From: Vulcanimicrobiota bacterium
GTDB taxonomy: Bacteria > Vulcanimicrobiota > Vulcanimicrobiia > Vulcanimicrobiales > Vulcanimicrobiaceae
Assembly (NCBI GenBank): GCA_963795855.1
Contig: CAWCIZ010000003.1
Span: forward strand, 928,001-992,000
Reading direction: 5' to 3'
Length of the DNA: 64,000 bases
In this document: positions 1 to 64,000 of the stretch, piece by piece
Numbering within the stretch: position 1 is the first letter of the stretch
Layout of the letters: the number at the start of each line of letters is the position of its first letter
Program-made: the position numbers and the translations under genes
The notes under the pieces: model-generated
What the model was told of the DNA's origin: nothing
Databases searched by the model: none
The model's input: only the letters and a program-made list of their open reading frames with translations

Positions 1-24
1 CATGCAGGGCTCACTTGCCTGGGC

Positions 25-901
25 TCATTCCCAGCGATCGACGATTGCCTTCGCAAGCCGGCCGATGAGCAGTTGACCGGAATTGTCCGGCGTCCAGCTC
101 TGGTCCTGATTGTCGTATGTGAACGCCGAGATGACGATGGGGCCGTTTCGCGCGTACACGATCGCCACGTCGTTTCGCGCGTCGTTCACCGCGCCGGTTT
201 TGTTTGCGATTTCCAAGTTCGGCAAATAGCGCGGTATCGCGTCGCGATCGGTTTGATTCTTGAGCATCGCCAGCGCCGCTTCGCACAGCTCGCTTCCTAA
301 GCGTGTCGCACGTAGCGTAATGCTGCATGACCGAAGCCATTTCGCGGGCCGTCGTTTTTCCGAGGCCGAACGTTTTTTGATCCGCCGGCACCGGGCCGAC
401 CGGCGGCATGAAGACTTTCTTGTACAGCCAGGTGTTCTTGAGTCCGAGCGATTCGATTTCGTCGTCGATGTTCCGCAGACCGATACGATCGATGACCAAA
501 TTCGTTGCCGTATTGTCGCTTACCACGACCATCATCGTCAGCGCATCTTTGAGTGTGACGGTGAGCGGCGTATCGAAAAGACCAAGTACTCCCGATCCGC
601 CGACCTGATTTGCCTTCGTCAAAACGAGCTGGTCCGCAAAGGAGGCCCGGCCGGCTTGTATTTGCTGCAGCGCATCGTAGAGAATCGTGAGTTTTATGAC
701 GGACGCGGTCGGAACCGGCGTGTCGGCATTCAGCGCAACGGTTTTCGCCGTGCGCAGATCGGTCGCGTAAAGCGCGACGTGTCCGCGGTATCCTGCGGCA
801 ATCGCCCCGAGCTGTGCATCGAGCGCGGCGTCGTTCTGCGCCTGCGCCGGTGCGAAGAAAGCGACTGCCAGAACGAGTGCAAGAGTGCATCGCAATATCA
901 T
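25..901 (-). CDS. Secreted class A beta-lactamase-like serine hydrolase (apparent frameshift near 300)
   Basis: Signal peptide MILRCTLALVLAVAFFAPAQA; SxxK (ASVIK) and SDN in ORF 11..1159; KTG (NKTG) in ORF 25..267. Confidence 0.85.
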
Positions 902-902
902 C

Positions 903-1709
903 CTACGTTCGTTCGCCGACCCCACGCTTGAGGTCCCGCATAGCCCACTTTCCGAACACGACGTCGGGGTAGCGATCGACCAAGAGGGAGAGCAGCCGAA
1001 TGGCCTGCGTTTGTGCGTCGTCTCCGGGAAGTTGCTCAAACGTTGACGCGAGTTCCCAAGCGGAGCGCGCGTAGTCCGGATCCGCGCCGCCGCGCGAGAG
1101 CGTGAAGAACCGCTGCTCGAGATCGAGCGCCGCCTGCAGCTGATCCGCCGGCGCCGCACTGCGCACGAATCCGATCGCGTGAATGAGTGACGTCGCGTCT
1201 ACGACTGCGGCGGACGGAGAAGGCGGCGCGCCGGCCCACCGCGGCCACGGCCGCACGCCGATTCCGCGCACGAGATCCCGCGCCGCGTTCTCGCCGAACG
1301 GCGTGCCGGCGTAACGATCGCGCAGCTGCTGCAGCACGTTCAACGCACGGCTTCGCGCATCGTCGCCCGGCAGTTCTTCATAAAGCACGGCCAGATTCCA
1401 AAGGGTTGCCGGCAGCCAAGAATCGCGCGGGAAGCGCGTCCCCCAATCGTCCACCGCATCTTCGACCAGCACGGCGTCGTGCGAGATCGCGTCGGGTTTG
1501 CGACGTGCGTGGTGCAATTGATCTTTCAATGAGAATATCGTGTGACGAATGCCGAGCGGGCTGAGCTTCTCGCGCCCGAAATATTCGTCCGCGGGTGCCA
1601 GTTCGGAAAGTGAAACGGGACCGCTTGAAGCGATCCCGTTTGAAGATAAAGTACCGAACGCTGCGAGCGTTGCCAGAGAAAGCGCGAACACCAGGCTCGT
1701 CCTTGTCAT
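903..1709 (-). CDS. Secreted hypothetical protein with two helical TPR/BamD-like repeats
   Basis: Signal-like N-terminus; repeat WNLAVLYEELPGDDA..RYAGTPFG versus WELASTFEQLPGDDA..RYPDVVFG. Confidence 0.65.
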   Translation of the reverse strand: MTRTSLVFALSLATLAAFGTLSSNGIASSGPVSLSELAPADEYFGREKLSPLGIRHTIFSLKDQLHHARRKPDAISHDAVLVEDAVDDWGTRFPRDSWLPATLWNLAVLYEELPGDDARSRALNVLQQLRDRYAGTPFGENAARDLVRGIGVRPWPRWAGAPPSPSAAVVDATSLIHAIGFVRSAAPADQLQAALDLEQRFFTLSRGGADPDYARSAWELASTFEQLPGDDAQTQAIRLLSLLVDRYPDVVFGKWAMRDLKRGVGERT

Positions 1710-1774
1710 CTCTGGACCATGATCTTTCGCGGGCAACCTCGGCTGCCATGGCAGCCGGCTGAGGGCCAGGTCGC

Positions 1775-2074
1775 TTAGCCGCCTGCAATGGCGCCGACCA
1801 CGAGAAACGGCTCTGCGCCGCGTCCTACCGCATCCGGAAGCGGTGCGTCGGGCGAATCGTGTGAGAGATCGCGCTCGCACGCGAAAAACCGGATGAATGC
1901 GCGCCGCTTTTGCGTTGCAGGGTCGCGCATCGTCCCGAGCAGCATCGGAAAGCGCTCCTCTATGGCGCCGAGCACAGCGCGCTGCGTGGGCGTGCCGTCG
2001 AGTTCCACCTGCAGTTCGCCCGCGATCCTTGCGAGCGCGCGAAGATGCGCGGGAAGGACAACGCGGACGGTCAT
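1775..2074 (-). CDS. MoaD/ThiS family ubiquitin-like protein
   Basis: About 99 aa, starts MTVRVVLPAHL, ends with C-terminal AIAGG. Confidence 0.85.
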   Translation of the reverse strand: MTVRVVLPAHLRALARIAGELQVELDGTPTQRAVLGAIEERFPMLLGTMRDPATQKRRAFIRFFACERDLSHDSPDAPLPDAVGRGAEPFLVVGAIAGG

Positions 2075-2093
2075 GCCCAACGGTATCGCCGCC

Positions 2094-3209
2094 TTACGGA
2101 AGCGTCTGCGCTTCGACGGAAAGCACGGCCGGCAAATCGCGGACGATCGCCTTCCACGAATCGCCTGCATCCGCCGACGCATACACCTGACCGCCGGTCG
2201 TGCCGAAATAGACTCCGCACGATTCAAGCCCATCGACCGACATCGCGTCGCGGAGCACGTTCACGTAGCAGTCCCGCTGCGGTAAGCCGTTCGTGAGCGC
2301 TTCCCACTCGTCTCCGCCGCTGCGGCTGCGATACACTTGCAGTTTGCCGTCGAGCGGAAAATGCTCGGAATCGCTTTTGATCGGGACGACGTAAACCGTT
2401 TCCGGATCGTGCGCGTGAACGTCCACGACGAACCCGAAGTCCGTCGGGAGATTTCCGCTGATTTCACGCCAAGAGTCGCCGGCGTCGTCCGTCCGCATCA
2501 CGTCCCAATGCTTCTGCATAAACAGCACGTTCGGACGCGACGGATGCATTGCGATGCGGTGCACGCAGTGACCCACCTCCGCGTCGGGATCGGGAATGTA
2601 CTCCGACTTCAACCCGCGATTGATCGGCTTCCACGTTTTGCCGCCGTCATCGGTGCGAAACGCGCCGGCCGCGGAGATCGCGACGAAGATGCGCTGCGCG
2701 TCCGCCGGGTCGAGAACGATCGTGTGGAGGCACATGCCGCCTGCACCGGGCTGCCACGACGAGCCCGTGCTGTGCGTGCGCAAGCCGGCCAGTTCACTCC
2801 ACGTGCCGCCGCCGTCGGTCGACTTGAAGAGCGCCGCATCCTCCACGCCGGCATAGACGGTGTCGGGATCGGACAGCGAGGGCTCGATATGCCAAACGCG
2901 CTTGAATTCCCATGGGTGCGGCGTGCCGTCGTACCACTGGTGGGTGCCCGGCACGCCGTCGTACGCGAACTGGTTTCCGACGGTTTCCCACGTCTTTCCG
3001 CCATCTTCGGATCGCTGCATGACTTGCCCGAACCACCCGCTGGTCTGAGACGCGAATATCCGGTCCGGATTCGCCGGCGAGCCTTTGAGGTGGTACATTT
3101 CCCAACCGGCGAAATGCGGTCCGCCGACGTCCCACTTTTCGCGTTTCTCGTCGGACGTCAAAATGAATGCGCCCTTGCGCGTTCCTACCAATAACCGTAC
3201 GCCGCTCAT
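2094..3209 (-). CDS. BNR/Asp-box repeat beta-propeller (sialidase-like) protein
   Basis: Repeated SxDGGxTW Asp-boxes ([32 protein letters not shown]). Confidence 0.85.
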
Positions 3210-3302
3210 GCAAGAACCTCCGAAGGGGGCCGTCTTTGCTCTTGGGCGCCGCCTCCCTTCGCGGCGGAAGTTGCAAACTCGCCGGCGCGCGAAAGGGGCT
3301 TT

Positions 3303-3782
3303 ATGCGCAAAGTAAATTCAAATACGCTGGAAGAATTTCAATGGTCGTCGCCAAAGGGAAAATTCGTTGCCTCCGGCAGAGAAGTTTCCGAAGCGCTCGG
3401 ACGCGATCCGAAATCCACGGATTTGATGGAACGCCATCCATTCGACGTGGAGATCCTACGCATACCGCCCGGCAAAGCGGCGTACCCGTACCACTCGCAT
3501 AGCGCGCAGTGGGAATTCTACCACGTCATCTCCGGCAGCGGATCGGTTCGGCACGCCGAGGGTGCGACGCGGGTCGAGACCTGCGATGCGTTCCTTTTCA
3601 AACCCGGAGAACCGCATCAAATCCTCAACGACACGGCGCAAGACCTCGTGCTCTACGTCGTCGCCGACAATCCGATCGGCGAAACGCACTACTATCCCGA
3701 TAGTGGGAAGTGGGGCGTGCCGATTCCCGAGCGCCGCGTCCTGCGCTCCGAGCACCTGGACTATTTCGACGGCGAAGAGTAG
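3303..3782 (+). CDS. Cupin domain protein
   Basis: [19 protein letters not shown] and PGEPHQILN cupin motifs. Confidence 0.85.
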
Positions 3783-3894
3783 GCCGCGCGGCGCGCTTGG
3801 CGGCTCGAAGATTTACCACTTGCACAAAGGCGCCTTCGCGCGGCTATCCAACCGGTGGACCAACCCACCGCACGTGAAGAGGACGTAACGAACG

Positions 3895-5322
3895 ATGGCT
3901 GATCTCCGCGATTTCCTCGAACTCTCGTATGGCGAACTCGAGGAGATGAATCTCGAGGCAAAGCAGCAGCGCAAAAACCGGGCGAAGGCGGATAAGGTTC
4001 AGGAACAGCGCCTCAAGTATCTGACGGACGAAAAACGCATAAAAGCCGTCACGGTACTCTTCAGCGATCTCGAAGGCCGCCTGCAGATGCTGGATTACGA
4101 CAAAAAATTCTTGCTCAAGTCGCACGACAATCTCACGTTCGACGGCTCCTCCATCCGCGGTTTTACGGCGCAGCGCGAAAGCGATCTGCGCTTGTTCTTG
4201 GACTGGAGTTCGTTCTATTGGGCGCCCGCGGACGTGTTCGGCCCCGGCAAAGTGCTGGTATTCGGCGAAGTCGAAGATCGCGAAGGCAAGCCGTACACCG
4301 CCGACGTGCGCGGATTGCTGAAAACCTATTCGAACGAGTGTTTCGAGAAGCACGGGTACACGCTCAACGCCGCAAACGAAATCGAGGGATTTCTCTTTCA
4401 GGGGCTCGACGCGGAACGCCGGTTTCACGAAACCGGCAAGTTCGACTACGTCAACACCGGCGGTTATTATCATTCGTTGCCCGGCGACCCGCTGCGCACG
4501 TTCATCGACACGGTCGCCGAAGTACAGCGCGCGATGGGCTTTCAAAACGAAAAAGATCACCCCGAAGTGGCACCCTCTCAGTTCGAAATCAACTATTCCT
4601 ATGGCGAAGTCGTCTCGGCGGCCGATCAAATCCAACTCTACAAACTGATTTGCCGCCAAGTCGCCACGAAATTCGGCATGACGGCGAGTTTTTTGCCCAA
4701 GCCCGTCGTCGGCGTGAACGGCAGCGGCATGCATACGAACGTATCGGTCAGCAAAGGCGAGAAGAATCTGTTCTGGGAACCCAGCGGCGAGGAAAAACTG
4801 AGCGATTTCGCTTGGAAATTCGTCGACCGCATGTTGACGCACGGCAACGACGTGTGCCTCATGCTCAACGCGAGCGTGAATGCATACCGCCGGCTCGACC
4901 CGCATTTCGAGGCGCCGAACCAGATCAAGGCCTCGGCGGTGGACCGCGGATCGATGGTGCGCATTCCGATCGGCAACGAACGCAGTTCGCGCATCGAAGT
5001 CCGTTCCGTCGGCCCCGATGCCAACCCGTACCTCGTCATGCTCTCGGTATTCAAGACCGGCCTGGACGGCAACATCTCCGGCGAGAGCAACCTGCGGCAA
5101 GCGGAGCATTATTTGCCGGACAACATCTACGATGCGCTCTCGAACTTCCGCACGTCGAAGTGGACCGCGCACTTACTGGGTGAAGACGTGAAAACGCGCT
5201 ACGCCGATCTGAAACAAGCCAGCGCGGACCGCTGCCCGCGTCTGCTCGGAACGTTCGTGAAACCGCAGGAAGTGCAGTATCATCACGAAGTCTACAATCA
5301 GTACCTGTGGAATCTGTTTTAG
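3895..5322 (+). CDS. Glutamine synthetase family protein
   Basis: FDGSSIRGF, HPEVAPSQFEI, PKPVVGVNGSGMHTN, RIEVRSVGPDANPYL motifs. Confidence 0.92.
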   Translation: MADLRDFLELSYGELEEMNLEAKQQRKNRAKADKVQEQRLKYLTDEKRIKAVTVLFSDLEGRLQMLDYDKKFLLKSHDNLTFDGSSIRGFTAQRESDLRLFLDWSSFYWAPADVFGPGKVLVFGEVEDREGKPYTADVRGLLKTYSNECFEKHGYTLNAANEIEGFLFQGLDAERRFHETGKFDYVNTGGYYHSLPGDPLRTFIDTVAEVQRAMGFQNEKDHPEVAPSQFEINYSYGEVVSAADQIQLYKLICRQVATKFGMTASFLPKPVVGVNGSGMHTNVSVSKGEKNLFWEPSGEEKLSDFAWKFVDRMLTHGNDVCLMLNASVNAYRRLDPHFEAPNQIKASAVDRGSMVRIPIGNERSSRIEVRSVGPDANPYLVMLSVFKTGLDGNISGESNLRQAEHYLPDNIYDALSNFRTSKWTAHLLGEDVKTRYADLKQASADRCPRLLGTFVKPQEVQYHHEVYNQYLWNLF

Positions 5323-5340
5323 CGTAGCGTTCTGCTGCGG

Positions 5341-5517
5341 CTAAGTAGCCGTTGCGGTCGGGCTTGGGCTCGGGCTGGGACTTCTACTCGGTGTAGCCGT
5401 TGGGACGGGAGCCATTGGGCCCGCCGGAATGCCGCCGTTCGTGTTGCAGGCCGAAACAGCGGCCAGCACGCAAGTCGCGATCAGCGCGCAGAACAACGCC
5501 TTCAGTATTCTCGCCAT
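5341..5517 (-). CDS. Small 58-aa lipoprotein, absent from the ORF track
   Basis: Hand translation MARILKALFCALIATCVLAAVSACNTNGGIPAGPMAPVPTATPSRSPSPSPSPTATAT*; lipobox VSA-C; Pro/Ser/Thr tail; fills an otherwise empty gap. Confidence 0.7.
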   Translation of the reverse strand: MARILKALFCALIATCVLAAVSACNTNGGIPAGPMAPVPTATPSRSPSPSPSPTATAT

Positions 5518-5581
5518 GGCTCAGGTGGGCTATTTGTGGTCCATGAGGGCTTTTCCCGCCGCTGTTGAACATGTCGCGCCA

Positions 5582-7103
5582 ATGCGAGCACGAGCGCAAA
5601 ACGCGGCCTCCGTCGACAGCGCACGCGAACTGTTTCAGGCCGCCGAGTTTACTTCCGCCGCGGCGACACTTCGCGCGCTTCTCGAGCAAAGGCCGGACGC
5701 CGTCGATGCGGCTCTACTCCTGGCACGGATTGAGATGCGCCTCGGCGAGCCGGCGGACGCGCTTGCAACGCTGACTCGATTCGGACGATTTGCGCGTAAA
5801 AGCGCGAAACCGGAACTGACGATGCTCAAAGCGGTGGCGTTCGCGCGTTCGGGCGACGCTGCTTCCGCGCGAACGCATTTTCGTAGCGCGCAAGCGCTCA
5901 TTGGGCCGGACGATGCATCCTACCCGGAACTGATCTATCAAATCGCCGCTAACGAATGGATGGAACGCCGCCTCGATAAAGCCGAAAAGTTGCTCGAGCG
6001 TATGCCGGAGGTACGGACTAGCGAGATCGATTTGCACGCGCGAATTTTGCACGGGGCGATAGCCTCGGCGAGCGAAAATCTTGCCGCGCAGGGCGCCATT
6101 CTGCTCGATGCTATACGGTGCACCGACGCCGCGGGCGCGGACGTTTATCTCTACGGCATGCTCGTGACGCAGATTGCGTCGCTTGCACTCGAGTCTGCCC
6201 AGCACCGCGCTGCGGGACGCCGCAATCGAACGCGTGGAAACGGTAAGGTGGACAACGGATATTGCGGATCTTCACTTTCACGCTGCTCGCGCGATAGCGT
6301 GGCGACACGCTTTGGACGGCGATGAATTCAGCGCTTTTCGCCGCTTGAAAGAAGCGCTCAACGCAGCGAATTCGGACGCGTGGCGCGTCGCCGCGCTGAC
6401 GGATCGCGCCTACCTTGCCGCGGTGCTCGGCGAGCGGCGCTGGGCCGCGCAAGAGTTGCGCGACGCGCACGACCTTGCCTCGAAGATCGACTGGGCAAGC
6501 GTCGCAGGCGAGGAGAAACTCGCTCTCCCCGTGCTCGCGGAGCTTTTCGCAGGCCGCGACCCTTCAGTCGCCATCGCCTACGTGACGACGTTCAAGAAGC
6601 TCGATAGGAATTTTCCGCGTATTCTTTCGTCTCGGCGCGATCGGCGGGTCGACGCGCTCGAAGCGTTTTCGCTCGGGCGCGTGCAACTGGCGCTCGGCGA
6701 ACGCCGCGAAGCGCGGCGGCTGCTCGAAAACGCGTGGTCGATTTACGATACGCTCGGGATGCAGTGGCGCGCGGGCCGTGCGGCGCTTTCGCTCCTAGAG
6801 ATCGACGCAAAGGGCCCTTGGCGCCAGCGGGCGGATCGGGCGCTCGAGCACTATCCGCGCAGTTGGCTCGTCCGTAAGGGGGTGACGCCGGGGGCTGTCG
6901 TCGCTGCCGCGCACCACGCTCCGCAACTGACGCCCGCGCAAAGGACTGTTTTGGACTTGCTTCTGGAGGGCCGCGGCACCGACGAAATATCGCGAACGCT
7001 GGGACGCAGCGCGTTTACGGTTCGCAACCACATCAAGGCGATTTTCAAGGCGTACGGCGTCACGTCCCGAGCGGCACTCATCGTTAGAGCTACAAGAGGC
7101 TAG
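5582..7103 (+). CDS. TPR-repeat protein with C-terminal LuxR-type HTH, regulator A (apparent frameshift near 6194; start uncertain)
   Basis: Helical TPR-like N-terminus; C-terminal LTPAQRTVLDLLLEGRGTDEISRTLGRSAFTVRNHIKAIFKAYGV. Confidence 0.8.
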
Positions 7104-7110
7104 GCAAACT

Positions 7111-7545
7111 ATGGTACGCCGCTCCTTCGCCGCCTCTTTTGCCGCAGTCGCGCTTCTCTTTACACTACTCGCAGCATGCGCCGGCCCCGCCTCCATTCCG
7201 GTGGAGAGTGCAGCCGACACGGCGGTGATCCAAGAGTCCGCCAACACTTGTGCGACGACGTACACGGTTCACCGCGATGGTACCGCTCAGCGCACGGTGC
7301 AAACGTGCGGTTCCGGCACGCTGAACGAAACGCTGCCGCCTAGCGTGACGTCGAAGCTTTTCTCCGATCTGCAATCCGCGCAGCCGCTCGGAGCGCTGCC
7401 GCGAGCTCTCACCGTCGACACTGACCTCATCATCGCGTGGAATGCACAGCAGACGCCCAATATCGAAGGCGCCGGCACCAACGTTATCGAGCAATCGCTG
7501 CTGGGTGACGTCAAGACGATCGAGCAAACCTTTCCAGCTCAATAG
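7111..7545 (+). CDS. Hypothetical lipoprotein
   Basis: Lipobox LLAA-C; starts 7 bp after regulator A. Confidence 0.7.
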   Translation: MVRRSFAASFAAVALLFTLLAACAGPASIPVESAADTAVIQESANTCATTYTVHRDGTAQRTVQTCGSGTLNETLPPSVTSKLFSDLQSAQPLGALPRALTVDTDLIIAWNAQQTPNIEGAGTNVIEQSLLGDVKTIEQTFPAQ

Positions 7546-7658
7546 AGACGTCGTCGTCACGGCGGGAGCGCACGCTTGGCCATGCACCAAAGCGCCGATC
7601 CCGCATTACCTCGGCGCGCGTAAAGCTTTGAGCAGAAGTATGAACGTATCGCGCAGAC

Positions 7659-9390
7659 ATGCCGAGATTTGTTCTCGGTATGACTTCCCTTGGTACGGTT
7701 TTACGATTCGCCGCAGTTGCGGCACTTTCAGCGACCTTCGCCGCATGCGGAGGCGGGCAATCCCCACTCGACATCACCCCTGCTACGACGACAACCGGTT
7801 TCTCTACCGCGAGAACCGCGCAAACGACGACTGCTGCGGCCGCGCCGGCTCTGACGCTGTCCGGCAACGTCATCAGCGCGGATATCTACAAAATCGCCGT
7901 CAAGACGACGCATCCGAGCTGCGGCACGATGTACGTCTACTACAACAGGAAGACGACGAAATTCTATCCGTACATCGGCTATCCGATCAAAGCCGGTATG
8001 CCGATTCAAGCTTCGGGTGCGGGCGCGTGCACGAACCGCGGTTCGCTAAACGCAAACGCAGTGACGTACACGGGCGCGGCGACGCCGCCGGCTTCGGCTA
8101 CGCCAGCGCCGAGCGTGTCACCGCCTCCCGTACCGGGAGCCTTGACGCCGCCCGGCACGACGGCATTCATGCCGAGCAGCTGGGGCGAGATCAGCGCGTT
8201 CCAAGTCTTCGACGAGACTTCGAACGGTTTCATCACGCAGACCGCAGACTTCGAATGACGGATGGCGCTACACCGCCGTGTGGGGTTCGCGGTGGAACAT
8301 CGGCACCGCGTGGAACAAAAGTAATCCGTCGCTCGAGAGCGGCTACTACAATGCGCTCGAAACCGATCCGAGTTACACCGGATGGGGTGCGATCGGCCAT
8401 AATCTTGCTTGGTGGAATGCGAATCATCCCGACTGGGTGTTATACGCGTGCACGTCCGCCGGAACGCCAAGCGCGAATCCGGCGTACGTACCGGGACTGA
8501 ACACGAACATTCCGCTCGACATTCACAATCCGGCCGTCGTCCAATATCAAGTTCGCGCCATGGCGAACTATGCGCACGCGATGGGCTATCGCGCGCTCGC
8601 GATCGACGAGGCGACCTTTTGGCAAGCCGATGCCGGCGCCGGCTCCGGTTCGTATGGCTGCGGGATTCGCCAAAACGGAGCGTGGGTGCAGCGGTACACG
8701 GGCGTAAACGATCCGAACTGGGCCGCCGACGTCGTGCAATGGACGAAAATCGCGCATAGTCTGCTTACGACGGATCCGGCGCTTGCGAGGTATCATCTCA
8801 AGCTGATCGTGAACCATCCCGCAAGCGGATTGTCGGCGAACGAAACGGCGCTGTTGTCGAACGTCGATGCCGATCTGGACGAAACGGGCTATAGCGATTA
8901 CGGCCGCTACCAGACCACGACCGCCAATACGTTCGTCATGCGTACGAATTGGGCGCAGTATGCGCAGCAACACGGCACGGCAATTTTGATGAACGCAAAC
9001 TGGGGCCGCGTTGCCGTCACCGCGCCGCGCTTCGACTATTCGATCGCGACGTACTTGATGGGCAATCTGCAAGCGGAGTCGATCTTCGTCTCGCCTTCGG
9101 CGGGATACGGCTTGGAGCAGTGGCATTCGGAGTATCAGACTGCGATCGGAGCGCCATGCGGAACCTATTACGGCGGCGCTTCGTACGACGCGGCAAATCC
9201 GAGCGTCTACTACCGCCGCTTCGGCAATGCGGTGGTGGTCGTCAACGCAGGCTCGGGAACGTCGAGCGAGGTGGCACATCTGCCCGCCGGACACACATAT
9301 ACCGACCTCGCCGGCCGTCCCGTTTCAAACCCCTTGACGCTCGCTTCGAATGACGGATACGTACTGCTCACGGCCAACGGCTGTCGCTAG
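7659..9390 (+). CDS. Lipoprotein, putative glycoside hydrolase (apparent frameshift near 8248)
   Basis: Lipobox FAA-C, Thr/Pro linker, Trp/Tyr-rich catalytic-like domain, C-terminal VYYRRFGNAVVVVN beta domain. Confidence 0.65.
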
Positions 9391-9457
9391 ACGGGTGTTG
9401 AAGGCGGCCCTCGCGGGAATCGCGGGGTCGCTCGGCCTCGCGCCTCGCCAAAAGGGG

Positions 9458-9486
9458 TAGTCACGGGCTTGCCGAGCCTGTATACT
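9458..9486 (+). promoter_or_regulatory. Putative sigma70 promoter of the rpsR-rplI-lonC-dnaB operon
   Basis: TAGTCA-N17-TATACT. Confidence 0.55.
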
Positions 9487-9627
9487 CGAACCTGTTTTCC
9501 AAACGGAAATCCCCGCCCGCGGGGTAGTGGCGCGCGTCAGGCGCGTCACTTCGCTAGGGTCGCTATTCCTCGTCCCGAGATAGGGCAGGCTAGCGGCCGT
9601 CAACCACCTAGTGAAAGGACAAGAGCA

Positions 9628-9876
9628 ATGGCTAGCACCAAGGCCAAACGGGCCGTTAAAGAGCGTCGCCCTAAGCGTAAAGCGTGCAATTTTTGCGCCG
9701 AGAAAGCGCTCGATATCAACTACAAGGACGTCGCCCGTCTCAAGAAGTTCGTTTCGGAACGCGGCAAAATTCTACCGCGCCGCATCTCCGGCAACTGCGC
9801 CCGCCACCAGCGCCTGCTCACCGTCGCAGTAAAGCGCGCTCGCGTCATCGCATTTTTACCGTTCGTCACCGAATAG
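9628..9876 (+). CDS. rpsR: 30S ribosomal protein S18 (Zn-binding form)
   Basis: CNFC...[42 protein letters not shown]. Confidence 0.97.
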
Positions 9877-9879
9877 GCC

Positions 9880-10326
9880 ATGAAGCTCATTTTGCTCAAC
9901 GACGTAAAAGCGCTCGGAAAGAAGGGCGCCTTGGTCGACGTAGCGGAGGGGTACGCGCGAAATTTTTTGCTGCCCCGCAAGCTGGCGGTCGAAGCGAACA
10001 AGGGCGCACTCACGATGCTTTCCGAGCAGCAAAAGGCCAAGGCAAAGCGCGAAGCGCAGATGCTGGCGGAAACCCATGAGATGGCCAAGCTGTTGGAGAG
10101 TAAGCCGGTAGCCGTACGTGCGAAGGCCGGCGGCAACGGCAAACTGTTCGGCACGGTGACGAACGCGGATATCGCGGACGCGATCACGCAGACGTTCTCT
10201 CTGTCGGTGGACAAGCACAAGATCGAAGTGAAAAATTCCATCAAAGCGCTGGGAGTCTACCCCGTAGAAATCCGGTTAGGGAAAAACGTCGTCGCGAAGA
10301 CGACCGTCAGCGTCGTCGCAGCGTAG
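9880..10326 (+). CDS. rplI: 50S ribosomal protein L9
   Basis: MKLILLNDVKALGKKG..VAEGYARNFLLP; GKLFGTVT. Confidence 0.97.
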   Translation: MKLILLNDVKALGKKGALVDVAEGYARNFLLPRKLAVEANKGALTMLSEQQKAKAKREAQMLAETHEMAKLLESKPVAVRAKAGGNGKLFGTVTNADIADAITQTFSLSVDKHKIEVKNSIKALGVYPVEIRLGKNVVAKTTVSVVAA

Positions 10327-10333
10327 CCTCGTC

Positions 10334-12313
10334 ATGGCCGGAGCGGGCGAAAATCCGTATCTCGCGCGTTTTCGCCGCAAGTTCGGCAGCGAAGACGAGA
10401 CGAGCCGTTATGTCTCGGCGCTGTATGACGTTCTAGCGAACACCATCGGCTCGGACAAGCTGGTGCTGCGCGCCGGGAAGATGAACGCGCTCAAACTGAT
10501 GCGTTCGACCGCGCTGCCGGACCGCATCTGCGCGCTCGCGCGTTTGGTCTTCGAGGATCCGACGCTCGAACGCGTTACGGGGCGAGCGAATTCGCGACGC
10601 GTCATTTCCGAGATCGAAGAACATCTGGCGGATCTCATCGCGCAGAAAAACGTCGAAGATTCGATCGAGCGCCGCATCAACACGAAAATGATCGAGCGCC
10701 ATCAAGAATACTTGAAGGACCTCAAACTCGAAGCATTGCGCGAGGACACCGGTCCCGAAACGCCCGCGACGCAGAAGAAGCTGGAGGAACTGCAGCAACT
10801 CGATGCTCGCGGTCTGGCGGCGTCGGCGCTGCAGCTGCTGCGCCCGCAATCGCTCAAGGAAGTGGTCGGACAAGAGTCCGCCATTCGCTCGCTGCTGGCA
10901 AAAATTTCGTCGCCGTATCCGCAGCACGTGATCCTCTACGGGCCGCCCGGTGTCGGCAAAACGACCGTCGCCCGTTTGGCGCTCGAAGTGGCGAAGAACC
11001 GCGCCTACACGCCTTTCAAAAAGGAAGCGCCGTTCGTCGAGGCAAGCGGAACGACGCTGCGCTGGGATCCGCGCGAGACGACGAATCCGCTGCTCGGCAG
11101 CGTGCACGACCCGATCTACCAGGGCAGCCGGCGCGAATTCGCCGAGGGCGGCATTCCCGAGCCGAAACTCGGCTTAGTGACGCGCGCCCACGGCGGCGTG
11201 CTCTTCATCGACGAGATCGGCGAGATGGACCCGCTGCTGCAAACGAAGATCCTCAAAGTTCTCGAAGACAAGAAGGTCACGTTCGAATCGTCGTATTATG
11301 ACGAATCCGCGTCGAACGTTCCCGAATACATCAAACGATTGTTTCGCGCCGGCGCGCCGGCCGATTTCATTCTCATCGGCGCCACGACGCGAGAACCGGA
11401 AGATATCGACGCCGCCATCCGCTCGCGCTGCGCGGCCGTGTACTTCGAACCGCTGACCCAGCATCAAATCGTGAGCATCGTCAACGGCGCAATCAAACGT
11501 CTGCGCGCGAAAGCCGCCCGAGGCGTCGCACCATTGATCGCCTCGTACACGATCGAAGGGCGTAAGGCCGTGCAGGTCGTTGCGGACGCCTACGGGCACG
11601 CGCTGTACCGAATTGCCGGCAGCCGCGCGAAGGTAGACGACGCGAAGCACGTCACTATCACCGAAGACGACGTGCGCGACGTCGTTCAGGCGAGTCGTCT
11701 CGTACAGCATACGACGGTAAAGGCGCGCTCGACGCGCGAAATCGGCAAAACCTTCGGCCTAGGCGTATTGCACTATTTGGGCAGCATCATCGAAATCGAA
11801 GCGGTCGCCTTCGGCTCCGGCGCGAGCGGCAAAGGCACCGTGCGTTTCAACGACGCAGCCGGAGCAATGGCGAAAGACAGCGTGTTCAACGCGGCTGCGG
11901 TGCTGCGCGCGGTAACCGGCTTGGACACGGCGAATCACGATTTGCACATCAACGTGATCGGCGGCGGAAACATCGATGGACCCTCTGCGGGCCTGGCGAT
12001 TTTCCTCGCTCTGTATTCTGCGCTCACGAAGACGCCGCTGCCGCAGGACGTTGCGATCACCGGCGAGCTGTCGATTCAAGGCAAGGTTCGTCCGGTCGGC
12101 GGTATCGTCGAGAAGTTGTATGCCGCAAGACAGGCGGGCATGCGCGCGATACTCGTGCCCAAGGAAAATCTTCGAGAAATTGACCGTACGCTCGCAGGAA
12201 TCGACGTCATTCCTATTACGTCGGTGGAGCAGGCGTTCCGCGCGCTTTCTCTCCACAAGAAATCCACAAGGCGAGTGACGCGCGGGCGGCGCAGTACTTC
12301 CGCCCGCTCATGA
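10334..12313 (+). CDS. lonC: Lon-family ATP-dependent protease (LonC-like)
   Basis: Walker A GPPGVGKT, Walker B LFIDE, Lon protease DGPSAG; lies between rplI and dnaB. Confidence 0.85.
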   Translation: MAGAGENPYLARFRRKFGSEDETSRYVSALYDVLANTIGSDKLVLRAGKMNALKLMRSTALPDRICALARLVFEDPTLERVTGRANSRRVISEIEEHLADLIAQKNVEDSIERRINTKMIERHQEYLKDLKLEALREDTGPETPATQKKLEELQQLDARGLAASALQLLRPQSLKEVVGQESAIRSLLAKISSPYPQHVILYGPPGVGKTTVARLALEVAKNRAYTPFKKEAPFVEASGTTLRWDPRETTNPLLGSVHDPIYQGSRREFAEGGIPEPKLGLVTRAHGGVLFIDEIGEMDPLLQTKILKVLEDKKVTFESSYYDESASNVPEYIKRLFRAGAPADFILIGATTREPEDIDAAIRSRCAAVYFEPLTQHQIVSIVNGAIKRLRAKAARGVAPLIASYTIEGRKAVQVVADAYGHALYRIAGSRAKVDDAKHVTITEDDVRDVVQASRLVQHTTVKARSTREIGKTFGLGVLHYLGSIIEIEAVAFGSGASGKGTVRFNDAAGAMAKDSVFNAAAVLRAVTGLDTANHDLHINVIGGGNIDGPSAGLAIFLALYSALTKTPLPQDVAITGELSIQGKVRPVGGIVEKLYAARQAGMRAILVPKENLREIDRTLAGIDVIPITSVEQAFRALSLHKKSTRRVTRGRRSTSARS

Positions 12314-13675
12314 GCATAACGAATCTCCCGCTGGTCGACCGAATTCCGCCGCAAAACTTAGAGGCGGAGATGGCGTTGCTCGGCTCGATTCTCGTCGATC
12401 GCGAGATCATGGGCATCGTGAACGAGATCGTGCGCCCGGACGATCTGTACGCACACGTGCACGAGTCGATCTACGCGGTGCTTCAGCATCTGTACGACCG
12501 CGGCGAACCGCTCGACAAAATTACCGTTGCGGAAGAACTCAAACGCCGGAGCGAACTCGAGAAAGTCGGGGGACTCTCGTACCTCAGTTCGCTGATGGAT
12601 ACGGTGCAGACCGCAGCATCCGCGGCGTACTACGCGAAGATCGTGCGCGAAAAAGCAGTTCTGCGCGGTCTGATTCACGCCGGAACGCGCATCACTCAAC
12701 TCGGCTTCGAAAACGAAGAAGACGTCGACGGCGCGCTCGACCAAAGCGAGCAAATGGTTTACGACATCGGGCGCCGGCAAATGCAGGGCGAGTTTACGCC
12801 CGTGAGCCGCTTGCTCAAACCGGCGTTCGAACACATCGACAAGTTGTTCCACAACCGCGGGGGCCGCACCGGTTTGACGTCGGGCTTCGCCGACATCGAC
12901 GAAATGACGACCGGTTTTCAGCCCGGCAACTTCATCATTCTGGCCGCGCGACCCGGTATGGGCAAGACCTCGTTCGCGCTGAACATGGCGGTCGCAGCAT
13001 CGCGGGAAGAGACCGCGCCCGTCGCGTTCTTTTCGCTGGAGATGTCGAACGACGAGCTGGTCCAGCGTCTGATCTGCGCGGAAGCGGAGATCAGCATGCA
13101 CGACATGCGGCGCGGCAACATCAAGCCGCACCATTGGGAGAAGATCTCCGACGCGATGGGCGTGCTCAACGAGATGCCGATCTACCTCGACGATTCCGGC
13201 GGGCTTTCGGTGTCCGAGATTCGCAGCCGCTGCCGCAGGCTCAAGTCCGGACAGGGACTCTCCGCAGTGTTCATCGACTATCTGCAGTCTGGTGCACCCG
13301 AGCGTGCTGAGCCGAGGCGCGAATCGCAACGAAGAGCTTTCCGATATCTGCCGCACGCTCAAGATGACGGCGAAAGATTTGGGCGTGCCGATCGTTGGGC
13401 TGGCACAGTTGAACCGCGGCGTCGAAGCGCGCACCGATAAGCGGCCGCTTCTGAGCGATCTGCGCGACTCGGGCTCGCTCGAGCAGGAAGCCGACATGGT
13501 CGCGTTCCTTTTCCGCGAAGGATATTACCACAACGAAGCCGCGGAGCCCGACTTGACCGAATTCATCATCGCGAAACATCGAAACGGGCCGACGGGAACC
13601 GTGAAATTGCGCTTTCAGCGCGAGTTCACGTTGTTCCGGCCGTACGGCGACGCGACGCACTACCCGACGCCGTGA
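12310..13675 (+). CDS. dnaB: Replicative DNA helicase (apparent frameshift near 13288)
   Basis: PPQNLEAE, AARPGMGKT, DYLQ, QLNR, DLRDSGSLEQEAD, IAKHRNGPTG. Confidence 0.95.
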
Positions 13676-14016
13676 ACGGCCTGAAGCTCTCGCACCTCAG
13701 TTTGGGCGTCAGCGATCTCGCCGCGTCCGAAACGTTCTACCGCGACGTTTTGACGCTGCCCGCCGAGCGCGTCGGCGACGACGTTCGCGTGCAATGGCCG
13801 GATTTTTTGCTCGTCATCACGGAGAAGCCGCCGGCCGATCGCAGCAAGTTCCATTTCGGCTTCCGCGTCGGCAGTGAAGCGGAAGTGGACGCGTGGGCCG
13901 AGCGCCTGCGCGCGCACGGCGTGCAAATCATTTCGGGACCGGCGAGCGGCGACGGTTTGCGTCAACTCTTCTTCCTGGATCCCGACCAGTACGTCGTCGA
14001 AATTTACGCCAAATAG
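13672..14016 (+). CDS. VOC/glyoxalase family protein
   Basis: HLSLGVSDL..FY, HFGFRV, FFLDPD..VEI. Confidence 0.85.
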   Translation: MNGLKLSHLSLGVSDLAASETFYRDVLTLPAERVGDDVRVQWPDFLLVITEKPPADRSKFHFGFRVGSEAEVDAWAERLRAHGVQIISGPASGDGLRQLFFLDPDQYVVEIYAK

Positions 14017-14210
14017 CTTCGCGCGGCAAGCGCGCGCAGATCGTCGAACGCGTAGACGACGTCATCGAACACACCGGAGTCTACGTTGATCCCCTGCGGC
14101 ACAAGACCGCGATATGATGCTTCCCAGGCGGCGACGTGCACCGCGGCGAGGGCTTCGGAGTCGCTCGCGACGCCCGCGCGTATGGTAAACTGCACGGACG
14201 CCTTTTTCAT
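14004..14210 (-). pseudogene. Truncated GNAT acetyltransferase N-terminus
   Basis: IRAGVASDSEALAAVHVAAWEASYRGLVP resembles GNAT N-termini; only 68 aa. Confidence 0.45.
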
Positions 14211-14222
14211 TGAAGGACGGTA

Positions 14223-14253
14223 TTGACCCTCACGTAAGGTCATACTCTATCGT
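14223..14253 (+). promoter_or_regulatory. MerR-type promoter with 19-bp spacer and operator
   Basis: TTGACC-N19-TATCGT with an imperfect TGACC..GGTCA dyad, directly upstream of a MerR gene. Confidence 0.75.
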
Positions 14254-14271
14254 CCTTGGTGAGGAATCCCG

Positions 14272-15051
14272 ATGCAAGCACCGCCGACAAACCTTCGACG
14301 AGCCAAGCAGTTCGCCCAAGAAGCCGGAGTAACGGTAAGGACGCTGCACGTCTACGACCGTCTCGGACTGCTGCGGCCCGCCGCGCGCTCCGCTTCCGGT
14401 TATCGCCTGTACGGCGAGGCCGAACTCGAACGTCTCGAACAGATTTTGGCGCTGCGCTTCGTCGGGTTTCGACTCGAACACATCAAGGAGCTTCTGCAAG
14501 GTCCGAAGTGGCCACTCGTCGCCGCTCTACGAATGCAGCGCGAGATCATCGCACAGCAACAGCGCAAACTCGACGCCGCGGCGCAGGCTATCGAACGTGC
14601 GGAATCGGCGCTCGACGGCGCCGAATCGGCAGACCGGTGGCAGATCCTCCTGAACATCATCGAGGCGTTCAAAATGGAAAACGAATGGAGCTGGACGGAA
14701 AACTATTACAACGAGGAGGCGCGCGAAAAACTCGCGCAGTACCGGAACGACACGCCGAAGGAAGTCGTGGAGGAAGGGGAGCGTGATTGGGCCGCGCTCA
14801 TCGCCGAAGTCGAAGAGGCCGCCTCGCGCGACGAGGACCCTGCGACCGAAGCTGCGGGACAACTAGCGAACCGCTGGTGCGCCCTGGTGCGCCGGTTCAC
14901 GCGCGGCGATGCCGACGTGCAGCAAGGCTTGAATCGGTTGTGGTCCGATCCGACGCATTGGCCGAAGAATTTCAAGAAGCCCTGGAGCGACGCGGCGGAC
15001 GCGTGGATCAAACGCGCTATGACATCAGCGCGGCCCAGTCCTGACGGCTGA
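14272..15051 (+). CDS. MerR family regulator with TipAS domain (TipA/Mta-like)
   Basis: GVTVRTLHVYDRLGLLRP..SGYRLY; C-terminal TipAS-like DPATEAAGQLANRW. Confidence 0.9.
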   Translation: MQAPPTNLRRAKQFAQEAGVTVRTLHVYDRLGLLRPAARSASGYRLYGEAELERLEQILALRFVGFRLEHIKELLQGPKWPLVAALRMQREIIAQQQRKLDAAAQAIERAESALDGAESADRWQILLNIIEAFKMENEWSWTENYYNEEAREKLAQYRNDTPKEVVEEGERDWAALIAEVEEAASRDEDPATEAAGQLANRWCALVRRFTRGDADVQQGLNRLWSDPTHWPKNFKKPWSDAADAWIKRAMTSARPSPDG

Positions 15052-16030
15052 TCCGCAAGTCATCTTCGTTCATCTGCGCGAGCGGTTTTTGCGGAAGCCG
15101 CTCGCGCTCGCACAGGTCGCGCGCAGAGGTTTCCACGTACAGCAATCCCGTCGCCAGCTCTCCGCGGTTGCGGGCCTCGTTCATGACGCGCAGTGCTTCC
15201 ATGCGATCCGACGCGTCGTAGTCGCGCTCGAGCTTGCGCAGCAGCACCCGGTTTCCGTTGTCGAAGGTTATTTCCTGAACCGTTCCGGGTTCATAGTCTA
15301 CCGTGATTTCCGTACTGCCGGCGATGAAGTCCGCGGTGTGCAGTACCGCGTGATGTTCCTTGATGTAGTTGTAACTCTTCGTCGATCCTTCGTGATCGTT
15401 GAAGGTCACGCACGGGCTGATGACGTCGAGCACCGCGATGCCGCGGTGCGAGAATGCCGCCTGAAGCAGCGGGATCAGCTGTTTTCCGTCGCCCGAAAAC
15501 GATCGCGCAACGAACGTTGCGCCCAGTTCGACCGCGAGACCGCAGACGTCGATCGTCTCGAATTCGTTGACTTGCCCTTTCTTGAGCACCGAACCGCGAT
15601 CCGCGGTGGCGGAGAACTGCCCTTTAGTCAACCCATAGCAGCCGTTGTCCTCGATGATGTACGTCGCGTCGACGTTGCGGCGGATCATGTGGCAATACTG
15701 TCCCAGGCCGATGCTCGCAGTATCACCGTCGCCGCTGATCCCCAGCACCATAAGCTCCCGGTTCGCGACCTTCGCGCCGGTCGCCAGCGACGGCATCCGT
15801 CCGTGGACGCCGTTGAAGCCGTGCGCGCGCTCGACGAAATAGGCAGGCGTCTTCGAAGAGCAGCCGATGCCGCTCATCTTCGCAAGCTTGTACGGATCCA
15901 CGCCGTATTCGTAGAGCGCCTTGATGAGATGGTTGGTTATCGAATTATGCCCGCAGCCGGCGCACAGCGTGCTCGCCGCGCCTTTATAGACGTCGCGGGG
16001 TAATCCGAGGACGTTCACGTTCGAATTCAT
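15017..16030 (-). CDS. 2-oxoacid:ferredoxin oxidoreductase beta subunit
   Basis: LCAGCGH, SGIGCSS, SGDGD TPP-binding motif, SPCVTFN. Confidence 0.92.
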   Translation of the reverse strand: MNSNVNVLGLPRDVYKGAASTLCAGCGHNSITNHLIKALYEYGVDPYKLAKMSGIGCSSKTPAYFVERAHGFNGVHGRMPSLATGAKVANRELMVLGISGDGDTASIGLGQYCHMIRRNVDATYIIEDNGCYGLTKGQFSATADRGSVLKKGQVNEFETIDVCGLAVELGATFVARSFSGDGKQLIPLLQAAFSHRGIAVLDVISPCVTFNDHEGSTKSYNYIKEHHAVLHTADFIAGSTEITVDYEPGTVQEITFDNGNRVLLRKLERDYDASDRMEALRVMNEARNRGELATGLLYVETSARDLCERERLPQKPLAQMNEDDLRISRQDWAALMS

Positions 16031-17832
16031 TACGCGGGCACCATTTTCTCGGCTGAAAGGATTGGTTCGGTAACGGCGCGAGCGTCGATAGGCACGCCGT
16101 TGTAGTGGCGTACCGACTGCAGGCGTTCGAGAAGATGCGCGGGCAGTTCGGTGCGAAGCAGCGCGTGCAATTGCCCGTCGCGATTCTGCTCGACGACGTA
16201 TACGCGATCGTGGCGTTCGATGAACGCGGCCACGTCTTGCGAAAACGGCAGCGCGCGTACGCGAAGGTAATCCATTTCCAGGCCTTCCTCGCGCAAACGA
16301 TCGCGCGCCTCGATCACCGCATGGTGCGTCGTGCCGTACGCCAGAATGGCGACGGGACGGCCGGCTTCGTCCGAAAGAGGCTGCGGAACGAACGTTCGCG
16401 CCGTTTCGTGCTTGCGCGAAAGCCGGTCGAGATTGCCGCGGTACACGTCGGGATTCTCGGAGTAGTTCGCCTGTTCGTCGTGACCGGATCCGCGCGTGAA
16501 ATAGCCGGCGAGCGGATGCGCCGTACCCGGAAGCGTGCGGTAGGGTATGCCGTCGCCTTCGACGTCGCGATAGCGGCCCCACGTCTTCACTTCGTCCAGT
16601 TTGGCGGCGTCCAGAATTTTACCGCGATCGAACGGCTTTTCCGGATACGCAAGCGGCGCCGTCATCCACAGGTTCATGCCCAGGTCCAAGTCGCTAAGCA
16701 CGAACACGGGCGTTTGAAAGCGGTCGGCCAAGTCGAACGCTTGCATCGAAAACTCATACGCTTCCTCGACGGTGCCCGGCAGCAGAACGATATGCTTCGT
16801 ATCGCCGTGCGAGAGCGTGTAGGCGAATGCGACGTCGCCTTGCAGCGTGCGCGTCGGCAGACCCGTAGACGGCCCGGCGCGCTGCACGTCGAAGATCACG
16901 CCCGGCAATTCGGCGTAGTATCCCAGGCCCGCGAACTCCGCCATCAGCGAAAGCCCCGGACCGGAGGTCGAGGTCATCGCGCGCGCTCCGGCCCACGTTG
17001 CGCCGAACACCATACCGATCGCCGCGAGTTCGTCCTCGGCTTGCAAGATTGCGGCTTTGCGCGTGCCGCTCTCCTTGTCGACGCGGAAGCGGTCGCAGTA
17101 TTGAATGAAGGACTCGCAGAGCGACGACGATGGCGTGATGGGGTACCACGCCGCGACCGTGCATCCGCCCATGACGCAGCCCAGCGCGGCCGCGCTGTTG
17201 CCGTCCATCAGCAGCAAGTCTTCGGTCTTGCCGCTCATCGGCTGCAAGCGGTAGAGATCCGTCTTGGTCAGGTTCGCCGACGCGAACTCCGAACCCACAC
17301 GCACGGCGTCCATATTCGTCTGCACGGCCTTGGGTTTCGTTTTGAACTGACCGCGGAGCGCCGCCTCGATCGTGTCGACCCCAATGCCGAGCAGATGCGC
17401 GAGCACGCCGACGTAGATCATGTTCGTCAGGTATTTGCGCAAGCCGCCGTCGCTCACGTGCTCCTTCGCGAGTTTCGCGAACGGCACGGGGTAATACGTG
17501 ACGTCCTCGCGCGCCGCATCGCCCGTTACCGCGTATGCCGCTTCGTGAACCACTACGCCGCCCGAGCGCACGTCACGCACGTCGGCGTGCCAGGTCGTCG
17601 GATTGAGCGCGACCAGTATGTCGACGTCTCTGCTGCGGCACCGATATCCTTGCGGCGAGACGCGCACGTCGAACCACGTGGGCAGCCCCTCGATGTTGGA
17701 CGGGAAGACGTTTTTCGGGGCAACCGGGATCCCCATGCGGAAGATCGCGTTGGTCAAAACGAGATTGGCCGACTGACTTCCGGAGCCGTTCACCGTCGCA
17801 GCGCGGATGGTGAGATCGTTGGCGGTGTTCAC
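16030..17832 (-). CDS. 2-oxoacid:acceptor oxidoreductase alpha subunit
   Basis: YPITPSS, QAEDELAA, TSGPGLSLM, QRAGPSTGLPT. Confidence 0.92.
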   Translation of the reverse strand: MNTANDLTIRAATVNGSGSQSANLVLTNAIFRMGIPVAPKNVFPSNIEGLPTWFDVRVSPQGYRCRSRDVDILVALNPTTWHADVRDVRSGGVVVHEAAYAVTGDAAREDVTYYPVPFAKLAKEHVSDGGLRKYLTNMIYVGVLAHLLGIGVDTIEAALRGQFKTKPKAVQTNMDAVRVGSEFASANLTKTDLYRLQPMSGKTEDLLLMDGNSAAALGCVMGGCTVAAWYPITPSSSLCESFIQYCDRFRVDKESGTRKAAILQAEDELAAIGMVFGATWAGARAMTSTSGPGLSLMAEFAGLGYYAELPGVIFDVQRAGPSTGLPTRTLQGDVAFAYTLSHGDTKHIVLLPGTVEEAYEFSMQAFDLADRFQTPVFVLSDLDLGMNLWMTAPLAYPEKPFDRGKILDAAKLDEVKTWGRYRDVEGDGIPYRTLPGTAHPLAGYFTRGSGHDEQANYSENPDVYRGNLDRLSRKHETARTFVPQPLSDEAGRPVAILAYGTTHHAVIEARDRLREEGLEMDYLRVRALPFSQDVAAFIERHDRVYVVEQNRDGQLHALLRTELPAHLLERLQSVRHYNGVPIDARAVTEPILSAEKMVPA

Positions 17833-17833
17833 G

Positions 17834-18361
17834 CTAATCTATTCGGGAAACCACGCCTTCTTTCATGTACGAGCGCGAAAGCGCGACGTACTCGGCGGCG
17901 CTGCCGTCAATCCAGCGGGCTGCCTCACCCTCGATGGACTTTTTCACTTTTGCAGGCGATCCGGCAGCCAGCACCCCCTCCGGAATCTGCGCTCGCTCGC
18001 CGACGACGCTGCCGGCGGCAATCAGCGAGCGCGATCCGACGACCGCGCCTCCCAAAATGACGGCGTTGCTGCCGACTAAGGCAAACGGCTCGATGCGGCA
18101 ATCTTCCATCACGGCGCAGTGCCCGACGGTAACGTCGTCTCCGACGATCGTTTCGCCGTGCTCGCTCACGTGCAGGACGCAGTTGTCCTGAATCGACGTG
18201 CGAGCCCCGATGCGGATCGGTCCGTTGTCGCCCCGAAGCACGGCCCCGAACCAGATGCTCGACTCCTCCCCGACTTCCACATCGCCGATCAGCACGGCCG
18301 TCGGTGCCACGAACGCCGACGAATGCATGCGGGGGCGTTTCCCCCGGTATTCAATGATCAT
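17834..18361 (-). CDS. Gamma carbonic anhydrase family protein
   Basis: IWFGAVLRGD, IQDNCVLH, hexapeptide repeats. Confidence 0.9.
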   Translation of the reverse strand: MIIEYRGKRPRMHSSAFVAPTAVLIGDVEVGEESSIWFGAVLRGDNGPIRIGARTSIQDNCVLHVSEHGETIVGDDVTVGHCAVMEDCRIEPFALVGSNAVILGGAVVGSRSLIAAGSVVGERAQIPEGVLAAGSPAKVKKSIEGEAARWIDGSAAEYVALSRSYMKEGVVSRID

Positions 18362-18391
18362 TTGGCCCTCCGAAGGAAACCCCACATTCGT

Positions 18392-18646
18392 ATGCACCGC
18401 CACAACACCCCGCTGCGAGGCGTGAAGGCGACCCCGCGGCCCAAAACCGGCGATCCGAACTACACGGCCGTGAATTATGCGTATGCCGGCAAGACGGGTC
18501 ACATTCACGAGGTGGTTACCGTCGGCGGGCGAGAGCTGGCCAAGGTCGGCTTCGACGACAGAAAGATCGTCTATTACTATCTCGACGATCTCGACCTGGA
18601 CCGCTCGGCCAAGCGCGGAACGTTCCATGACACCGATCGAGGGTAG
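18392..18646 (+). CDS. Small hypothetical protein (possible SH3/KOW-like fold)
   Basis: 84 aa; YAGKTGHIHEVVTVGGRELAKVGFDD beta-rich segment. Confidence 0.55.
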   Translation: MHRHNTPLRGVKATPRPKTGDPNYTAVNYAYAGKTGHIHEVVTVGGRELAKVGFDDRKIVYYYLDDLDLDRSAKRGTFHDTDRG

Positions 18647-18721
18647 GCTACCGTACGTCGTAAGGGACACTTTACATATACTTAACACATGCAGCCTTGA
18701 AGTTGGTCCCTAAGGCCTAAA

Positions 18722-18757
18722 CTTAGCGCTCGCTTAAACGCCGCTAAGCGGTATAAT
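18722..18757 (+). promoter_or_regulatory. Promoter with consensus -10 and an inverted repeat around the -35 region
   Basis: CTTAGCG(18722)-N13-CGCTAAG(18742); TATAAT at 18752; AT-rich gap. Confidence 0.55.
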
Positions 18758-18820
18758 AACTCAGGGTAAACATCCACACCAAGCAAGCGCGTCATGGATG
18801 GCGCTGGGGGAGAAATCGCG

Positions 18821-19814
18821 GTGCAAAATCGTCTTATGCGAGGCGCTCTTTTCTTTTTGGGCTTAGCCCTCGCAGGCTGTTCTACGCAAGGATCGCAGAA
18901 CGTTCCGCAGGGCGGGGTCACTCGCCCACCGAGCGGTCCGGCGCTGCAAGCGCCCGCCCTTCGGCGGCCTATGGACGTTTGGGGCGGTCCATCCGGACTG
19001 TTCCGCATGTTGAATTCGCTTTTAGGAGACTCCGCGCCGACGATCGGGGGGAGGACGCTCGCGCACTTCTACGTCGGCGTGCGTGAGATCGACGCTATTC
19101 AAAACGGACAGAGCGTCGTGCTCGGTTCGTCGTCGACGCCGTATCAGATCGACTTGCTCCAGTATCAAAACGGCAGCGGCGATTGGATGACGCAGACGAG
19201 CGTTCCGGCGCAGACGTACACGCAACTGCGCTACGTTTTCGACGTCGGCAGCACGCAGGCGGTTTTCGCGGACGGCAGCACGATGCCGGTCCGATTCAAC
19301 GCCGGACCTTCGCGCAGTTCCTCGGGTGAAGGCGCGTCCACGTCGACATCGGCCGACTCGACCTATGCGAACGCGGTAGACGTCGTCGTGAACACGCAGC
19401 TAACCGTGCAGTCCGATTCGGATACCGTGGCGGCGGACTTCAACCTCGCCGAATCGTTGGGTCAAGCGCCGGGCGCGCTGGTCGTTCGTCCGGTGGTCTC
19501 AGCCGCAGCCGATCCGGGTCAAATCAACGGAACGGTGCAGAACGCTAACGGCAACGGCGTGCAAGGCGCCACCGTGGTCGCGTACGGTTCCAACGGCGCC
19601 GCGGTAAATTCCACGGCGACGGATGCGAGCGGCGCGTTCAATCTCCATGCGCTGCCGGCCGATACATATCAGACTCGTGATCTATAACAATTACACGAAC
19701 GCGGCCGGCTACCGGACGAACGCGTCCGGCCAGACGTCGAACGGTTCGGTCAGCGGACCGTCGGTTTCCGTTACTTCGGGAAGCACTGTTTCTGCCGGAA
19801 CCATCGGCGACTAA
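18821..19814 (+). CDS. DUF4382-like lipoprotein with carboxypeptidase-regulatory-like domain, copy 1 (apparent frameshift near 19673)
   Basis: Lipobox LAG-C; LLGDSAP, IDLLQYQ, ADFNLAESL, GQINGTVQNANG. Confidence 0.75.
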
Positions 19815-19835
19815 TCGGGACGGAGAGACACAAAC

Positions 19836-20823
19836 ATGAAGCGTACAGCTTTACACCTGTGTGCTCTAGCGACGGCGTGCACCCTAGCCGCGTGCGGATC
19901 CGGTTCGAATCCGAATCCGCCGGCGCAAGTGCCGCAGTCGGGCCCAGGTTTGATACGGCCGATGGACGTCTGGGGCGGACCTAGCGGTTCGCGACTGAAC
20001 GTTCTGCTCGGCGACGCCGCGCCGGATTTGGGCGGCAACAAACTCCAGCATCTCGATCTCGGCATAAAAGAGATCGATGCAATCGACAACAGCGGACAAA
20101 CCACGGTACTGGCTTCGTTCGAAACGCCGCGCGTCGTCGACGTGCTTGCGCACCAACGCGACGACGGCGAATCCGTGGCCGACGCGAACGTCAGCCGCAC
20201 CAGTTATCAAGAGTTACGGCTGGTGGTGGACCTCAGCTACAGACTTCGCCAAGTTCAGCGGTGCGCCGCGAGTGCCGGTCAACTTCCTGGTCAACGTGGC
20301 CAGTGCCAGCAGCGTCAACGCCGGCGTGACGACGCTCACGACGAGCGACGGACCGGGAGCGGTAGACGTGCTGGTGAAGCAGGCGTTTTCCATCGCGGAC
20401 GGTGGCCACCAATCGGTTCGCATGGACTTCAATGCGTTCGAATCGCTGACGCTCGACCAGTCGGGAACGCTCCTCGCGCGACCGACGATGTTCGTAGCGC
20501 CCGTCGACGAGATGGGCAGCGTGAGCGGCCGCGTGCTGGACTCCAGCGGGAATCCGGTCCAGAACGCAACGGTCGCGGCGATCGCGCCGGACGGTTCGGT
20601 CGGCAATACGGACTGGACCGGGCCGCGAGGACACTTCAGCATCGGCACGCTGCGTGCCGGAACGTATCAGCTCGTCGTCTACAACGCGTACACGACGGCT
20701 GCCGGACGCGCAGTCACCGCATCGGGGGTTAGCAGCGCCAACGCCTCAATGCAATCCATCTCCGGGCCGAACGTTACGGTAACGGGCGGCAAAAACACTG
20801 CTGCAGGCATCATCAAGGACTGA
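19836..20823 (+). CDS. DUF4382-like lipoprotein with carboxypeptidase-regulatory-like domain, copy 2 (apparent frameshift near 20243)
   Basis: Lipobox LAA-C; LLGDAAP, MDFNAFESL, GSVSGRVLDSSG; paralog of copy 1. Confidence 0.75.
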
Positions 20824-20829
20824 TCGACG

Positions 20830-22389
20830 ATGCAAAGCATAATTGCGGTAACGGGTACGCAGGCTGCAGAACTGCTGGAAGGCGCACTGGAGGCGGATCG
20901 CCGGGCAAGGCGTGACGATGCTCTGGAGCTGCTGGCAGGCTGCGCGGAGTGGCCCGCACCATACAACGAGCAAGGACTGGTACTACGCGCCGACGTGCTG
21001 ACCGCGCGCGACGCCATCACCGGCCTTCAAGAACTAGCCGCACACGCGGATGCGTTCACCTCGCCGGACGGGCGGGTGGCATACCTGATTGCGTCGGCAC
21101 GCGCCTACATGAAAGCGCGCAACTTCGATGCCGCGGAAGCGATGCTGGATAGCGCGCAGGGCGGACTCGAAGCCGCAAAGGGCGAGCGCCGTCACGAACT
21201 CGCATACGCTCGTGCGCGTCTGCAGTGGAATCGCCGCGAATACGATCCGCAAAGCGAGCACCTCGCATTAGCGCTGCGCTCGGCGGACCCCGCGATTCGC
21301 ATGAATTCCCTGAACCTGCGCGGTTGGATGCATGCAGGTCTGGAAGACTATCGTTCGCAGTTGCGCGATCTGCTCGGCTGCCTCGAAATCTTCAAGGAAC
21401 ACGGTCATCTTTGCGGTCTGGCCAGCGTCGCGACGTCGCTGCAGACGGCATCGGTAGCCGGTTGGGAACTGCACGACCCGGATGCAATGCGTCAAGCCGA
21501 AGCGGCGTTCGACGCGATTGCGTGGACGCCGGACATCCAAGTCCACCGGTTCCTGTGTCTGCGCTCGCTGGCGTGGCACGCGTTCCTAGCGGGCGACTCG
21601 GCTCGCGCGCAGTGGCTCTTCAAAGACTCCAAGGACGACGCGCCGACGCCGGCGTGGAAGGTCATGGCGCACGTCGATCGGGCTTATGTTGCGCGCATCA
21701 ACCGCAACGAAGCGTGGGCGGCGGAAGAGCTGCACGAGGCGCACGGCCTGGCGCGCAAAGTCGAGTGGCATGCGACTCGCGACGAAGAACGCATGGCGCT
21801 CATAACCCTGGCGGTGCTCTTCGCACCGATCGACCTGGGACACGCCCAGCGCTACGTTTCGACCTACATCGAATTGGGCGCCGGCAACCTGAACTCCAGC
21901 GTCGAAGCCTCGCACGAACCACGCCGGAACACCGCGCATCAGAAGTATGCTGCGGGCCGCGTTCAGGCGATGCTCGGCAACAAAGCCCTCGCGATTCGGG
22001 CACTCGAGGAAGCGTACGAGATCTTCACCCAGATCGACCACGACTTCCGCGCGGCGGTCGTCTCGCAAGCGCTTAGCGAACTCACCGGTGATGCCAGATG
22101 GCTGGACAACGCTCGCGTCCACGCGGCGAAGTTCCCGAAGAGCGCGCTGGCTCAACGGTTGAATCAGCACGACGAGCGCAAGGAAGGACCGGAACTCCAA
22201 GGCTTGACGCCGACGCAGCGACAGATTGCGATCGCGCACTGCCAAGGCTTGGATAACGCGGAACTTTCGCGGCGCTTCAGCCGGAGCACGTTCACCATCG
22301 AAAAACAACTCGAAGAGATCTATGCCGCCTTCGGCGTGCGATCGCGCGCCACGCTGCGCGACGAATTGCATCGCCGGGGCATCCTGTGA
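20830..22389 (+). CDS. TPR-repeat protein with C-terminal LuxR-type HTH, regulator B
   Basis: LTPTQRQIAIAHCQGLDNAELSRRFSRSTFTIEKQLEEIYAAFGV; aligns with regulator A. Confidence 0.8.
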   Translation: MQSIIAVTGTQAAELLEGALEADRRARRDDALELLAGCAEWPAPYNEQGLVLRADVLTARDAITGLQELAAHADAFTSPDGRVAYLIASARAYMKARNFDAAEAMLDSAQGGLEAAKGERRHELAYARARLQWNRREYDPQSEHLALALRSADPAIRMNSLNLRGWMHAGLEDYRSQLRDLLGCLEIFKEHGHLCGLASVATSLQTASVAGWELHDPDAMRQAEAAFDAIAWTPDIQVHRFLCLRSLAWHAFLAGDSARAQWLFKDSKDDAPTPAWKVMAHVDRAYVARINRNEAWAAEELHEAHGLARKVEWHATRDEERMALITLAVLFAPIDLGHAQRYVSTYIELGAGNLNSSVEASHEPRRNTAHQKYAAGRVQAMLGNKALAIRALEEAYEIFTQIDHDFRAAVVSQALSELTGDARWLDNARVHAAKFPKSALAQRLNQHDERKEGPELQGLTPTQRQIAIAHCQGLDNAELSRRFSRSTFTIEKQLEEIYAAFGVRSRATLRDELHRRGIL

Positions 22390-24513
22390 CGCCGCTGCTT
22401 GCAGCACTCGCCGGAGCGGTACTAGCACTCCTCGTGGCGGGCGCCGTCGCGGTCTTTGACCGCCGGCGCTCGCTGCGGGCGCTCGTCGAAAAGCGCTACA
22501 GCGTTCTCGAAAGCATTCCGGACGCTTTTCTCATCGTCGATCGCGAGTTTCGATTCACGCACGCAAACGAGCGCGCTGAAGATCTCTTCGGCCGCAGCGC
22601 GGGCGAACTGGTTGGGTATCGCGTCGAAGACATTCTCGACCCGCTCGCATCGGAGCTGCTGCCCGAGATGCGCCGCGCCGCCGAAGCGGGACGCCCGATC
22701 GAGCGACTACAGTATTTTCCGGCGACGAGCCGCTGGATCGAGATCTGCATGCAGCCGGCGCGCGACGAAGTGCTCGTGTATCTGCGCGACATTTCGGAGC
22801 GTAAGAAAGCCGAACTCAGCGCGCTGGACAAAGAACGGCGTCTGCGTTTGCTGCTCTCGCAAATTCCGGCGGTGCTCTTCACCGTCGATCTCGACATGAA
22901 CATCACGTCGGTCGCGGGCGCCGCGCTTAGTCAACAAGATCTTTCGGAAGATAAACTGGTCGGCGCACCGTTCGACGCGCTGCTCGCCGGCCACGAACAA
23001 CGCCTCGCATCGGTGTCGGCGGTGCGACGCGTACTGGCGGGGGAGGCCGTTTCCTACGAAACGCAACTGCGCGATCGCTGGCTGCAGAACGACGTCGAAC
23101 CGCTTCGCGACGCACAGGGGAGCGTCGTGGGCGCCATCGGCGTTATGCTGGACGTCACGGAAGTCCGCTCGAGTGCGGAGCGCTTCGCGCAGCTCGCCCG
23201 TCAAGATGTGATGACGGGGCTGCCCAATCGGCTCGCGCTGGAAGAGCGTCTGCCGGAGCAGGCTCGACCACGCGCTGCAAAATCACGAGTCGGTCGCGGT
23301 GCTCTTCGTCGACCTCGACCGCTTCAAGACGATCAACGACACGCTCGGGCATCGCGTCGGCGACGATCTGCTGCGCGCCGTTTCAAGCCGCATGCAGACG
23401 CGCATCGACAATCGCGCGACGATTTACCGGCCTGGCGGCGACGAGTTCGTCATCGTCATCGACGGAATCAAACACAAACGCACGGTCGCGGCCATTTCGA
23501 TGGAAGTGCTGCAGGCGTTCGCCGAACCGTTCGACGTCGAAGGCCGCGAGCTGTTCGTCACCGCGAGCCTTGGAGCGAGCATCTTTCCGCAAAATGCGCA
23601 GACCGCGGACGAACTCATCGCATACGCCGACTCGGCGATGTATCGCGCCAAAGAGTCCGGGCGGAACAACGCGAAATTTTACGATGGAACCATGCACGCG
23701 CACGTGCTCGAACGCATGGGCTTGGAGCAGGATCTGCGGCAGGCGCATTTGCGCGGCGAGCTGCGGCTGCTGTATCAGCCGATCGTCGACATGGCTTCGC
23801 GGCGCATCGTCGGCGCGGAAGCGCTGCTGCGCTGGCAGCATCCGCTGCTCGGCGAACTCTCGCCGCAGACATTCGTGCCGATCGCCGAAGAAACGGGCGT
23901 CATCGTCGAGATCAGCCGCTGGGTGCTGCGCGAAGCTTGCGCGAACGCGGCGCGGATGCGGCGCGAGGGAGCCTCGGATTTCCGAATCAGCGTGAACCTT
24001 TCGCCACGCGATTTCTACGAACAGGATCTCGCCGCCACGCTCGCCGCCGTGCTTGCGGAAACCGGTTTGCCGGCGGACGCGCTGGATTTGGAAGTCACCG
24101 AGAACGTGGTGCTCAACGACATGGCGCTCGAGACGCTGCAGCGGATCGCGAACATGCACGTCAACGTCGTCGTCGACGACTTCGGCACCGGCTACAGCTC
24201 GCTGCACTACATCAAGCGTTTGCCGGTCAAGGCGATCAAAATCGATAAGAGCTTCATCGACGACGTCGCGATGGATCCGTACGATCAAGGCATCGTCAAA
24301 GCCATTACGACGCTGGGCAATACGCTCAACCTGCGCATCATCGCCGAAGGCATCGAGTCGGAATCGCAGTACGAGTTCTTACGCTCGCTCAAATGCGAGC
24401 ACGCGCAGGGCTATTTCTTCTATCGCCCGCAGACGTGGAGCGCGCTCGTCACGATTTTGCAGCGTAGCGGTGAGGTGAGTACCGGCGCGCGCGTGATTCC
24501 GCTGTACGGCTAG
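22386..24513 (+). CDS. Membrane-anchored PAS-PAS-GGDEF-EAL protein (apparent frameshift near 23262)
   Basis: N-terminal TM helix, two PAS domains, TGLPNR, GGDEF, AEAL, DDFGTGYSSL. Confidence 0.9.
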
Positions 24514-25915
24514 GACGCAAGACCGTTACGTCGCCGAATCGGCACACGACGGCGAGCCGTCCTCGCCGGCGGGCTGCGACGACCCGCGGTAACAAGGTAA
24601 GTTCGAAAACGCGATTGCGCCACTCGCCGGCATACACCAGGTAACCGTCGAACGACGCGGGCTCCTCGAGATTGGTCGCGTTGGGATACGCCAACGCCAT
24701 GTGGGCGAACCACTCGTCGTGCGTCATGACGGGCGCTCCGTGCGGGACGCATTCGAATGCGCGCGCAACGAGATTCGGATTTTGCTCGTGCGCCGGCGCG
24801 AGGTAATGCGCCGGGTGCATCGGATTGAAGGCGACGAGCACGACCGTGCAAAGCGCAACCGCGGCGACCCACCAGCGCTCCGCTTTGCCGCGCTGCAAAA
24901 CGGCGATACGAACGAGCGCCCAAGCGGCGCCGAGCAAAAGCCACGGCGCCCACAGCAGTTCGTAGTGGAATCCCATTCGCCAAACGAGCGAATCGCTCGC
25001 GAGCAGCACGCCTACCAAACCTGGAGCCGCAAGCCACGTCCAGCGAGTCAACAGCGGAAGAAACGCCAGCGGCGCAAACGCTTCGAGCAGGTACGTCAGG
25101 CGGCCCAACGTGAGAACCGACGATCCGATCGCGAGCGGATGCGTAAAGACCGCAGCCGCCGTTTGAATCGGGCCGTTCGCGAACGGATAGCGGTACAAGT
25201 GCGCCGGCGCCCACCCGCCCACGCGCGGCACGACGACGAGTGCATAGAAAAGCAGCGCAGCCGCGCAAAGTCCGGCAAGTCCGAACCCCGCGGCACACAA
25301 GTGCAGCGGTTCGCGCGGCTCACCGAGCAGCAAGCCCTGCTGCGAGCTTTGCCGCCGCTTCACGACGCCGATCGTGCCGAGTGCAGCTCCGGCGACGAAC
25401 ATATCGACGCTCACGTCCTCGCGAATGAGCGCCAGCGCAAACGCGCACAGCGCAAACCAGCCCCAGCGCGCGCGATCCGCAGACCAAAAAAGCGCCAGAG
25501 CGAGCACGGGGTAGAACGCGAGCTCGTGAAACTCTTCGAACGCAGCGGACAGAAGCGGCGGATAAACGAGCGCGAGAACTGCGGCGCGCGCCGCCCATGC
25601 GTCGCCCGCGTACGATCGCACGATCGCGGCGAGCGGAAGTGCCGTCGCGCAAATCAGCAGCACTTGCACGATCTGAAGCGAGAACGGCGAGCGCGTCAGC
25701 GCGACGACCGGCCAGAGCACCGCCACAATCGGCGACCAGTGGAAGTGAAAGTGCGAACCGTGCTCCGGTCCGTCGCGGAACGCCGAGAACGCGTTCAGCG
25801 CGATCTGCGCGAACGTTCCGGTGTCCGTCCCGTACGTCCACACGTTCCAGCGCACAACCGCGAGCGCCGTCATCAAGAGTACGGCCAGCGCGACGGCGGC
25901 GAGCGGACGGCGCAT
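24449..25915 (-). CDS. DUF2079 family membrane protein (GT-C-like)
   Basis: DTGTFAQ, HWSP, EFHE, RED motifs; many TM helices. Confidence 0.7.
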   Translation of the reverse strand: MRRPLAAVALAVLLMTALAVVRWNVWTYGTDTGTFAQIALNAFSAFRDGPEHGSHFHFHWSPIVAVLWPVVALTRSPFSLQIVQVLLICATALPLAAIVRSYAGDAWAARAAVLALVYPPLLSAAFEEFHELAFYPVLALALFWSADRARWGWFALCAFALALIREDVSVDMFVAGAALGTIGVVKRRQSSQQGLLLGEPREPLHLCAAGFGLAGLCAAALLFYALVVVPRVGGWAPAHLYRYPFANGPIQTAAAVFTHPLAIGSSVLTLGRLTYLLEAFAPLAFLPLLTRWTWLAAPGLVGVLLASDSLVWRMGFHYELLWAPWLLLGAAWALVRIAVLQRGKAERWWVAAVALCTVVLVAFNPMHPAHYLAPAHEQNPNLVARAFECVPHGAPVMTHDEWFAHMALAYPNATNLEEPASFDGYLVYAGEWRNRVFELTLLPRVVAARRRGRLAVVCRFGDVTVLRPSRTAESRARRYSPHRYAAKS

Positions 25916-25980
25916 AGCAGCCTATTCGCCGCCCGGCAGGTGGGTCATCCGCCGCCCCGAACCTATGCGGGTCCATTTGC

Positions 25981-26056
25981 GCCGACGTAGCTCAGTTGGT
26001 AGAGCAGCTGATTCGTAATCAGCAGGTCAGCGGTTCGAGTCCGCTCGTCGGCTCCA
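25981..26056 (+). tRNA. tRNA-Thr(CGT)
   Basis: Full cloverleaf: acceptor GCCGACG/CGTCGGC, anticodon loop TTCGTAA, T-loop TTCGAGT, encoded CCA. Confidence 0.97.
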
Positions 26057-26063
26057 TTTGCAT

Positions 26064-27221
26064 ATGAAGGTCCCCATCGCGCTTTTGATCGCGCTGGCTT
26101 TTCCGGCCGGCGCGGCGCATACTGCACGGCTCGACGATCTCGCGGGAATCATCGTCGTTCCGACGATCGTAAACGGCAGGGGTCCGTTCCATTTCGTGCT
26201 CGACACGGGTGCCGGCGCGATGGTCGTCACGCCGCAACTCGCGAAAACGCTGGGGCTGCGTCCGGGCGGTACCAACACGGCAACCGGAATGGGCGCGAAG
26301 ACGGTGACCGTCCAAGACGTTGAATTGAACAGCGTCTCCGTCGCGGGCGCGACCCAGCCGAATGTTCGCGCCGTCGTCATTCCATTGCCGCCGGGCCTGA
26401 CCTACCAGGGATCGTATGGAACGATCGACGGAATCGTCGGCTATACGTTCTTGCGGCATTACGCCGTAACGCTCGACGTCGCGGGGGGCCGCGCAACGCT
26501 GACGCCGAGCGCGAATTTTACCGCGCCGGCCGGAATTCGTGCCATACCCTTCACGTACGCCGAACGCGGAATTCCGGCGATACGCGCAAGCGTCGAAGGC
26601 GCGACCGGCCGTTTTGAGGTCGACAGCGGCAACAACGGGGACGTCATTCTAACGCGAGAGTTTGCGCAACGCCACGGCGTCGCGCGCCGGTATGCGAACC
26701 GCCGAATTGCGGAATACCAAGGCGTCGGCGGAAGAGTGACGGCGCAACGCGTTCGCCTCGAGCGCATGACGGTGGACGCGAACACCATGCATTCCGTGGC
26801 GGCGACGATTTCCGATTCCAGTCTGCTAAAGCATGACCGACTCGACGGCAACATCGGATACGGAATTCTTCGTCAAGTCGTCATCACGCTCGACTATCCG
26901 CGTGCGCGCGCCTATTTCCAACCAGGGCGACGCTTCGACGCGTACGCCGCAACGTTGGGTACCGGCTTGGTGTGCGACCGGACTGCGGACGGTCGGTTTG
27001 AAGTTCTGCGGGTGCTGCCGCAGACGCCCGCTGCGCGCTCCGGCGTGAAAAGCGGCGATGTGATCGTTGCGATCAATGGCCGCAAGAGCGAAGCGCTGAG
27101 CAACGCCGGCTACGCCGCGCAAGTCGGAAGACCGAGTGTGAGATACACGCTTCTGCGCGCCGGCGTTCAACGCACCGTGACCGTGAGGTCGGTTGACTTG
27201 CTTCCGCCTGTAACTCGCTAG
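26064..27221 (+). CDS. Secreted double retropepsin-like aspartyl protease with PDZ domain
   Basis: FVLDTGA and FEVDSGN; PDZ-like TPAARSGVKSGDVIVAING. Confidence 0.85.
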   Translation: MKVPIALLIALAFPAGAAHTARLDDLAGIIVVPTIVNGRGPFHFVLDTGAGAMVVTPQLAKTLGLRPGGTNTATGMGAKTVTVQDVELNSVSVAGATQPNVRAVVIPLPPGLTYQGSYGTIDGIVGYTFLRHYAVTLDVAGGRATLTPSANFTAPAGIRAIPFTYAERGIPAIRASVEGATGRFEVDSGNNGDVILTREFAQRHGVARRYANRRIAEYQGVGGRVTAQRVRLERMTVDANTMHSVAATISDSSLLKHDRLDGNIGYGILRQVVITLDYPRARAYFQPGRRFDAYAATLGTGLVCDRTADGRFEVLRVLPQTPAARSGVKSGDVIVAINGRKSEALSNAGYAAQVGRPSVRYTLLRAGVQRTVTVRSVDLLPPVTR

Positions 27222-27306
27222 CCGCTAACGCGCCGTGATCGTCGGGTAGCATACCGACGAAGAGAAAAGCTTAGTAGTAACTGCGAAACGGGTACTCTTC
27301 CAGCGT

Positions 27307-27951
27307 ATGTCCGACACGCTCTTCCGCATCACCGTAGCAAGGTTCGACGGCAAATTTACACGCGACATGCGCGAGCATGTGGAAGAAACGCTCAAACGCG
27401 CTCGCGGAACTGACGTACTCGTCATCGATCTCAATAATGCGGATTTTGAAGACGCGTCTTCGCTGCGGTTCGTTCGGGACGACTACTGCACGCAAGTCAC
27501 GAAGCCGCAAGTGCGAATTCTAAACGGCGGCGATGCGTTGAAGTGCGGCCGCATCTCCGAAAGGGATCGCGAACGCGTGCAAATGCTGTCCGGTACGCGC
27601 TGTTTGTGCCCCGGCAACATCCCCGGCGTTTTTTGGGAAGACGTCGTGCTTCATGCCGCCGACGTTCGCGCTGCGAGCACGAGCGACGGCAAGCAGCGTC
27701 TCACTGAGTTGGTGCCGGCAATCGACGCAAACGTGCGTTTGTTGCTCCCCTCAGCACGCGCCGAGCACGACGGCGAATCGTTATGGCAATGGAAGAACGA
27801 GAGCCGGCACGTTCAAATTCAACCAGGCGCGGCTGCCGGCGTCGTCGAGATCTTCGAGGATGGCTCGTACGTCGCCGTTCGCTCAATGAGTATTCGCGAC
27901 TCGACGCCGCGCGAGATTGCGATGGGTATCGTGGAGTTTTTAACCGCGTAA
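27307..27951 (+). CDS. Hypothetical protein with STAS-like N-terminus
   Basis: VLVIDLNNADFEDASSL resembles the STAS DLxxxxFxDSS motif. Confidence 0.5.
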   Translation: MSDTLFRITVARFDGKFTRDMREHVEETLKRARGTDVLVIDLNNADFEDASSLRFVRDDYCTQVTKPQVRILNGGDALKCGRISERDRERVQMLSGTRCLCPGNIPGVFWEDVVLHAADVRAASTSDGKQRLTELVPAIDANVRLLLPSARAEHDGESLWQWKNESRHVQIQPGAAAGVVEIFEDGSYVAVRSMSIRDSTPREIAMGIVEFLTA

Positions 27952-28332
27952 CGCGCCGGGTTTGGCGTCTGCAAAGAGCGGTGCGAGCGCAGGCCGGTAC
28001 TGCAGGCACACGATGATCCACAGAACGAGAACGACAATCGGTGCCGGTAACGCGCTTTGCGCCATCGTCAAGTGAAACGCGAAGTCGTTGTAGAGAAATG
28101 CCGCGAGCATGAACAGCGCGAGCGGAACGTAGCGGTTCAGCAGCAGCAGCACGCCGAAAACGAGTTGCGCGGCGCCGACGAACATCGACCAGTGCGAATG
28201 CACGAACGCATCGTTGAACGTTCCGGCAAGCCCGGGAAGCGGCGGCGGGTTGGTGATGATGAACGAGAGGATGCCGGCAAACGTGAAGACGAGTCCGAGC
28301 AAGATCCGGGCGATGGTAGCAACGATTCTCAT
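27940..28332 (-). CDS. DoxX-like membrane protein
   Basis: ARILLGLVF; GVLLLLNRYVPLAL; four TM helices; SD AAGGAGG. Confidence 0.75.
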   Translation of the reverse strand: MRIVATIARILLGLVFTFAGILSFIITNPPPLPGLAGTFNDAFVHSHWSMFVGAAQLVFGVLLLLNRYVPLALFMLAAFLYNDFAFHLTMAQSALPAPIVVLVLWIIVCLQYRPALAPLFADAKPGALRG

Positions 28333-28357
28333 GGCGGTCCCTCCTTTTCGTTAGGAC

Positions 28358-28384
28358 GTCGAACCGCGTTCGTCAAAATCGACA
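28358..28384 (-). promoter_or_regulatory. ECF42-type promoter upstream of the DoxX-like gene
   Basis: TGTCGA-N17-CGAC on the minus strand. Confidence 0.75.
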
Positions 28385-29622
28385 CGCTGCGGCGCGCCGC
28401 AGCAGTAAATTCTTGTCGCGAGCGTTTTGTGCGAGCGCCGCCGCGCGTTCGAACTCCTCGCCGGCCTCGTGCAAGCGGCCGAGCTTCTGCAGCAAATCTG
28501 CGCGCACGCTGGGCAGCAGGTGATACGACTTGAGCGCGGGCTCCTCGAGCAGGACATCCGCGATTTCGAGTCCCGCGGCAGGGCCGAATGCCATGCCGAC
28601 CGCCACCGCGCGATTTCAGCTCGATGACCGGCGAAGGCGCGATCTCGGCGAGTGCGTCGTAGAGCGCGGCAATCCCGTGCCAGTCCGTCTGGTCGGGCAT
28701 CGCAGCCCTCGCGTGACACGCTGCAATCGCGGCCTGCAGCGCGTACGGCCCCAGCGCTGCGCGCAGCTTGCGCGCGCGAGCCAGCGCGTCGAGTCCCCGG
28801 CCGATCAGCAGCCGGTTCCATTTCCCGCGATCTTGATCGAGCAGTAAGATCGGCTCTCCCGACGGTGCGACTCGCGCGCGCATGCGCGATGCCTGCAGTT
28901 CCATGAGCGCGACCAGGCCGTGCACTTCAGATTCGTCCGGTACGAGTTCGGCAAGCACGCGGCCAACGCGCAGCGCATCCTCGACGAGTTCGGGGCGAAG
29001 CACGTCGTCGCCGGCACTGGCAGCGTAGCCTTCGTTGAAAATCAGATAGATGGCTTCGAGTACCGCCTCCAGCCGCTCCGCGCGCTCCGGACCGGCGGGC
29101 ACTTCGAGCGGTACGCGCGCTTCCGTAAGCGTGCGCTTTGCGCGCACGATGCGCTGCGCGATCGTCGCCTCGGACGTTAAGAACGCGCGCGCGATTTCCG
29201 TCGTGCTCAGCCCGCCGATCAGACGCAGCGTCAGTGCGACGCGCGCCTGCGTCGATAGCACGGGATGGCACGCGGCAAACATCAGTCGCAGCATGTCGTC
29301 GTTGATTTCTTCGAACACGGTCTCGTATTCCGAACCCGCCTCTTGCGTTTCCATGTCGCGCCCCAGTTCGTCCGCCTTGCGTTCGAGCGTTTTGTCGCGA
29401 CGGATGGAATCGATTGCGCGGCGTTTTGCGGCGGTCGTCAGCCACGCGCCTGGATTGCGCGGGATGCCTTCCTGCGGCCACTGCGAGAGCGCCGCGACGA
29501 AAGCATCCTGCGCAAGATCTTCGGCTCTGCCGACGTCGCGCACGATACGCGTGAGGCCGGCGATCAGTTTGGGCGATTCGATGCGCCAGATCGCATCGAG
29601 CGTGTCTTTAAACAGAGCTCAC
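28373..29622 (-). CDS. ECF42-like RNA polymerase sigma factor with C-terminal TPR extension (apparent frameshift near 28616; start uncertain)
   Basis: AEDLAQDAF, NPGAWLTTAAKRRAID, CHPVLS, YLIFNEGY, QAAIAACH. Confidence 0.88.
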
Positions 29623-29946
29623 TTCATGGATCTCGCAGGTCGCGTCGCCGACGAGATCGAGAAACCGGCGAATCCACTCGAGCGCTTCATCGCGATTCGA
29701 GACTTCGAACAACGCGAAGCCGCCGACGAGTTCCTTCGACTCGGTGAAAGGCCCGTCGGTGACGGTGTCTTTCCCGTTCTTGCGCGCCACTTTGAATTCG
29801 ACGGATCCCGGGATCACGCCGCCCGTGTCGACCAGTACGCCTTGGGCTTTCATCTCGCCGATGAGCGCGCCCATTTTTTCGAAGTCTTCCTGCTGGGGCT
29901 GCTTCATCGTCGCCGGATTGTGCGTCAAGATCGAGAGCAGCCTCAT
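29608..29946 (-). CDS. YciI/DGPF family protein
   Basis: TDGPFTESKELVGGF. Confidence 0.88.
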   Translation of the reverse strand: MRLLSILTHNPATMKQPQQEDFEKMGALIGEMKAQGVLVDTGGVIPGSVEFKVARKNGKDTVTDGPFTESKELVGGFALFEVSNRDEALEWIRRFLDLVGDATCEIHEVSSV

Positions 29947-30353
29947 TGCGCGCTTCCCCGTAAGCGTTGCTCCTGTTCGCGAATTTCGGGCGCGAGCTCC
30001 TCGCCGAAGTCCTCGGCTTCGAAGATCTGGCGGATTTCGATCTCGTCGCCGTCCTGCATCGGTACGTGCGAGAACCGCGCGATGACCTCTTCCTTCGACT
30101 TTGCCTGAACGATCCAAAAGCCGGCGATCAGCTCCTTCGTCTCCGCGAACGGGCCATCGATAACGGTGGCCTTTCCGCCGCTGAATTTCATACGCGCGCC
30201 TTTGGACGAGGCCTGGAGCCCTTCACCGGCGAGCATGACGCCCGCTTTGATGAGTTCTTCGTTGAAACGGCCCATTGGGGCCAGCTGTTCGGCGGTCGGA
30301 ATCGCTCCGGATTCACTCTCTTTGGTGGCTTTGACGAGAACCGCGAATCTCAT
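29943..30353 (-). CDS. YciI/DGPF family protein
   Basis: IDGPFAETKELIAGFW; SD AAGGAGA. Confidence 0.9.
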   Translation of the reverse strand: MRFAVLVKATKESESGAIPTAEQLAPMGRFNEELIKAGVMLAGEGLQASSKGARMKFSGGKATVIDGPFAETKELIAGFWIVQAKSKEEVIARFSHVPMQDGDEIEIRQIFEAEDFGEELAPEIREQEQRLRGSAQ

Positions 30354-30387
30354 GACGTCTCTCCTTCGTGTCGTGTTCTACCGGTAC

Positions 30388-30414
30388 GTCGAACGGAAAA
30401 GCCGGGATTCGACA
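30388..30414 (-). promoter_or_regulatory. ECF42-type promoter upstream of the DGPF-DGPF-sigma operon
   Basis: TGTCGA-N17-CGAC on the minus strand. Confidence 0.8.
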
Positions 30415-30426
30415 TCGAGCCGGACT

Positions 30427-31824
30427 TTATGCCGGAAGGCCGGCGCGGGCCGGAACGCGCTCGGTCTTGATGAGACGCGAACGCGAAAGCTTATCGTGCA
30501 AGCAAACCCTGGAGAACGGGCTCAGTATTATCACGATCGGCCACGTCACCGCGAGCAGCGCGTAGCGTCCCAGGCTCTGCAAAAAGCTGGGCGAGCGAAA
30601 GTCCAAGCGTACGACTCGAAGTCCGGCAATGAGCATGCCGGGCGTCTGCCCAATCAAACCGACCAGGAGCGCCGAGTACAGCGCCAGCCACTCGGGGATC
30701 GCCTGCATCGAGCCCGCATGGAGCATCGCGCTCTCGTACAGCGCTCGTCCGTCGAACACGATATGCGTCTTCGAACCGGCCTGCGAGGGCGCCGCGGCCG
30801 CTGCCGCGCTCGCATCAGGGTGCGAACCCAAGAAGACGGTCTGCACGATCGCCGTCACGATGATCAGATCCAGCATGGTTGCGGCAAAGCGTCGCCACCA
30901 GCCGGCGCAGTCGCTTTTGGTTACCGCGAGCAGTCCGGCTTCCGGCAGCGCGGGCGGCTGCGCACCGGCTTCTTCCACAAACCGTTCCTCGTGAATCAGG
31001 TACAGGTTCGTCTGGATGAAGGCGCGGAGCGCTTCGATACGCGTCGTCTCGTACGGAGTCGAGCCTATCCACTCGCCGAGCTTGAAGACCGAGTCCCCGC
31101 GTACGTCCGTGAATTGCTGCGCGAACATTTGATAATCGATCTTGCGCCCGAAATGGCCGAACGAAGCGATGGCGATGGCGCGCGTCGCCGAATCGAGCGA
31201 ACCGCAGCACAACAGCCCGATGCGATCGCATGTCAATTCGATTTTACGAAGCCAAGCGCCGAACACCAGTGAAACGATGACGTTTTCTTTGCCGTTGACG
31301 CTGAGCAGCGAGGTCAGACGCGTGTGGCCGGCGGCCATATGGCCGAATTCGCGTCCGATCATGAACGTCAGTTCGTCTTCTTTGAAGTGCTCGATCCAAA
31401 TGCTCGAGATGACGATGGAGTACGGCTCGCCGAACCCGACCGCGAGCACGGGCACGTGGTAGTCTTCGCGCACGAAAACCAGCGGCATAGGCAATCCGAG
31501 CGCCGCCGCGCAGCGTTTGACGATGCTGAAAACCTGCGGGTACTGCGACTCGTGGATGCGCACGCTGGTTCCCACAAGGCGTCCTCGCGCAAGCGTGACG
31601 TAGACCATCGCGATGACTAGAAAGAACGCGACCTGCGATATCCCGACTTCCTCGTGTATGACGAAGCCAATCGCGGCTGCGGCGGGAAACGCGAAAATCA
31701 ACGTCAAGTACAGTGAGAGCCGCTCGCGCGGAAACGTGAGCGAAAGCGGCCCGCGGAAGAGATCGCGCACGACCGTCTTCTCGTCTTTTAGTTGCTCCCA
31801 GTCCTGCGGGATCGACGCGCGCAA
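30427..31824 (-). CDS. M48 peptidase-like domain fused to an RDD domain (start uncertain)
   Basis: DELTFMIGREFGH, ELTCDR; RDD motifs GWWRRFAATMLD and GQTPGM..GLRVV. Confidence 0.75.
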   Translation of the reverse strand: MRASIPQDWEQLKDEKTVVRDLFRGPLSLTFPRERLSLYLTLIFAFPAAAAIGFVIHEEVGISQVAFFLVIAMVYVTLARGRLVGTSVRIHESQYPQVFSIVKRCAAALGLPMPLVFVREDYHVPVLAVGFGEPYSIVISSIWIEHFKEDELTFMIGREFGHMAAGHTRLTSLLSVNGKENVIVSLVFGAWLRKIELTCDRIGLLCCGSLDSATRAIAIASFGHFGRKIDYQMFAQQFTDVRGDSVFKLGEWIGSTPYETTRIEALRAFIQTNLYLIHEERFVEEAGAQPPALPEAGLLAVTKSDCAGWWRRFAATMLDLIIVTAIVQTVFLGSHPDASAAAAAAPSQAGSKTHIVFDGRALYESAMLHAGSMQAIPEWLALYSALLVGLIGQTPGMLIAGLRVVRLDFRSPSFLQSLGRYALLAVTWPIVIILSPFSRVCLHDKLSRSRLIKTERVPARAGLPA

Positions 31825-31845
31825 TGACAGGCGTATGGCATCCGC

Positions 31846-32700
31846 GTGAGCAATGCTGTCGCTATGGCCGTTACCCTCGAGCCCGTCATCGGGCTCGCGA
31901 AGGACGAGTTCACGCACCCGCTGCCTCCGCCCCTTAAATGGGCGGGCGGTAAACGTTGGCTCGTACCGCATTTGCTGGGGTGGTGGAACGGTCACGACGA
32001 TCGCCGGCTCGCCGAGCCGTTCGCGGGCGGCCTTGCCGTCACGCTCGGGCTGCTTCCGCGGCGAGCGCTGCTCAACGATGCGAATCCACATCTCATTTCG
32101 TTCTACCGGTGGCTGCAGCGCGGTCTGGATGCGACGACGACCGGCATCCGCTTCGCGAACGACCGCGCGGTCTACGCGCACAACCGCACCCGGTTCAACG
32201 AGTTGATTCGCGAAAACCGCATGGAAAGCGCCGAGGCGGCAGCGTTGTTTTATTATCTCAATCGCACGGGCTACAACGGGTTATGCCGGTTCAATGCACG
32301 CGGATTTTTCAACGTTCCGTTCGGGCGCTACAAACAGCCGCCGTACCGCGAAGATTTTACGCCGTACAAACGCGCGCTCGCGCACTACGAATTCACGCAG
32401 GGCGACTTCGAGAACATGCCGCTGCAAAGCGCGGATTTCGTCTACGCCGATCCGCCGTACGACGTCGAATTCACCGCATATTCGGCGGGCGGATTCACGT
32501 GGGACGATCAAAAGCGCCTCGCGCGGTGGCTGGCGGCGCATCCGGGGCCGGTCGTCGCGTCGAATCAGGCAACGCCGCGAATTCTGCGCCTGTACCGCAA
32601 ACTCGGTTTTTCGATTCGCGTCGTCGACGCGCCGCGCCGCATCAGCTGCGACGGCAATCGCGACGACGCCAAAGAAATGGTCGCCGTGAGGAATCTTTGA
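31846..32700 (+). CDS. Dam-family (D12 class) N6-adenine DNA methyltransferase
   Basis: LKWAGGKRWL, EPFAGG, YLNRTGYNGL, YADPPY. Confidence 0.92.
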   Translation: MSNAVAMAVTLEPVIGLAKDEFTHPLPPPLKWAGGKRWLVPHLLGWWNGHDDRRLAEPFAGGLAVTLGLLPRRALLNDANPHLISFYRWLQRGLDATTTGIRFANDRAVYAHNRTRFNELIRENRMESAEAAALFYYLNRTGYNGLCRFNARGFFNVPFGRYKQPPYREDFTPYKRALAHYEFTQGDFENMPLQSADFVYADPPYDVEFTAYSAGGFTWDDQKRLARWLAAHPGPVVASNQATPRILRLYRKLGFSIRVVDAPRRISCDGNRDDAKEMVAVRNL

Positions 32701-33147
32701 TGGGCATGCTGTTTCCGGGAAGCATCGGCACGAAGACCGGTTCCACGCTCGAGGTCAGCGTCGAAGCGGTGCTGCTCAACAACAGTCTACGCCGTGCGCA
32801 AGCAGCAAATCGTCGGCAGCAAACCGGGCGGCGGACGCCACAAAGCCGATATCGTGGGGATGCGTCCGAACGGCTCCCAGTTTCTCGTTTCGCTCAAGTG
32901 GCAGCAGACGACGGGGAGCGCCGAAGAGAAGATTCCGTTCGAAGTGATCAAACTGCTGCACGCGCTGCGCGAGAACCCGTCGGTCTTCGACAAGGCCTAC
33001 ATCGTCGTCGGCGGCGACGGCTTCACCGCGGGACTCGTCGAGTTCTATCTTTCCGACGAGTTCCGTTCGTATATCCGCGACTCGCACAAGATCGAGATCC
33101 TCACGCTGAACGACGTCATCACGCGCGCGAACCGCGGCGCCCTTTAG
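32700..33147 (+). CDS. PD-(D/E)XK nuclease, putative restriction endonuclease (apparent frameshift near 32786)
   Basis: Start overlaps the MTase stop (TGATG); HKADIV..LVSLKWQQTTGSAEEKIPFE. Confidence 0.75.
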
Positions 33148-33171
33148 TCTGCGGTCGCAGTATCGAATCGT

Positions 33172-33666
33172 TTAGCCCGCCGGGACGAACACCAGCGCCA
33201 ATCCGTCGATACAGTAGCGCAATCCGGTCGGCGGCGGACCGTCGTTGAAAACGTGACCGAGGTGTCCGCCGCATTGACGGCAGTGGACTTCGGTGCGGGG
33301 ATCGATCAGCTCGTAGTCGGCGCGCGTCAAGAGCGCGCCTTGCAACGGACGATAGAAACTCGGCCAGCCGTCGCCGCTGTCGTATTTCGTTTTCGAAGAG
33401 AACAATGCGAGCGCGCACCCGGCGCAGCGGTACGTTCCGGCGCGGTGCTCTTTCAGCAATGGGCTGCTCTCGGCCGGTTCGGTCCCGTTCTGACGCAAGA
33501 TGAAGTAGCGGTTGGGGCCGAGCAACTTGCGCCATTCCTCGTCCGTGTGCGTGACGGGATATGCCGGCGCGGCTTTTGCGCGTCCGAGCGTTGCGGCGAT
33601 AGAGGCGGCGCCGAAGAACCCCGCCGCGCGCAGCCAACCCGCGCGCGTTACAGTTTTACGTGACAT
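33172..33666 (-). CDS. msrB: Methionine (R)-sulfoxide reductase, probably exported
   Basis: GTE, CAGC, KYDSGDGWPSF, HLGHVFNDGPPPTGLRYCI. Confidence 0.93.
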   Translation of the reverse strand: MSRKTVTRAGWLRAAGFFGAASIAATLGRAKAAPAYPVTHTDEEWRKLLGPNRYFILRQNGTEPAESSPLLKEHRAGTYRCAGCALALFSSKTKYDSGDGWPSFYRPLQGALLTRADYELIDPRTEVHCRQCGGHLGHVFNDGPPPTGLRYCIDGLALVFVPAG

Positions 33667-34124
33667 GCGACACCGTGCTTCTCGAAATAGCGCTGATGAT
33701 AGTCTTCAGCGCGATAGAACTCTTGCGCGTCCGCGATTTGCGTGACGATCGGGCGCGAGTGATTGCGCTGTTCGGCGGCAAGCGACGCTTCGGCTCACTC
33801 TCGCTGCTGCGGCCCGTGCGTGAATATGGCGGAGCGATATTGCGATCCCACGTCCGGTCCTTGGCGGTTCGCCGTCGTGGGATCGTGAATCTGCCAAAAA
33901 ATGCGCAGCAGATCGTCGTAACTGACGCGGTCTGCATCATAGCTGACTTGCACAGCCTCCGCGTGGCCCGTGCCGTCGCCGCAAACCTCACTGTAGCTCG
34001 GGTTGCGCGTATGACCACCGGTGTAACCACTGACGGCATCCAAGACCCCCGGAACTTGACGGAAGGCCGCTTCGACGCCCCAGAAGCATCCGGCGGCGAA
34101 CGTTGCCGTTTCGATCTTGCTCAT
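33648..34124 (-). CDS. msrA: Methionine (S)-sulfoxide reductase (in-frame TGA at 33795-33797)
   Basis: [21 protein letters not shown]; the frame continues past the TGA to [11 protein letters not shown]. Confidence 0.9.
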
Positions 34125-34166
34125 ACACTCAAGGAACGCCGCCCGGCGGCGCTTGGATTCACCGCC

Positions 34167-35810
34167 TCAGCGCGAGTTTTTCGAACGGCGCCAAAACTGC
34201 AGGCCCATGGGCATCGCCGACGGCGTCATCGGGTCGAGATCGTAGCCGGTCAAGTTCTTCGGAACGACCGCGCCCAGGCGGTTCGAATAGAGAAAAATCA
34301 CCGGCAGATCGCGGCTCGCGAGCTGCTGATAGCGGTCAAGCGCAGCGCGCGAGCGCGCCGGCGAGGAAGCGGTACGCGCTCTCGCGATCGCTTCATCGAT
34401 CTGCGGGTTGCTGTAAAAGCCGGCGTTGTAGCCGCCGTTCGAAACGGTTTGCGTCGAATAGTAGAACTTGTAATCGTCGGGATATGGCTCCAGAACCACG
34501 CCGCGCAGCGCAAGTTGGAAGTTGCTGTGATGCAGATCGACGAAGAACGTTTGAATCTCTTCATTGTCGAGCGTGCAGCCGATGCCGACGGCTTTGAACT
34601 CCGCCTGAATCAGTTCCGCGATGTCCGCGGCAACCGCGTCCGTAGCGCCGCCCGTTTTTAGGCTACTTGCATAATGACGCCGTCTTTCGATCGAACGCCT
34701 CCATGCAAATGCCAACCGGCGGCATCGAGCATCTGCGCGGCGCGTCGCGGATCGTACGAATATACTCGCAGCGATCGGTCGTAGTACGGCGAGAACGTCG
34801 GAATCGGGCCATTGAGTACGTCCGCCTGACCGCTCATAATGCCCTGCGTGATGAACCTACGGTTGATGGCGTACATCAAGGCCTGCTTCACGTGCGGATC
34901 GTGAATCCATGGGATCGCCGGATCGTGGTAGTTCGGCAGCAGCAAGAACGTAACGTTCCACGGCCAGTTCACGAACTTGTGATCGCCGCGAAGGCGATCG
35001 TGCACGCGCCACAGATTGGGTGGAATGTCCGTCACGTCGATCTCGCCGGCGTCGACTGCGGCGTAGAGCGAATCTTGTTGCGGATAAACGCGAAAGGCAA
35101 CTTCGCTGAGATACGGTTTCGGCCCCCAATACGTGGAGTTTCGTTCGAGAATGATGTACGAATCGGGAACGTTGCGTTTGATGCTCCACGCACCGCCGGT
35201 TACCGGATGTTGCGAAAACTGCGCGTCCGCATTGACGAACCGCGCTTCCGCCTCGGAACCGGGCGGGTATTTCCCGAGCACGTGCTCCGGCAGCAGCAGC
35301 GTGTCGTTGCGCGAGAGCGCGTTCTCCAGAAACGGCGGCGACGGGCCGCTCAAACGCAATTCGACCGTGTACGGGTCGATCGCCCGCACGGAACGCAGCA
35401 GCGTGAAATCGCCGCTTTTGCTCTGGATCAGATGGGGATTGCTCTCCAGCAGGATCGTGAAAACTGCGTCCTTCGCGGTCATCGGCGCGCCGTCTATCCA
35501 GCGCGCGCCGCGCCGCAAATGCAGCACGTAGCGCGTTCCGCCATCCGTCACGTCGACCCGGTACGCCAGGCTCGTCGACCAGCGCGGCTTCATATCCGGG
35601 CCGAGATCGATCAGCGGCGTGTAAATCAAATCTGCGATCGTAGTCGCCGCCGAGCCGATGGTGACGTATGGGTTGAATCCGGCGGGACCGGCGATCCAAC
35701 CCGCGACCACCATGTCGGCATTGCTCGTTTCGGCACTGCGCGCTCCGCAGCGCGGCGAGCAGCAGCGCGAGCGAAATTGCTGCGCAGCGCAGCGCTCGAC
35801 GGCAGATCAC
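34167..35810 (-). CDS. Peptide/nickel ABC transporter substrate-binding lipoprotein (apparent frameshifts near 35750 and 34660)
   Basis: Family 5 SBP motifs LRRGARWIDGAPMTAKDAVFT, VKQALMYAINR. Confidence 0.85.
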
Positions 35811-36684
35811 GGCCCGTCCATTGCGCGATCTTCGCGCTCGCGCAGCCAGTCGCCGACGAAATTGAATGCGCAGACGCTGAACAATATCGCCAAGCCGGGC
35901 GGTAAAATCAGCCACCACGCGCCCGCGAAGATGTCGCTCTGCGCGCCGGAAAGCAGATTGCCCCACGACGGAATCGGTAAGCGCACGCCGATGCCGAGAT
36001 ACGAAAGCGCCGTTTCTGCGAGCATCGCGCTCGCGATCATGAACGTCGTCGTCGTAATGATCGTTCCGACCGCATTCGGCACGACGTGGCCGAAGATGAT
36101 GCGGCGATCGGTAGCGCCGATGGAGCGGGCCGCCTCGACGAAGAGCCGCTCTTTGAGTGAGAGTACGTCGCCGCGCACTAATCGTGCCGGCCCGAGCCAC
36201 GACGTCGCGCCGATGACGAGCATGAGGGCGAGCAGATTTCCGTGGAACATCGCGGCAAGAAACAGCAGCAGAAACAGCGTGGGAATGCTGAGCAGCACGT
36301 CGACGACGCGCATCAGCAGCGTATCGATCCACGACCCATAGTAGCCGGATACCGCGCCATAGATCGTGCCGATACCCATCGCGACGATCGCCGCGACGAT
36401 ACCGACGCCCAGCGTGATGCGTCCGCCTGCGAGCAGGCGCGCCAGTTCGTCGCGGCCCAAGGCGTCCGTGCCGAGCCAGTGTACGCCGCCCGGCGCATCG
36501 TACGCGTGCGTTACGTCCGTTGAAAACGCACCAACGTGGAGGAGCGATGGACCTGCCGCGCAGGCCACCGCCGCCAACGCGATCCAGCCCAGCTGAGGGC
36601 GGCAACGGGCGTCACGCGAATGCGCCGCCATTTCGGAGCTTCCGCCGTTTCGTCGACGGGAATAACGATCGCGGCTTCAGTCAT
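35807..36684 (-). CDS. Peptide ABC transporter permease, OppC-like (apparent frameshift near 36590)
   Basis: HWLGTDALGRD; FVEAARSIGA; PSWGNLL. Confidence 0.9.
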
Positions 36685-37630
36685 AGCGCACACGCGGATC
36701 CACGACGCCGTACAGCACGTCGGCGCACAAATTGCCCGCTATCACGAGCATCGCGGTAATGACGGTCATTCCGAGAAGCGTCGCGTAATCGCGATCCGTG
36801 GCCGACTGCCAGAAGAGCTGCCCCATTCCGGGATACGCGAAGATTTGCTCTGTGATCACCGCGCCGCCGAAGAGCGCCGGAACCGTACCGCCCAGAAGCG
36901 TGATGAACGGAATGAGCGCATTCCGCAACGTGTGTTTGAAAAGCACGCGGCGCTGCGGTAAACCTTTCGCAATTGCGGTGCGCGCGTAATCCTCGCGCAA
37001 TTGTTCCACCATGCTGCCGCGGATATACCGGCTCCAGCCGGCCATCGAAACGATGGCGAGCGTCGCGGCCGGAAGTACTAAGTGCGCGATGCGCGATGGC
37101 CAATCGAACGCCGCCGTGTCGATCGTTTGCAGGCCGCCGACGGGCAGCCAGCGCAGCGTCACCGCAAAAACGGCGATGAGTATCGTTCCGAACCAGAAAG
37201 TCGGCATCGACCACGCCATGAACACCGCGACCGACGCCGTGCGGTCGAATGCGGTATTGCGCCGGTACGCTTGATACACGCCGAGCGGAACGGCCAACAG
37301 AATCGAAACGCAAAGAGCACAGCCCATCAGCAGCAGCGTTTGCGGCAAACGCCCAGCGATGAGCGCGGTTACGGGCTGCTGACGAATGTACGAAAAGCCG
37401 AGATCGCCGTGCAGCAGTGCACCCAGCCAAATCGCGTACTGTTGCGGCCACGGGCGGTCGAGTCCGAGTTCGTGCGTGATCGCGGCGACCTGCGCCGGCG
37501 TCGCTTTTTCACCCGCAAGCGCGAGCGCCGGACCGCCCGGCGCGAGATGTATGAGCGCGAACGTAACGATCGTCACGCCCACCAGCGTCGGAATCGCCAG
37601 CAGCAGGCGCTTAAGGACGAACGTGGTCAT
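36677..37630 (-). CDS. Peptide ABC transporter permease, OppB-like
   Basis: GDLGFS; DYARTAIAKGL; HTLRNALIP. Confidence 0.92.
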   Translation of the reverse strand: MTTFVLKRLLLAIPTLVGVTIVTFALIHLAPGGPALALAGEKATPAQVAAITHELGLDRPWPQQYAIWLGALLHGDLGFSYIRQQPVTALIAGRLPQTLLLMGCALCVSILLAVPLGVYQAYRRNTAFDRTASVAVFMAWSMPTFWFGTILIAVFAVTLRWLPVGGLQTIDTAAFDWPSRIAHLVLPAATLAIVSMAGWSRYIRGSMVEQLREDYARTAIAKGLPQRRVLFKHTLRNALIPFITLLGGTVPALFGGAVITEQIFAYPGMGQLFWQSATDRDYATLLGMTVITAMLVIAGNLCADVLYGVVDPRVRYD

Positions 37631-37638
37631 TCATGCCG

Positions 37639-39136
37639 CTACCAGCGATAGTTGCCGATTGCGTCCCACTGATACGGCTGCGTGCCGTCCCAAGCGAAGA
37701 AGATCTCGCCGATCGCGCCAAGTTCTTTGCTGACGTCGAGCGAGGCGGTGATTTCGTCCGCCGGGGGATAGCCGTTCGGTCCTTCGGCGTCGGTTTGTCC
37801 GCCTATGCTGATGGGATCGCTGCTGCGCGAAAGATAGCGAAGGCGATTGTACGAGCCTCTGAGCAGCACGCGGACTTGCGCGGCGGTGGTAGGTTTGCGT
37901 CGCATCATGCGCCAGTACGACATCGGCTGCAGCACGCTCACGAACCGCGCAATCTGCGGAAACGGATATTTCTTGTTGTTCAAATGTTCGAGGTAGGGAT
38001 CTTCGACGTTCGCCGCTACCAGATAGTCGGGCCCGAGGGCCTGCCGCACCGACTGCGCGTATTTCCAAAGCGCATCGAGACCTTGCGGATCGTCGCCGAG
38101 AAATTCGTCGCCACGCTCGACGTCGATTGCGACGCCGGTCAGCGGCGTGCCCTTGGCGGTGCGGTAATACGCGCTGCGCACCGTCGCGCCGACGTCGTCG
38201 TAGAGTGTGTCGCGCGGCACCGTCCACCCGATCGTGCCGATACCGTGAGCGGCGAGCCCGTCGATGATTGCGTCGATCGTTGGCTTCGCTTCAGGCGTAA
38301 TCTCCCAATACGCGCCGTACGCGGTGCGCAGTTCGACGTAGTGCAAGTGCGCTTTTACCGCTTGCGCGACGATAGCGGCCGGATTGAGATGCTTGAAGTA
38401 AATTTGATCGAGCGGATTTCCCGTAAAGTACAGCCACATTGCCGTGCCTGATGCATTCGCGACGGCCGTTCGCGGCGGGGCGGGCATCGTGCGTACCGGG
38501 CCGAGTGCGACGGGCAGCGCGATCGGCGCGGTACAATTCGTACCGGTACGAAACGCCCGGCTGCACCGCAGTGTCGCGGAACGAAGAACTCGGGCCGGCA
38601 ATGACCGCTAACGTTTTTCCGCGTCCTGCGGCGTCGAGCCGCACGACCCGCGTCATTTTGCGCTCTTGCGGAAACCAGCCGATCTGCACGGCGTACGGCC
38701 CGAGCGCGCGCGCGATGACGCGCGGTCCGCGCCATGTGCGCGTGTCGGTTCGCAGCACGATAGGCGCGAACGCCGGTTGCGTGGAGTGTACGTTCATCGT
38801 CAGCACCCCCGCATGCCGCGCGTGCAAAATCGCGGAAGGTTGGCCGTAGCGCAGGCGCGTCTGCCATTGTACGAAACCGTCGCGTGAGGTCCAGTCGACG
38901 TTGCCGCCGGCCATCACGCGCGTCGGTTTTCCTTGCGCGTCCCAAAACCGTGCGATGACCAGCCAGCGCGCGTTCCCGTCCGGATCGAATCCGAGCGGAC
39001 GCGAATCGAGCGTCATGCGAACGGCCGGTTTGCCCCAGTATACCGGACCAGTGGGCGTCGCCGTCGGAATCGGCGCGGGCGTAGGCGTGGCTTGCGCGAG
39101 CAGCGCGGCGATGACGGCGAAAAGCGCGGATTTCAT
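37639..39136 (-). CDS. Secreted protein with FN3-like and putative glycoside hydrolase-like domain (apparent frameshift near 38520)
   Basis: Signal peptide, PT linker, FRDTAVQPGVSYRY, VAIDVE, LQPMSYW. Confidence 0.6.
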
Positions 39137-39151
39137 ATTCGACTCTTCTAC

Positions 39152-39183
39152 AAAGAGAAGGGGCGATGCTTTCGCAACGCCCC
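39152..39183 (-). terminator. Intrinsic terminator after TonB-dependent receptor 1
   Basis: GGGGCGTTGC-GAAA-GCATCGCCCC followed by TTCTCTTT. Confidence 0.75.
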
Positions 39184-39207
39184 ATTTTGAGTTTCCACGG
39201 ACCGGAC

Positions 39208-42168
39208 TTACATCCTCACACCTGCGTAGAAGTAGAACGTTCGCGGGCTTTGCGAGTAGTTCTGATAGATCAGTTGGCCAGGCGGTCCAACTACGCCGGA
39301 CTGCGGTCCGTCGAATGGCCAGCATCCCGTTCCGTTATATGGAGCGTAGTACGGGTCTCCGTTAGTGCACGGTGTCGTGTCGGTCGTATTGTTGAAGAGG
39401 TTGCTGACGGTGAAGCCAAGCGTGACCGTCGGCTTCGTGCCGAAGTCTTTGTAGACGTTGACTTTCGTCCACCACCAGCCGTGCGCGACCTGCTGCTGGC
39501 AGACGTCGAACAAGCCTGTGTTGGCGTTAGCGCACAGCGAGCCATTGGGATAGAAGAATGTGTCGCCCTGATAATACACGAGCGGATCGAAGTGGAAACC
39601 GTTCGAGTGGAAGTCCGCTAAGATCGTTCCACTCCACAGCGGATTCGCAGAATCCCGCAGCCGCAAACCAGAATTGATGAGGTAACTGGGCAATGGGAAA
39701 TTTATGTATGCCGCTGACAAACTCGTAGACGTCGTCCAGTAGTTGTCGTACGTTGCCGATAACCAGAACGATGTGCCCAGCGGCGCGTTGTTGATGTGGT
39801 TGAGCGCGAATTCGACGCCCATCGTGTTATGCTCGCCGTTGTTCGTGAGGATTGACGTTTTGGGGAAAAATGGTTTGCAAGCGGTTCCGCCAGGAACGAA
39901 CGAGCATGGTATACAGCTGCTGATGACCAGCACGTTGCAGCCGGTTTGGAAAAAGCCCAAGAACGGCCTGAATTGGTTGTAATAGTTTGTCGTCTTGTTG
40001 TAATAGGGGCCCACGCGCATCGTTGTGTTGTTGCCGAAGTTGTGTTCGTACAGCAACTCGGCTGCGTGGTTCTGCTGCGGCGCGAATGACGTTCCTGGAA
40101 GGAAGGGATTTCGCGCGGTGTTTCCTTGATCGAAGCCCGTATAGGCGGCGAGGGCCGAGGTGTAGACGTACGCGGACGCGATGAAGCTCGTGGTGTCCCC
40201 CCAGGAAAACTTCACGTCGTCGTTTGGCCCGAACGCGTACGTTCCGTTGAACGTCGGATCTATCGCGTGTGCCGTGTATCCGCCGCTGTAGACGTTGCAT
40301 GTTATGCCGGTCGGACAGACACCGTTGCCCGTGGCGTAGAGTTGATCGGCCGGGAACGCGTAATGACGCTGAGCGAACGTCACTCCCGGGCTAAGCAGCA
40401 GTTTGCCGATGTGAATATCCGGATTGAAATACGCGATTTGTTCGTTCGTCGGATAGTCTGCCTGCTCCGTAATTGAGGGATAGAGCAGCTGGCCGTTAGG
40501 CGGCGTCGTGTACGCAGCGGTGTCGTAATAGTTGAAGGTGTTGTGGTCCAATTCATGGCTCACGCCCGCTTTCAACGTGAGATGCTCGCTAAGCACGTTC
40601 GTGTAGTCCGCGGCGACTTGCCAGATGTTCGAGCGCCGATTGCCCCAGAATACCTGAATGCCGTCGCCGGACATGCACAAGTCGAACGGATCGCCTACCG
40701 GTAACTGTACCGGTGATCCGGCCGTATACGGATATGGCGGACATGTCGCGCCAAGAACGTTTTGCGACCAGCTATACGGAGCGCCGGGATTCTCCAGCCC
40801 CGGGATGTTTGGATCGGCCATCGGCTGATCGAAGATATACTCGTTGTAGTTGTCCGCGATTCGGAAATTCAGCGACTCGTGTTCGCTGAAGTCGTGGTTC
40901 CACTGGATCTTGCCCAGGCCGCCGTAGTGATGCCAGATATTTCCTTGACTGTTGCCGAGGGCACTCCATTGGATGCCGAGCGGACACGTCTGACCGTTGC
41001 CGGCGGTGCCGCCTGTAGCGTACGTGCCGTTGGCACCGAACGCCGGGGTTGCACCGGGACACGGCGCAACGGCAAGCGGCAGCGGTTCTCCCTGCGCACG
41101 CGTGAGGAAATAGTTGAAGTCGAAGTCGCCGAGGTCATTGGTCGCGACGATCTGGAAGTCGTTTTTCGCGTCGGGATGGTAGTGGAAGTTGCCGGCCCAA
41201 TTACGTTCCTTCACCGGTCCCGGCCCATCGCAATAGCATTGGGGAAAGACCACGCCGGGAAACGAGTATTCGCCGTAGTCATATTGATTCGCCGAATTGA
41301 CGCCCGTGAAGGCGAGGTAATACGAAAAGCGGTGGTTCGGTGATGCCCACCCGCGCTCGAAGCTGAGGTATTGGTTCTGCTCCGGCGTACTTGCCGTGAA
41401 GCTGAGCGTGGTAAAACCCGGGTAGGTTCCGGTTTTCATAACGGAGTTGAAGTATCCGGTACCGTTCACGGCACCGGCGCCGGCCAGACCGCCGGTATAG
41501 AGTTCGACGTTGCTCAGCCCGGTGTTCGAGACATTCGTCGTGAAAAATCCGACGATGCGATCCTGAATAGGAATTCCTTCGAACTCGTATCCGAGGTCCG
41601 TGACTTGACCGCCGCGGATGCGCGGCTGAGAGTTAATCGTTGCGGTGACGCCCGGCGTAATAGCCATCCACTGGTAGATCGTCTCGAGCGTGTTGACGGG
41701 GTTCGTTGCCGCCGTCAGTTGCGCTCCCGATACCGTGTAGACGTCGCTGGTCTCATTCGGCTTGACGAGGTTGGAGGAGCCGCTCGCGCGCACGGAAGCG
41801 ATCGTCTTGAGTTGACTTTGAAGTTGCTGGTTTACCCGTTGCGTTTGGTCTTGCGCGACCACGACGCCCGGAACGGATGCTGCAGCGTACCCTGACTTTT
41901 GGAACGAAACCGTGTACGTGTCGGGAATCAAATTGAGAATCGAGTAAAACCCATGCGCGTCAGTCGTCACGGATGCACTCTGAGAAGGAGAAGCGGCACT
42001 TACTTGCACGTCCGCAACAGTCTTGCCGGAAGCGTCCGTCACCGTGCCGGTGATGTTACCGGTATTGCCCGCGATTGCGGCTTGCGGAATGGCGATGCCG
42101 ACGAACAGCAACGCCGAAGCCAATACTGCTGCCGGAAATCGGGGCGTCCAAAGACGGAGATCTTTCAT
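39208..42168 (-). CDS. TonB-dependent receptor-like outer membrane protein 1
   Basis: Signal peptide, carboxypeptidase-regulatory domain, plug PGV..IRGG..YEFEGIP, barrel ending NLFN..PRTFYFYAGVRM. Confidence 0.8.
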   Translation of the reverse strand: MKDLRLWTPRFPAAVLASALLFVGIAIPQAAIAGNTGNITGTVTDASGKTVADVQVSAASPSQSASVTTDAHGFYSILNLIPDTYTVSFQKSGYAAASVPGVVVAQDQTQRVNQQLQSQLKTIASVRASGSSNLVKPNETSDVYTVSGAQLTAATNPVNTLETIYQWMAITPGVTATINSQPRIRGGQVTDLGYEFEGIPIQDRIVGFFTTNVSNTGLSNVELYTGGLAGAGAVNGTGYFNSVMKTGTYPGFTTLSFTASTPEQNQYLSFERGWASPNHRFSYYLAFTGVNSANQYDYGEYSFPGVVFPQCYCDGPGPVKERNWAGNFHYHPDAKNDFQIVATNDLGDFDFNYFLTRAQGEPLPLAVAPCPGATPAFGANGTYATGGTAGNGQTCPLGIQWSALGNSQGNIWHHYGGLGKIQWNHDFSEHESLNFRIADNYNEYIFDQPMADPNIPGLENPGAPYSWSQNVLGATCPPYPYTAGSPVQLPVGDPFDLCMSGDGIQVFWGNRRSNIWQVAADYTNVLSEHLTLKAGVSHELDHNTFNYYDTAAYTTPPNGQLLYPSITEQADYPTNEQIAYFNPDIHIGKLLLSPGVTFAQRHYAFPADQLYATGNGVCPTGITCNVYSGGYTAHAIDPTFNGTYAFGPNDDVKFSWGDTTSFIASAYVYTSALAAYTGFDQGNTARNPFLPGTSFAPQQNHAAELLYEHNFGNNTTMRVGPYYNKTTNYYNQFRPFLGFFQTGCNVLVISSCIPCSFVPGGTACKPFFPKTSILTNNGEHNTMGVEFALNHINNAPLGTSFWLSATYDNYWTTSTSLSAAYINFPLPSYLINSGLRLRDSANPLWSGTILADFHSNGFHFDPLVYYQGDTFFYPNGSLCANANTGLFDVCQQQVAHGWWWTKVNVYKDFGTKPTVTLGFTVSNLFNNTTDTTPCTNGDPYYAPYNGTGCWPFDGPQSGVVGPPGQLIYQNYSQSPRTFYFYAGVRM

Positions 42169-42344
42169 AGGTGTTTTCTGCTCCATCGGGACCGCGGCGT
42201 TGTTCCATGCATCCCGCCCCGGGCCCCAGATAAAAGAAAAGCGACCGACGCGGCCCCGCGCTCGTTCGCTACGTGTATTTGCCGTAAAGGTCGCACCGAC
42301 TCCTGCGTGAGTAAACCGGACGAGACCTCGCTTGCTTGTTTTTG

Positions 42345-42378
42345 AAGGAAAGAGGGCGGCGCTTTCGCACCGCCCTCC
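42345..42378 (-). terminator. Intrinsic terminator after TonB-dependent receptor 2
   Basis: GAGGGCGGTGC-GAAA-GCGCCGCCCTC followed by TTTCCTT. Confidence 0.8.
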
Positions 42379-42401
42379 TGTTTGAGCCGAACGGCTTCGG
42401 T

Positions 42402-45316
42402 TTAGAAGTGGTAGTTCAGGAAGAACTCGACCGTTCGCGGATTCTGGGTTTGGTTTTGGTAGATGTAGCCGACGGGAGCGTAAGTTCCCGACTGCGGCCC
42501 GTTGTTGCTGAAGCAACCGGTGCCGATGCCGGCCGGTGCGTTCGAGTCCTGCCCGTTAAAGCACGGAATCGTGGCGCCGTCCCAATCGTGCAAGTTGTCC
42601 GTGAGGTTGATCACGCGTACGCCGACATCGTACCGCGAATTGAGCTCCTTGAGGATCGTCGCGTTGACTTTCCAGTAGCCCATCCCCTGGCCTTCGGGCG
42701 CCATGATCGGCGGCATCGTTTGGTTGAACGTTGCCGCGTCGCTGCCGCAGCTGTCCGGCTGCGAGTATTGGTCGTACGGCAACGGCGCACCGCTGGTGCT
42801 ATCGCGATCGATGCATCCGCCGGTGTTGTAGAAGTTGCCAAACGTGTAATACGCGTCGGGGATGAAATGCAGGCCGTTCTTGTGGATGTCCGCCACGAGC
42901 GTCGCAGAGAACGGCGCCGCGAGCGGGCTGCGCACCATCACGCCGCGCTGCGTGAAGTACGTATCGATGGGATAGTTGATGAACGCAACTTGTCCGAAGC
43001 TGCTGACCTGCGTCCAGTAGTTGTTCAACGAGGCCGAGAGCCAGAACGAGTTGCCTATCGGACCGTTTTCGACGTGCGAGAGTCCGAACTCGACGCCGAA
43101 GGAACGAATCTTCAGGTTATTTGCCAACTCCGGCGGCCCGTATTTCGGTGCCGGGTCGAGCGCGATCAGTGGCGAGTAACTTGCCAGGTAGTTGTTGGAG
43201 AAGCGGTAGTACGGTCCAACCTTGAGCGAGGTGCTCGGGTTGATCTGATGCTCCCACTGCAGGTCGAAACTCGTGTTCACCTGCGGTTTGTTGCTCGGCG
43301 TTTGCCCCGTCGAACTGATGCAGAACGGATTGTACGTGCACGATCCGAGCCGGTAGACGAACTCCGTGCCGATGAATTGCCCCGTGGTCGAGTACGACCA
43401 GCGAGTACGTCATTGGCGCCGAAGCGGTACGTGCCGAGCAAGGAAGGCGCAAGAAAACTCACTCTCGAGCGGCCGCCCGGGATGCCGTTCGGCTGCTGCG
43501 TCGTGGTGAAGTTCGGCTGCGCCGGGATGCCGTATGACAACATCGAGAAACGCAGGCCCGGTTCGATCGTCCACTTGCCGATGTTCATCGAAGCCTGCGC
43601 GTATGCGTACGGCGCGTGCGCCGGAATGTCGGTGTACGAGTTCAAGCACGAGAACGAGAACGTCGAGCCGCCGCATGGCGCATTCGGATTGTTCGGGTTG
43701 TTGAACCAATTCAGATAGCGGACGTCGCGCTTTTGGTTGTCGTACTCTTGGCCCACGCCGGCTTTGATGGTGAGATTTTCGTTCGGGGTGCTGGTGTAGT
43801 CGAGCTGGGCGTAGTAGTCGTTCCCGTAGCGGTTCTGATAATAGTCGCCGAGATCCATCGTGCATTCGCGGCCGGTGGCCGTGAGCGGCAGCGGCGATCC
43901 CGCCGCGTACGGATACGACGGACATCCGCTGCGCGGTGAACCGAACTCGGCAAGGTTCGGGTCCGTCAGCGGCTGATCGAAGATGTACTGGTTGAAGTTT
44001 TCCGCCAGACGCAGGGCAAAGCTCGAGTGGCTGTCGATGACGTGGTTCCACTGCACTTTGCCGATGCCGGAGTAGTGGCCGAGGAAGTTGCCCGAACCGT
44101 TCGAGAGTGCCGAAAAGTACAAGCCGCCGGGGCAGGTTTGCCCGTTCGGTGCGACGCCGCCCGTTGCGCCGGTGCGATTGGTGTCGTCCGCAACCGCGCC
44201 AGGGCACGGTTGGAGTGCGAGTAGCGGCGCCGTCGGCGTTCCGGAGTACAGCATGTAGTCGACTTTTTCGTTGTACAAGCTGTTTTGATACAGGAACTGG
44301 ATGTCGTCGCGCTGGCTCGGACGATAGTGGAAGTTTCCGATGACGTCGCGCGTGTAGATGTAACCCGGATTACTGGACGATATGCCGACTTGCGGAAGTG
44401 TAAACGAAATCGTCCCGTTGTTGAAATCGTTCTCGGAATTCGCGCCGTCGAACGCCAGGTAGTAGCTGAAACGCCGGTTCGGCGTCGCTCCGCCGTATTC
44501 GGCGCGCGCGTAGTGGTTGAATATGGTCGTCGTGAGGCCGAGGTTGACCGAACCGAACGCCGGATACGAACCCGTTTTTATGACCGAGTTGATCACGCCG
44601 ACGCCGTTGCCCGCATTCTGCGCGGACAAACCGCCGGTGTAGACTTCGACGTTTCCGATGCCGAGGTCGGTCAAGTTCGTCGTGAAGTATCCCGTCATGC
44701 GTTCGGTGATCGGAATGCCGTCGAGTTCGTAGCCGTTGTCCACGTCGTAGCCGCCGCGAATCGAGGGCTCCGCCGGGAAACCGCCGCCAATCGGCGTGAC
44801 GCCCGGAACGGTGTTGAGGTATTCGTAAATCGTATGGTGCAAATTATCGCCGCCGGTCGCAGCGTTCAGCTGCGAGCCGCTGACGTTGTACACGTCGGTG
44901 CCTTCATACGGCTTGACGAGGTTGCCGGCTGCGCGCGAACGCACCGATGCAATCGTCTTGAGCTCCTTGGTGAGCCGCATGTCCAGTTTGAAGACGAAGT
45001 CTTGCTGCACGGTCACGCCCGGTTGCGATGCGGGCGTGTATCCCTGCGCCTGGAACGAGACGGCGTAGGTGTCCGGAACCAGCGCCTGCAGCGAATAGAA
45101 GCCCGCACCGTTGGTCGTGGTGGACTGAGTGCCGCTGCCGGCAGCCGCGGTAACGTGAGCATCCGCAATCGGTGCTCCGGTCTGCGCGTCGCGAACGACA
45201 CCGGCGATGGTGCCGGTCGTGCCGGCGATGGCCGACGTGGGGGCGCAGATCGATGCGGCGACTGCAATACTGATTGCCGCCGCTCCGACCCGCCACCAGC
45301 GTTGGAGGTGTTTCAT
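42402..45316 (-). CDS. TonB-dependent receptor-like outer membrane protein 2 (apparent frameshift near 43402)
   Basis: Paralog of receptor 1; PSIRGG..YELDGIP; C-terminal PRTVEFFLNYHF. Confidence 0.8.
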
Positions 45317-45475
45317 AGATATGTTGTCAGCTCCCGTAGGCCGCTCCGGCGTTGCTTCAGATGCATCCCGTCGTGGCGGCCGGACAAACGAAAAACGAGC
45401 GGCGTGTACCCACGCACGTTCGTTGGAGACATATGCGGTCAACGGCTCTTTAATCCTGCGGACGAAGCCCGCATT

Positions 45476-46471
45476 CTAGACCATCGTTTTCGCAAGTCCT
45501 CGCGGAGCGTCGCTTTCGACGTAGCGCGCACGCCCGACGTAAAGGCCCAAAACTTGCGCGGCCACGAGCCACGCCAAGGTATTGAACGCCTCGCCGACGA
45601 CAGGCCCCAAAAGGGGGATGTCACCAATACGGCCTCCTATCGTGTATCGAAGGCTCTCCGCCTGCAGGGCCTCGACCAGCGGGCGATTCACGACATTACG
45701 GGACACGTCGTCGACGATGCCGATGATCGCGCAGGACGGATCCAGCATTGCCGCGCTTCCGTGACGGAACTCGCCCGCCGAGAACCCCTCGGCATGGATG
45801 TAACTGGCTTCCTTCAACTTCAGTGCGCATTCGTTCGCAACCGGCACACCGTATGCAGTGCCGACGATGACGACGCTTCGGCGCCGGGCGATGCGCTGGG
45901 CCGCGTCGTGAACGGTTTCGATTTCGCGCCCGTCGAGCCAGCCGCGCACGTCTTCGGCCGTTTCTATGAGCGTCGCTGCGCTGCGCGCATGGGAGCCGGA
46001 CATCAGCCCGGCCGCCCACAGCAAAATCGCCGCGGTTGCCGTAACGCTCTTGCTCGCGGGCACCGCTATCTCGGGACCTGCGCCAAGATCGATCGTCAGG
46101 TTTGCGCGGCGGCCCAAAATCGAGTCGGGTGTGTTCGTGAGGGCGATCAGTTCTTTCGGCGCGAGTATGTCGAGTGCGTCCAGTAAATCGGTCGAACGGC
46201 CGCTTTGCGAACACGCGATGACGATCGCGTTGCGGTACGCGACGTTGTCGAGCGGCGCTTCGGTCGCCGGCAGCGCGTGCGCGCGAATGCCGCGCCTGCG
46301 CAGCGCCAGCCCGCCCAGCTGCGCCATGAACAGCGAACTGCCGCTGCCCAAAAGCACGACGTCGCGGTCTTTGATCGCTCGCGCCAGCGACTCCGCCTTG
46401 TTCGAATCGGCAATCGTTCGCCAGACGTCGGGCTGTTCGCGGATTTCCCGTTCGAAGTGTGCTCCAAGCAT
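45476..46471 (-). CDS. Double SIS-domain protein (GlmS C-terminal / glucosamine-6-phosphate deaminase-like)
   Basis: EIREQP, GSGSS, SQSGRS, ALKLKE, EFRHG, PRGLAK; no glutaminase domain. Confidence 0.85.
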   Translation of the reverse strand: MLGAHFEREIREQPDVWRTIADSNKAESLARAIKDRDVVLLGSGSSLFMAQLGGLALRRRGIRAHALPATEAPLDNVAYRNAIVIACSQSGRSTDLLDALDILAPKELIALTNTPDSILGRRANLTIDLGAGPEIAVPASKSVTATAAILLWAAGLMSGSHARSAATLIETAEDVRGWLDGREIETVHDAAQRIARRRSVVIVGTAYGVPVANECALKLKEASYIHAEGFSAGEFRHGSAAMLDPSCAIIGIVDDVSRNVVNRPLVEALQAESLRYTIGGRIGDIPLLGPVVGEAFNTLAWLVAAQVLGLYVGRARYVESDAPRGLAKTMV

Positions 46472-47943
46472 TACTGAGTGGCAAGTTCCGAGAACACGTC
46501 GCCGCGCACCTTTGCAAGCGCCGCCCCGCCGCTCGGCTGCTGTTCGCCCATCCATTGGTTGATCAGCAGCGAGAACGTGATCGCGCCGTGCGTGCGCGTG
46601 CGCACGAAGCCGGAGATCGTGCGCACGTGGCTGATGCTGCCGGTCTTGGCAAAGACTTGCCGCTCCGCAGGCGTCTTGAGGAACGAATGCTGCAGGGTTC
46701 CGCGCACGCCCGACACCGGCAGCGCATCCAACACGACGTCGCGATTCGGGCCGTTCCAGTCGTACTGGAGAATCGCGACCAGATCCGAGGGCGTGATGCG
46801 ATCGTATTGGCTCAGGCCCGAGCCGTCGCCGATGGTGACCGTGTTGGGATCGACGCCGATCGATCGAAGAAAGTTCTGTTCGAGAAGCATGCCGTGATCG
46901 TCGGTCCCCGGTTCGCCCGCCTGCACGACGCCGAGTTCTTTGAGGAACAACTCGCCCATCAGATTATCGCTGGGATACCAGAAATCGGCCAGCAACTTCG
47001 GCATTTTTTCGGAAGCGTGCGACCATAATACCGGCGCCGCGGCGGGCGTCTTGCCGTCGTGCACGCCTCCGTTTACGGTAATGCCGTGCGCTGCCAGGGC
47101 GCGCGCAAAAACGTCGCCCGCATAACTCTCCGGATCGGGTACCGCGGGGTTGACGTCACCGGATTCTTTCGCGCCGAACGGGTAGCTGCCGTCGATCACG
47201 ATCGTATCGGGTTTGTTCCACGGCCGCGAAATGTCGGAAGTATCTTTCGATCCGGCAGCGCCGGTTACGAGTTCGTTGTCGATCGTATAAGCGCTCGACG
47301 CAGGCCACACCCGCAACTGCGCGAGCGAGCCCGGCGTCGCGCCGGGCGTAAACGTCATATGGACGACGCCCTCTTCCAACTCGAGCGCCGTGACCACCGG
47401 AGCGTAATAATACGGAAGGTCGTCCCACGACCAGCCGTAGCCATAGCGCTGGTTGTCGTAGCGCGACGCATCCGTGATGAGCGCGCCGTCGACGCGTTTG
47501 ATGCCTTGCGCGGCCAGCGCGGCAGCGGCGCCGTCCAAGTCTTGCGCAGTCAAGTGCGCGTCGCCGCCTCCGCGCAGATAGAGATTGCCGGCGATGACGC
47601 CGGCTGCGGGTTCGGCGTCGCTCGCGACGCTCGTGACGAAGGCGAAATTCGTGCCGAGCCGCTGCAGTGAAGCGGAACCGACGAGCAGTTTGAAGTTCGA
47701 CGCCGGCATGAACTCTTGCGACGCGTTCTGCGAGTACAGCGTCGTGCCGCGAACCGTGTCGCGTATCAGCAAGCCGACCTGCGCGCCGCGAAGCGCCGGA
47801 GCCGACAAAATGCGCGCGATCGATCGCGCAAGCGCGGCAATCTCACTCGGCTTCCACGGAACGCCGCCCGGCGCCGGTTTGGGAAGCGGTGCCGCGCCGA
47901 GAAGCAAACACGCGCAGACCAGCGTTGCCAGCGTTTTACGCAT
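46471..47943 (-). CDS. dacB: D-alanyl-D-alanine carboxypeptidase/endopeptidase (PBP4, S13)
   Basis: PASNFK, SDN, DGSGLS, AKTGS. Confidence 0.9.
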   Translation of the reverse strand: MRKTLATLVCACLLLGAAPLPKPAPGGVPWKPSEIAALARSIARILSAPALRGAQVGLLIRDTVRGTTLYSQNASQEFMPASNFKLLVGSASLQRLGTNFAFVTSVASDAEPAAGVIAGNLYLRGGGDAHLTAQDLDGAAAALAAQGIKRVDGALITDASRYDNQRYGYGWSWDDLPYYYAPVVTALELEEGVVHMTFTPGATPGSLAQLRVWPASSAYTIDNELVTGAAGSKDTSDISRPWNKPDTIVIDGSYPFGAKESGDVNPAVPDPESYAGDVFARALAAHGITVNGGVHDGKTPAAAPVLWSHASEKMPKLLADFWYPSDNLMGELFLKELGVVQAGEPGTDDHGMLLEQNFLRSIGVDPNTVTIGDGSGLSQYDRITPSDLVAILQYDWNGPNRDVVLDALPVSGVRGTLQHSFLKTPAERQVFAKTGSISHVRTISGFVRTRTHGAITFSLLINQWMGEQQPSGGAALAKVRGDVFSELATQ

Positions 47944-49222
47944 CGCAGTCGCCCCGTAGCACGTCGTCAACGGACTCGCGCCTGGCAATGAGGCGGTGCG
48001 TTCCGCCGCGCACCGCGACGACGGCCGGGCGGGTGAAGCGATTGTAGTTGCTGGCCATACTGTACGTGTAAGCTCCTGTAGTGCACATTGCAAGCAGATC
48101 CCCCGCGCGCAGATCGCCGGGCAGCTTGGCGTTGCCGAGTCGATCGTTTTCGCACGTTCGTCCACAGAGAACGGTTTCCGTGGCGTTCGCCGGTTCGCGC
48201 GAAGCCGCAACGACGTGATGATATGCGTCGTACAATGCGGGGCGCGGATTTTCGTACACGCCTCCGTCGACGATCGCGTAGGGGCGGCCGAATTCGGATT
48301 TTGCCGCCATCACGCTGTAGAGCGAGGTTCCCGCATGCGCGACGAGCGCGCGGCCCGGCTCGATGCCGATTCGCGGCCGCGGTATTCCCAGGCGCTCGGC
48401 ATCCGCCGCGACCGAACTTGCAATCGCGGAGAGCGTCGCCCGCAGATCGAGCGGCGATCGCTGGTCGGGGTGCATCTGCACGCCGAAGCCGCCGCCTACG
48501 ATCACGTGTTTCGAGGCAAAGCCAAGTTGCGCGCAATGCGCGGCGCGTTCCATCAGCGCCTGAGCGTTTGCGACGAACGCGTCGCGCTCGTAGATCTGCG
48601 AGCCGATATGCGCGTGCAAACCCATGAAGCGCAAATTCGAATGCGCCTTCAGCAAGGCGAGCGCACGGGGCAATGCATCGGGATCGAAGCCGAATTTCGT
48701 TTTGTCGCCGCCGGTTCGAACGAACTCGTGCGTATGCGCTTCGATGCCGGTGTTCAGGCGAAGCAGCAGCGCGATCGGACGATCGCCGCTGCCGCGTTGC
48801 GCCAGGCGCTCGAGTTCGTCCTGATTGTCGACGATGATTCGCCCGACGCGCCCTCCGGCGGCCGCGTCGAGTTCCTCATCAGTCTTCCCGCAGCCGTGCA
48901 TGCTGATCCGCTCGGCGGGAAACGCCGCGCGCTCCGCAGCCGCGAGTTCGCCCAACGAGCAGACGTCCAGATGGAGCGGCGTATGCTTGAGATGGCGCGC
49001 GAGGGCCACGAGCAGCAACGCCTTGCCGGCGTACGCGACTTCGATATCGTGCGGTGCGCAGGCATCGCAGAATGCCGCAATAGCGGCATCGAGCACGTCG
49101 TAGTCGATTGCGACGAGCGGCGTGCCGTACGTACGCGCGAGCTCCGTCGCACGCGCGCCGCCGATTGCAAGCTCGCCGCCGATCCTGCTGTGTCCCGGCG
49201 CAAGCGTCCCGTCCCAATGCAT
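47936..49222 (-). CDS. lysA: Diaminopimelate decarboxylase
   Basis: YAGKA, KFG, HIGSQI, GGGF, EPGR, CEND, GAYTYSMASNYN. Confidence 0.92.
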   Translation of the reverse strand: MHWDGTLAPGHSRIGGELAIGGARATELARTYGTPLVAIDYDVLDAAIAAFCDACAPHDIEVAYAGKALLLVALARHLKHTPLHLDVCSLGELAAAERAAFPAERISMHGCGKTDEELDAAAGGRVGRIIVDNQDELERLAQRGSGDRPIALLLRLNTGIEAHTHEFVRTGGDKTKFGFDPDALPRALALLKAHSNLRFMGLHAHIGSQIYERDAFVANAQALMERAAHCAQLGFASKHVIVGGGFGVQMHPDQRSPLDLRATLSAIASSVAADAERLGIPRPRIGIEPGRALVAHAGTSLYSVMAAKSEFGRPYAIVDGGVYENPRPALYDAYHHVVAASREPANATETVLCGRTCENDRLGNAKLPGDLRAGDLLAMCTTGAYTYSMASNYNRFTRPAVVAVRGGTHRLIARRESVDDVLRGDCDA

Positions 49223-49282
49223 AGATTTTTTGACTTTGCCGTTACGGGAGCCCGATGCCTGCCGTCAAATGAGTGCACGGTG

Positions 49283-49888
49283 ATGAAAGAACGCGCGGTC
49301 GAGAACCGCATCGAAACGTATCCGCATTGGAAATTGCACGAGTGGGCGCCGTCTTTGCCGCAAGGAAAAATCGAGCGCATTTACACGCACTGGTCGGCGC
49401 ACGATTATCACTCCGTTTATCCGGCGTATCATTTCTGCGTTACGTCGAACGAAGACGGCGAACTGCTCGTGGTGAACACGCACGACGTCCGCGAAAACAT
49501 GCGGGACGTCTACAAGTCTCCCGACGATCCGTATGCCGCGCATACGCGCGGGCGTAACTCCTATGCGCTCGGCATTTCCATCATGGCGATGGAAAACGCC
49601 GCGCCGCACGACTTCGGCGCCTATCCGCTCACGGAAAAATTGATCGACGGCCTTTGTCTGCTCGCCGCGAAACTCGCGAAGTACTACGGCGTGCCCATCG
49701 ACGCCGAGCACGTCATGTCGCACGCGGAGGCGGCGTTACACGACGGCTATTTCGGCACCGCGCCCGAGGAGCGTTGGGACATCGCTCGTCTCGCTGCGGA
49801 CGGCCGCCCGCTCGTCCCCCAAGACGGCGTCGATGTGGGAAACGAGCTCAGGCGCCGCATGCTCGCATTTTTTGCCGGCCTCGAATAG
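49283..49888 (+). CDS. N-acetylmuramoyl-L-alanine amidase-like protein (Amidase_2)
   Basis: IYTHWSA, YHF, AHTRGRNSYALGIS, VMSH. Confidence 0.75.
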   Translation: MKERAVENRIETYPHWKLHEWAPSLPQGKIERIYTHWSAHDYHSVYPAYHFCVTSNEDGELLVVNTHDVRENMRDVYKSPDDPYAAHTRGRNSYALGISIMAMENAAPHDFGAYPLTEKLIDGLCLLAAKLAKYYGVPIDAEHVMSHAEAALHDGYFGTAPEERWDIARLAADGRPLVPQDGVDVGNELRRRMLAFFAGLE

Positions 49889-49955
49889 GCCGAGTGTCTC
49901 GGCTTGTGCCGACAGCAAAGCGGCCGTAAGATTGCGGGGTAGGAGGGCCCTTTCC

Positions 49956-50138
49956 ATGAACCCGACCTCGCAACAAGCACCGCCGCAAGAGCATCTCATC
50001 GCCGTCGCCCATTATTTGATCGACTGCGTGGCTGCACAAAGCGGTCCCAACACCGATTTTGGTGCCGTGCAGCCGAAACCGCCGACGCCGCATGCGCTGC
50101 AGTCGGTCTGCGAATTCTTACAGCAATCAGGTTCCTAG
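49956..50138 (+). CDS. Small hypothetical protein (60 aa)
   Basis: Strong SD AGGAGG before the ATG; convergent with the SARP-type regulator. Confidence 0.5.
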   Translation: MNPTSQQAPPQEHLIAVAHYLIDCVAAQSGPNTDFGAVQPKPPTPHALQSVCEFLQQSGS

Positions 50139-52933
50139 CGCGACTTCGACGCAACCTGCCGTAGAGAGCGCCTTCGCCTTCAACCGACCCGCGTTGAATG
50201 CGGGCGCGTTCTCTTGCAGCGCCGCGGCGACGTACTCGTCGTGCGTCCGCCGGTCGTGAGGCCGCATCTCGACTACGAGTTCTTCGCGCAAGCGCGCGGC
50301 GGATTCACTGAGCAGCCCCGCACGTTCGTACGCATGCTCGCGAACGGCGAGCGCCGCAAGGGCATCCAGTACGAGCGCGATCCACGAACGCTGCTTTTCG
50401 CGTTCCCATAGGCGCAGCGCTTCGATGAAGTCGCTCTTGGCTTCATCGAAACGTTCCAGCGCGAATTTCGCTTGCGCCATCGCGTAGTGTGAGAGCGCGA
50501 TGCCGTAGACGTGTCCGAGCGTACGGCGGATATCGTAGCTTTCCGTCACCATCGCGAGCGCCTCCTCGTAGCGTTCTTCTTCGAACGCTACGCCGGCCAG
50601 ATGGTACAAAACCCAAGCGATGCTCTCCGCGCCGCCCAGCGCGCGGTAGATATCGAGGCTTTCGCCGAGCACCCCGCGCGCTTCGTCGAAGCGGCGCAGC
50701 GATGTATATTCCGCTCCGAGATTGTCGAGCGCCCGCGCCGTCTTCACGTCGTCGTGCGCGCGCCGCGCACAATCTAGCGAAGCGGAAAACGCTTCGCGCG
50801 CTCGTTCTACGTCGCCTCGTTCGTGCGCCACCACGCCGGCCGCATGATGCAATTCCGCCATTGCCTGCTCGTCGAGATTTGCGGCGCCAGTCTCGAGTTG
50901 CAGCAGCGATTCCGCGTGCGTGACGTCTCCGAGCAGCGTCGCAAGCACGGCAGCGGCGGCGTGACAGCGAGCGCGCACGGAGTCATCTTGCGCGTGCAAC
51001 GCGAACCTTTCCATCCACTGCTGCGCTTCGGCATACGATCCTCGGGTCAGCCAATAGCGATATAACGCGAGCGCGAACGGCGCTCCCCATAACGCGTTGC
51101 CGCCGTCGGCAATCTGCAGCAACGCCGCAATGTTTGCGCGTTCGTCGTGCAATGCATCGAGCGCCGTACTCTGCTGCGGACCATGCAGTTTTCCAGCCAG
51201 CCCCTCGATGTGCGCGCGATAGTACTCCACGAACGACCGCGCGGCATCGGCGGCTTCCTCATCGCTCGTGTGCCGCAGCGCGAATCCCCGCACGCTTTGG
51301 TAGAGCGCGTGGCGGCGCCCGGAATGGGCATCGAACGAATGGCCGAACGATTTTTCGAGAAGCGAAGCCGCGCCCTCGGCGCACACGGCTTGCGCTGCTT
51401 CCACCGTCCAGGAATCCGGAAACACGGTCAGCATTCGCAAACAGCGGCTTTGCTGCGGCGAGAGAAGTAAATCACTCCACGCGATCGTGTCGTGCAGCGT
51501 TTTATGATGGGTCGGTCCCGAGCGTTGCGTTCCGCTCGGCGATGACGTATCGCCGTGTAATGCCTGCGCGATCGCGTGAAGCGGTAAAATCGTGCAGCGC
51601 GCCGCGGCGAGCTCGAGAGCCAGTGGAATTCCCTCGAGCGCAACGCAAAGCTGGTCGAGCGCCCGGACGTCCGCGGCGGCGTCAGGCCCTCCGGCGGCGG
51701 TGACGCGATCCGAGAGCAAACGCCGCGCGTCGGAAAGCGGCAGCGGCTCGATGCGCACGAGAGCTTCCCGCCGATCTTGAGCGGCTCGCGCGAGGTCACC
51801 AGTACCGAGAGGTTCGGACAGCGCGCGAGCAGTTCTTCAATGGCGTTGCCCGCGTCTTCCACCAGATGCTCCGCATTGTCGACGAGCAGCAGCACCGCGC
51901 CGTCCGCGATGGTGCGGCACAACGCTTCGGCCGCAGCTTCCTGCGGCTGGCGTCGCACTCGCAGCGCGGAAAGAAATGCGTCGAACATTTCCGCCGAACT
52001 GCGGGCGCCGGCGAGCTGGACGTACCACGTCTCGTTGCGATCGCCGCGCGTTCCGTGCGCGTAATGCAGCGCGAGGCGCGTCTTTCCGACGCCCGGCGCT
52101 CCGCAAATCGTAATGGTGCGACGCGACGCATAGAGCGTGGCCAGTCGTGCAATTTCGGTTTCGCGGCCGATGAACGGATCGGACTCGTACGGCAGATTGT
52201 GGGTACGGCGAACCGGCGGCGCACTGCTCAGATTTTCGTATAGACGCGCCGTTTCCGCGTCGGGTTCGACCGCGAATTCCGCGCGCAGCTTCTCCGCGAA
52301 AGCGCGATACGAAGAGAGCGCGCCGGCGCGATCGCCGTAATTCACTTGCGCGTTCATCAGCGCGCGCAGCGCGTCTTCCCGAAACGGATCCACCGCGAGC
52401 AGGCCGCGCGCATAATCTGCGGCTGCGGCGTCATTCTCGAGCAGGGCGGTCTCCATCGCCGCAGCCAGCACTGCGGCGAAACGCTCGCGAACGCGATCGC
52501 GGAATGGAGCCAGCCATTCGTCTTCGACACGCGTCATCAATCCGCCACGATAGATTTGCAGCGCGCGTGCTGCTGATTCCGCGGTGATCGCCGGCTCCCC
52601 GAGCAGCCTTTCGAGTTCCCAGACGTCGCACGAAACGCCACCGCGGCGCAGCGAGAGCGTCGTGGACGTCACTTCAAGCGCCGTGCCTGCTGGAAGAAGG
52701 CTTTGCAGGCGGTGCACGGCGCGCCGCAAGTTCGCGCGCGCGGCGCTTTCCGTTTCATCGGGCCAAAGCGCGAACGCGGCTTGATCCCGGCGGACTGCCG
52801 CAGGATGCAGTGCGAGAAATGCCAGAATTGCCGGCAGACGCGGAAAGCCGGCAAACGACACGGCACGGCCGTCCACGAACAGTCCGGGTTCGCCGAACAG
52901 GCGCAATTCGACCGTTTGCACTGCAATGGCCAT
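50127..52933 (-). CDS. AfsR/SARP-type regulator: wHTH-BTAD-ATPase-TPR (apparent frameshift near 51768)
   Basis: ALWPD..ARANLR, DPFREDA, GAPGVGKTRL, LLVDNAEHL, LEGIPLALELAAAR. Confidence 0.88.
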
Positions 52934-52999
52934 CGAGAGACCTCGGCCTTTAGCATACTGCATGACGCACGCGGGCGTCTGCGGCGGGGAAGCGAGCGG

Positions 53000-53359
53000 C
53001 TACTTCGTAAGCGTGCGGAGTTCTTCGATGCGCGCCACGGCGCGGCGCAGATGCGGAATGACGATCGAACCGCCGACGACGAGTCCGACGTTGAGCGCGT
53101 CCAGCAGTTCGGCGTCGGTCATTCCGAGCTCTACGCATTGGCCGAGATGATACGTAACGCAGTCATCGCAGCGCAATACGAGCGATGCCACGAGACCGAT
53201 GAGTTCTTTCGTTCGCTGCGGCAGCGCGCCGGGTTCGTACGCGCGCGCATCCAGATTGAAGAAACGTTTGATGCCGAGATGATCCGAATCGAGGATATTC
53301 TCATTCATCCGCCGCCGGAACTCGTTGAAGTCGTGAATGCTGTGAACGTCGTCCGGCAT
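53000..53359 (-). CDS. Carboxymuconolactone decarboxylase/AhpD family protein
   Basis: TKELIGLVASLVLRCDDCVTYH. Confidence 0.88.
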   Translation of the reverse strand: MPDDVHSIHDFNEFRRRMNENILDSDHLGIKRFFNLDARAYEPGALPQRTKELIGLVASLVLRCDDCVTYHLGQCVELGMTDAELLDALNVGLVVGGSIVIPHLRRAVARIEELRTLTK

Positions 53360-53365
53360 GCGGAC

Positions 53366-54449
53366 CTAGCGCGCCGGCGCGAGCGGAGCGAATTGCGCGA
53401 GGAACCGTTCGACGAGCGGAAGCGCTACGCCGGCGTCCGCAAAGCGCCGTTGCAACCCTTCCGGCGTTGGAGAAGGCAGAACGGACATGAATACCGCGGG
53501 GCCGTTCGTGCTTCGAACGTCGACCTGTGACGCGCCGGCGGGAATGAGCGCGGTCTCGTACGGTGCCAGCAGCGCGGAGCCGCCGGTGCAATGCAATTCC
53601 AGGCCCGCTCCGAGCGCCGAAAGAATCAACGGGCGGTTGCGCGTGCTCAACGACGCAGCCGTTTCCGTCGCGGTGACGCGCTCGACCAGGAAATGCGCGT
53701 CCGCGATCAATGCGGTTCGCGAAAAGCCTTCCGCGGCATAGGTGAGTTCGTCGAGCGGCTGTTCCGACGTCGACGCGCGGTAGTCGAGGACGTCGGCCGC
53801 TTTTTCTAAATGCAAAGGCCGCGGCCGGCCGTCCGCGCCCAAGCGATTCCAATCGTACATGCGGTACGTCAAATCACTCGCCTGCTGCGTTTCGTACAGC
53901 GTAATGCCCGGACCGATCGCGTGAACTCGTCCCGCGGGAATATAAAAGGCGTCCCCGGCCTTCACCGGAACGCGACGCAAGATTTCGCCGAGCGTACCGT
54001 CGGCCACGCGCCGTTCGTATTCATCGCGGCTGGTTTCGCGCGACCATCCCATCACCAATTGCGAACCCGGCTCCGCGTCCATCACGTACCAGCATTCGGT
54101 TTTTCCGTTCGGCTGATGCTCGACGCGCCGCGCGTACGCATCATCCGGATGGACTTGAACGGAAAGCCAGTCGCGCGCAGTAATGATTTTCGTGAGCACG
54201 GGAAACATGCGCGCGGGATCGATTTCGCCGAGGAAAGCCGCGCCCATACGCACGCGCAGACTGCGCGATGCTCTCGCCGGCCAGCGGCCCGTTCAGCACC
54301 ACGTTCGCGTCCCAGCACTCCCACGACTCGCCCCACGTTTCGGACGGATCTCCGTATTTTCCGTAACGCTCGACCAGCGCGCTGCCGCCCCAAATCGCAG
54401 CGGCGAGTTTGGGCTGCAGGAGGTACGGATAGAGTTGTGCGTCCGGCAT
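53366..54449 (-). CDS. manA: Type I mannose-6-phosphate isomerase (apparent frameshift near 54260)
   Basis: IWGG, GESWE, LSVQVHPDD, GKTECW, HAIG, EtQQaSD. Confidence 0.88.
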
Positions 54450-54507
54450 GGTGCACGACTGAATACGAGGCGCGGGCGCGCGATTCCCCGCAATGGCGGG
54501 CGCGTTA

Positions 54508-55200
54508 CTAGAGGTTCGCGGGTTCGCCTCGTTCGACGATCGCTTTGAAGCGCCGCAGATCTTCGGCGACGGCGCGTTGCGGATCGTCGCCCAAGATTCG
54601 CGCCATCGACGCGCCGATGTAACGCGCCGGCGGCGCGTATTCGAGTACGACTCGCACTTCCGTCGAGCCGTCGCCCTGATCGAAGTGCACCGATCCGGCG
54701 TGATGAATCGCCGAACCCGGCAAGGAGCGCCAACCGATGAGCCGACCGGGCACGTCGTTGATGATCTCCGCTTCCCACGTGACGCGGCTTCCCACCGGCG
54801 CGCGTACGCGCCAGCGCGATCGGCGGTCCGTAAGCGTCGTCACTTCCTCCACGTGTTCCATGAATTGCGGAAGCGTGTCGAGCCGGCGCCAAAAGTCGTA
54901 CAGTTCGCCTGCGGGCCGCGCAACGGAAATGGATTGCTCGACGCGCACGCCCGTTCCATACGGCACGCTCGCCGCGGGATTGTAGTACTCGCCGCGCCGG
55001 CGGTTCTTCGCGGTGTCGACGCCGAGCGCGCCGTAGGCCGGACAGAAACCCGTGAAGCCGCGGTACAGGAATGCCGCCGATGCGGCGCCGGCCGCGGCGC
55101 CGAGCAAACCGCGCCGGCGCACGCCGACGAACGCGAGCAAGCCGCCGAGTCCCAGTGATATCCAGCGCTCGATTGCGCCGACGTTCCTCGCGTCGTGCAT
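54508..55200 (-). CDS. DUF2892 + SRPBCC (cyclase/dehydrase) protein
   Basis: NVGAIER..TGFCPAY; LPQFMEHV, EDLRRFK. Confidence 0.85.
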   Translation of the reverse strand: MHDARNVGAIERWISLGLGGLLAFVGVRRRGLLGAAAGAASAAFLYRGFTGFCPAYGALGVDTAKNRRRGEYYNPAASVPYGTGVRVEQSISVARPAGELYDFWRRLDTLPQFMEHVEEVTTLTDRRSRWRVRAPVGSRVTWEAEIINDVPGRLIGWRSLPGSAIHHAGSVHFDQGDGSTEVRVVLEYAPPARYIGASMARILGDDPQRAVAEDLRRFKAIVERGEPANL

Positions 55201-55293
55201 ATGCCACACTCTCCTGGTCGCATTATCTCACGAAACCAGATGCTCTATGCGCCTTCGGGGGCCGAGCGGCCGCCGCGCCGAACACGTTTGCCC

Positions 55294-56715
55294 GTGCAAA
55301 TCTACATCGGCATCGGATCGAATCTCGGCGATCGGCAGGCAAACATTCTGGCTGCTTTGCAGCGGCTGCGCGCGCGCGCCGATGTCGTTGCCGTCTCCGC
55401 GTTCTATGAAAGCGAGGCTGCCGGAGGCGCCGAAGGGCCGCCGTTTTTGAACGTAGCCGCGGAATTGGAGACGCCGCTGGATTGCGAAGCGTTCGAGCGC
55501 TTTGCACGGGACGTGGAGAGCGCGGTCGGCCGCTTGCGATCGCGAAAACTCGCTGCGCGCCCCATCGACATCGACGTCCTCTGGACGGACGGCTACGTGC
55601 ATCCGCAGTTACGCGAACGGCGCTACAACCTCGTGCCGCTTGCCGAGATCGCGCCGCAGCTCGATCTGCCTGCGGTGAACGCGCAGGCTAACGGCATGCA
55701 CCGCCGCGCGCGTTCGCTGCACTTCAATGCGAACCGTCAGGAGGAAGCGCCCGACGTACGGCTTTCGCTCAGCCGCGTCGGCGTGTCGAGCGTGCGCCGA
55801 ATCGTGCATTTGAACGTCGACGGAAAAGAGCGCGTCTTCAACGGCGAGTTTTCCATGGTCGCCGATCTCGCCCCGCATAAAGCCGGCGTGCACATGTCGC
55901 GCTTCAATGAGATTTTGGAAGAGGCCGCGCTCGACGTGCTCGCGCGGGAAACGCAGCCTGCGCGCATCGAGCGCCTCGTCGAGGCGATCGCCAAAGAGAT
56001 CGTGCAATCCCAGCGAGCCGTTCGCGCGGACGTTCGTCTTCGTGCCGATTTCGGCTTGGAGCGATGGACGCCGGTCAGCGGCAAGCGCGGCGAAGAAACG
56101 TATACGCTCGTCGGCATCGCGCATGCCGACCACGAGGGGACGCGCCGCGTGATCGGCGTCGAGGCGGAAGGCATGACCGCATGCCCGTGCGCGCAGCTGA
56201 TGGTGCGCGAGCACAGCATGCACGAATTGCTCGAAGCAGGCTTTTCATCCGCCGACGCGGAGCGCGCGCTGGACGCGCTTCCGGTTGCCACGCACAATCA
56301 ACGCGGTCGAGGCAGCGTACTCATCGGCGTACAGCCTGAACATGCCGATGCCGTGCGTGCCGAAGATCTGGTAGAGATCGTCGAGAATGCGATGTCGAGC
56401 GAAACCTACGATCTGCTCAAACGCCCCGACGAGTTTTTCATCGTCAACAAGGCGCATCATAATCCGAAATTCGTCGAAGACGTGGTGCGCGGCATTCTCG
56501 CCAGCGCGCTCGACATGTACGCCGATTTCGGGGACGCAACGTTCGTATCGGCGACTCAAGTCAATTACGAATCGATTCACAAGCACGATGCGTTTGCTGA
56601 AGCCTCCGGGACGTTCGGCGAATTTCGCCATGAATTGCGCACGGCCGAATACGTCACGCAGAAGACGGAACTCGCAACCTGGCTCCGGACGCGCCCGTCG
56701 CCGGTTTTGATGTAG
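55294..56715 (+). CDS. FolK (HPPK) fused to GTP cyclohydrolase IB / MptA-type
   Basis: IGIGSNLGDR, FLN, RPIDIDVL; then MTACPCAQ, THNQRG, NPKFVEDVVR, ESIHKHDA. Confidence 0.88.
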   Translation: MQIYIGIGSNLGDRQANILAALQRLRARADVVAVSAFYESEAAGGAEGPPFLNVAAELETPLDCEAFERFARDVESAVGRLRSRKLAARPIDIDVLWTDGYVHPQLRERRYNLVPLAEIAPQLDLPAVNAQANGMHRRARSLHFNANRQEEAPDVRLSLSRVGVSSVRRIVHLNVDGKERVFNGEFSMVADLAPHKAGVHMSRFNEILEEAALDVLARETQPARIERLVEAIAKEIVQSQRAVRADVRLRADFGLERWTPVSGKRGEETYTLVGIAHADHEGTRRVIGVEAEGMTACPCAQLMVREHSMHELLEAGFSSADAERALDALPVATHNQRGRGSVLIGVQPEHADAVRAEDLVEIVENAMSSETYDLLKRPDEFFIVNKAHHNPKFVEDVVRGILASALDMYADFGDATFVSATQVNYESIHKHDAFAEASGTFGEFRHELRTAEYVTQKTELATWLRTRPSPVLM

Positions 56716-56801
56716 GCCGGCGGAACCGCCGCCGCTGGGACCGAAGCCTCATGACCCTCGACGCTCGATGCGTACGATAGAGCGGTCTGAGTGAGGCCGG
56801 G

Positions 56802-57440
56802 ATGAAACACCTCTTGCCGCTTTCGGCGTTTGCGTTCATCGGAATCTTCGCTTTTGCGTGTGCCGCAGCGGTTGCGGCGTCCGGGTTGAGCGCCGGCGAG
56901 CTCCACAAGCTTCGCGCGATTCCGTTCGCGGTGGTTCCCGCTACGGTTCCCGCGGGTTTTCACGGTCACGTGACCGTCAACGCGTCGAAGCACGCGTACA
57001 CCGTCGTCTATACCGGTCCGGGCGGCGCGACGATCCGTATCGCCGGGAACCGGCGCGGCACCCGGTCCGCTTCCGGAGCGGCAGCCACGGCGCAGCCGCG
57101 CGGCCTGTTTCAAAAGTTGGCCGGAGCGTTTAGCCATTTCGGACACAAAGTGGAGAGCAACGCGTCTTCTCTGCACGGTGCCGGCGGCCAAGCCAGCCGA
57201 AACGCGAACGCGGATAACGGCAAAGCCGGTGAGGAACAGGAAGAAATGACCGCGGTTTCCGCCGATTCCCCGCTGCTCGGACCCGTGAATTTTCAGCGCG
57301 CCGGAAAGTGCCTGAGCGGCTACAACGATCCGTCGAAAGCTGCCATCTCCAACGCGTCTTTCACGGTGGCCGCATGTAATCTGCACGAACCGGACGCTTT
57401 GATCCGAGCGTACCGTTCACTCGAGCGCGTCAGCCAGTAG
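56802..57440 (+). CDS. Secreted hypothetical protein
   Basis: Signal peptide; clean 212-aa ORF. Confidence 0.65.
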   Translation: MKHLLPLSAFAFIGIFAFACAAAVAASGLSAGELHKLRAIPFAVVPATVPAGFHGHVTVNASKHAYTVVYTGPGGATIRIAGNRRGTRSASGAAATAQPRGLFQKLAGAFSHFGHKVESNASSLHGAGGQASRNANADNGKAGEEQEEMTAVSADSPLLGPVNFQRAGKCLSGYNDPSKAAISNASFTVAACNLHEPDALIRAYRSLERVSQ

Positions 57441-57445
57441 TCCCC

Positions 57446-59072
57446 TTGTCGCGAAAATATTTCGCGCCTGCGGTTTTGCTGCTCTCCCTTCTACTGCTGC
57501 TCAACGATGCCGCGGCGTTCCGGCTCGATCTGTTTTTCGAATGCCTCGCGCGTCTGGGCATGCTCGTGCTGGCTGCGTTGATGCTGCGCAAATGGCTGGC
57601 GGAGGCGCGTTACGAAGGACAGCGCAGATTGCTGTTGTGCGGACTGCTCGGTCTCTCACTCGACGTTTACTGGCAGCTCGCTTACAGCGGCGCGTTTCAA
57701 TGGTTTGCGATGCTTTTGAAATTCGCGGGTGTGGCCACGGGTCTGATGTGCTTCATCGCACTCACCGCCTCGTTCGGAAACGGCGCTCGCGGAACACGTT
57801 TTCGCGTCGTTCTCAGGCTCGTCGCTCCGCTCATGGGCCTTGTCGTCTTCATTGCGGGTGTCGCGCTCGGGTTCGGTTGGATGGCCCACTGCAGATCCGG
57901 CGCGGGCGGATGTTACGTCGACGACGCGTTTTCGATCTGGAGTTATCGCGCGTACTTTATCGCGGACTCCACTGCGCGCTTGCTCATCTTTGCCGCCGCG
58001 CTTGCGGCGGTCATAACGTCGCCGGAGAACCGTCAACGGCTGCTGCTCGTTGCAGTGTCGTGCATGCTGCTCGCCGCCGGAACGGCAATCGACTTCACCG
58101 TGCGGCTCGCGACGGTGCCGCCGGACACCGTATTTGCCCTGCAAGTGCTCGATGCGATCTTGACGCTGCTCTTCGTGCTCGGCATGTTCGTCGCCATTAC
58201 GAAAAACCGGATGTTCGACGTGGCGTTCTATTTTAGTGGCGGGATTGTGTATGGCGCAGTATTCGTGCTCGCGCTCATCGTGAACTTGGCGATGCAGCGT
58301 ATTCTGCTCGCCGCTGCAGCTCGCCGTACTGGCCGCGCTCCTCGCGTTCGCCGTCGGAGCGCGATCGTATCTTGCGGCGCACCGCCAAATGCGCCAGATC
58401 GCGATCTACGCCGTCGCCATGGCGCTCTTCAATAGCGCGTGGATCTGGATAGAAGGCAGCGCGCACCACGGTGCAGCGGGCCGTGTCGAAAAACTGCTTG
58501 CGGGCGTTCCGAACGCCGGCCTGTTCGTCGACGTGGCGTTTGCGGCGTTCACGATGCTGGTCTTGAGCCGCACCGAGGAAACGCTGCGCACCGCGTTGCA
58601 CGTGCGAATCATGTCCGACGTCCAAAAGCGTTTGGAGCGTCTGCGGCATTTCAAGGAGAGTTTACCGTTTTTCACCCGCGCGGCGGAGTTGGAGCGCATG
58701 CTGGTCGAAACGATCACGGCAACGATCGAAGCGCGGTACGTGCATCTGTTTTTGCATCGCGATTCGGCCACGTATGCGTCGGCCGCTTCGTATCCGCCGA
58801 GCGCGCAGCAACCGCTCACCGTGGACGTCGACCGGCCCTCGGACTTGCGTTGCGCGCAACGCTGCTGCGCCAGCCTCCCCCCGAGCTGCTGCATCCACGA
58901 TGCCGTACTGTATCCGCCGATGCCGGTCGCCGGAAAGCTGTTCGGTTTTTTCGTGCTCGGCCCAAAAGCGTGCGAGCACGGCTCGGAATACTCGAAACCG
59001 GAAGCGAAAGCATTGTACGCGCTCGCCAGAGAAGCCGGCGCTACCCTTCACGAACTTCGGGGGCACGCATGA
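57446..59072 (+). CDS. Polytopic membrane protein with C-terminal GAF-like domain (apparent frameshift near 58310)
   Basis: Many TM helices; PMPVAGKLFGFFVLGPK..YSKPE..L..LA resembles a GAF C-terminus. Confidence 0.6.
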
Positions 59073-59842
59073 CACGCTGGACGTTTCCGATCCTCACCGC
59101 TCTCTGCCTGGTATTGGCGGCGCCCGCGGCTCGCGCAGATCAGCACTCCGAGGACGCGGCAATGGGTCGCAGCGTCTACCACGATCTCAAGAGCAAGGAC
59201 CAAATCGTCTCGAATTCTCCATACAACGCAATATTGCAGCGCGTTGGAAAGCGGGTAGCCGCCGCAGCCGGCCCGCAGTGGTACGTGGAGCGATTCTACG
59301 TGATCCGCGGCAATCAGATGAATGCGTTCTCGGCGCCGGGCGGATACGTATTCGTCAACGAAGGTCTGCTTCGGAATGCGGACAACGCCGACGAGTTGGC
59401 CAACGTCCTTGGACATGAAACTGCGCATCTGGTCCTCGGTCACGTAAGCGCGCGCGCCAAGCAACAGCAGCGCCGGAACTTTCTCTATAACATAGGGCAC
59501 ATTTTCGCGAAGAACTCGCAAGGCTCGCAAAATACCTTCAATGTCGCTACGCAAGCCGGCAATTATACGTTTCTCGGTTTTACGCGCGATCAGGAATATC
59601 AAGCGGACGCGTACGGTTCAACATTTGCCGCGCGGGCCGGCTACAATCCGTGGGGCGCGGTGTGGTTTTTCGATGAAACGGAGCGCATGTACGGCGATGC
59701 GGGATTCGAGCAATACGTGCAGCAGCATCCCTCGACGAAGGATCGCATAACGCGGCTGGAGGCCTATTTCAAAGCCTATCCTCGGCTCTTCGGACGGTGG
59801 AGTCGCCGTCTGACCAACCGCGGCGGCCTTCCGGCGACGTAG
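59069..59842 (+). CDS. M48 family metalloprotease (BepA/LoiP-like)
   Basis: NAFSAPGG, HETAH, EYQAD, HP. Confidence 0.88.
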   Translation: MTRWTFPILTALCLVLAAPAARADQHSEDAAMGRSVYHDLKSKDQIVSNSPYNAILQRVGKRVAAAAGPQWYVERFYVIRGNQMNAFSAPGGYVFVNEGLLRNADNADELANVLGHETAHLVLGHVSARAKQQQRRNFLYNIGHIFAKNSQGSQNTFNVATQAGNYTFLGFTRDQEYQADAYGSTFAARAGYNPWGAVWFFDETERMYGDAGFEQYVQQHPSTKDRITRLEAYFKAYPRLFGRWSRRLTNRGGLPAT

Positions 59843-61046
59843 GGCCCGGCTCGCCCAAAGAAGCAGCGCGCTCGAGGACTTCGATGCGCGCTTTGAGCGA
59901 AGGGTGCGTCGAGAAGAGAAACTCATACCAAGCCGGCTGTTCGTCTTCTGCCAAGTTTTGATCGCGTAGTCTGCGGAACGCAGACGCGCCCACTTTCGGT
60001 GCGCGAGTCGTTTCCAATGCGAAGCGATCCGCGGCCCATTCACGCGAACGCGCAAAAGCGCTGATGGCGGGGCGGAGTGCCTGCGAGAGCAGCGTTGCCC
60101 AAAGTTGAATGCGCGCTAGTTTTCGAGCGTCGGCTTCGGAAGCGTGCTCCGAGCGCAGAGCGTTCTCGATAAAGAATGCGCCGAACATGATCGCCGTTGC
60201 AACGCTTTGACCGAGCGCGATCATCCGCCACGTGTCCTTGGAAACATAGTGCCCGATCTCGTGCGCGACGACGAATTCAATCTCTTCCTCGGGGAAGTGT
60301 TCGACGAGTGTGTCACCCAGCACGATGCGATGCGTATTGCCGATGCCGATGACGAACGCGTTCGCTTTTTTCGTCTGCTTGCTCATGTTCATGCGCAAGA
60401 TTTCCGCGTCGCCCACGCCGAAGCGCGCCGCAAGCGCCCGAAGGCGGCGTTCGAGCGGGCCGGTGACCGGCTCGTACGTATTGAAAAGCGGCATTACGTA
60501 CAGCGGGATGACGACGTTCGCAACCAACAGCAGCGGGAACACGCCGATGCTCGCGACGGACGGCCACGCATCCGGAAATTTGCGCAGCACCGCAGCGAGT
60601 CCGCCGGCCAAAAGCGAGGCGACCCCGCCGCCGATTGCGCTTTGTTTGACGTGATCGCCAAACCACGAACCGATCCGCTGTTCGCTCAAGCCGTACGATC
60701 GTTCGATGGCATAGCCTTCGACGAAGTCCACGGGCAGTTCCGCGATGCTCTCGATGAGTGAAACCTCGGCAACGAACGCCATCGGCCGAAGCCAGACCGG
60801 CATACTCTTCACGCTTCGCTCCAACGCCGCACCGGCCGGGCCGTACGCAAGCGCCGCGCTTCCCGCGAGCGAGCGGGCGATACCGCCCATCATGAGCGCG
60901 CGTCGAACCCGTCCGTATTCGGCGGCGTCCGGGCGCCGCATCTCCGGGGGCGCGCGGAAGATTCGCAGCGCTTGCAGGGCGCGCGCCGCCGTATATCCCG
61001 CGGTGCATCCGGCCGCGATGCCGAGAAGATAGTCGCGTGTCTTCAT
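59769..61046 (-). CDS. M48 family Ste24-like metallopeptidase
   Basis: KANAFVIG, HEIGH, EWAADRFA, THPS. Confidence 0.88.
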   Translation of the reverse strand: MKTRDYLLGIAAGCTAGYTAARALQALRIFRAPPEMRRPDAAEYGRVRRALMMGGIARSLAGSAALAYGPAGAALERSVKSMPVWLRPMAFVAEVSLIESIAELPVDFVEGYAIERSYGLSEQRIGSWFGDHVKQSAIGGGVASLLAGGLAAVLRKFPDAWPSVASIGVFPLLLVANVVIPLYVMPLFNTYEPVTGPLERRLRALAARFGVGDAEILRMNMSKQTKKANAFVIGIGNTHRIVLGDTLVEHFPEEEIEFVVAHEIGHYVSKDTWRMIALGQSVATAIMFGAFFIENALRSEHASEADARKLARIQLWATLLSQALRPAISAFARSREWAADRFALETTRAPKVGASAFRRLRDQNLAEDEQPAWYEFLFSTHPSLKARIEVLERAASLGEPGPTSPEGRRGWSDGDSTVRRAEDRL

Positions 61047-61060
61047 GGTACTCCGTTGCA

Positions 61061-62572
61061 ATGCAGGTTCTGATCAACGCGCGCGTTTACTGCTACGACC
61101 CGTCCACCCGCTCGTATTCCCGTCGCGGCGGATTGGTACTCGACGGCGAACGCATCATATCGCTCGATCCCGGCGATGCCGGCGCGGGCGTCGAGCAAAT
61201 CGACATGGACGGGACCGTCATAGTGCCCGCGTTCGCTGATTGTCACGTGCATCTCACCGATACGGGCTACTTTTTGGACGAGAGGTTTCTGGGCGGCGTT
61301 CGATCGTATGACGAGTTTGCGCGCGCGGTGAGCCGCATTCCGGGCGGCGCATTCGTGTTCGCGGGGCAGTACGACGAAAGCTTTTGGAATGACGGCCGCC
61401 AAGCCGACGCGCGTGTGCTCGAACGTTGTTTTCCCGACGCGCGCGCGATGCTGGTACGCGTCGACGGCCATTCGTGCATCGTCAACCGCAAGACGTTCGA
61501 GTGGCTGGGCATTCCGGAAAACTTGCAAGGCGTCGAACGCGACGTTGACGGGCGGCCCACCGGAAAACTTTTTCTCGAGGCGAATTGGCGCGCGCAAGCG
61601 CGCTTCATGAAGGCGCTGCCGGAAAACGTCCGCCGCGACGCAGACCGCCGTGCAACCGAACTCGCGCTTTCGCGCGGCTACCTGCACATGCACGTCCAAT
61701 TCGTGGGGTTGGAACGCGACCAGTATGGGTTCGAGATCGACGCGCTCGGCGATCTGCCGAAGGCAAAATGGTACCCGAAAATCTGCGAGCCGGATCCGGC
61801 CTTGGCTCGGGAACTGGGTTTGCCATACGTCGGCGGCGACGTATTTTTGGACGGCTCCATCGGCAGTTGTACCGCGGCGGTCACCGATCCGTTTCTCACC
61901 ACCGGTTCCTGCGGCGAATTGAAGTACTCCGACGACGAATTATACGTGTACTTTTCGAACGCGGAAGCGCTGGGCATATCGGCGGGCGTCCACGCCATCG
62001 GCGATCGCGCCATCGAACAGTGCATCGCTACGTGGGAACGCGTCTTGAACGGAAAACCGAGCGCGCGGGGAAATCGACACTTCATCGAACATTTCGAGAT
62101 CGCGCGCGCGGAGCACATCGAGGCATGCGCGCGCATGGGCATTTACCTTTCGATGCAGCCGCAGTTCGATGAATTGTGGGGCGGTGCGGGCGCGATGTAC
62201 GACGCGCGGCTCGGAACCAAGCGCATGCGCACTATGAACGCCCTTGGGCGCATCGAACGCGCCGGCGTGGTGCTTTGCGGTGGCGACGACAGCCCGGTGT
62301 GCGCATTGTCGCCGCTGGAGGGCATGCAGGCCGCAGTCGATCATCACGAAGAATCGGAACGGTTGAGCGCGCATCAAGCGCTGACCATGTATACGTATAA
62401 CGCCGCGCGCTTGGCGCACGCCGAAGCGTGTACCGGTCTGCTCGCGCCCGGATATGCTGCGGATTTCGTCGTGCTGGATCGCGACCCGCTGGACGGCGCG
62501 CGCTTTGCGGACAGCGCGGTGCTTGCGACGTGGTCGGATGGCGCGCCGGTATACCGGAGCAGTTCGGGTTGA
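61061..62572 (+). CDS. Amidohydrolase (YtcJ-like)
   Basis: PAFADCHVH, DGS, HAIGDRA, IEH, ADFVVLD. Confidence 0.88.
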   Translation: MQVLINARVYCYDPSTRSYSRRGGLVLDGERIISLDPGDAGAGVEQIDMDGTVIVPAFADCHVHLTDTGYFLDERFLGGVRSYDEFARAVSRIPGGAFVFAGQYDESFWNDGRQADARVLERCFPDARAMLVRVDGHSCIVNRKTFEWLGIPENLQGVERDVDGRPTGKLFLEANWRAQARFMKALPENVRRDADRRATELALSRGYLHMHVQFVGLERDQYGFEIDALGDLPKAKWYPKICEPDPALARELGLPYVGGDVFLDGSIGSCTAAVTDPFLTTGSCGELKYSDDELYVYFSNAEALGISAGVHAIGDRAIEQCIATWERVLNGKPSARGNRHFIEHFEIARAEHIEACARMGIYLSMQPQFDELWGGAGAMYDARLGTKRMRTMNALGRIERAGVVLCGGDDSPVCALSPLEGMQAAVDHHEESERLSAHQALTMYTYNAARLAHAEACTGLLAPGYAADFVVLDRDPLDGARFADSAVLATWSDGAPVYRSSSG

Positions 62573-62582
62573 GCCGAATGTT

Positions 62583-62893
62583 TTACTGCGCCCGCGGCTG
62601 CCGGTCGATCGCGCCTTCGGTTCGCGGCCGAATGCCATGCGCAGCTCGTCTTTCGCCTTCTCGAGCGTGCGTTTTTGCTTCGCGCTCACGTTTTTACCGC
62701 CGCGATTGATGAAGAAGGTCAACATCGACATTGCGGAGCGGAACGGTTCGGCTTTTCTGCGCGTGCTGCGCTCCGCAGAGCGCTTGAGCGAGCGTGCGAT
62801 GGCTTTCGGATCGCTTTGCGCGAACACGCCTTGCTCTAAATCGAGCGCGTCGCTGCGTTCCATGACTTTATGCGACCATTTACGTGCAGGCAT
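62583..62893 (-). CDS. DUF3175 family protein (3' end uncertain)
   Basis: SDALDLE..IARSLKRSAERS..PFRSAMSMLTFFINRGG. Confidence 0.75.
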
Positions 62894-62920
62894 GCGAAGA
62901 TCGTACCCACGAGAACGCGC

Positions 62921-64000
62921 TTAGATCAGCGAAATGGTTTCCTTGGGCTTCGGGCGCGCTTCGATTGAAGCGAGCAGTGCGTCGGCCAATGTGTCGCAGA
63001 CCGGGTCGTCGATTTCTTCGACGCGGCCTTCGTCTGCAAGGCGTGCCTTCGTCGGATCGATTGGGATGCGCGCCAGCACCGGCGCCTGGGCCAAATCGGC
63101 GACTCGATCCGCGTACGACGGCCCGAAGACTTCATACTTGTTGCCGGTATCCGGCGCCACAAAGTACGACATATTTTCCACCACGCCCAAGATCGGTTTC
63201 TTGAGTTGGTGTACCAGATTCGCGGCTTTGCGCACGATCATCGTTGCGAGTGCCTGCGGCATCGTAACCAGCACGACGCCGTCGACCGCCAGCGATTGCA
63301 AAACCGTGAGCGGCGCGTCCGACGTTCCCGGCGGCAAATCGATCAGCAGAAAATCCAAATCGCTCCAAAGCACTTGCTCGTAGAACTGACGGATGACGCC
63401 GGAAAGAATCGGTCCACGCCAAATCATGGCCGTGTCTTCTTTGTCGGTCAGCAAGTTGGAACTGACGACTTCAATAGCGCTGCGCGACAGCGCCGGAATC
63501 ATCAGCGGTTGCGCGTTGCCTTGCGGCGTCTTCGGGGCCGAGGGATCCGCTTCGATCACCAGCGGTTTGCTCAGACCGAACAGTTTGGGAATCGATGGGC
63601 CCGTGATGTCGCCGTCCAGAATGCCGACGCGCAGATGCTTGCGGCGCAGACCGAGCGCGAGCAGCGCCGTGACCAGCGATTTGCCGACTCCGCCCTTGCC
63701 CGACATGATCGGGACGACGTGTTTGATGCTCGCCCGGCGCTTGAATTCACCCGGAGCGCGACGCAGCGGTGCCCGGTCCTCGGCGGAGATGTTTGGCACG
63801 AAGCCGGAAAGACGCGCCTGCGTCAAAGCGGCGACGATCGGCTCGACGCGCAGCCCATGAGCCTTCGCGCCCTGCTCAATCGTTTCGTACTTGTTTACGC
63901 CGCAACCGGCGCAATGAAGCCCGAACCGGCCGAGAACGTCGGCGGCAATGGGCAGGTGCGCGACCAGCTCGTTGATATTGGTGCTCGGAGCGATCTCCAT
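62921..64000 (-). CDS. Mrp/NBP35 ATPase with N-terminal DUF1858-like domain
   Basis: GLHCAGC..ETIEQGAKAHG; SGKGGVGKS, DLPPGTSD, ENMS. Confidence 0.88.
   Translation of the reverse strand: MEIAPSTNINELVAHLPIAADVLGRFGLHCAGCGVNKYETIEQGAKAHGLRVEPIVAALTQARLSGFVPNISAEDRAPLRRAPGEFKRRASIKHVVPIMSGKGGVGKSLVTALLALGLRRKHLRVGILDGDITGPSIPKLFGLSKPLVIEADPSAPKTPQGNAQPLMIPALSRSAIEVVSSNLLTDKEDTAMIWRGPILSGVIRQFYEQVLWSDLDFLLIDLPPGTSDAPLTVLQSLAVDGVVLVTMPQALATMIVRKAANLVHQLKKPILGVVENMSYFVAPDTGNKYEVFGPSYADRVADLAQAPVLARIPIDPTKARLADEGRVEEIDDPVCDTLADALLASIEARPKPKETISLI

Follow-up and report, generated by a model that had tools for sequence, protein, structure and literature searches.

The question raised by this locus is what a pair of paralogous regulators, each encoded beside lipoproteins that carry a short Gly-Gly core, might be sensing. 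Both lie in the window, by which we mean the whole stretch of 64,000 nucleotides that was analysed, and the earlier note described them as a TPR-like core with a C-terminal LuxR HTH and with no receiver, ATPase or AHL-binding domain. Pfam confirms this description: the regulators give TPR matches and a C-terminal GerE/LuxR HTH, and no receiver, ATPase or autoinducer-binding family is found in them at E<=0.1, nor among the commonest families of their relatives (the 25 commonest of 30 matched in 96 relatives). Regulator B is modelled as all-helical, a fold that would leave no room for a nucleotide-binding domain, and its best structural match is 1hz4, the sensor domain III of MalT (Z 22.6, rmsd 5.8, 349 aligned, 12% identity); the model also matches RapI, Rap105, AimR and NprR (Z 18.8, 18.3, 18.1 and 17.4, respectively). 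A Foldseek search returned generic TPR matches only, and NCBIfam gave a weak MalT match over the HTH only and named no part of the cassettes. Because sequence homology to the STAND sensors of the same genome is weak (E about 1e-5), descent from STAND proteins is only a lead. The genome encodes three regulator paralogues, A and B in the window and a third elsewhere, and most full-length relatives are 500-540 aa long; look-alikes also occur in Actinomycetota and Acidobacteriota.

Cassette A is a divergent pair, as the earlier note had it. A 58-aa lipoprotein precursor on the reverse strand (5341..5517) has a signal peptide, a lipobox and a Pro/Ser/Thr tail, with its core (5425-5445, reverse strand) directly after the cysteine, and orthologues with an identical core occur at loci L033-L036 and L203-L205. 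Regulator A (5582..7103, forward strand), a TPR-like solenoid followed by the HTH, is interrupted by a single frameshift, placed near 6183-6193 by comparison with an intact orthologue. The two genes are separated by a 64-bp spacer that is kept in 5/5 aligned orthologues and contains two imperfect 16-bp boxes (5517-5532 and 5537-5552), likely operators of regulator A. Their scores are modest, 8.4 and 9.4 bits, falling to 2.4 and 5.0 when their own clade is left out; the weakness of these scores in the window is a point against the explanation that we favour below. Starting 7 bp behind regulator A on the forward strand, a 144-aa lipoprotein of no known family (7111..7545) is likely its co-transcribed target, and in L033-L036 the regulator A orthologue is followed by other lipoproteins.

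In cassette B, two forward-strand lipoproteins (18794..19814 and 19836..20823) share an architecture of core-bearing linker, DUF4382 domain and CarboxypepD_reg-like domain, with identical cores at 18974-18991 and 19965-19982 on the same strand. The motif was first taken to lie near the lipobox; it is present in both proteins, but about 24-37 residues past the cysteine, immediately ahead of the DUF4382 domain. Each gene has one frameshift (near 19653-19672 and 20234-20260, respectively), and since many genes of the window are split while their orthologues are intact, these frameshifts and that of regulator A are probably assembly errors. Regulator B (20830..22389, forward strand) is intact, with 519 aa that comprise a helical solenoid (residues 9-446), a linker and a LuxR/NarL-type HTH (455-519). 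Its stop is overlapped by the gene for a PAS-GGDEF-EAL c-di-GMP enzyme (22386..24513, forward strand, in two frames here), which is likely the output of the cassette; a PAS homologue lies downstream of 57/69 B-clade regulators versus 0/67 other regulators. Ahead of the operon, a direct repeat of the TTTAC-N6-TTTAC type with an 11-bp period (18671..18686, forward strand) stands upstream of a conserved TATAAT (18752-18757), which lies between the repeat and the first lipoprotein. This repeat is likely the activator site of the B operon and has the highest score genome-wide, under a matrix whose training set included the site itself. An inverted repeat at about 18720-18746 was dropped as an element that orthologues do not keep, and TTGAAG at 18697 was dropped as a -35 box because 55 bp separate it from the TATAAT; a consensus scan found no sigma-70 promoter in either of the two regions.

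Most regulators of this family are paired with a predicted exported protein that bears a core. All three in the genome adjoin a lipoprotein with a [DN]xxGG(x)P core, and the pairing exceeds chance, because among lipobox ORFs the strict motif occurs in 4/5 of those close to the three regulators versus 1/257 elsewhere in the genome. Neighbourhoods of regulator homologues among the relatives (Vulcanimicrobiota/Eremiobacterota) are likewise enriched when scanned for [DN]xxGGx?P, with the strict motif beside 39/129 regulator clusters versus 2/934 control ORFs and a loose motif beside 86/129 versus 153/934. By reading, a precursor was found at 115/136 regulator rows, or 29/39 at 50% identity, in a sample whose loci are mutually related and skewed to the B clade (69/139 rows), and it was found at 12/14 of the later-fetched metagenome loci having an upstream flank. 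Genomic evidence strongly supports the association of these regulators with exported proteins that carry the peptide. Against our favoured explanation, no precursor adjoins 19/136 regulators, four of which form a conserved clade.

The DNA upstream of these genes is also patterned. A 16-bp palindrome precedes 28/44 small precursors, as compared with a shuffled mean of 6.0 and a background of 116/4544 (2.6%), and with one clade left out of the matrix, 11/15 of its members still score above the 95th background percentile. The box of the third paralogue ranks first of 3.06 million genome positions under a matrix trained on other clades, and the B clade has a direct repeat in place of the palindrome. 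Some boxes, that of the third paralogue among them, overlap the ribosome-binding site, and there repression therefore fits better than activation.

We lean, with somewhat better than even confidence, towards the explanation that the regulators sense an exported, cut-out and re-imported Gly-Gly core and switch on their own cassettes through the upstream boxes. This explanation builds on gene pairing, signal peptides and lipoboxes, conservation and repetition of the core, upstream DNA motifs, domain content and a predicted fold. The core would likely be excised from its precursor after export, possibly by cleavage just before its acidic residue, a Pro standing two positions ahead of it in 63% of the 54 large precursors. 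The freed core would likely be re-imported, perhaps by one of many family-5 ABC systems, and be bound by the regulator, perhaps in the solenoid cavity, where Glu213, Arg245, Asp283, Arg284, Glu319, Glu320 and Arg366 are conserved; the regulator would then activate its own cassette through the conserved boxes; that the effect is activation and not repression is itself something we infer. The output would likely be the two surface lipoproteins and the c-di-GMP enzyme in B, a lifestyle switch, and the neighbouring lipoproteins in A. The peptide may pass out of the periplasm to other cells or may act as a private export-import timer, and the multi-copy precursors favour a shared, amplified signal. 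The suggestion that the Opp-type transporter and M48 proteases of the window serve import and processing found no support: family-5 binding proteins are numerous in the genome, with 26 matches, and when the 22 most recurrent neighbour clusters were read by eye, neither family could be recognised in them. Nor was a dedicated protease or transporter recognised among the recurring neighbours of the regulators.

It is also possible, albeit unlikely, that the regulator binds the core of unexported precursor in the cytoplasm and so reports on Sec or lipoprotein export and maturation, with no release or re-import. Export-coupled regulation of this logic is familiar from FlgM and ExsE; it would suit a core that is carried by several unrelated cargoes and has no linked protease or importer recognised among its recurring neighbours, as well as the A clade, where the core starts on the lipidated cysteine or beside it and would be hard to free. 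Release there would need a cut beside the anchor, which counts against our favoured explanation. The precursors take four forms: small lipoproteins, Sec peptides, tandem multi-copy proteins and cores in the linkers of DUF4382 lipoproteins. At least two core copies are present in 19/44 small precursors, up to about a dozen in tandem forms, and 14/44 end no more than 12 residues past the last copy; such repeated and C-terminal cores look made for cutting, and clade-specific cores, with several cassettes coexisting in one genome, would be superfluous for a general monitor.

Distinctly unlikely, to our minds, is that the tethered core reports envelope damage, being freed by periplasmic proteases under stress and imported by the same cell. 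Most precursors do have a lipobox, with export signals called by a simple script from a hydrophobic N-terminus and lipobox; the B-clade cores occupy a linker within a folded surface lipoprotein; and LspA is present in a host whose diderm envelope, as previously proposed, is strongly supported by Omp85 and LpxC. But one clade has Sec-only peptides with no lipobox, and the multi-copy forms contain no domain that would need protection. In length, the A propeptide (58 aa) and many of its relatives fall within 10-100 aa, and B (about 330 aa) and the long multi-copy forms fall outside. Whether the core is a buried structural motif was judged from precursors free of domains and from DUF4382 lipoproteins unlinked to a regulator, of which 0/9 have the strict motif and 1/9 the loose one; folding an intact B-type lipoprotein from its single sequence (pLDDT 36) was uninformative.

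More doubtful still is a small-molecule sensor like MalT that governs the exported gene beside it, with the core then serving a protease, sorting factor or surface partner. Its appeal is that the ligand of the best-matching MalT domain is maltotriose, a sugar and not a peptide, which tells against a peptide ligand, and that 10 of the 19 regulators lacking a precursor have an upstream box scoring >9, in a search interval wider than that of the background. However, the core is missing from unlinked DUF4382 lipoproteins and from 256/257 other lipobox ORFs, and it varies from one regulator clade to another and along with conserved residues of the receptor. Co-variation holds in part: core type tracks regulator clade; a three-row clade whose core ends in Pro-Pro-Tyr has lost Asp283 and Arg284, in one event; and, post hoc, three lineages in which Gly or Gln has taken the place of the core acidic residue have all replaced Arg209, as they have no other of the 53 invariant columns. 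The Arg209 pairing is not general, because position 209 is Val, Gly or Met in regulator B and in the seven relatives closest to it, with the Asp core kept, and one further clade has Gln. Modelling regulator B (1-448) in complex with a core-bearing segment of 30 residues gave scores of 0.02, 0.37 and 0.19, which speak neither for nor against peptide binding. Finally, it is very improbable that the small genes give rise to modified peptide natural products, with the regulator as activator of the pathway, since a leader with repeated cores recalls multi-core precursors but signal peptides and lipoboxes direct these proteins out of the cytoplasm, the core also occurs inside large lipoproteins, and no modifying enzyme could be recognised as a recurring neighbour.

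If the re-imported core is indeed the signal, a system that spans this family in a diderm lineage would broaden the picture of one-component peptide signalling, which has been described from Bacillota and the mobile elements they carry (PMC10075063). It would be an instance of convergent evolution and provide many receptor-peptide-operator sets, and the cores, boxes and pocket residues predicted here could be taken into E. coli with synthetic peptides, with no need to culture the host. The main detector for such systems filters out the TPR-then-HTH domain order. We speculate further, with rather less than even confidence, that intracellular peptide-pheromone signalling arose a second time, independently, in this diderm phylum, from a MalT-like sensor and a LuxR head minus the ATPase. 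It would comprise hundreds of receptor lineages that have private peptide codes and operators, and one clade would hide its signal in a surface-lipoprotein linker and drive c-di-GMP signalling. In the A clade the ligand may be a lipopeptide.

How does this family compare with known systems? With AHL-binding LuxR proteins and NarL-type response regulators only the HTH is common, autoinducer-binding and receiver domains not being found here. The HTH of MalT is of the LuxR type. The MalT/LAL STAND proteins (PMC4381067) likewise place a superhelical sensor before such an HTH, and MalT has activator sites in repeats; the family here differs in having no nucleotide-binding domain and in being paired with peptide genes, not a sugar regulon. 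The sex pheromones of Enterococcus (cCF10-PrgX) also come from a lipoprotein precursor. That parallel, drawn in the earlier note, is sound as to a lipoprotein-derived peptide but loose, because those pheromones derive from the signal peptide, whereas here it is the mature protein that holds the core. The RRNPP(A) systems of Bacillota that we compared, Rap-Phr, NprR-NprX, PlcR-PapR, Rgg-SHP, PrgX and AimR-AimP (PMC10075063, PMC9765709, PMC11343458), share a cytoplasmic helical-repeat receptor, with TPRs, and adjacent receptor and propeptide genes (here 3/3, in relatives 115/136); their precursors are small and Sec-exported, and those here are in many cases small and predicted to be exported. 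The RRNPP(A) precursors include tandem core copies, as here (PMC11343458), and a minority with predicted Sec/SPII signals (211/2,734; PMC9765709), whereas lipoprotein precursors dominate here and the core can sit inside a lipoprotein of 300-350 aa. Their TPR region is C-terminal and their HTH, if any, N-terminal, in receptors of 250-500 aa; regulator B (519 aa) and its relatives, in a diderm host, have the reverse order and are mostly longer, and RRNPP_Detector threw out clusters with N-terminal TPRs. Because the domain order is reversed and the closest structural match is the MalT sensor, the proposal of an RRNPP-like system survives as a probable mode of working and not as membership: these regulators likely work like RRNPP receptors without being among them.

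The regulator-peptide system found in the window is real and family-wide. Both regulators, A (5582-7103) and B (20830-22389), carry TPRs and a C-terminal GerE HTH by Pfam; A is divergent from a 58-aa lipoprotein (5341-5517), while B follows two large lipoproteins (18794-19814 and 19836-20823) that match DUF4382 and CarboxypepD_reg, and all the features described in the earlier note are present where it placed them. B has an unbroken reading frame. Compared with intact orthologues, regulator A and the two large lipoproteins have one frameshift each, likely an assembly error, as many genes in the window are split likewise. A genome search added a third paralogue, also frameshifted (C2:518608-520138), with a second motif-bearing 58-aa lipoprotein directly upstream, and a solenoid profile search found no fourth member in the genome. 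That locus (L026, G000:C2:518608-520405) comprises a regulator, a 58-aa lipoprotein precursor and the genome's top-scoring palindromic box; another box there overlaps the ribosome-binding site. The window also encodes a BTAD-ATPase-TPR STAND regulator in two frames (50127-52963), whose TPR part matches the family profile weakly (E 1e-5).

A neighbourhood scan of regulator homologues bore out the proposed association with secreted [DN]xxGG(x)P peptides. Under a fixed rule (an ORF at most 600 bp away, a hydrophobic N-terminus, the motif at most 70 residues behind it), 164 regulators with both flanks were reduced to 129 at 95% identity, a kin-related sample (the B clade makes up 69 of the 139 rows) in which 39/129 had the strict motif and 86/129 the loose one; at 50% identity the counts were 14/37 and 21/37. 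In this genome, the same rules found the strict motif beside 2/934 unrelated ORFs of 400-650 aa and the loose one beside 153/934. When the 139 distinct regulators were read individually (3 were unscorable), 115/136 had their own precursor and 19 had none; the remaining 2, in a tandem array, shared one. Another 24 metagenome loci, including two near-identical pairs, were obtained after the rules had been fixed; among the 14 with an upstream flank, 3 had the strict motif, 9 the loose (one via a different gene) and 12 a precursor by reading. Several loci depart from the simple pair. Four regulators (L029, L031, L032, L037) form a conserved clade with no precursor, divergent from an Ala/Lys-rich gene whose product resembles a histone-like protein by eye, and the regulator gene is itself preceded by a strong box; these are possibly orphans listening to other cassettes. 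At L053 (G011:C1:1629000-1640000), three tandem regulators, seemingly shorter at 463-484 aa, stand behind a single precursor with seven to eight repeats, and at L107, L116, L134 and L091/L102 lipoprotein-regulator cassettes are duplicated in tandem, with cores identical or diverged.

A 16-row profile (threshold E 1e-15, at most 5 candidates scored per genome) matched 172/206 genomes of the host's own family, or 166/200 without six genomes flagged as unpublished (G258, G260, G251, G286, G194, G227), which no other claim uses. It also matched 1/3 and 4/22 genomes of two neighbouring families, three of the latter four lying near the threshold, and none in 18 further families searched. Close relatives are labelled Ca. 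Baltobacteraceae, Vulcanimicrobiota or Eremiobacteraeota. In a library of 50% clusters 676 proteins fell at E<=1e-30, which does not imply membership of every one; in the Atlas, Vulcanimicrobiota clusters rank first, followed by similar TPR-LuxR proteins of Actinomycetota and Acidobacteriota (530-570 aa, feature score 0.95-0.96), whose kinship we treat as a lead only. The genome encodes Omp85, LpxC and LspA, so the host is presumably a diderm.

Precursors take four forms: a small lipoprotein encoded divergently from the regulator, its core at the cysteine (the A clade); a small co-oriented lipoprotein with one to about a dozen core copies; a Sec-only peptide; and a 290-350-aa DUF4382 lipoprotein with a single core at the linker end (the B clade). 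Across 54 large precursors, with 9 mis-registered rows left out and others unscored, the core opens with Asp in 63%, Glu in 13%, Asn in 9% and Gly in 9%; two residues on comes Gly-Gly (93%), and a Pro is found two positions upstream in 63%. The core is neither a general linker nor part of the DUF4382 domain, since the nine DUF4382 lipoproteins from loci that lack a regulator have short Gly/Ser/Thr linkers and mostly no core (strict 0/9, loose 1/9).

How might such a core reach its regulator? We somewhat favor a model in which the precursor would be exported and cut, and the peptide re-imported and bound by the regulator, which would then activate its own system. It is unlikely that the regulator instead senses an unexported precursor, and quite unlikely that the core is freed by damage-triggered release; under self-activation and both of these alternatives alike, the regulator reads the core. 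That the regulator is a small-molecule sensor and the motif unrelated we likewise regard as quite unlikely, and that the small genes are natural-product precursors as highly improbable. The 3.06 Mb genome has 26 family-5 solute-binding matches, some of them fragments of one gene, from which we predict a large peptide-type uptake capacity. The window also encodes an exported Ser/Thr/Pro-rich protein in two frames (7659-9390), which matches nothing in Pfam or NCBIfam and by eye resembles a glycoside hydrolase in its C-terminal part; an ORF that by eye resembles a Dam-type DNA adenine methylase (31846-32700), followed by a frameshifted ORF; and two large exported proteins in tandem (39208-45442) that resemble outer-membrane receptors by eye.

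Upstream of small precursors, the palindrome TA[GC]-N10-[GC]TA occurs in 28/44 regions (shuffled mean 6.0), against 116/4544 background regions and 3/58 large precursors; other spacers of 6-14 give counts of 3-18, those for 7 and 13 being raised by a single clade. This pattern was picked by eye and three spurious picks were removed; an unsupervised fit to 36 thinned regions arrived at it too (log-likelihood 125 vs 22-26 shuffled). A matrix trained on 19 sites of other clades placed 11/15 held-out regions above the 95th background percentile and 9/15 above the 99th; its top-ranked position in the genome is the box of the third paralogue. Of the small lipoproteins listed for the metagenome loci obtained later, 10/11 exceed the 99th percentile, their clade having been in training. 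The palindrome's 7-2-7 geometry fits NarL-type heads. In the window, the A spacer is strongly conserved, yet both its boxes score modestly. The B clade carries another motif: TTTAC repeated directly at an 11-bp period, which could be fitted in roughly three quarters of 42 regions. The window's copy stands ~65 bp ahead of a TATAAT that is kept in 7/7 orthologues, and no consensus -35 was found for this TATAAT upstream of the B operon, an arrangement that suggests an activator site, probably bound by regulator B itself. A PAS gene follows 57/69 B-clade regulators vs 0/67 others; the one behind B is PAS-GGDEF-EAL.

The charged residues at positions 213, 245, 283, 284, 319, 320 and 366, each conserved in 88-96% of 139 rows, probably line a pocket. 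Core type tracks the regulator tree, which reflects shared descent rather than co-evolution, but two correlated changes go beyond this. One is a single event in the clade of loci L012, L015 and L017, from a neighbouring family: its repeated core is of another kind, ending in Pro-Pro-Tyr, and the otherwise conserved receptor residues Asp283 and Arg284 are gone; a perfect palindrome of its own lies ~100 bp upstream. The other would pair Arg209 with an acidic core residue. Of 53 columns that do not vary across three hand-picked sister sets, from which B's own subclade was left out, Arg209 is the only one changed in all three lineages whose core lost the acidic residue (these changed 1, 1 and 3 of the 53), a test chosen after the column had been noticed. 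B's subclade and a Gln209 clade keep the core Asp without Arg209, so the pairing is a lead.

Searches of a mostly open-access literature on Eremiobacterota/Vulcanimicrobiota signalling and on TPR-LuxR/MalT peptide sensing turned up no description of the system; the RRNPP_Detector supplementary tables could list such discarded clusters. Regulator B is modelled with confidence (pLDDT 92.5) as a helical solenoid joined through a linker to a NarL-type HTH. Among 48,161 chains, the one that matches it best is MalT domain III (Z 22.6, rmsd 5.8, 349 aligned), above eukaryotic TPRs (Z 20.5-19.0) and RapI, Rap105, AimR and NprR (Z 18.8-17.4). Since high Z is common among repeat proteins, a MalT ancestry of the receptor may be taken as a lead; the systems compared are MalT and LAL STAND activators (PMC4381067) and RRNPP receptors (PMC10075063, PMC9765709, PMC11343458). 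The label RRNPP-like applies to the probable function and not to membership: the system probably works as RRNPP systems do, but it is not one of them.

What the first reader, a model, noticed from the sequence alone, without database searches (positions are those of the whole stretch)
6192..54262. Apparent frameshifts cluster at AGCT: fingerprint of a DNA modification
Eight broken genes are repaired by deleting the middle base of AG-N-CT to give AGCT: 6192 AGTCT, 8246 AGACT, 13286 AGTCT (essential dnaB, restoring DYLQLV), 19671 AGACT, 20241 AGACT, 23260 AGGCT, 32784 AGTCT and 54258 AGACT. Other breaks lie at or next to AGCT or are repairable to it (near 302, 28618, 29616, 33797, 35750, 36591, 38518, 43402, 51762, 58318). 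The break at 34660 is at AGGCT but needs more than one change. Many AGCT sites are read intact. Established: modified bases cause motif-specific errors in native long-read consensus. Inference: AGCT carries a methylation or backbone modification and these genes are intact.
Basis: partly seen in the sequence, partly recalled or inferred. Interest (0 to 1): 0.7.

Follow-up and report, generated by a model that had tools for sequence, protein, structure and literature searches.

The report
Assembly errors betray methylated AGCT sites
Extra single letters pile up at the exact centre of the DNA word AGCT in this soil bacterium's genome assembly and break even essential genes; they are very likely sequencing errors, probably left where a stand-alone methylating enzyme of a family known from methane-making archaea marks that word, so the genes are likely intact and the artefact is of a known kind.

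Summary
Observation largely confirmed. All 8 named AG-N-CT sites are +1 frameshifts against 2-6 relatives. Of 11 secondary sites, 4 lie at or beside AGCT, 4 are real breaks elsewhere and 3 were not confirmed. Across aligned parts of the genome, 26 of 155 single insertions sit at the AG|CT centre (0.6 expected). A reference-free scan ranks AG-N-CT first of 136 classes, on all six contigs. dnaB, gyrA, rpsD, pheS and tmk are hit, so the breaks are artefacts. Three other few-contig relatives show the signature; many-contig relatives do not. The likely writer is an intact orphan beta-class methyltransferase (G000:C3:115533-116486), present in 8 of 8 genus genomes and 54-59% identical to proteins of the archaeal genera that carry the HG16 AGCT m4C family. 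No phosphorothioate genes were found. No reads were available, so modification, base and platform are inferred, and the control in genomes lacking the enzyme is weak (0 of 5). The organism is Ca. Eremiobacterota, Baltobacteraceae. The scan reported this before in two other windows of this genome and in another genome.

The parts
6192..6196 (+). AG-T-CT, +1 insertion at the centre of AGCT in a TPR/LuxR-type regulator gene
   Evidence: (G001, G002, G004, G007)
8246..8250 (+). AG-A-CT, +1 insertion, gene of no Pfam family
   Evidence: G002, G003
13286..13290 (+). AG-T-CT, +1 insertion in dnaB (12310-13675)
   Evidence: G001, G002, G003, G005, G006, G007
19671..19675 (+). AG-A-CT, +1 insertion in a DUF4382/carboxypeptidase-regulatory-domain gene
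20241..20245 (+). AG-A-CT, +1 insertion (best interval 20231-20243) in a second such gene
23260..23264 (+). AG-G-CT, +1 insertion in a PAS-GGDEF-EAL gene
32784..32788 (+). AG-T-CT, +1 insertion in a PD-(D/E)XK nuclease gene (PF20472) that follows dam
   Evidence: 6 relatives
54258..54262 (-). AG-A-CT, +1 insertion in a minus-strand gene
28614..28621 (-). +1 break (T-run) directly beside an intact AGCT, in an ECF sigma/DUF6596 gene
36588..36597 (-). -1 break spanning AGCT in an ABC permease gene
51750..51771 (-). -1 break spanning or beside AGCT in a BTAD-AAA-TPR regulator gene
   Evidence: distant homologues only
31846..32700 (+). Dam-family m6A methyltransferase, predicted GATC; the second genus-wide methyltransferase and the internal control (GATC shows no error excess). 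The likely AGCT writer lies outside the window, at G000:C3:115533-116486, minus strand

Best explanation
The frameshifts at AGCT are very likely systematic errors of a long-read assembly made from native DNA, probably caused by N4-methylcytosine that an orphan beta-class methyltransferase of the HG16/M.Mma5219II family is predicted to write at AGCT. Shown: extra letters concentrate at the AG|CT centre, with smaller excesses of indels beside it; essential genes are hit; the same signature occurs in three other few-contig genomes that carry the enzyme and not in many-contig carriers. Inferred: the enzyme (G000:C3:115533-116486) methylates the C on both strands; the modified word is misread with an extra letter in a share of reads; where depth is modest the extra letter wins the consensus at about 3-6% of sites. 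AGACT and AGTCT are one error seen from either strand (18 of 26), as are AGGCT and AGCCT (8 of 26). Platform and base are not observed.
For: Central insertions: G000 26 of 155 (0.6 expected), G005 17 of 96 (0.32); beside AGCT 11 versus 2.6 and 10 versus 1.85; deletions within 6 nt 4 of 31 (0.53) and 4 of 22 (0.49). Outside dense error patches 22 of 50 (0.24 expected). Reference-free, whole genome: 100 of 4295 AG-N-CT sites, 2.3% versus 0.51% background, rank 1 of 136, all six contigs. Essential genes hit. G117 3 of 5 and G012 4 of 7 homology-verified +1 shifts are AG-N-CT. Many-contig carriers show none. The enzyme has an intact frame, DPPY before the glycine-rich motif, and a beta-class fold; it is in 8 of 8 genus genomes and 54-59% identical to proteins of Methanoculleus, Methanoregula, Methanofollis, Methanospirillum and Methanohalophilus. 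That range is HG16's and not HG18's or HG20's (PMC10609329, Table S3 rows and section 3.5). AGCT m4C is listed for M.Mma5219II, M.Msp273III and M.MhuIV (PMC11033074 passages). Methylation-linked indels in native nanopore assemblies are in print: 77 of 103 indels at or beside methylated bases, 1 indel after PCR (PMC12506013 passages).
Against: No reads or modification calls. The negative control is small: 0 of 5 verified +1 shifts in 480 kb from ten genomes without the enzyme, 1 beside AGCT; Fisher p = 0.044, or 0.10 if ambiguous cases are counted. The raw reference-free scan gave 7 of 521 in nine such genomes against about 2 expected; only 1 of the 7 had homology support, and its DNA alignment favours a different extra letter. 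There is no excess of C-to-T/G-to-A substitutions at AGCT (13 versus 11 non-synonymous), the error type reported most for modified bases (PMC11610603, PMC10687267 passages); the indels in PMC12506013 were nearly all deletions and mostly tied to 5mC. AGCT depletion does not track the enzyme. The family link rests on taxon range; I did not hold a sequence labelled M.Mma5219II. G000 is 86% complete, so another writer could be missing.
Confidence: 0.75

Rival explanations
1. The errors are artefacts, but of sequence context alone: the basecaller or polisher inserts a letter at AG|CT whether or not the DNA is modified.
For: The control in genomes without the enzyme holds only 5 verified shifts, one beside AGCT; the raw scan gave 7 of 521 against about 2.
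Against: 0 of 5 central versus 7 of 12 in carriers; 6 of the 7 raw hits had no homology support; no other palindrome but CGCG (15 versus 6, in dense patches) is enriched; a candidate enzyme for this very word is in all four genomes with the signature.
Confidence: 0.08
2. AGCT is modified, but by another system: 5mC (AluI-like), a phosphorothioate between G and C, another base change, or the Dam-family enzyme in the window with an altered target.
For: The insertion sits at the exact centre, where a G-C backbone change would lie (inference). G000 has a C5 methyltransferase with HNH and Vsr genes. The genome is incomplete.
Against: C5 enzymes are in 2 of 8 genus genomes and none was found in G012; those of G000 and G005 look unrelated by eye (not aligned). 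The two PAPS-reductase-fold hits in G000 score as CysH-like and CysD, not DndC/SspD types. One tgt gene only, no DpdA-like copy. No type I or Eco57I-type enzyme found. The Dam keeps the E. coli Dam recognition hairpin.
Confidence: 0.12
3. The insertions are real mutations: an AluI-like nuclease cuts AG^CT blunt and Ku/LigD end-joining adds one untemplated letter, which would explain any letter at the exact centre.
For: All four letters occur at the centre. G000 encodes Ku. LigD adds untemplated nucleotides (PMC8068969 passages). The blunt AG^CT cut of AluI is recalled, not from a call.
Against: dnaB, gyrA, rpsD, pheS and tmk would be broken in a population consensus; no decay on either side of the breaks; many-contig carriers have none; the assembly also has patches of random indels, 114 of 204 events in 9 of 71 bins; no nuclease-like gene was seen beside the enzyme (read by eye).
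Confidence: 0.03
4. Programmed frameshifting, RNA editing or pseudogene decay at AGCT.
For: None found.
Against: The sites differ between G000 and G005, the inserted letter varies, deletions occur too, and relatives are in frame at every site.
Confidence: 0.01

Closest known systems
Modification-linked systematic errors in native nanopore assemblies (PMC12506013, PMC11610603 Hammerhead, PMC10687267 Modpolish; passages read)
   Same: Errors recur at one short motif, are lineage-specific and can be found by comparison with relatives; PMC12506013 ties indels to methylated positions and shows they vanish after PCR.
   Different: In the passages read the errors are mainly substitutions or deletions at 5mC, 6mA or unknown marks; here they are one-letter insertions at the centre of AGCT with no substitution excess. 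AGCT does not occur in the main text of PMC11610603.
HG16 persistent orphan AGCT m4C methyltransferases of Methanomicrobiales and Methanohalophilus (M.Mma5219II, M.Msp273III, M.MhuIV; PMC10609329 section 3.5 and Table S3 rows; PMC11033074 passages)
   Same: Beta class, orphan, persistent in a clade, 54-59% identity over the full length to proteins of the same genera, including the best beta-class match (57-58%; next 30%) in the genome of strain J.3.6.1-F.2.7.3, where AGCT m4C is listed.
   Different: The host is a bacterium (Ca. Eremiobacterota, Baltobacteraceae); activity and target are not shown here; no sequence labelled as an HG16 member was held.
HG11/HG19 AGCT m4C enzymes of Nitrososphaerota (M.NspBD3I, M.Nca01I; PMC6329791 passages, PMC11033074 passages)
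   Same: Same word and predicted base; found together with a GATC m6A enzyme, as here.
   Different: Not among the 80 best genome hits; only feature-level Atlas neighbours; relation not tested by alignment.

Membership tests
Modification-linked long-read consensus error | Errors enriched at one motif beyond chance | tested here: met
   26 of 155 versus 0.6; rank 1 of 136 genome-wide
Modification-linked long-read consensus error | Affected genes intact in relatives and not decayed; essential genes hit | tested here: met
Modification-linked long-read consensus error | Errors absent from amplified or short-read data of the same DNA | not testable with these tools
   no run listed; only a proxy: many-contig relatives lack them
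Modification-linked long-read consensus error | Signature depends on the modifying enzyme | tested here: inconclusive
   7 of 12 in carriers versus 0 of 5 in non-carriers, p 0.044-0.10
Modification-linked long-read consensus error | Modified base called in raw signal | not testable with these tools
   no raw signal held
HG16 AGCT m4C orphan methyltransferase | Beta-class amino-methyltransferase (DPPY before the SAM-binding motif), intact | tested here: met
   PF01555, alignment, fold like CcrM/RsrI/PvuII
HG16 AGCT m4C orphan methyltransferase | Full-length homology to the HG16 cluster | tested here: met
   54-59% to proteins of five HG16 genera; range fits cluster 357 only; by range, not by a labelled sequence
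HG16 AGCT m4C orphan methyltransferase | Orphan: no partner nuclease | tested here: inconclusive
   neighbours read by eye as dehydrogenase and sensor kinase, order kept in the genus; neighbours not scanned against Pfam
HG16 AGCT m4C orphan methyltransferase | Persistent in a clade (75% or more of at least 5 genomes) | tested here: met
   8 of 8 in the genus; 41 of 348 in the family
HG16 AGCT m4C orphan methyltransferase | Writes m4C at AGCT | not testable with these tools
   inferred from homology and the error motif
Phosphorothioate system (Dnd, Ssp and kin) | DndC/SspD-type PAPS-reductase-fold gene in a modification cluster | tested here: not met
   two PF01507 hits in G000, scored CysH-like and CysD; genome 86% complete
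AluI-type 5mC system | A C5 methyltransferase shared by all genomes with the signature | tested here: not met
   2 of 8 in the genus; none found in G012

The most novel reading that the evidence does not exclude
A subclade of soil Eremiobacterota keeps the same two-mark epigenome, GATC m6A plus AGCT m4C, that Methanomicrobiales and Nitrososphaerota keep, as a housekeeping signal and not as phage defence: 10 of 11 sampled carriers of the AGCT-type enzyme also carry the Dam, against 7 of 140 others. The central insertion is then a read-free reporter by which AGCT m4C can be typed across public long-read genomes of uncultured microbes.
Probability: 0.3. Interest if true: 0.55.

Novelty: new member of a known kind. 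Interest (0 to 1): 0.27.

Why it matters
Practical: an estimated 150-330 of about 5,240 AGCT sites in this assembly (3-6%) carry a false insertion, so gene loss, pseudogenes and completeness read from it and from sister assemblies are wrong. Biological: it points to a methylation motif for an uncultured phylum; three papers held all of 'Eremiobacterota', 'methylation' and 'methyltransferase', and none is on DNA methylation by its listing. It also extends the archaeal HG16 family and the GATC plus AGCT pairing to bacteria, where the published guess of a shared epigenetic role can be tested. The artefact class itself is known.

Tried and rejected
Sequencing runs: none was listed, so no reads were laid. 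Substitution errors at AGCT: no asymmetry in 99 kb of in-frame alignment. AGCT depletion as support: AGCT is the most depleted 4-mer (O/E 0.59), but it is as low in many-contig G002 and G007, near 0.84-0.99 in six other carriers and 0.62 in non-carrier G078, so it is real, not error, and does not track the enzyme. C5, type I, Eco57I-type, phosphorothioate and DpdA-like writers: not found or not shared. Tree of 101 proteins (103 less 2 exact duplicates; quick search): the Eremiobacterota and methanogen proteins form one group apart from other beta-class enzymes (support 96), but the root rests on very long branches, so no donor or direction is claimed. A larger negative control could not be gathered; it stays at 480 kb and 5 events. 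One script timed out and one stopped before G110. The 50%-cluster protein search was not obtained. Multi-gap events (75 of 261 in G000) were left out of the motif counts. Literature searches for AGCT-linked assembly errors listed no paper on it; most subscription papers are not searched, and bioRxiv supplements are closed.
Full report
Setting. The window is G000:C3:928001-992000 of a 3.06-Mb, six-contig genome, 86% complete. Named homologues place it in Ca. Eremiobacterota, Baltobacteraceae. The platform is not given and no run was listed. 'Long-read' for genomes of 1-8 contigs and 'short-read' for those of 140-460 contigs are my inferences.

The observation. I aligned 56 of the 64 kb to six same-genus genomes and scored every single-base edit near each site against homologous proteins. 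All eight are +1 frameshifts whose best interval covers the AG-N-CT; at 13286, 19671, 23260, 32784 and 54258 one or more relatives read AGCT outright. Of the eleven secondary sites, four are breaks at or beside AGCT (288-292, 28614-28617, 36588-36597, 51750-51771), four are real breaks not explained by AGCT (34660, 35750, 38518, 43402), 29616 and 33797 were not confirmed, and 58318 is inconclusive. Two more breaks, near 49230 and 53365, are not at AGCT. In all, 12 of 18 confirmed breaks lie at or beside AGCT.

More than chance. I found frameshifts without regard to motif, from gap events in DNA alignments where the third-position mismatch rhythm shows which genome lost the frame. G000 gave 261 distinct events: 155 single insertions, 31 single deletions, and 75 others left out. 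Of the 155, 26 restore AGCT at its centre against 0.6 expected from simulated random insertions, and 11 more lie within 6 nt (2.6 expected); 4 of 31 deletions lie within 6 nt (0.53). Away from dense patches of random errors the share is 22 of 50; inside them 3 of 96. Such patches hold 114 of 204 events in 9 of 71 bins. GATC, with five times more sites, has 1 of 138 (2.1 expected); CGCG has 15 against 6, mostly in the patches. A codon-model scan of the whole genome, with no reference, flags 100 of 4295 AG-N-CT sites (2.3% versus 0.51%), first of 136 classes, on all six contigs; it found only 3 of the 8 window sites, so it undercounts. Rates of 23 per 784 sites and 8 per 126 (window) give about 150-330 of 5,240 sites genome-wide. 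The inserted letter falls in two strand-symmetric classes, AGACT/AGTCT 18 and AGGCT/AGCCT 8.

Artefact, not mutation. Genes broken at AG-N-CT include dnaB, rpsD, gyrA, pheS, tmk and ribF (26 of the 28 relatives' frames listed were scanned). Both halves of dnaB are 90-91% identical to relatives. Five many-contig relatives show no AG-N-CT break in 152 kb of aligned coding sequence and 2 of 419 sites against 1.8 expected. The two-contig G005 shows the same signature at its own sites, 17 of 96, as do G117 (3 of 5) and G012 (4 of 7); G074, G028 and G032 had no verified shift in 80 kb each.

The likely writer. G000 yielded three DNA methyltransferases: a C5 enzyme, a beta-class enzyme and a Dam inside the window; type I and Eco57I-type searches found none. 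The C5 type is in 2 of 8 genus genomes and was not found in G012. The Dam (31846-32700) passes TIGR00571 and keeps the E. coli Dam recognition hairpin, so GATC is predicted. The beta-class enzyme P0001 (C3:115533-116486, 318 aa, intact) is in 8 of 8 genus genomes, 41 of 348 family genomes (the count includes unpublished G301) and all four genomes with the signature. Its closest relatives outside the phylum, at 54-59%, are in Methanoculleus, Methanoregula, Methanofollis, Methanospirillum and Methanohalophilus, with scattered bacteria. In PMC10609329 (section 3.5 read whole; table passages; rows of Tables S2 and S3) cluster 357, HG16, AGCT m4C, covers Methanoculleus marisnigri, Methanofollis, Methanospirillum and Methanohalophilus, whereas the HG18 and HG20 columns are empty in the M. 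marisnigri and Methanohalophilus rows. PMC11033074 (passages) lists AGCT m4C for M.Mma5219II, M.MhuIV and M.Msp273III; the genome of the last strain holds a 57-58% match to P0001 and a next-best of 30%. PMC6329791 and PMC8919816 (passages) show AGCT m4C at 82-96% of sites in Thaumarchaeota. The predicted fold is beta class with an added three-helix C-terminal domain; fold does not tell m4C from m6A. No phosphorothioate or DpdA-like gene was found.

What speaks against. There are no reads. Genomes without the enzyme gave only 5 verified shifts in 480 kb, none central and one beside AGCT (p 0.044, or 0.10 with ambiguous cases). The raw scan gave 7 of 521 there against about 2; one of the seven had homology support and its alignment favours another letter. 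No substitution excess was seen, although substitutions are the usual report (PMC11610603, PMC10687267; passages). PMC12506013 (passages) does tie 77 of 103 indels to methylated bases, but these were deletions and mostly 5mC. AGCT depletion is real but does not follow the enzyme. A biological rival, a blunt cut at AG^CT mended by Ku/LigD with one extra letter, fits the centre position, and Ku is present (PMC8068969 passages), but it cannot fix breaks in essential genes.

A wider lead. In a class sample of 151 genomes, 10 of 11 carriers of the AGCT-type enzyme also carry the Dam, against 7 of 140 others (kin are not independent; unpublished G031 is in the denominator). PMC10609329 notes the same GATC plus AGCT pair in two archaeal groups and guesses a shared epigenetic role. 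The tree joins the bacterial and methanogen proteins but gives no safe root.

Novelty. The artefact class and the enzyme family are known. I found no paper on AGCT-centred insertions or on DNA methylation in this phylum (listings only, except the papers named above; PMC11649196 passages, added nothing). Earlier notes of this scan reached the same reading in two other windows of this genome and in one other genome; they are not independent evidence. Verdict: a real, strong pattern; an assembly artefact that likely reports AGCT m4C; new member of a known kind; interest 0.27.

Noticed in passing
window 31846-33147: A Dam-family methyltransferase is followed at once by a small PD-(D/E)XK nuclease gene (PF20472); the Dam is in 8 of 8 genus genomes and the pair aligns as one block in 7 relatives. 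GATC is not depleted (O/E 0.98), so it may not act as a restriction system. In several other family genomes the Dam lies beside a second beta-class enzyme instead.
   Followed up: partly
G000:C3:855179-857500 (L011): C5 methyltransferase with HNH and Vsr genes in lower-GC DNA; the frames are broken in several places. Not found in the six many-contig genus genomes.
   Followed up: partly
G000:C3 about 691-697 kb, 210-220 kb, 1029-1035 kb; C2 about 286-291 kb, 670-680 kb; C1 about 250-260 kb: Patches with 2-3 random indels per kb of coding DNA, mostly insertions of a new letter rather than homopolymer growth; likely low-depth stretches. CGCG junctions are mildly enriched there (13 of 96 versus 4).
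   Followed up: partly
P0001 residues 265-318: Conserved three-helix C-terminal domain (W269, R280, R304, G305 invariant in 55 homologues) with no Pfam hit; shared with the archaeal homologues; possibly a DNA-binding add-on.
   Followed up: no
window 35747-35754 and 38515-38522: Two +1 breaks not at AGCT share the context GCAGCGCG; whether these are misread AGCT sites or plain CG-repeat errors is open.
   Followed up: partly
whole genome G000: GCCA/TGGC (O/E 0.75) and TGACA/TGTCA (0.49) are also depleted; GCCA is low in nearly all family genomes sampled, with or without the enzyme.
   Followed up: no
G112, L120 and L121: A genome without the AGCT-type enzyme has one +1 break beside AGCT and one on an AGACT that aligns better with another letter removed; it deserves a full census.
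   Followed up: partly

Follow-up and report, generated by a model that had tools for sequence, protein, structure and literature searches.

A species-matched heptapeptide in tandem lipoproteins of Vulcanimicrobiota, a candidate signal for the adjacent TPR/LuxR regulator

The lipoprotein and regulator cassette

The window (the whole stretch of 64,000 nt that was analysed) encodes two tandem lipoproteins, a regulator and a GGDEF-EAL protein in one cassette, which contains the following features:

18668..18702, + strand: box TTTAC-N6-TT(T/G/A)AC-N9-CTTG, candidate operator of the regulator, conserved in close relatives
18752..18757, + strand: TATAAT, a -10-like hexamer without a consensus -35, aligned in same-genus relatives
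18821..19814, + strand: lipoprotein A, with signal peptide, lipobox Cys (18878), Pro-rich linker, motif, DUF4382 and CarboxypepD_reg (Pfam, sequence)
18974..18994, + strand: heptamer DVWGGPS, copy 1, the proposed signalling peptide (within-genome matching, covariation)
19836..20823, + strand: lipoprotein B, an ancient paralogue of A with the same architecture, Cys at 19893 (Pfam, tree)
19965..19985, + strand: heptamer DVWGGPS, copy 2 (sequence, within-genome matching)
20830..22389, + strand: proposed receptor of the peptide, a 519-aa regulator with some 11 TPR-like helical hairpins followed by a LuxR/GerE HTH at the C terminus
22386..24513, + strand: membrane-anchored PAS-PAS-GGDEF-EAL gene, split by a frameshift (Pfam); proposed output, c-di-GMP turnover

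For lipoprotein A the start was set at a GTG that a purine-rich site precedes; position 18794 holds an ATG in the same frame. Lipoprotein A scores 36.6 bits against PF14321 (DUF4382, cut-off 25) and 38.8 bits against PF13620. Truncated B reaches 23.8 bits for DUF4382 and the intact orthologues 44.7 and 29.1, and the intact orthologue of B exceeds both Pfam cut-offs. The reading frames of A and B shift near 19675 and 20237, respectively; because their orthologues are open in 7/7 same-genus genomes, these shifts are probably assembly indels. The assembly is indel-rich: single-base frameshifts also occur at 12310-13675 (replicative helicase), 23290 (GGDEF-EAL gene) and about 6200 (a paralogous regulator).

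The regulator gene begins 6 nt past lipoprotein B, and the PAS-GGDEF-EAL gene overlaps its 3' end. The protein gives weak Pfam matches to TPR and LuxR/GerE, with the HTH at residues 455-519, and has no match to an ATPase family. No segment of it spans the membrane (hydropathy over 19 residues peaks at 1.44), and it is cytoplasmic.

The candidate operator, a direct-repeat box, sits about 50 nt upstream of the TATAAT hexamer, and its pattern is present in 21/100 upstream regions. With a matrix built without the window genome the site scores 34.1 and the next best in the genome 17.7; with no clear second site, a wider regulon was not found. Scanning of the upstream region found no full sigma-70 promoter. 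A palindrome, CTTAGCG-N13-CGCTAAG (18722-18748), was rejected as an operator for want of conservation in related genomes. A small unannotated ORF (18362-18646) directly ahead of the cassette, divergent from a gene resembling gamma-carbonic anhydrases, is kept at this place in 20 fetched loci and has no Pfam match.

The arrangement is conserved. A profile search of fetched loci placed a DUF4382 lipoprotein directly upstream of 106/114 distinct regulators of the clade. The eight regulators without a profile match comprise one with a DUF4382 gene that the profile missed, one at a contig end, one at a gap, two with a tiny lipopeptide bearing the same core, two with another carrier domain and a related core, and one with nothing. 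The PAS-GGDEF-EAL gene lies directly 3' of the regulator in 84/111 clade cassettes with enough flank, and of 1/40 distant paralogous regulators; seven more clade cassettes run into a second cassette, and for most of the remainder the available flank was only about 300 nt. Of 348 genomes of the family, 104 have close homologues of the regulator; the named close relatives of the window genome belong to the lineage Ca. Baltobacteraceae/Vulcanimicrobiota/Eremiobacterota. The wider regulator family is present in 137/160 sampled family genomes, 1/3 of a sister family and 0/87 others searched; another family, of which 19 genomes were covered, gave a single weak match. These regulator tallies, like the cassette and motif counts, take in up to four unpublished genomes (G025, G027, G218, G219 and G246, varying by count); the alignments, trees and covariation tests exclude them. 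Neither a dedicated protease nor a dedicated importer accompanies the cassette. The 3-Mb genome has 26 matches to family-5 solute-binding (Opp/Dpp-type) proteins, some of them fragments, an unusually large set for its size.

Matching of the heptamer within genomes

The sequence RPMDVWGGPSG is encoded twice, at 18965-18997 and 19956-19988 (33 nt each), and a search of the whole 3.06-Mb genome returned exact copies at these two places only. An earlier note on this DNA described the two copies as separated by six codon differences, all synonymous (cct/ccg, gtt/gtc, ggt/gga, cca/cct, tcc/agc and gga/ggt), which is correct at both coordinates. As the Met and Trp codons cannot vary synonymously, the change affects 6/9 codons, not 6/11; the Ser codon is TCC in one copy and AGC in the other. 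The domains behind the copies are 44% identical, so an identical run of 11 residues is far above background.

Comparison among species refines this picture. The note had called the motif invariant, which holds inside the window genome, but the core differs among species: heptamers include DVWGGPS, DVIGGPA, DVVGGPT, DVLGGPG, DVWGGPA, DVTGGIG, DVYGGIG and others. What related genomes keep is a pattern, D-x-x-G-G-x-x, together with a conserved basic-Pro-x-Asp, and residues that are species-specific yet paired within each genome. Between tandem paralogues of the same genome, 62/63 heptamer residues match (nine genomes), and only 2 of 362,880 re-pairings match as well; for six same-genus genomes the match is 42/42, with 2 of 720 re-pairings as good. 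Outside the heptamer, position +8 matches in 2/9 genomes, -3 in 4/9 and -1 in 6/9. The drop at +8 and -3 sets boundaries that enclose a heptamer starting from Asp, so that the matched unit is seven residues and not all 11 of the motif as first delimited. A tenth tandem pair (L183), matched at 6/7 residues by eye, was left out of the permutation test, and the G002 pair, duplicated more recently (68%), weighs less as evidence for matching. In L159, L160, L161, L165, L172, L184, L195 and L222 the whole cassette is tandemly duplicated, and both peptides of each genome are again alike.

This matching does not reflect recent duplication: A and B form separate clades older than the species, with domain identities of 68% (A/A), 68% (B/B) and 41% (A/B). 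Synonymous differences in the motif are equally frequent within genomes (32/74) and between them (43/100 and 39/99), which makes recent DNA conversion unlikely. Some variable codons are common to both copies within a genome, and old conversion retained by selection may have contributed to the matching. Paralogues that are matched in each genome and varied in each species imply that both copies are read by some species-specific component of the cell.

The motif was further compared between DUF4382 proteins with and without an adjacent regulator. A permissive call, which found the motif partly by construction, was replaced by a strict count: 78/112 regulator-linked proteins have the motif vs 1/16 unlinked ones, where five linked and three unlinked proteins were not anchorable and 11 of the linked misses are, by eye, anchoring errors. 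Judged from these sequences, the motif travels with the regulator and not with the DUF4382 domain. The earlier note had named, as what would refute its reading, a first structured strand common to all DUF4382 proteins regardless of genomic context, and the sequences speak against this: regulator-free DUF4382 proteins mostly do without it, and the Pfam DUF4382 match begins downstream of it.

The lipobox Cys is present in 98/98 alignment rows, the rows having been chosen from the Cys. The heptamer lies 16-50 residues past the lipid-bearing Cys, in the mature chain, and its spacing varies from about 12 to 21, with a mode of 16; the commonest spacing sets it directly against the domain. A model of an intact orthologue of A is all-beta with two domains; in this short-spacing protein the first strand (residues 38-46) starts at motif position 6 and only residues 32-35 are disordered, while in the window lipoproteins the heptamer ends just ahead of the equivalent first strand. 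Disorder in that model covers the linker and positions -1 to 3 of the motif, and positions 6-8 open the first strand. Because the heptamer abuts the folded domain, a second cut is not obviously accessible, and this is the main difficulty for its clean release. In fold searches the carrier resembles pilins and CnaB domains weakly, with TM of at most 0.26.

The regulator and its further precursors

Residue volume contrasts, corrected for the tree, were correlated between peptide positions and 451 regulator columns across 93 cassettes. Peptide position 6 and regulator residue 163 give the strongest association (r=-0.77, z -7.0, top of 451 columns), and position 6 also covaries with residue 133 (r +0.65). 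Residue 279 is the top column for position 2 (r -0.53), column 367 covaries with position 3, and position 7 covaries with residues 126 (+0.52) and 196 (-0.52), as well as 181. In residues, Gly at peptide position 6 accompanies Trp163 (15/19), Ala accompanies Tyr163 (12/15) and Ile, Val or Leu accompany small aliphatics; Pro at position 7 accompanies Tyr126 in 40/41 cassettes. Tests on independent pairs, with residue classes chosen after viewing the table, gave p of about 0.016 and 0.03 for two contrasts and 0.06-0.125 for three, none in the wrong direction; position 7 and residue 159 gave no signal in such a test. Raw mutual-information signals (for example residues 95, 159 with Ala at position 7) were driven by phylogeny and failed the tree correction. 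Among held-out cassettes, 8/12 obey the 6/163 rule and 4/12 break it, and the rule fails as it stands in a subfamily with multi-copy precursors; there, with a post hoc shift of one residue, a terminal Pro goes with Tyr126 in 10/11 vs 1/5 rows, which are related.

The model of the regulator (pLDDT 92.6) is all-helical, with no strand, and shows about 11 helical hairpins followed by the HTH. In TPR proteins, the first helix of each hairpin lines the groove. By the secondary structure of the model, the covarying positions lie on alternate helices, and of the six strongest all but 181 (126, 133, 163, 196 and 279) fall in the first helix of a hairpin or at its start; the positions had been recorded before the model was obtained. 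The order of the covarying pairs implies an antiparallel peptide.

The closest fold match is MalT domain III (PDB 1hz4; Z 21.6, rmsd 6.1, 349 aligned), followed by eukaryotic TPR proteins (Z 20.3 and 19.9), RapI (Z 18.9, rmsd 5.8, 323 aligned), AimR (Z 18.3, rmsd 6.7, 317 aligned) and NprR (Z 15.0). Foldseek matches include Rap-pheromone complexes, and NarL/DegU HTH structures match the C terminus. The lead of MalT over the eukaryotic TPR proteins is small, so the fold does not settle the ancestry of the receptor. Sequence searches, Pfam and NCBIfam among them, returned no RRNPP family or structure, with which remote kinship remains compatible, and one distant regulator homologue shows a faint TPR_MalT match.

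Paralogous regulators have precursors that carry a core of this type but no domain. One such pair lies within the window:

5341..5517, - strand: lipopeptide of 58 aa, its Cys directly followed by the related core NTNGGIP; divergent from the paralogous regulator
5429..7103, + strand: paralogous TPR/LuxR regulator, frameshifted into two ORFs, start uncertain

The same arrangement occurs in L087-L090 and L301. Because its core adjoins the lipid-bearing Cys, this signal might retain its lipid, or its release might require cleavage beside the anchor. The third regulator of the genome has upstream a 58-aa lipopeptide with a core led by P-M-D (G000:C2:520200-520373, - strand), and this one genome would carry three apparently orthogonal channels. 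Six of 180 lipoprotein-like starts in the genome match the core loosely, and four of the six adjoin the three regulators.

Small secreted ORFs with the core lie beside 20/48 distant regulators (one of the 20, in L098, is a false match to an unrelated membrane protein) vs 19/300 control genes, and in a second sample beside 22/40; in both samples about half of the distant regulators are without such a precursor. Many of the tiny precursors terminate in the core, and several contain 2-7 tandem copies, every one preceded by a His/Arg-x-x site of similar type. The core is independent of its carrier, and the feature is real and much larger than the two-gene motif first noted; we read it as a new family within a familiar type of system. 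A cut before Asp, as the earlier note placed it, agrees with these repeat units and with the boundary of the within-genome matching.

The survey turned up further variants. Precursors in L066, L070, L072 (sister family), L077 and L116 have other repeated cores, which end in PPY or form 9-15 copies of short Gly/Pro-rich units and suggest further peptide classes. Among L077/L107, L096, L116, L179 and P0011 (954 aa) are regulators in tandem or fused, and ones of about 450 aa that apparently lack an HTH (Rap-like?), some of them with no visible precursor.

A candidate peptide signal and its relation to known systems

We regard it as very probable, from comparison of sequences, that the heptamer is the ligand of the regulator, and as probable that it is a species-specific signal peptide which is exported, cut and re-imported to reach the downstream TPR/LuxR protein as its cognate receptor. 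The precursors would be exported as lipoproteins and cut before Asp, after a basic-Pro/Thr-x site (R-P-M is the proposed processing site ahead of copy 1), with a second cut about 7-8 residues on. The short peptide would be re-imported, probably via an oligopeptide ABC importer, of which the many family-5 systems are candidates, and would bind lengthwise in the TPR groove, its C-terminal end at repeats 4-6 and its N-terminal end at repeats 8-10. Binding would switch the C-terminal HTH, most likely at the promoter of the cassette itself, and the output would include the c-di-GMP enzyme. We infer these steps, as we do the operator, the direction of regulation and any action from cell to cell. With one receptor serving both lipoproteins, their heptamers would have to remain identical to each other even as peptide and receptor change in concert from species to species. 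Cells of this phylum are bounded by an outer membrane (PMC9758169, PMC6664022), which a signal passing between cells would additionally have to cross.

An alternative is cell-autonomous sensing, in which the same pair operates without intercellular communication and the regulator reads the unexported precursor in the cytoplasm or fragments of its own lipoprotein degraded in the envelope, as a monitor of export or of envelope stress. Covariation and within-genome matching fit this equally, the motif lies against a folded domain and may become accessible only once the protein unfolds or is degraded, and lipid-anchored precursors of a diderm cell remain with their producer. Against it, tiny precursors without cargo, secreted ones that are not lipoproteins and ones with 2-7 copies suit dose amplification of a released signal, and fast diversification at the species level is typical of kin signals; we consider it unlikely, though the most serious of the alternatives. 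The earlier note offered a cleavage site or a released ligand, and the ligand half appears well supported, but a cleavage site alone is insufficient. Had a protease merely freed or polymerised an adhesin- or pilin-like lipoprotein while the regulator sensed something else, such as a sugar like MalT, the conserved basic-Pro-x-Asp, the weak pilin/CnaB likeness of the carrier and the top match to MalT domain III would all be accommodated. Species-specific matching at positions 2-7, covariation with residues of the adjoining regulator (which the earlier note had not remarked on) and the core in carrier-free precursors beside regulators would go unexplained, and we hold this to be improbable.

Still less probable is a structural N-terminal element of a DUF4382 subfamily, homogenised by short gene conversion between the tandem paralogues. 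Positions 6-8 do join the first strand in one model, the spacing has a mode and some variable codons are shared within genomes, but the spacing also ranges widely, 15/16 unlinked DUF4382 proteins fold without the motif, synonymous divergence within genomes is not reduced (with Ser as TCC vs AGC) and the core exists without any domain. Hardly credible, finally, is a ribosome-stalling monitor that couples lipoprotein export to translation of the regulator, for which a signal peptide and a Gly/Pro-rich core ahead of the next gene and the many tiny precursors ending in the core could be cited: the core in the window is about 280 codons from the stop, some precursors are divergent or lie downstream on the opposite strand (L065, L087-L090), no RAPP/RGPP motif is present and the covariation partner is a protein, not the ribosome. 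RAPP-like arrest peptides have a C-terminal RAPP-like motif upstream of protein-localisation genes (PMC12992588), whereas the downstream gene here is a regulator.

The proposed signalling by a released heptamer has its nearest parallel in one-component RRNPP-type systems, described for Bacillota (PMC10075063, PMC12700828). As in Rap-Phr, NprR-NprX, PlcR-PapR and AimR-AimP, a secreted precursor adjoins a cytoplasmic receptor of the TPR superhelix type (here in 106/114 cases), the peptide is short and species-specific, and peptides are duplicated in precursors, tandem pheromone copies being known in RRNPP propeptides (PMC11343458). The TPR core resembles RapI, NprR and AimR at Z 15-19, although MalT and eukaryotic TPR proteins score as high or higher. 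RRNPP propeptides are secreted via Sec and matured by peptidases; here the sequences carry a predicted lipoprotein signal peptide and lipobox. The differences are substantial. The RRNPP(A) criterion of a 10-100 aa propeptide (PMC10075063) is matched only by the precursors of homologous regulators, those of the window being about 330 aa, and at 519 aa the regulator narrowly misses the receptor range of 250-500 aa. The HTH of RRNPP(A) receptors, when present, is N-terminal (PMC12700828), and here it is a C-terminal LuxR/GerE domain. The hosts are diderm Vulcanimicrobiota/Eremiobacterota rather than Bacillota or their mobile elements, the precursors are lipoproteins, in the clade two-domain ones with the peptide in an N-terminal linker, and a c-di-GMP gene is linked.

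The order of a helical-repeat sensor and then a LuxR HTH is that of MalT, a sugar-responsive activator with N-terminal ATPase domains whose ligand is maltotriose. Unlike MalT and the LAL STAND proteins, the regulator has no N-terminal ATPase module, in keeping with its all-helical model, and the evidence indicates a gene-encoded peptide as its likely ligand. Enterococcal sex pheromones are fragments of lipoprotein signal peptides read by a TPR receptor; they come from before the Cys, the heptamer from the mature chain behind it. In diderm cyanobacteria, PatX-HetR involves an exported precursor whose processed peptide acts on a transcription factor (PMC12756182), with unrelated parts, and the PatS/PatX/HetN-HetR systems share with the present one a core found in both small and large proteins. 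Their motif RG(S/T)GR is fixed, HetR is not a TPR protein and they act in patterning within a filament, whereas the core here is D-x-x-G-G-x-x and its neighbour a TPR/LuxR protein. Titles and abstract openings returned by literature searches held no description of the system; some supplementary table may nevertheless mention it.

Taken at its broadest, the finding could be an independently evolved peptide quorum sensing of Gram-negative Eremiobacterota, in which a MalT-like sensor-plus-LuxR module was recruited as peptide receptor throughout most of the family sampled, precursors range from tiny multi-copy lipopeptides to folded adhesin-like pro-pheromone lipoproteins, and species "dialects" control c-di-GMP; we judge the chances of this to be evenly balanced. 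If it is true, RRNPP-like logic operates with another receptor architecture in a diderm, mostly uncultured phylum, and has either arisen again or is far older. The cassettes would offer about 100 receptor-peptide pairs from nature and, with them, a specificity code at the level of residues (6/163, 7/126 and 2/279). Testing it takes synthetic heptamers and a single purified protein, and orthogonal peptide switches could be derived from it. They would also provide the first functional handle on a DUF4382 subfamily.
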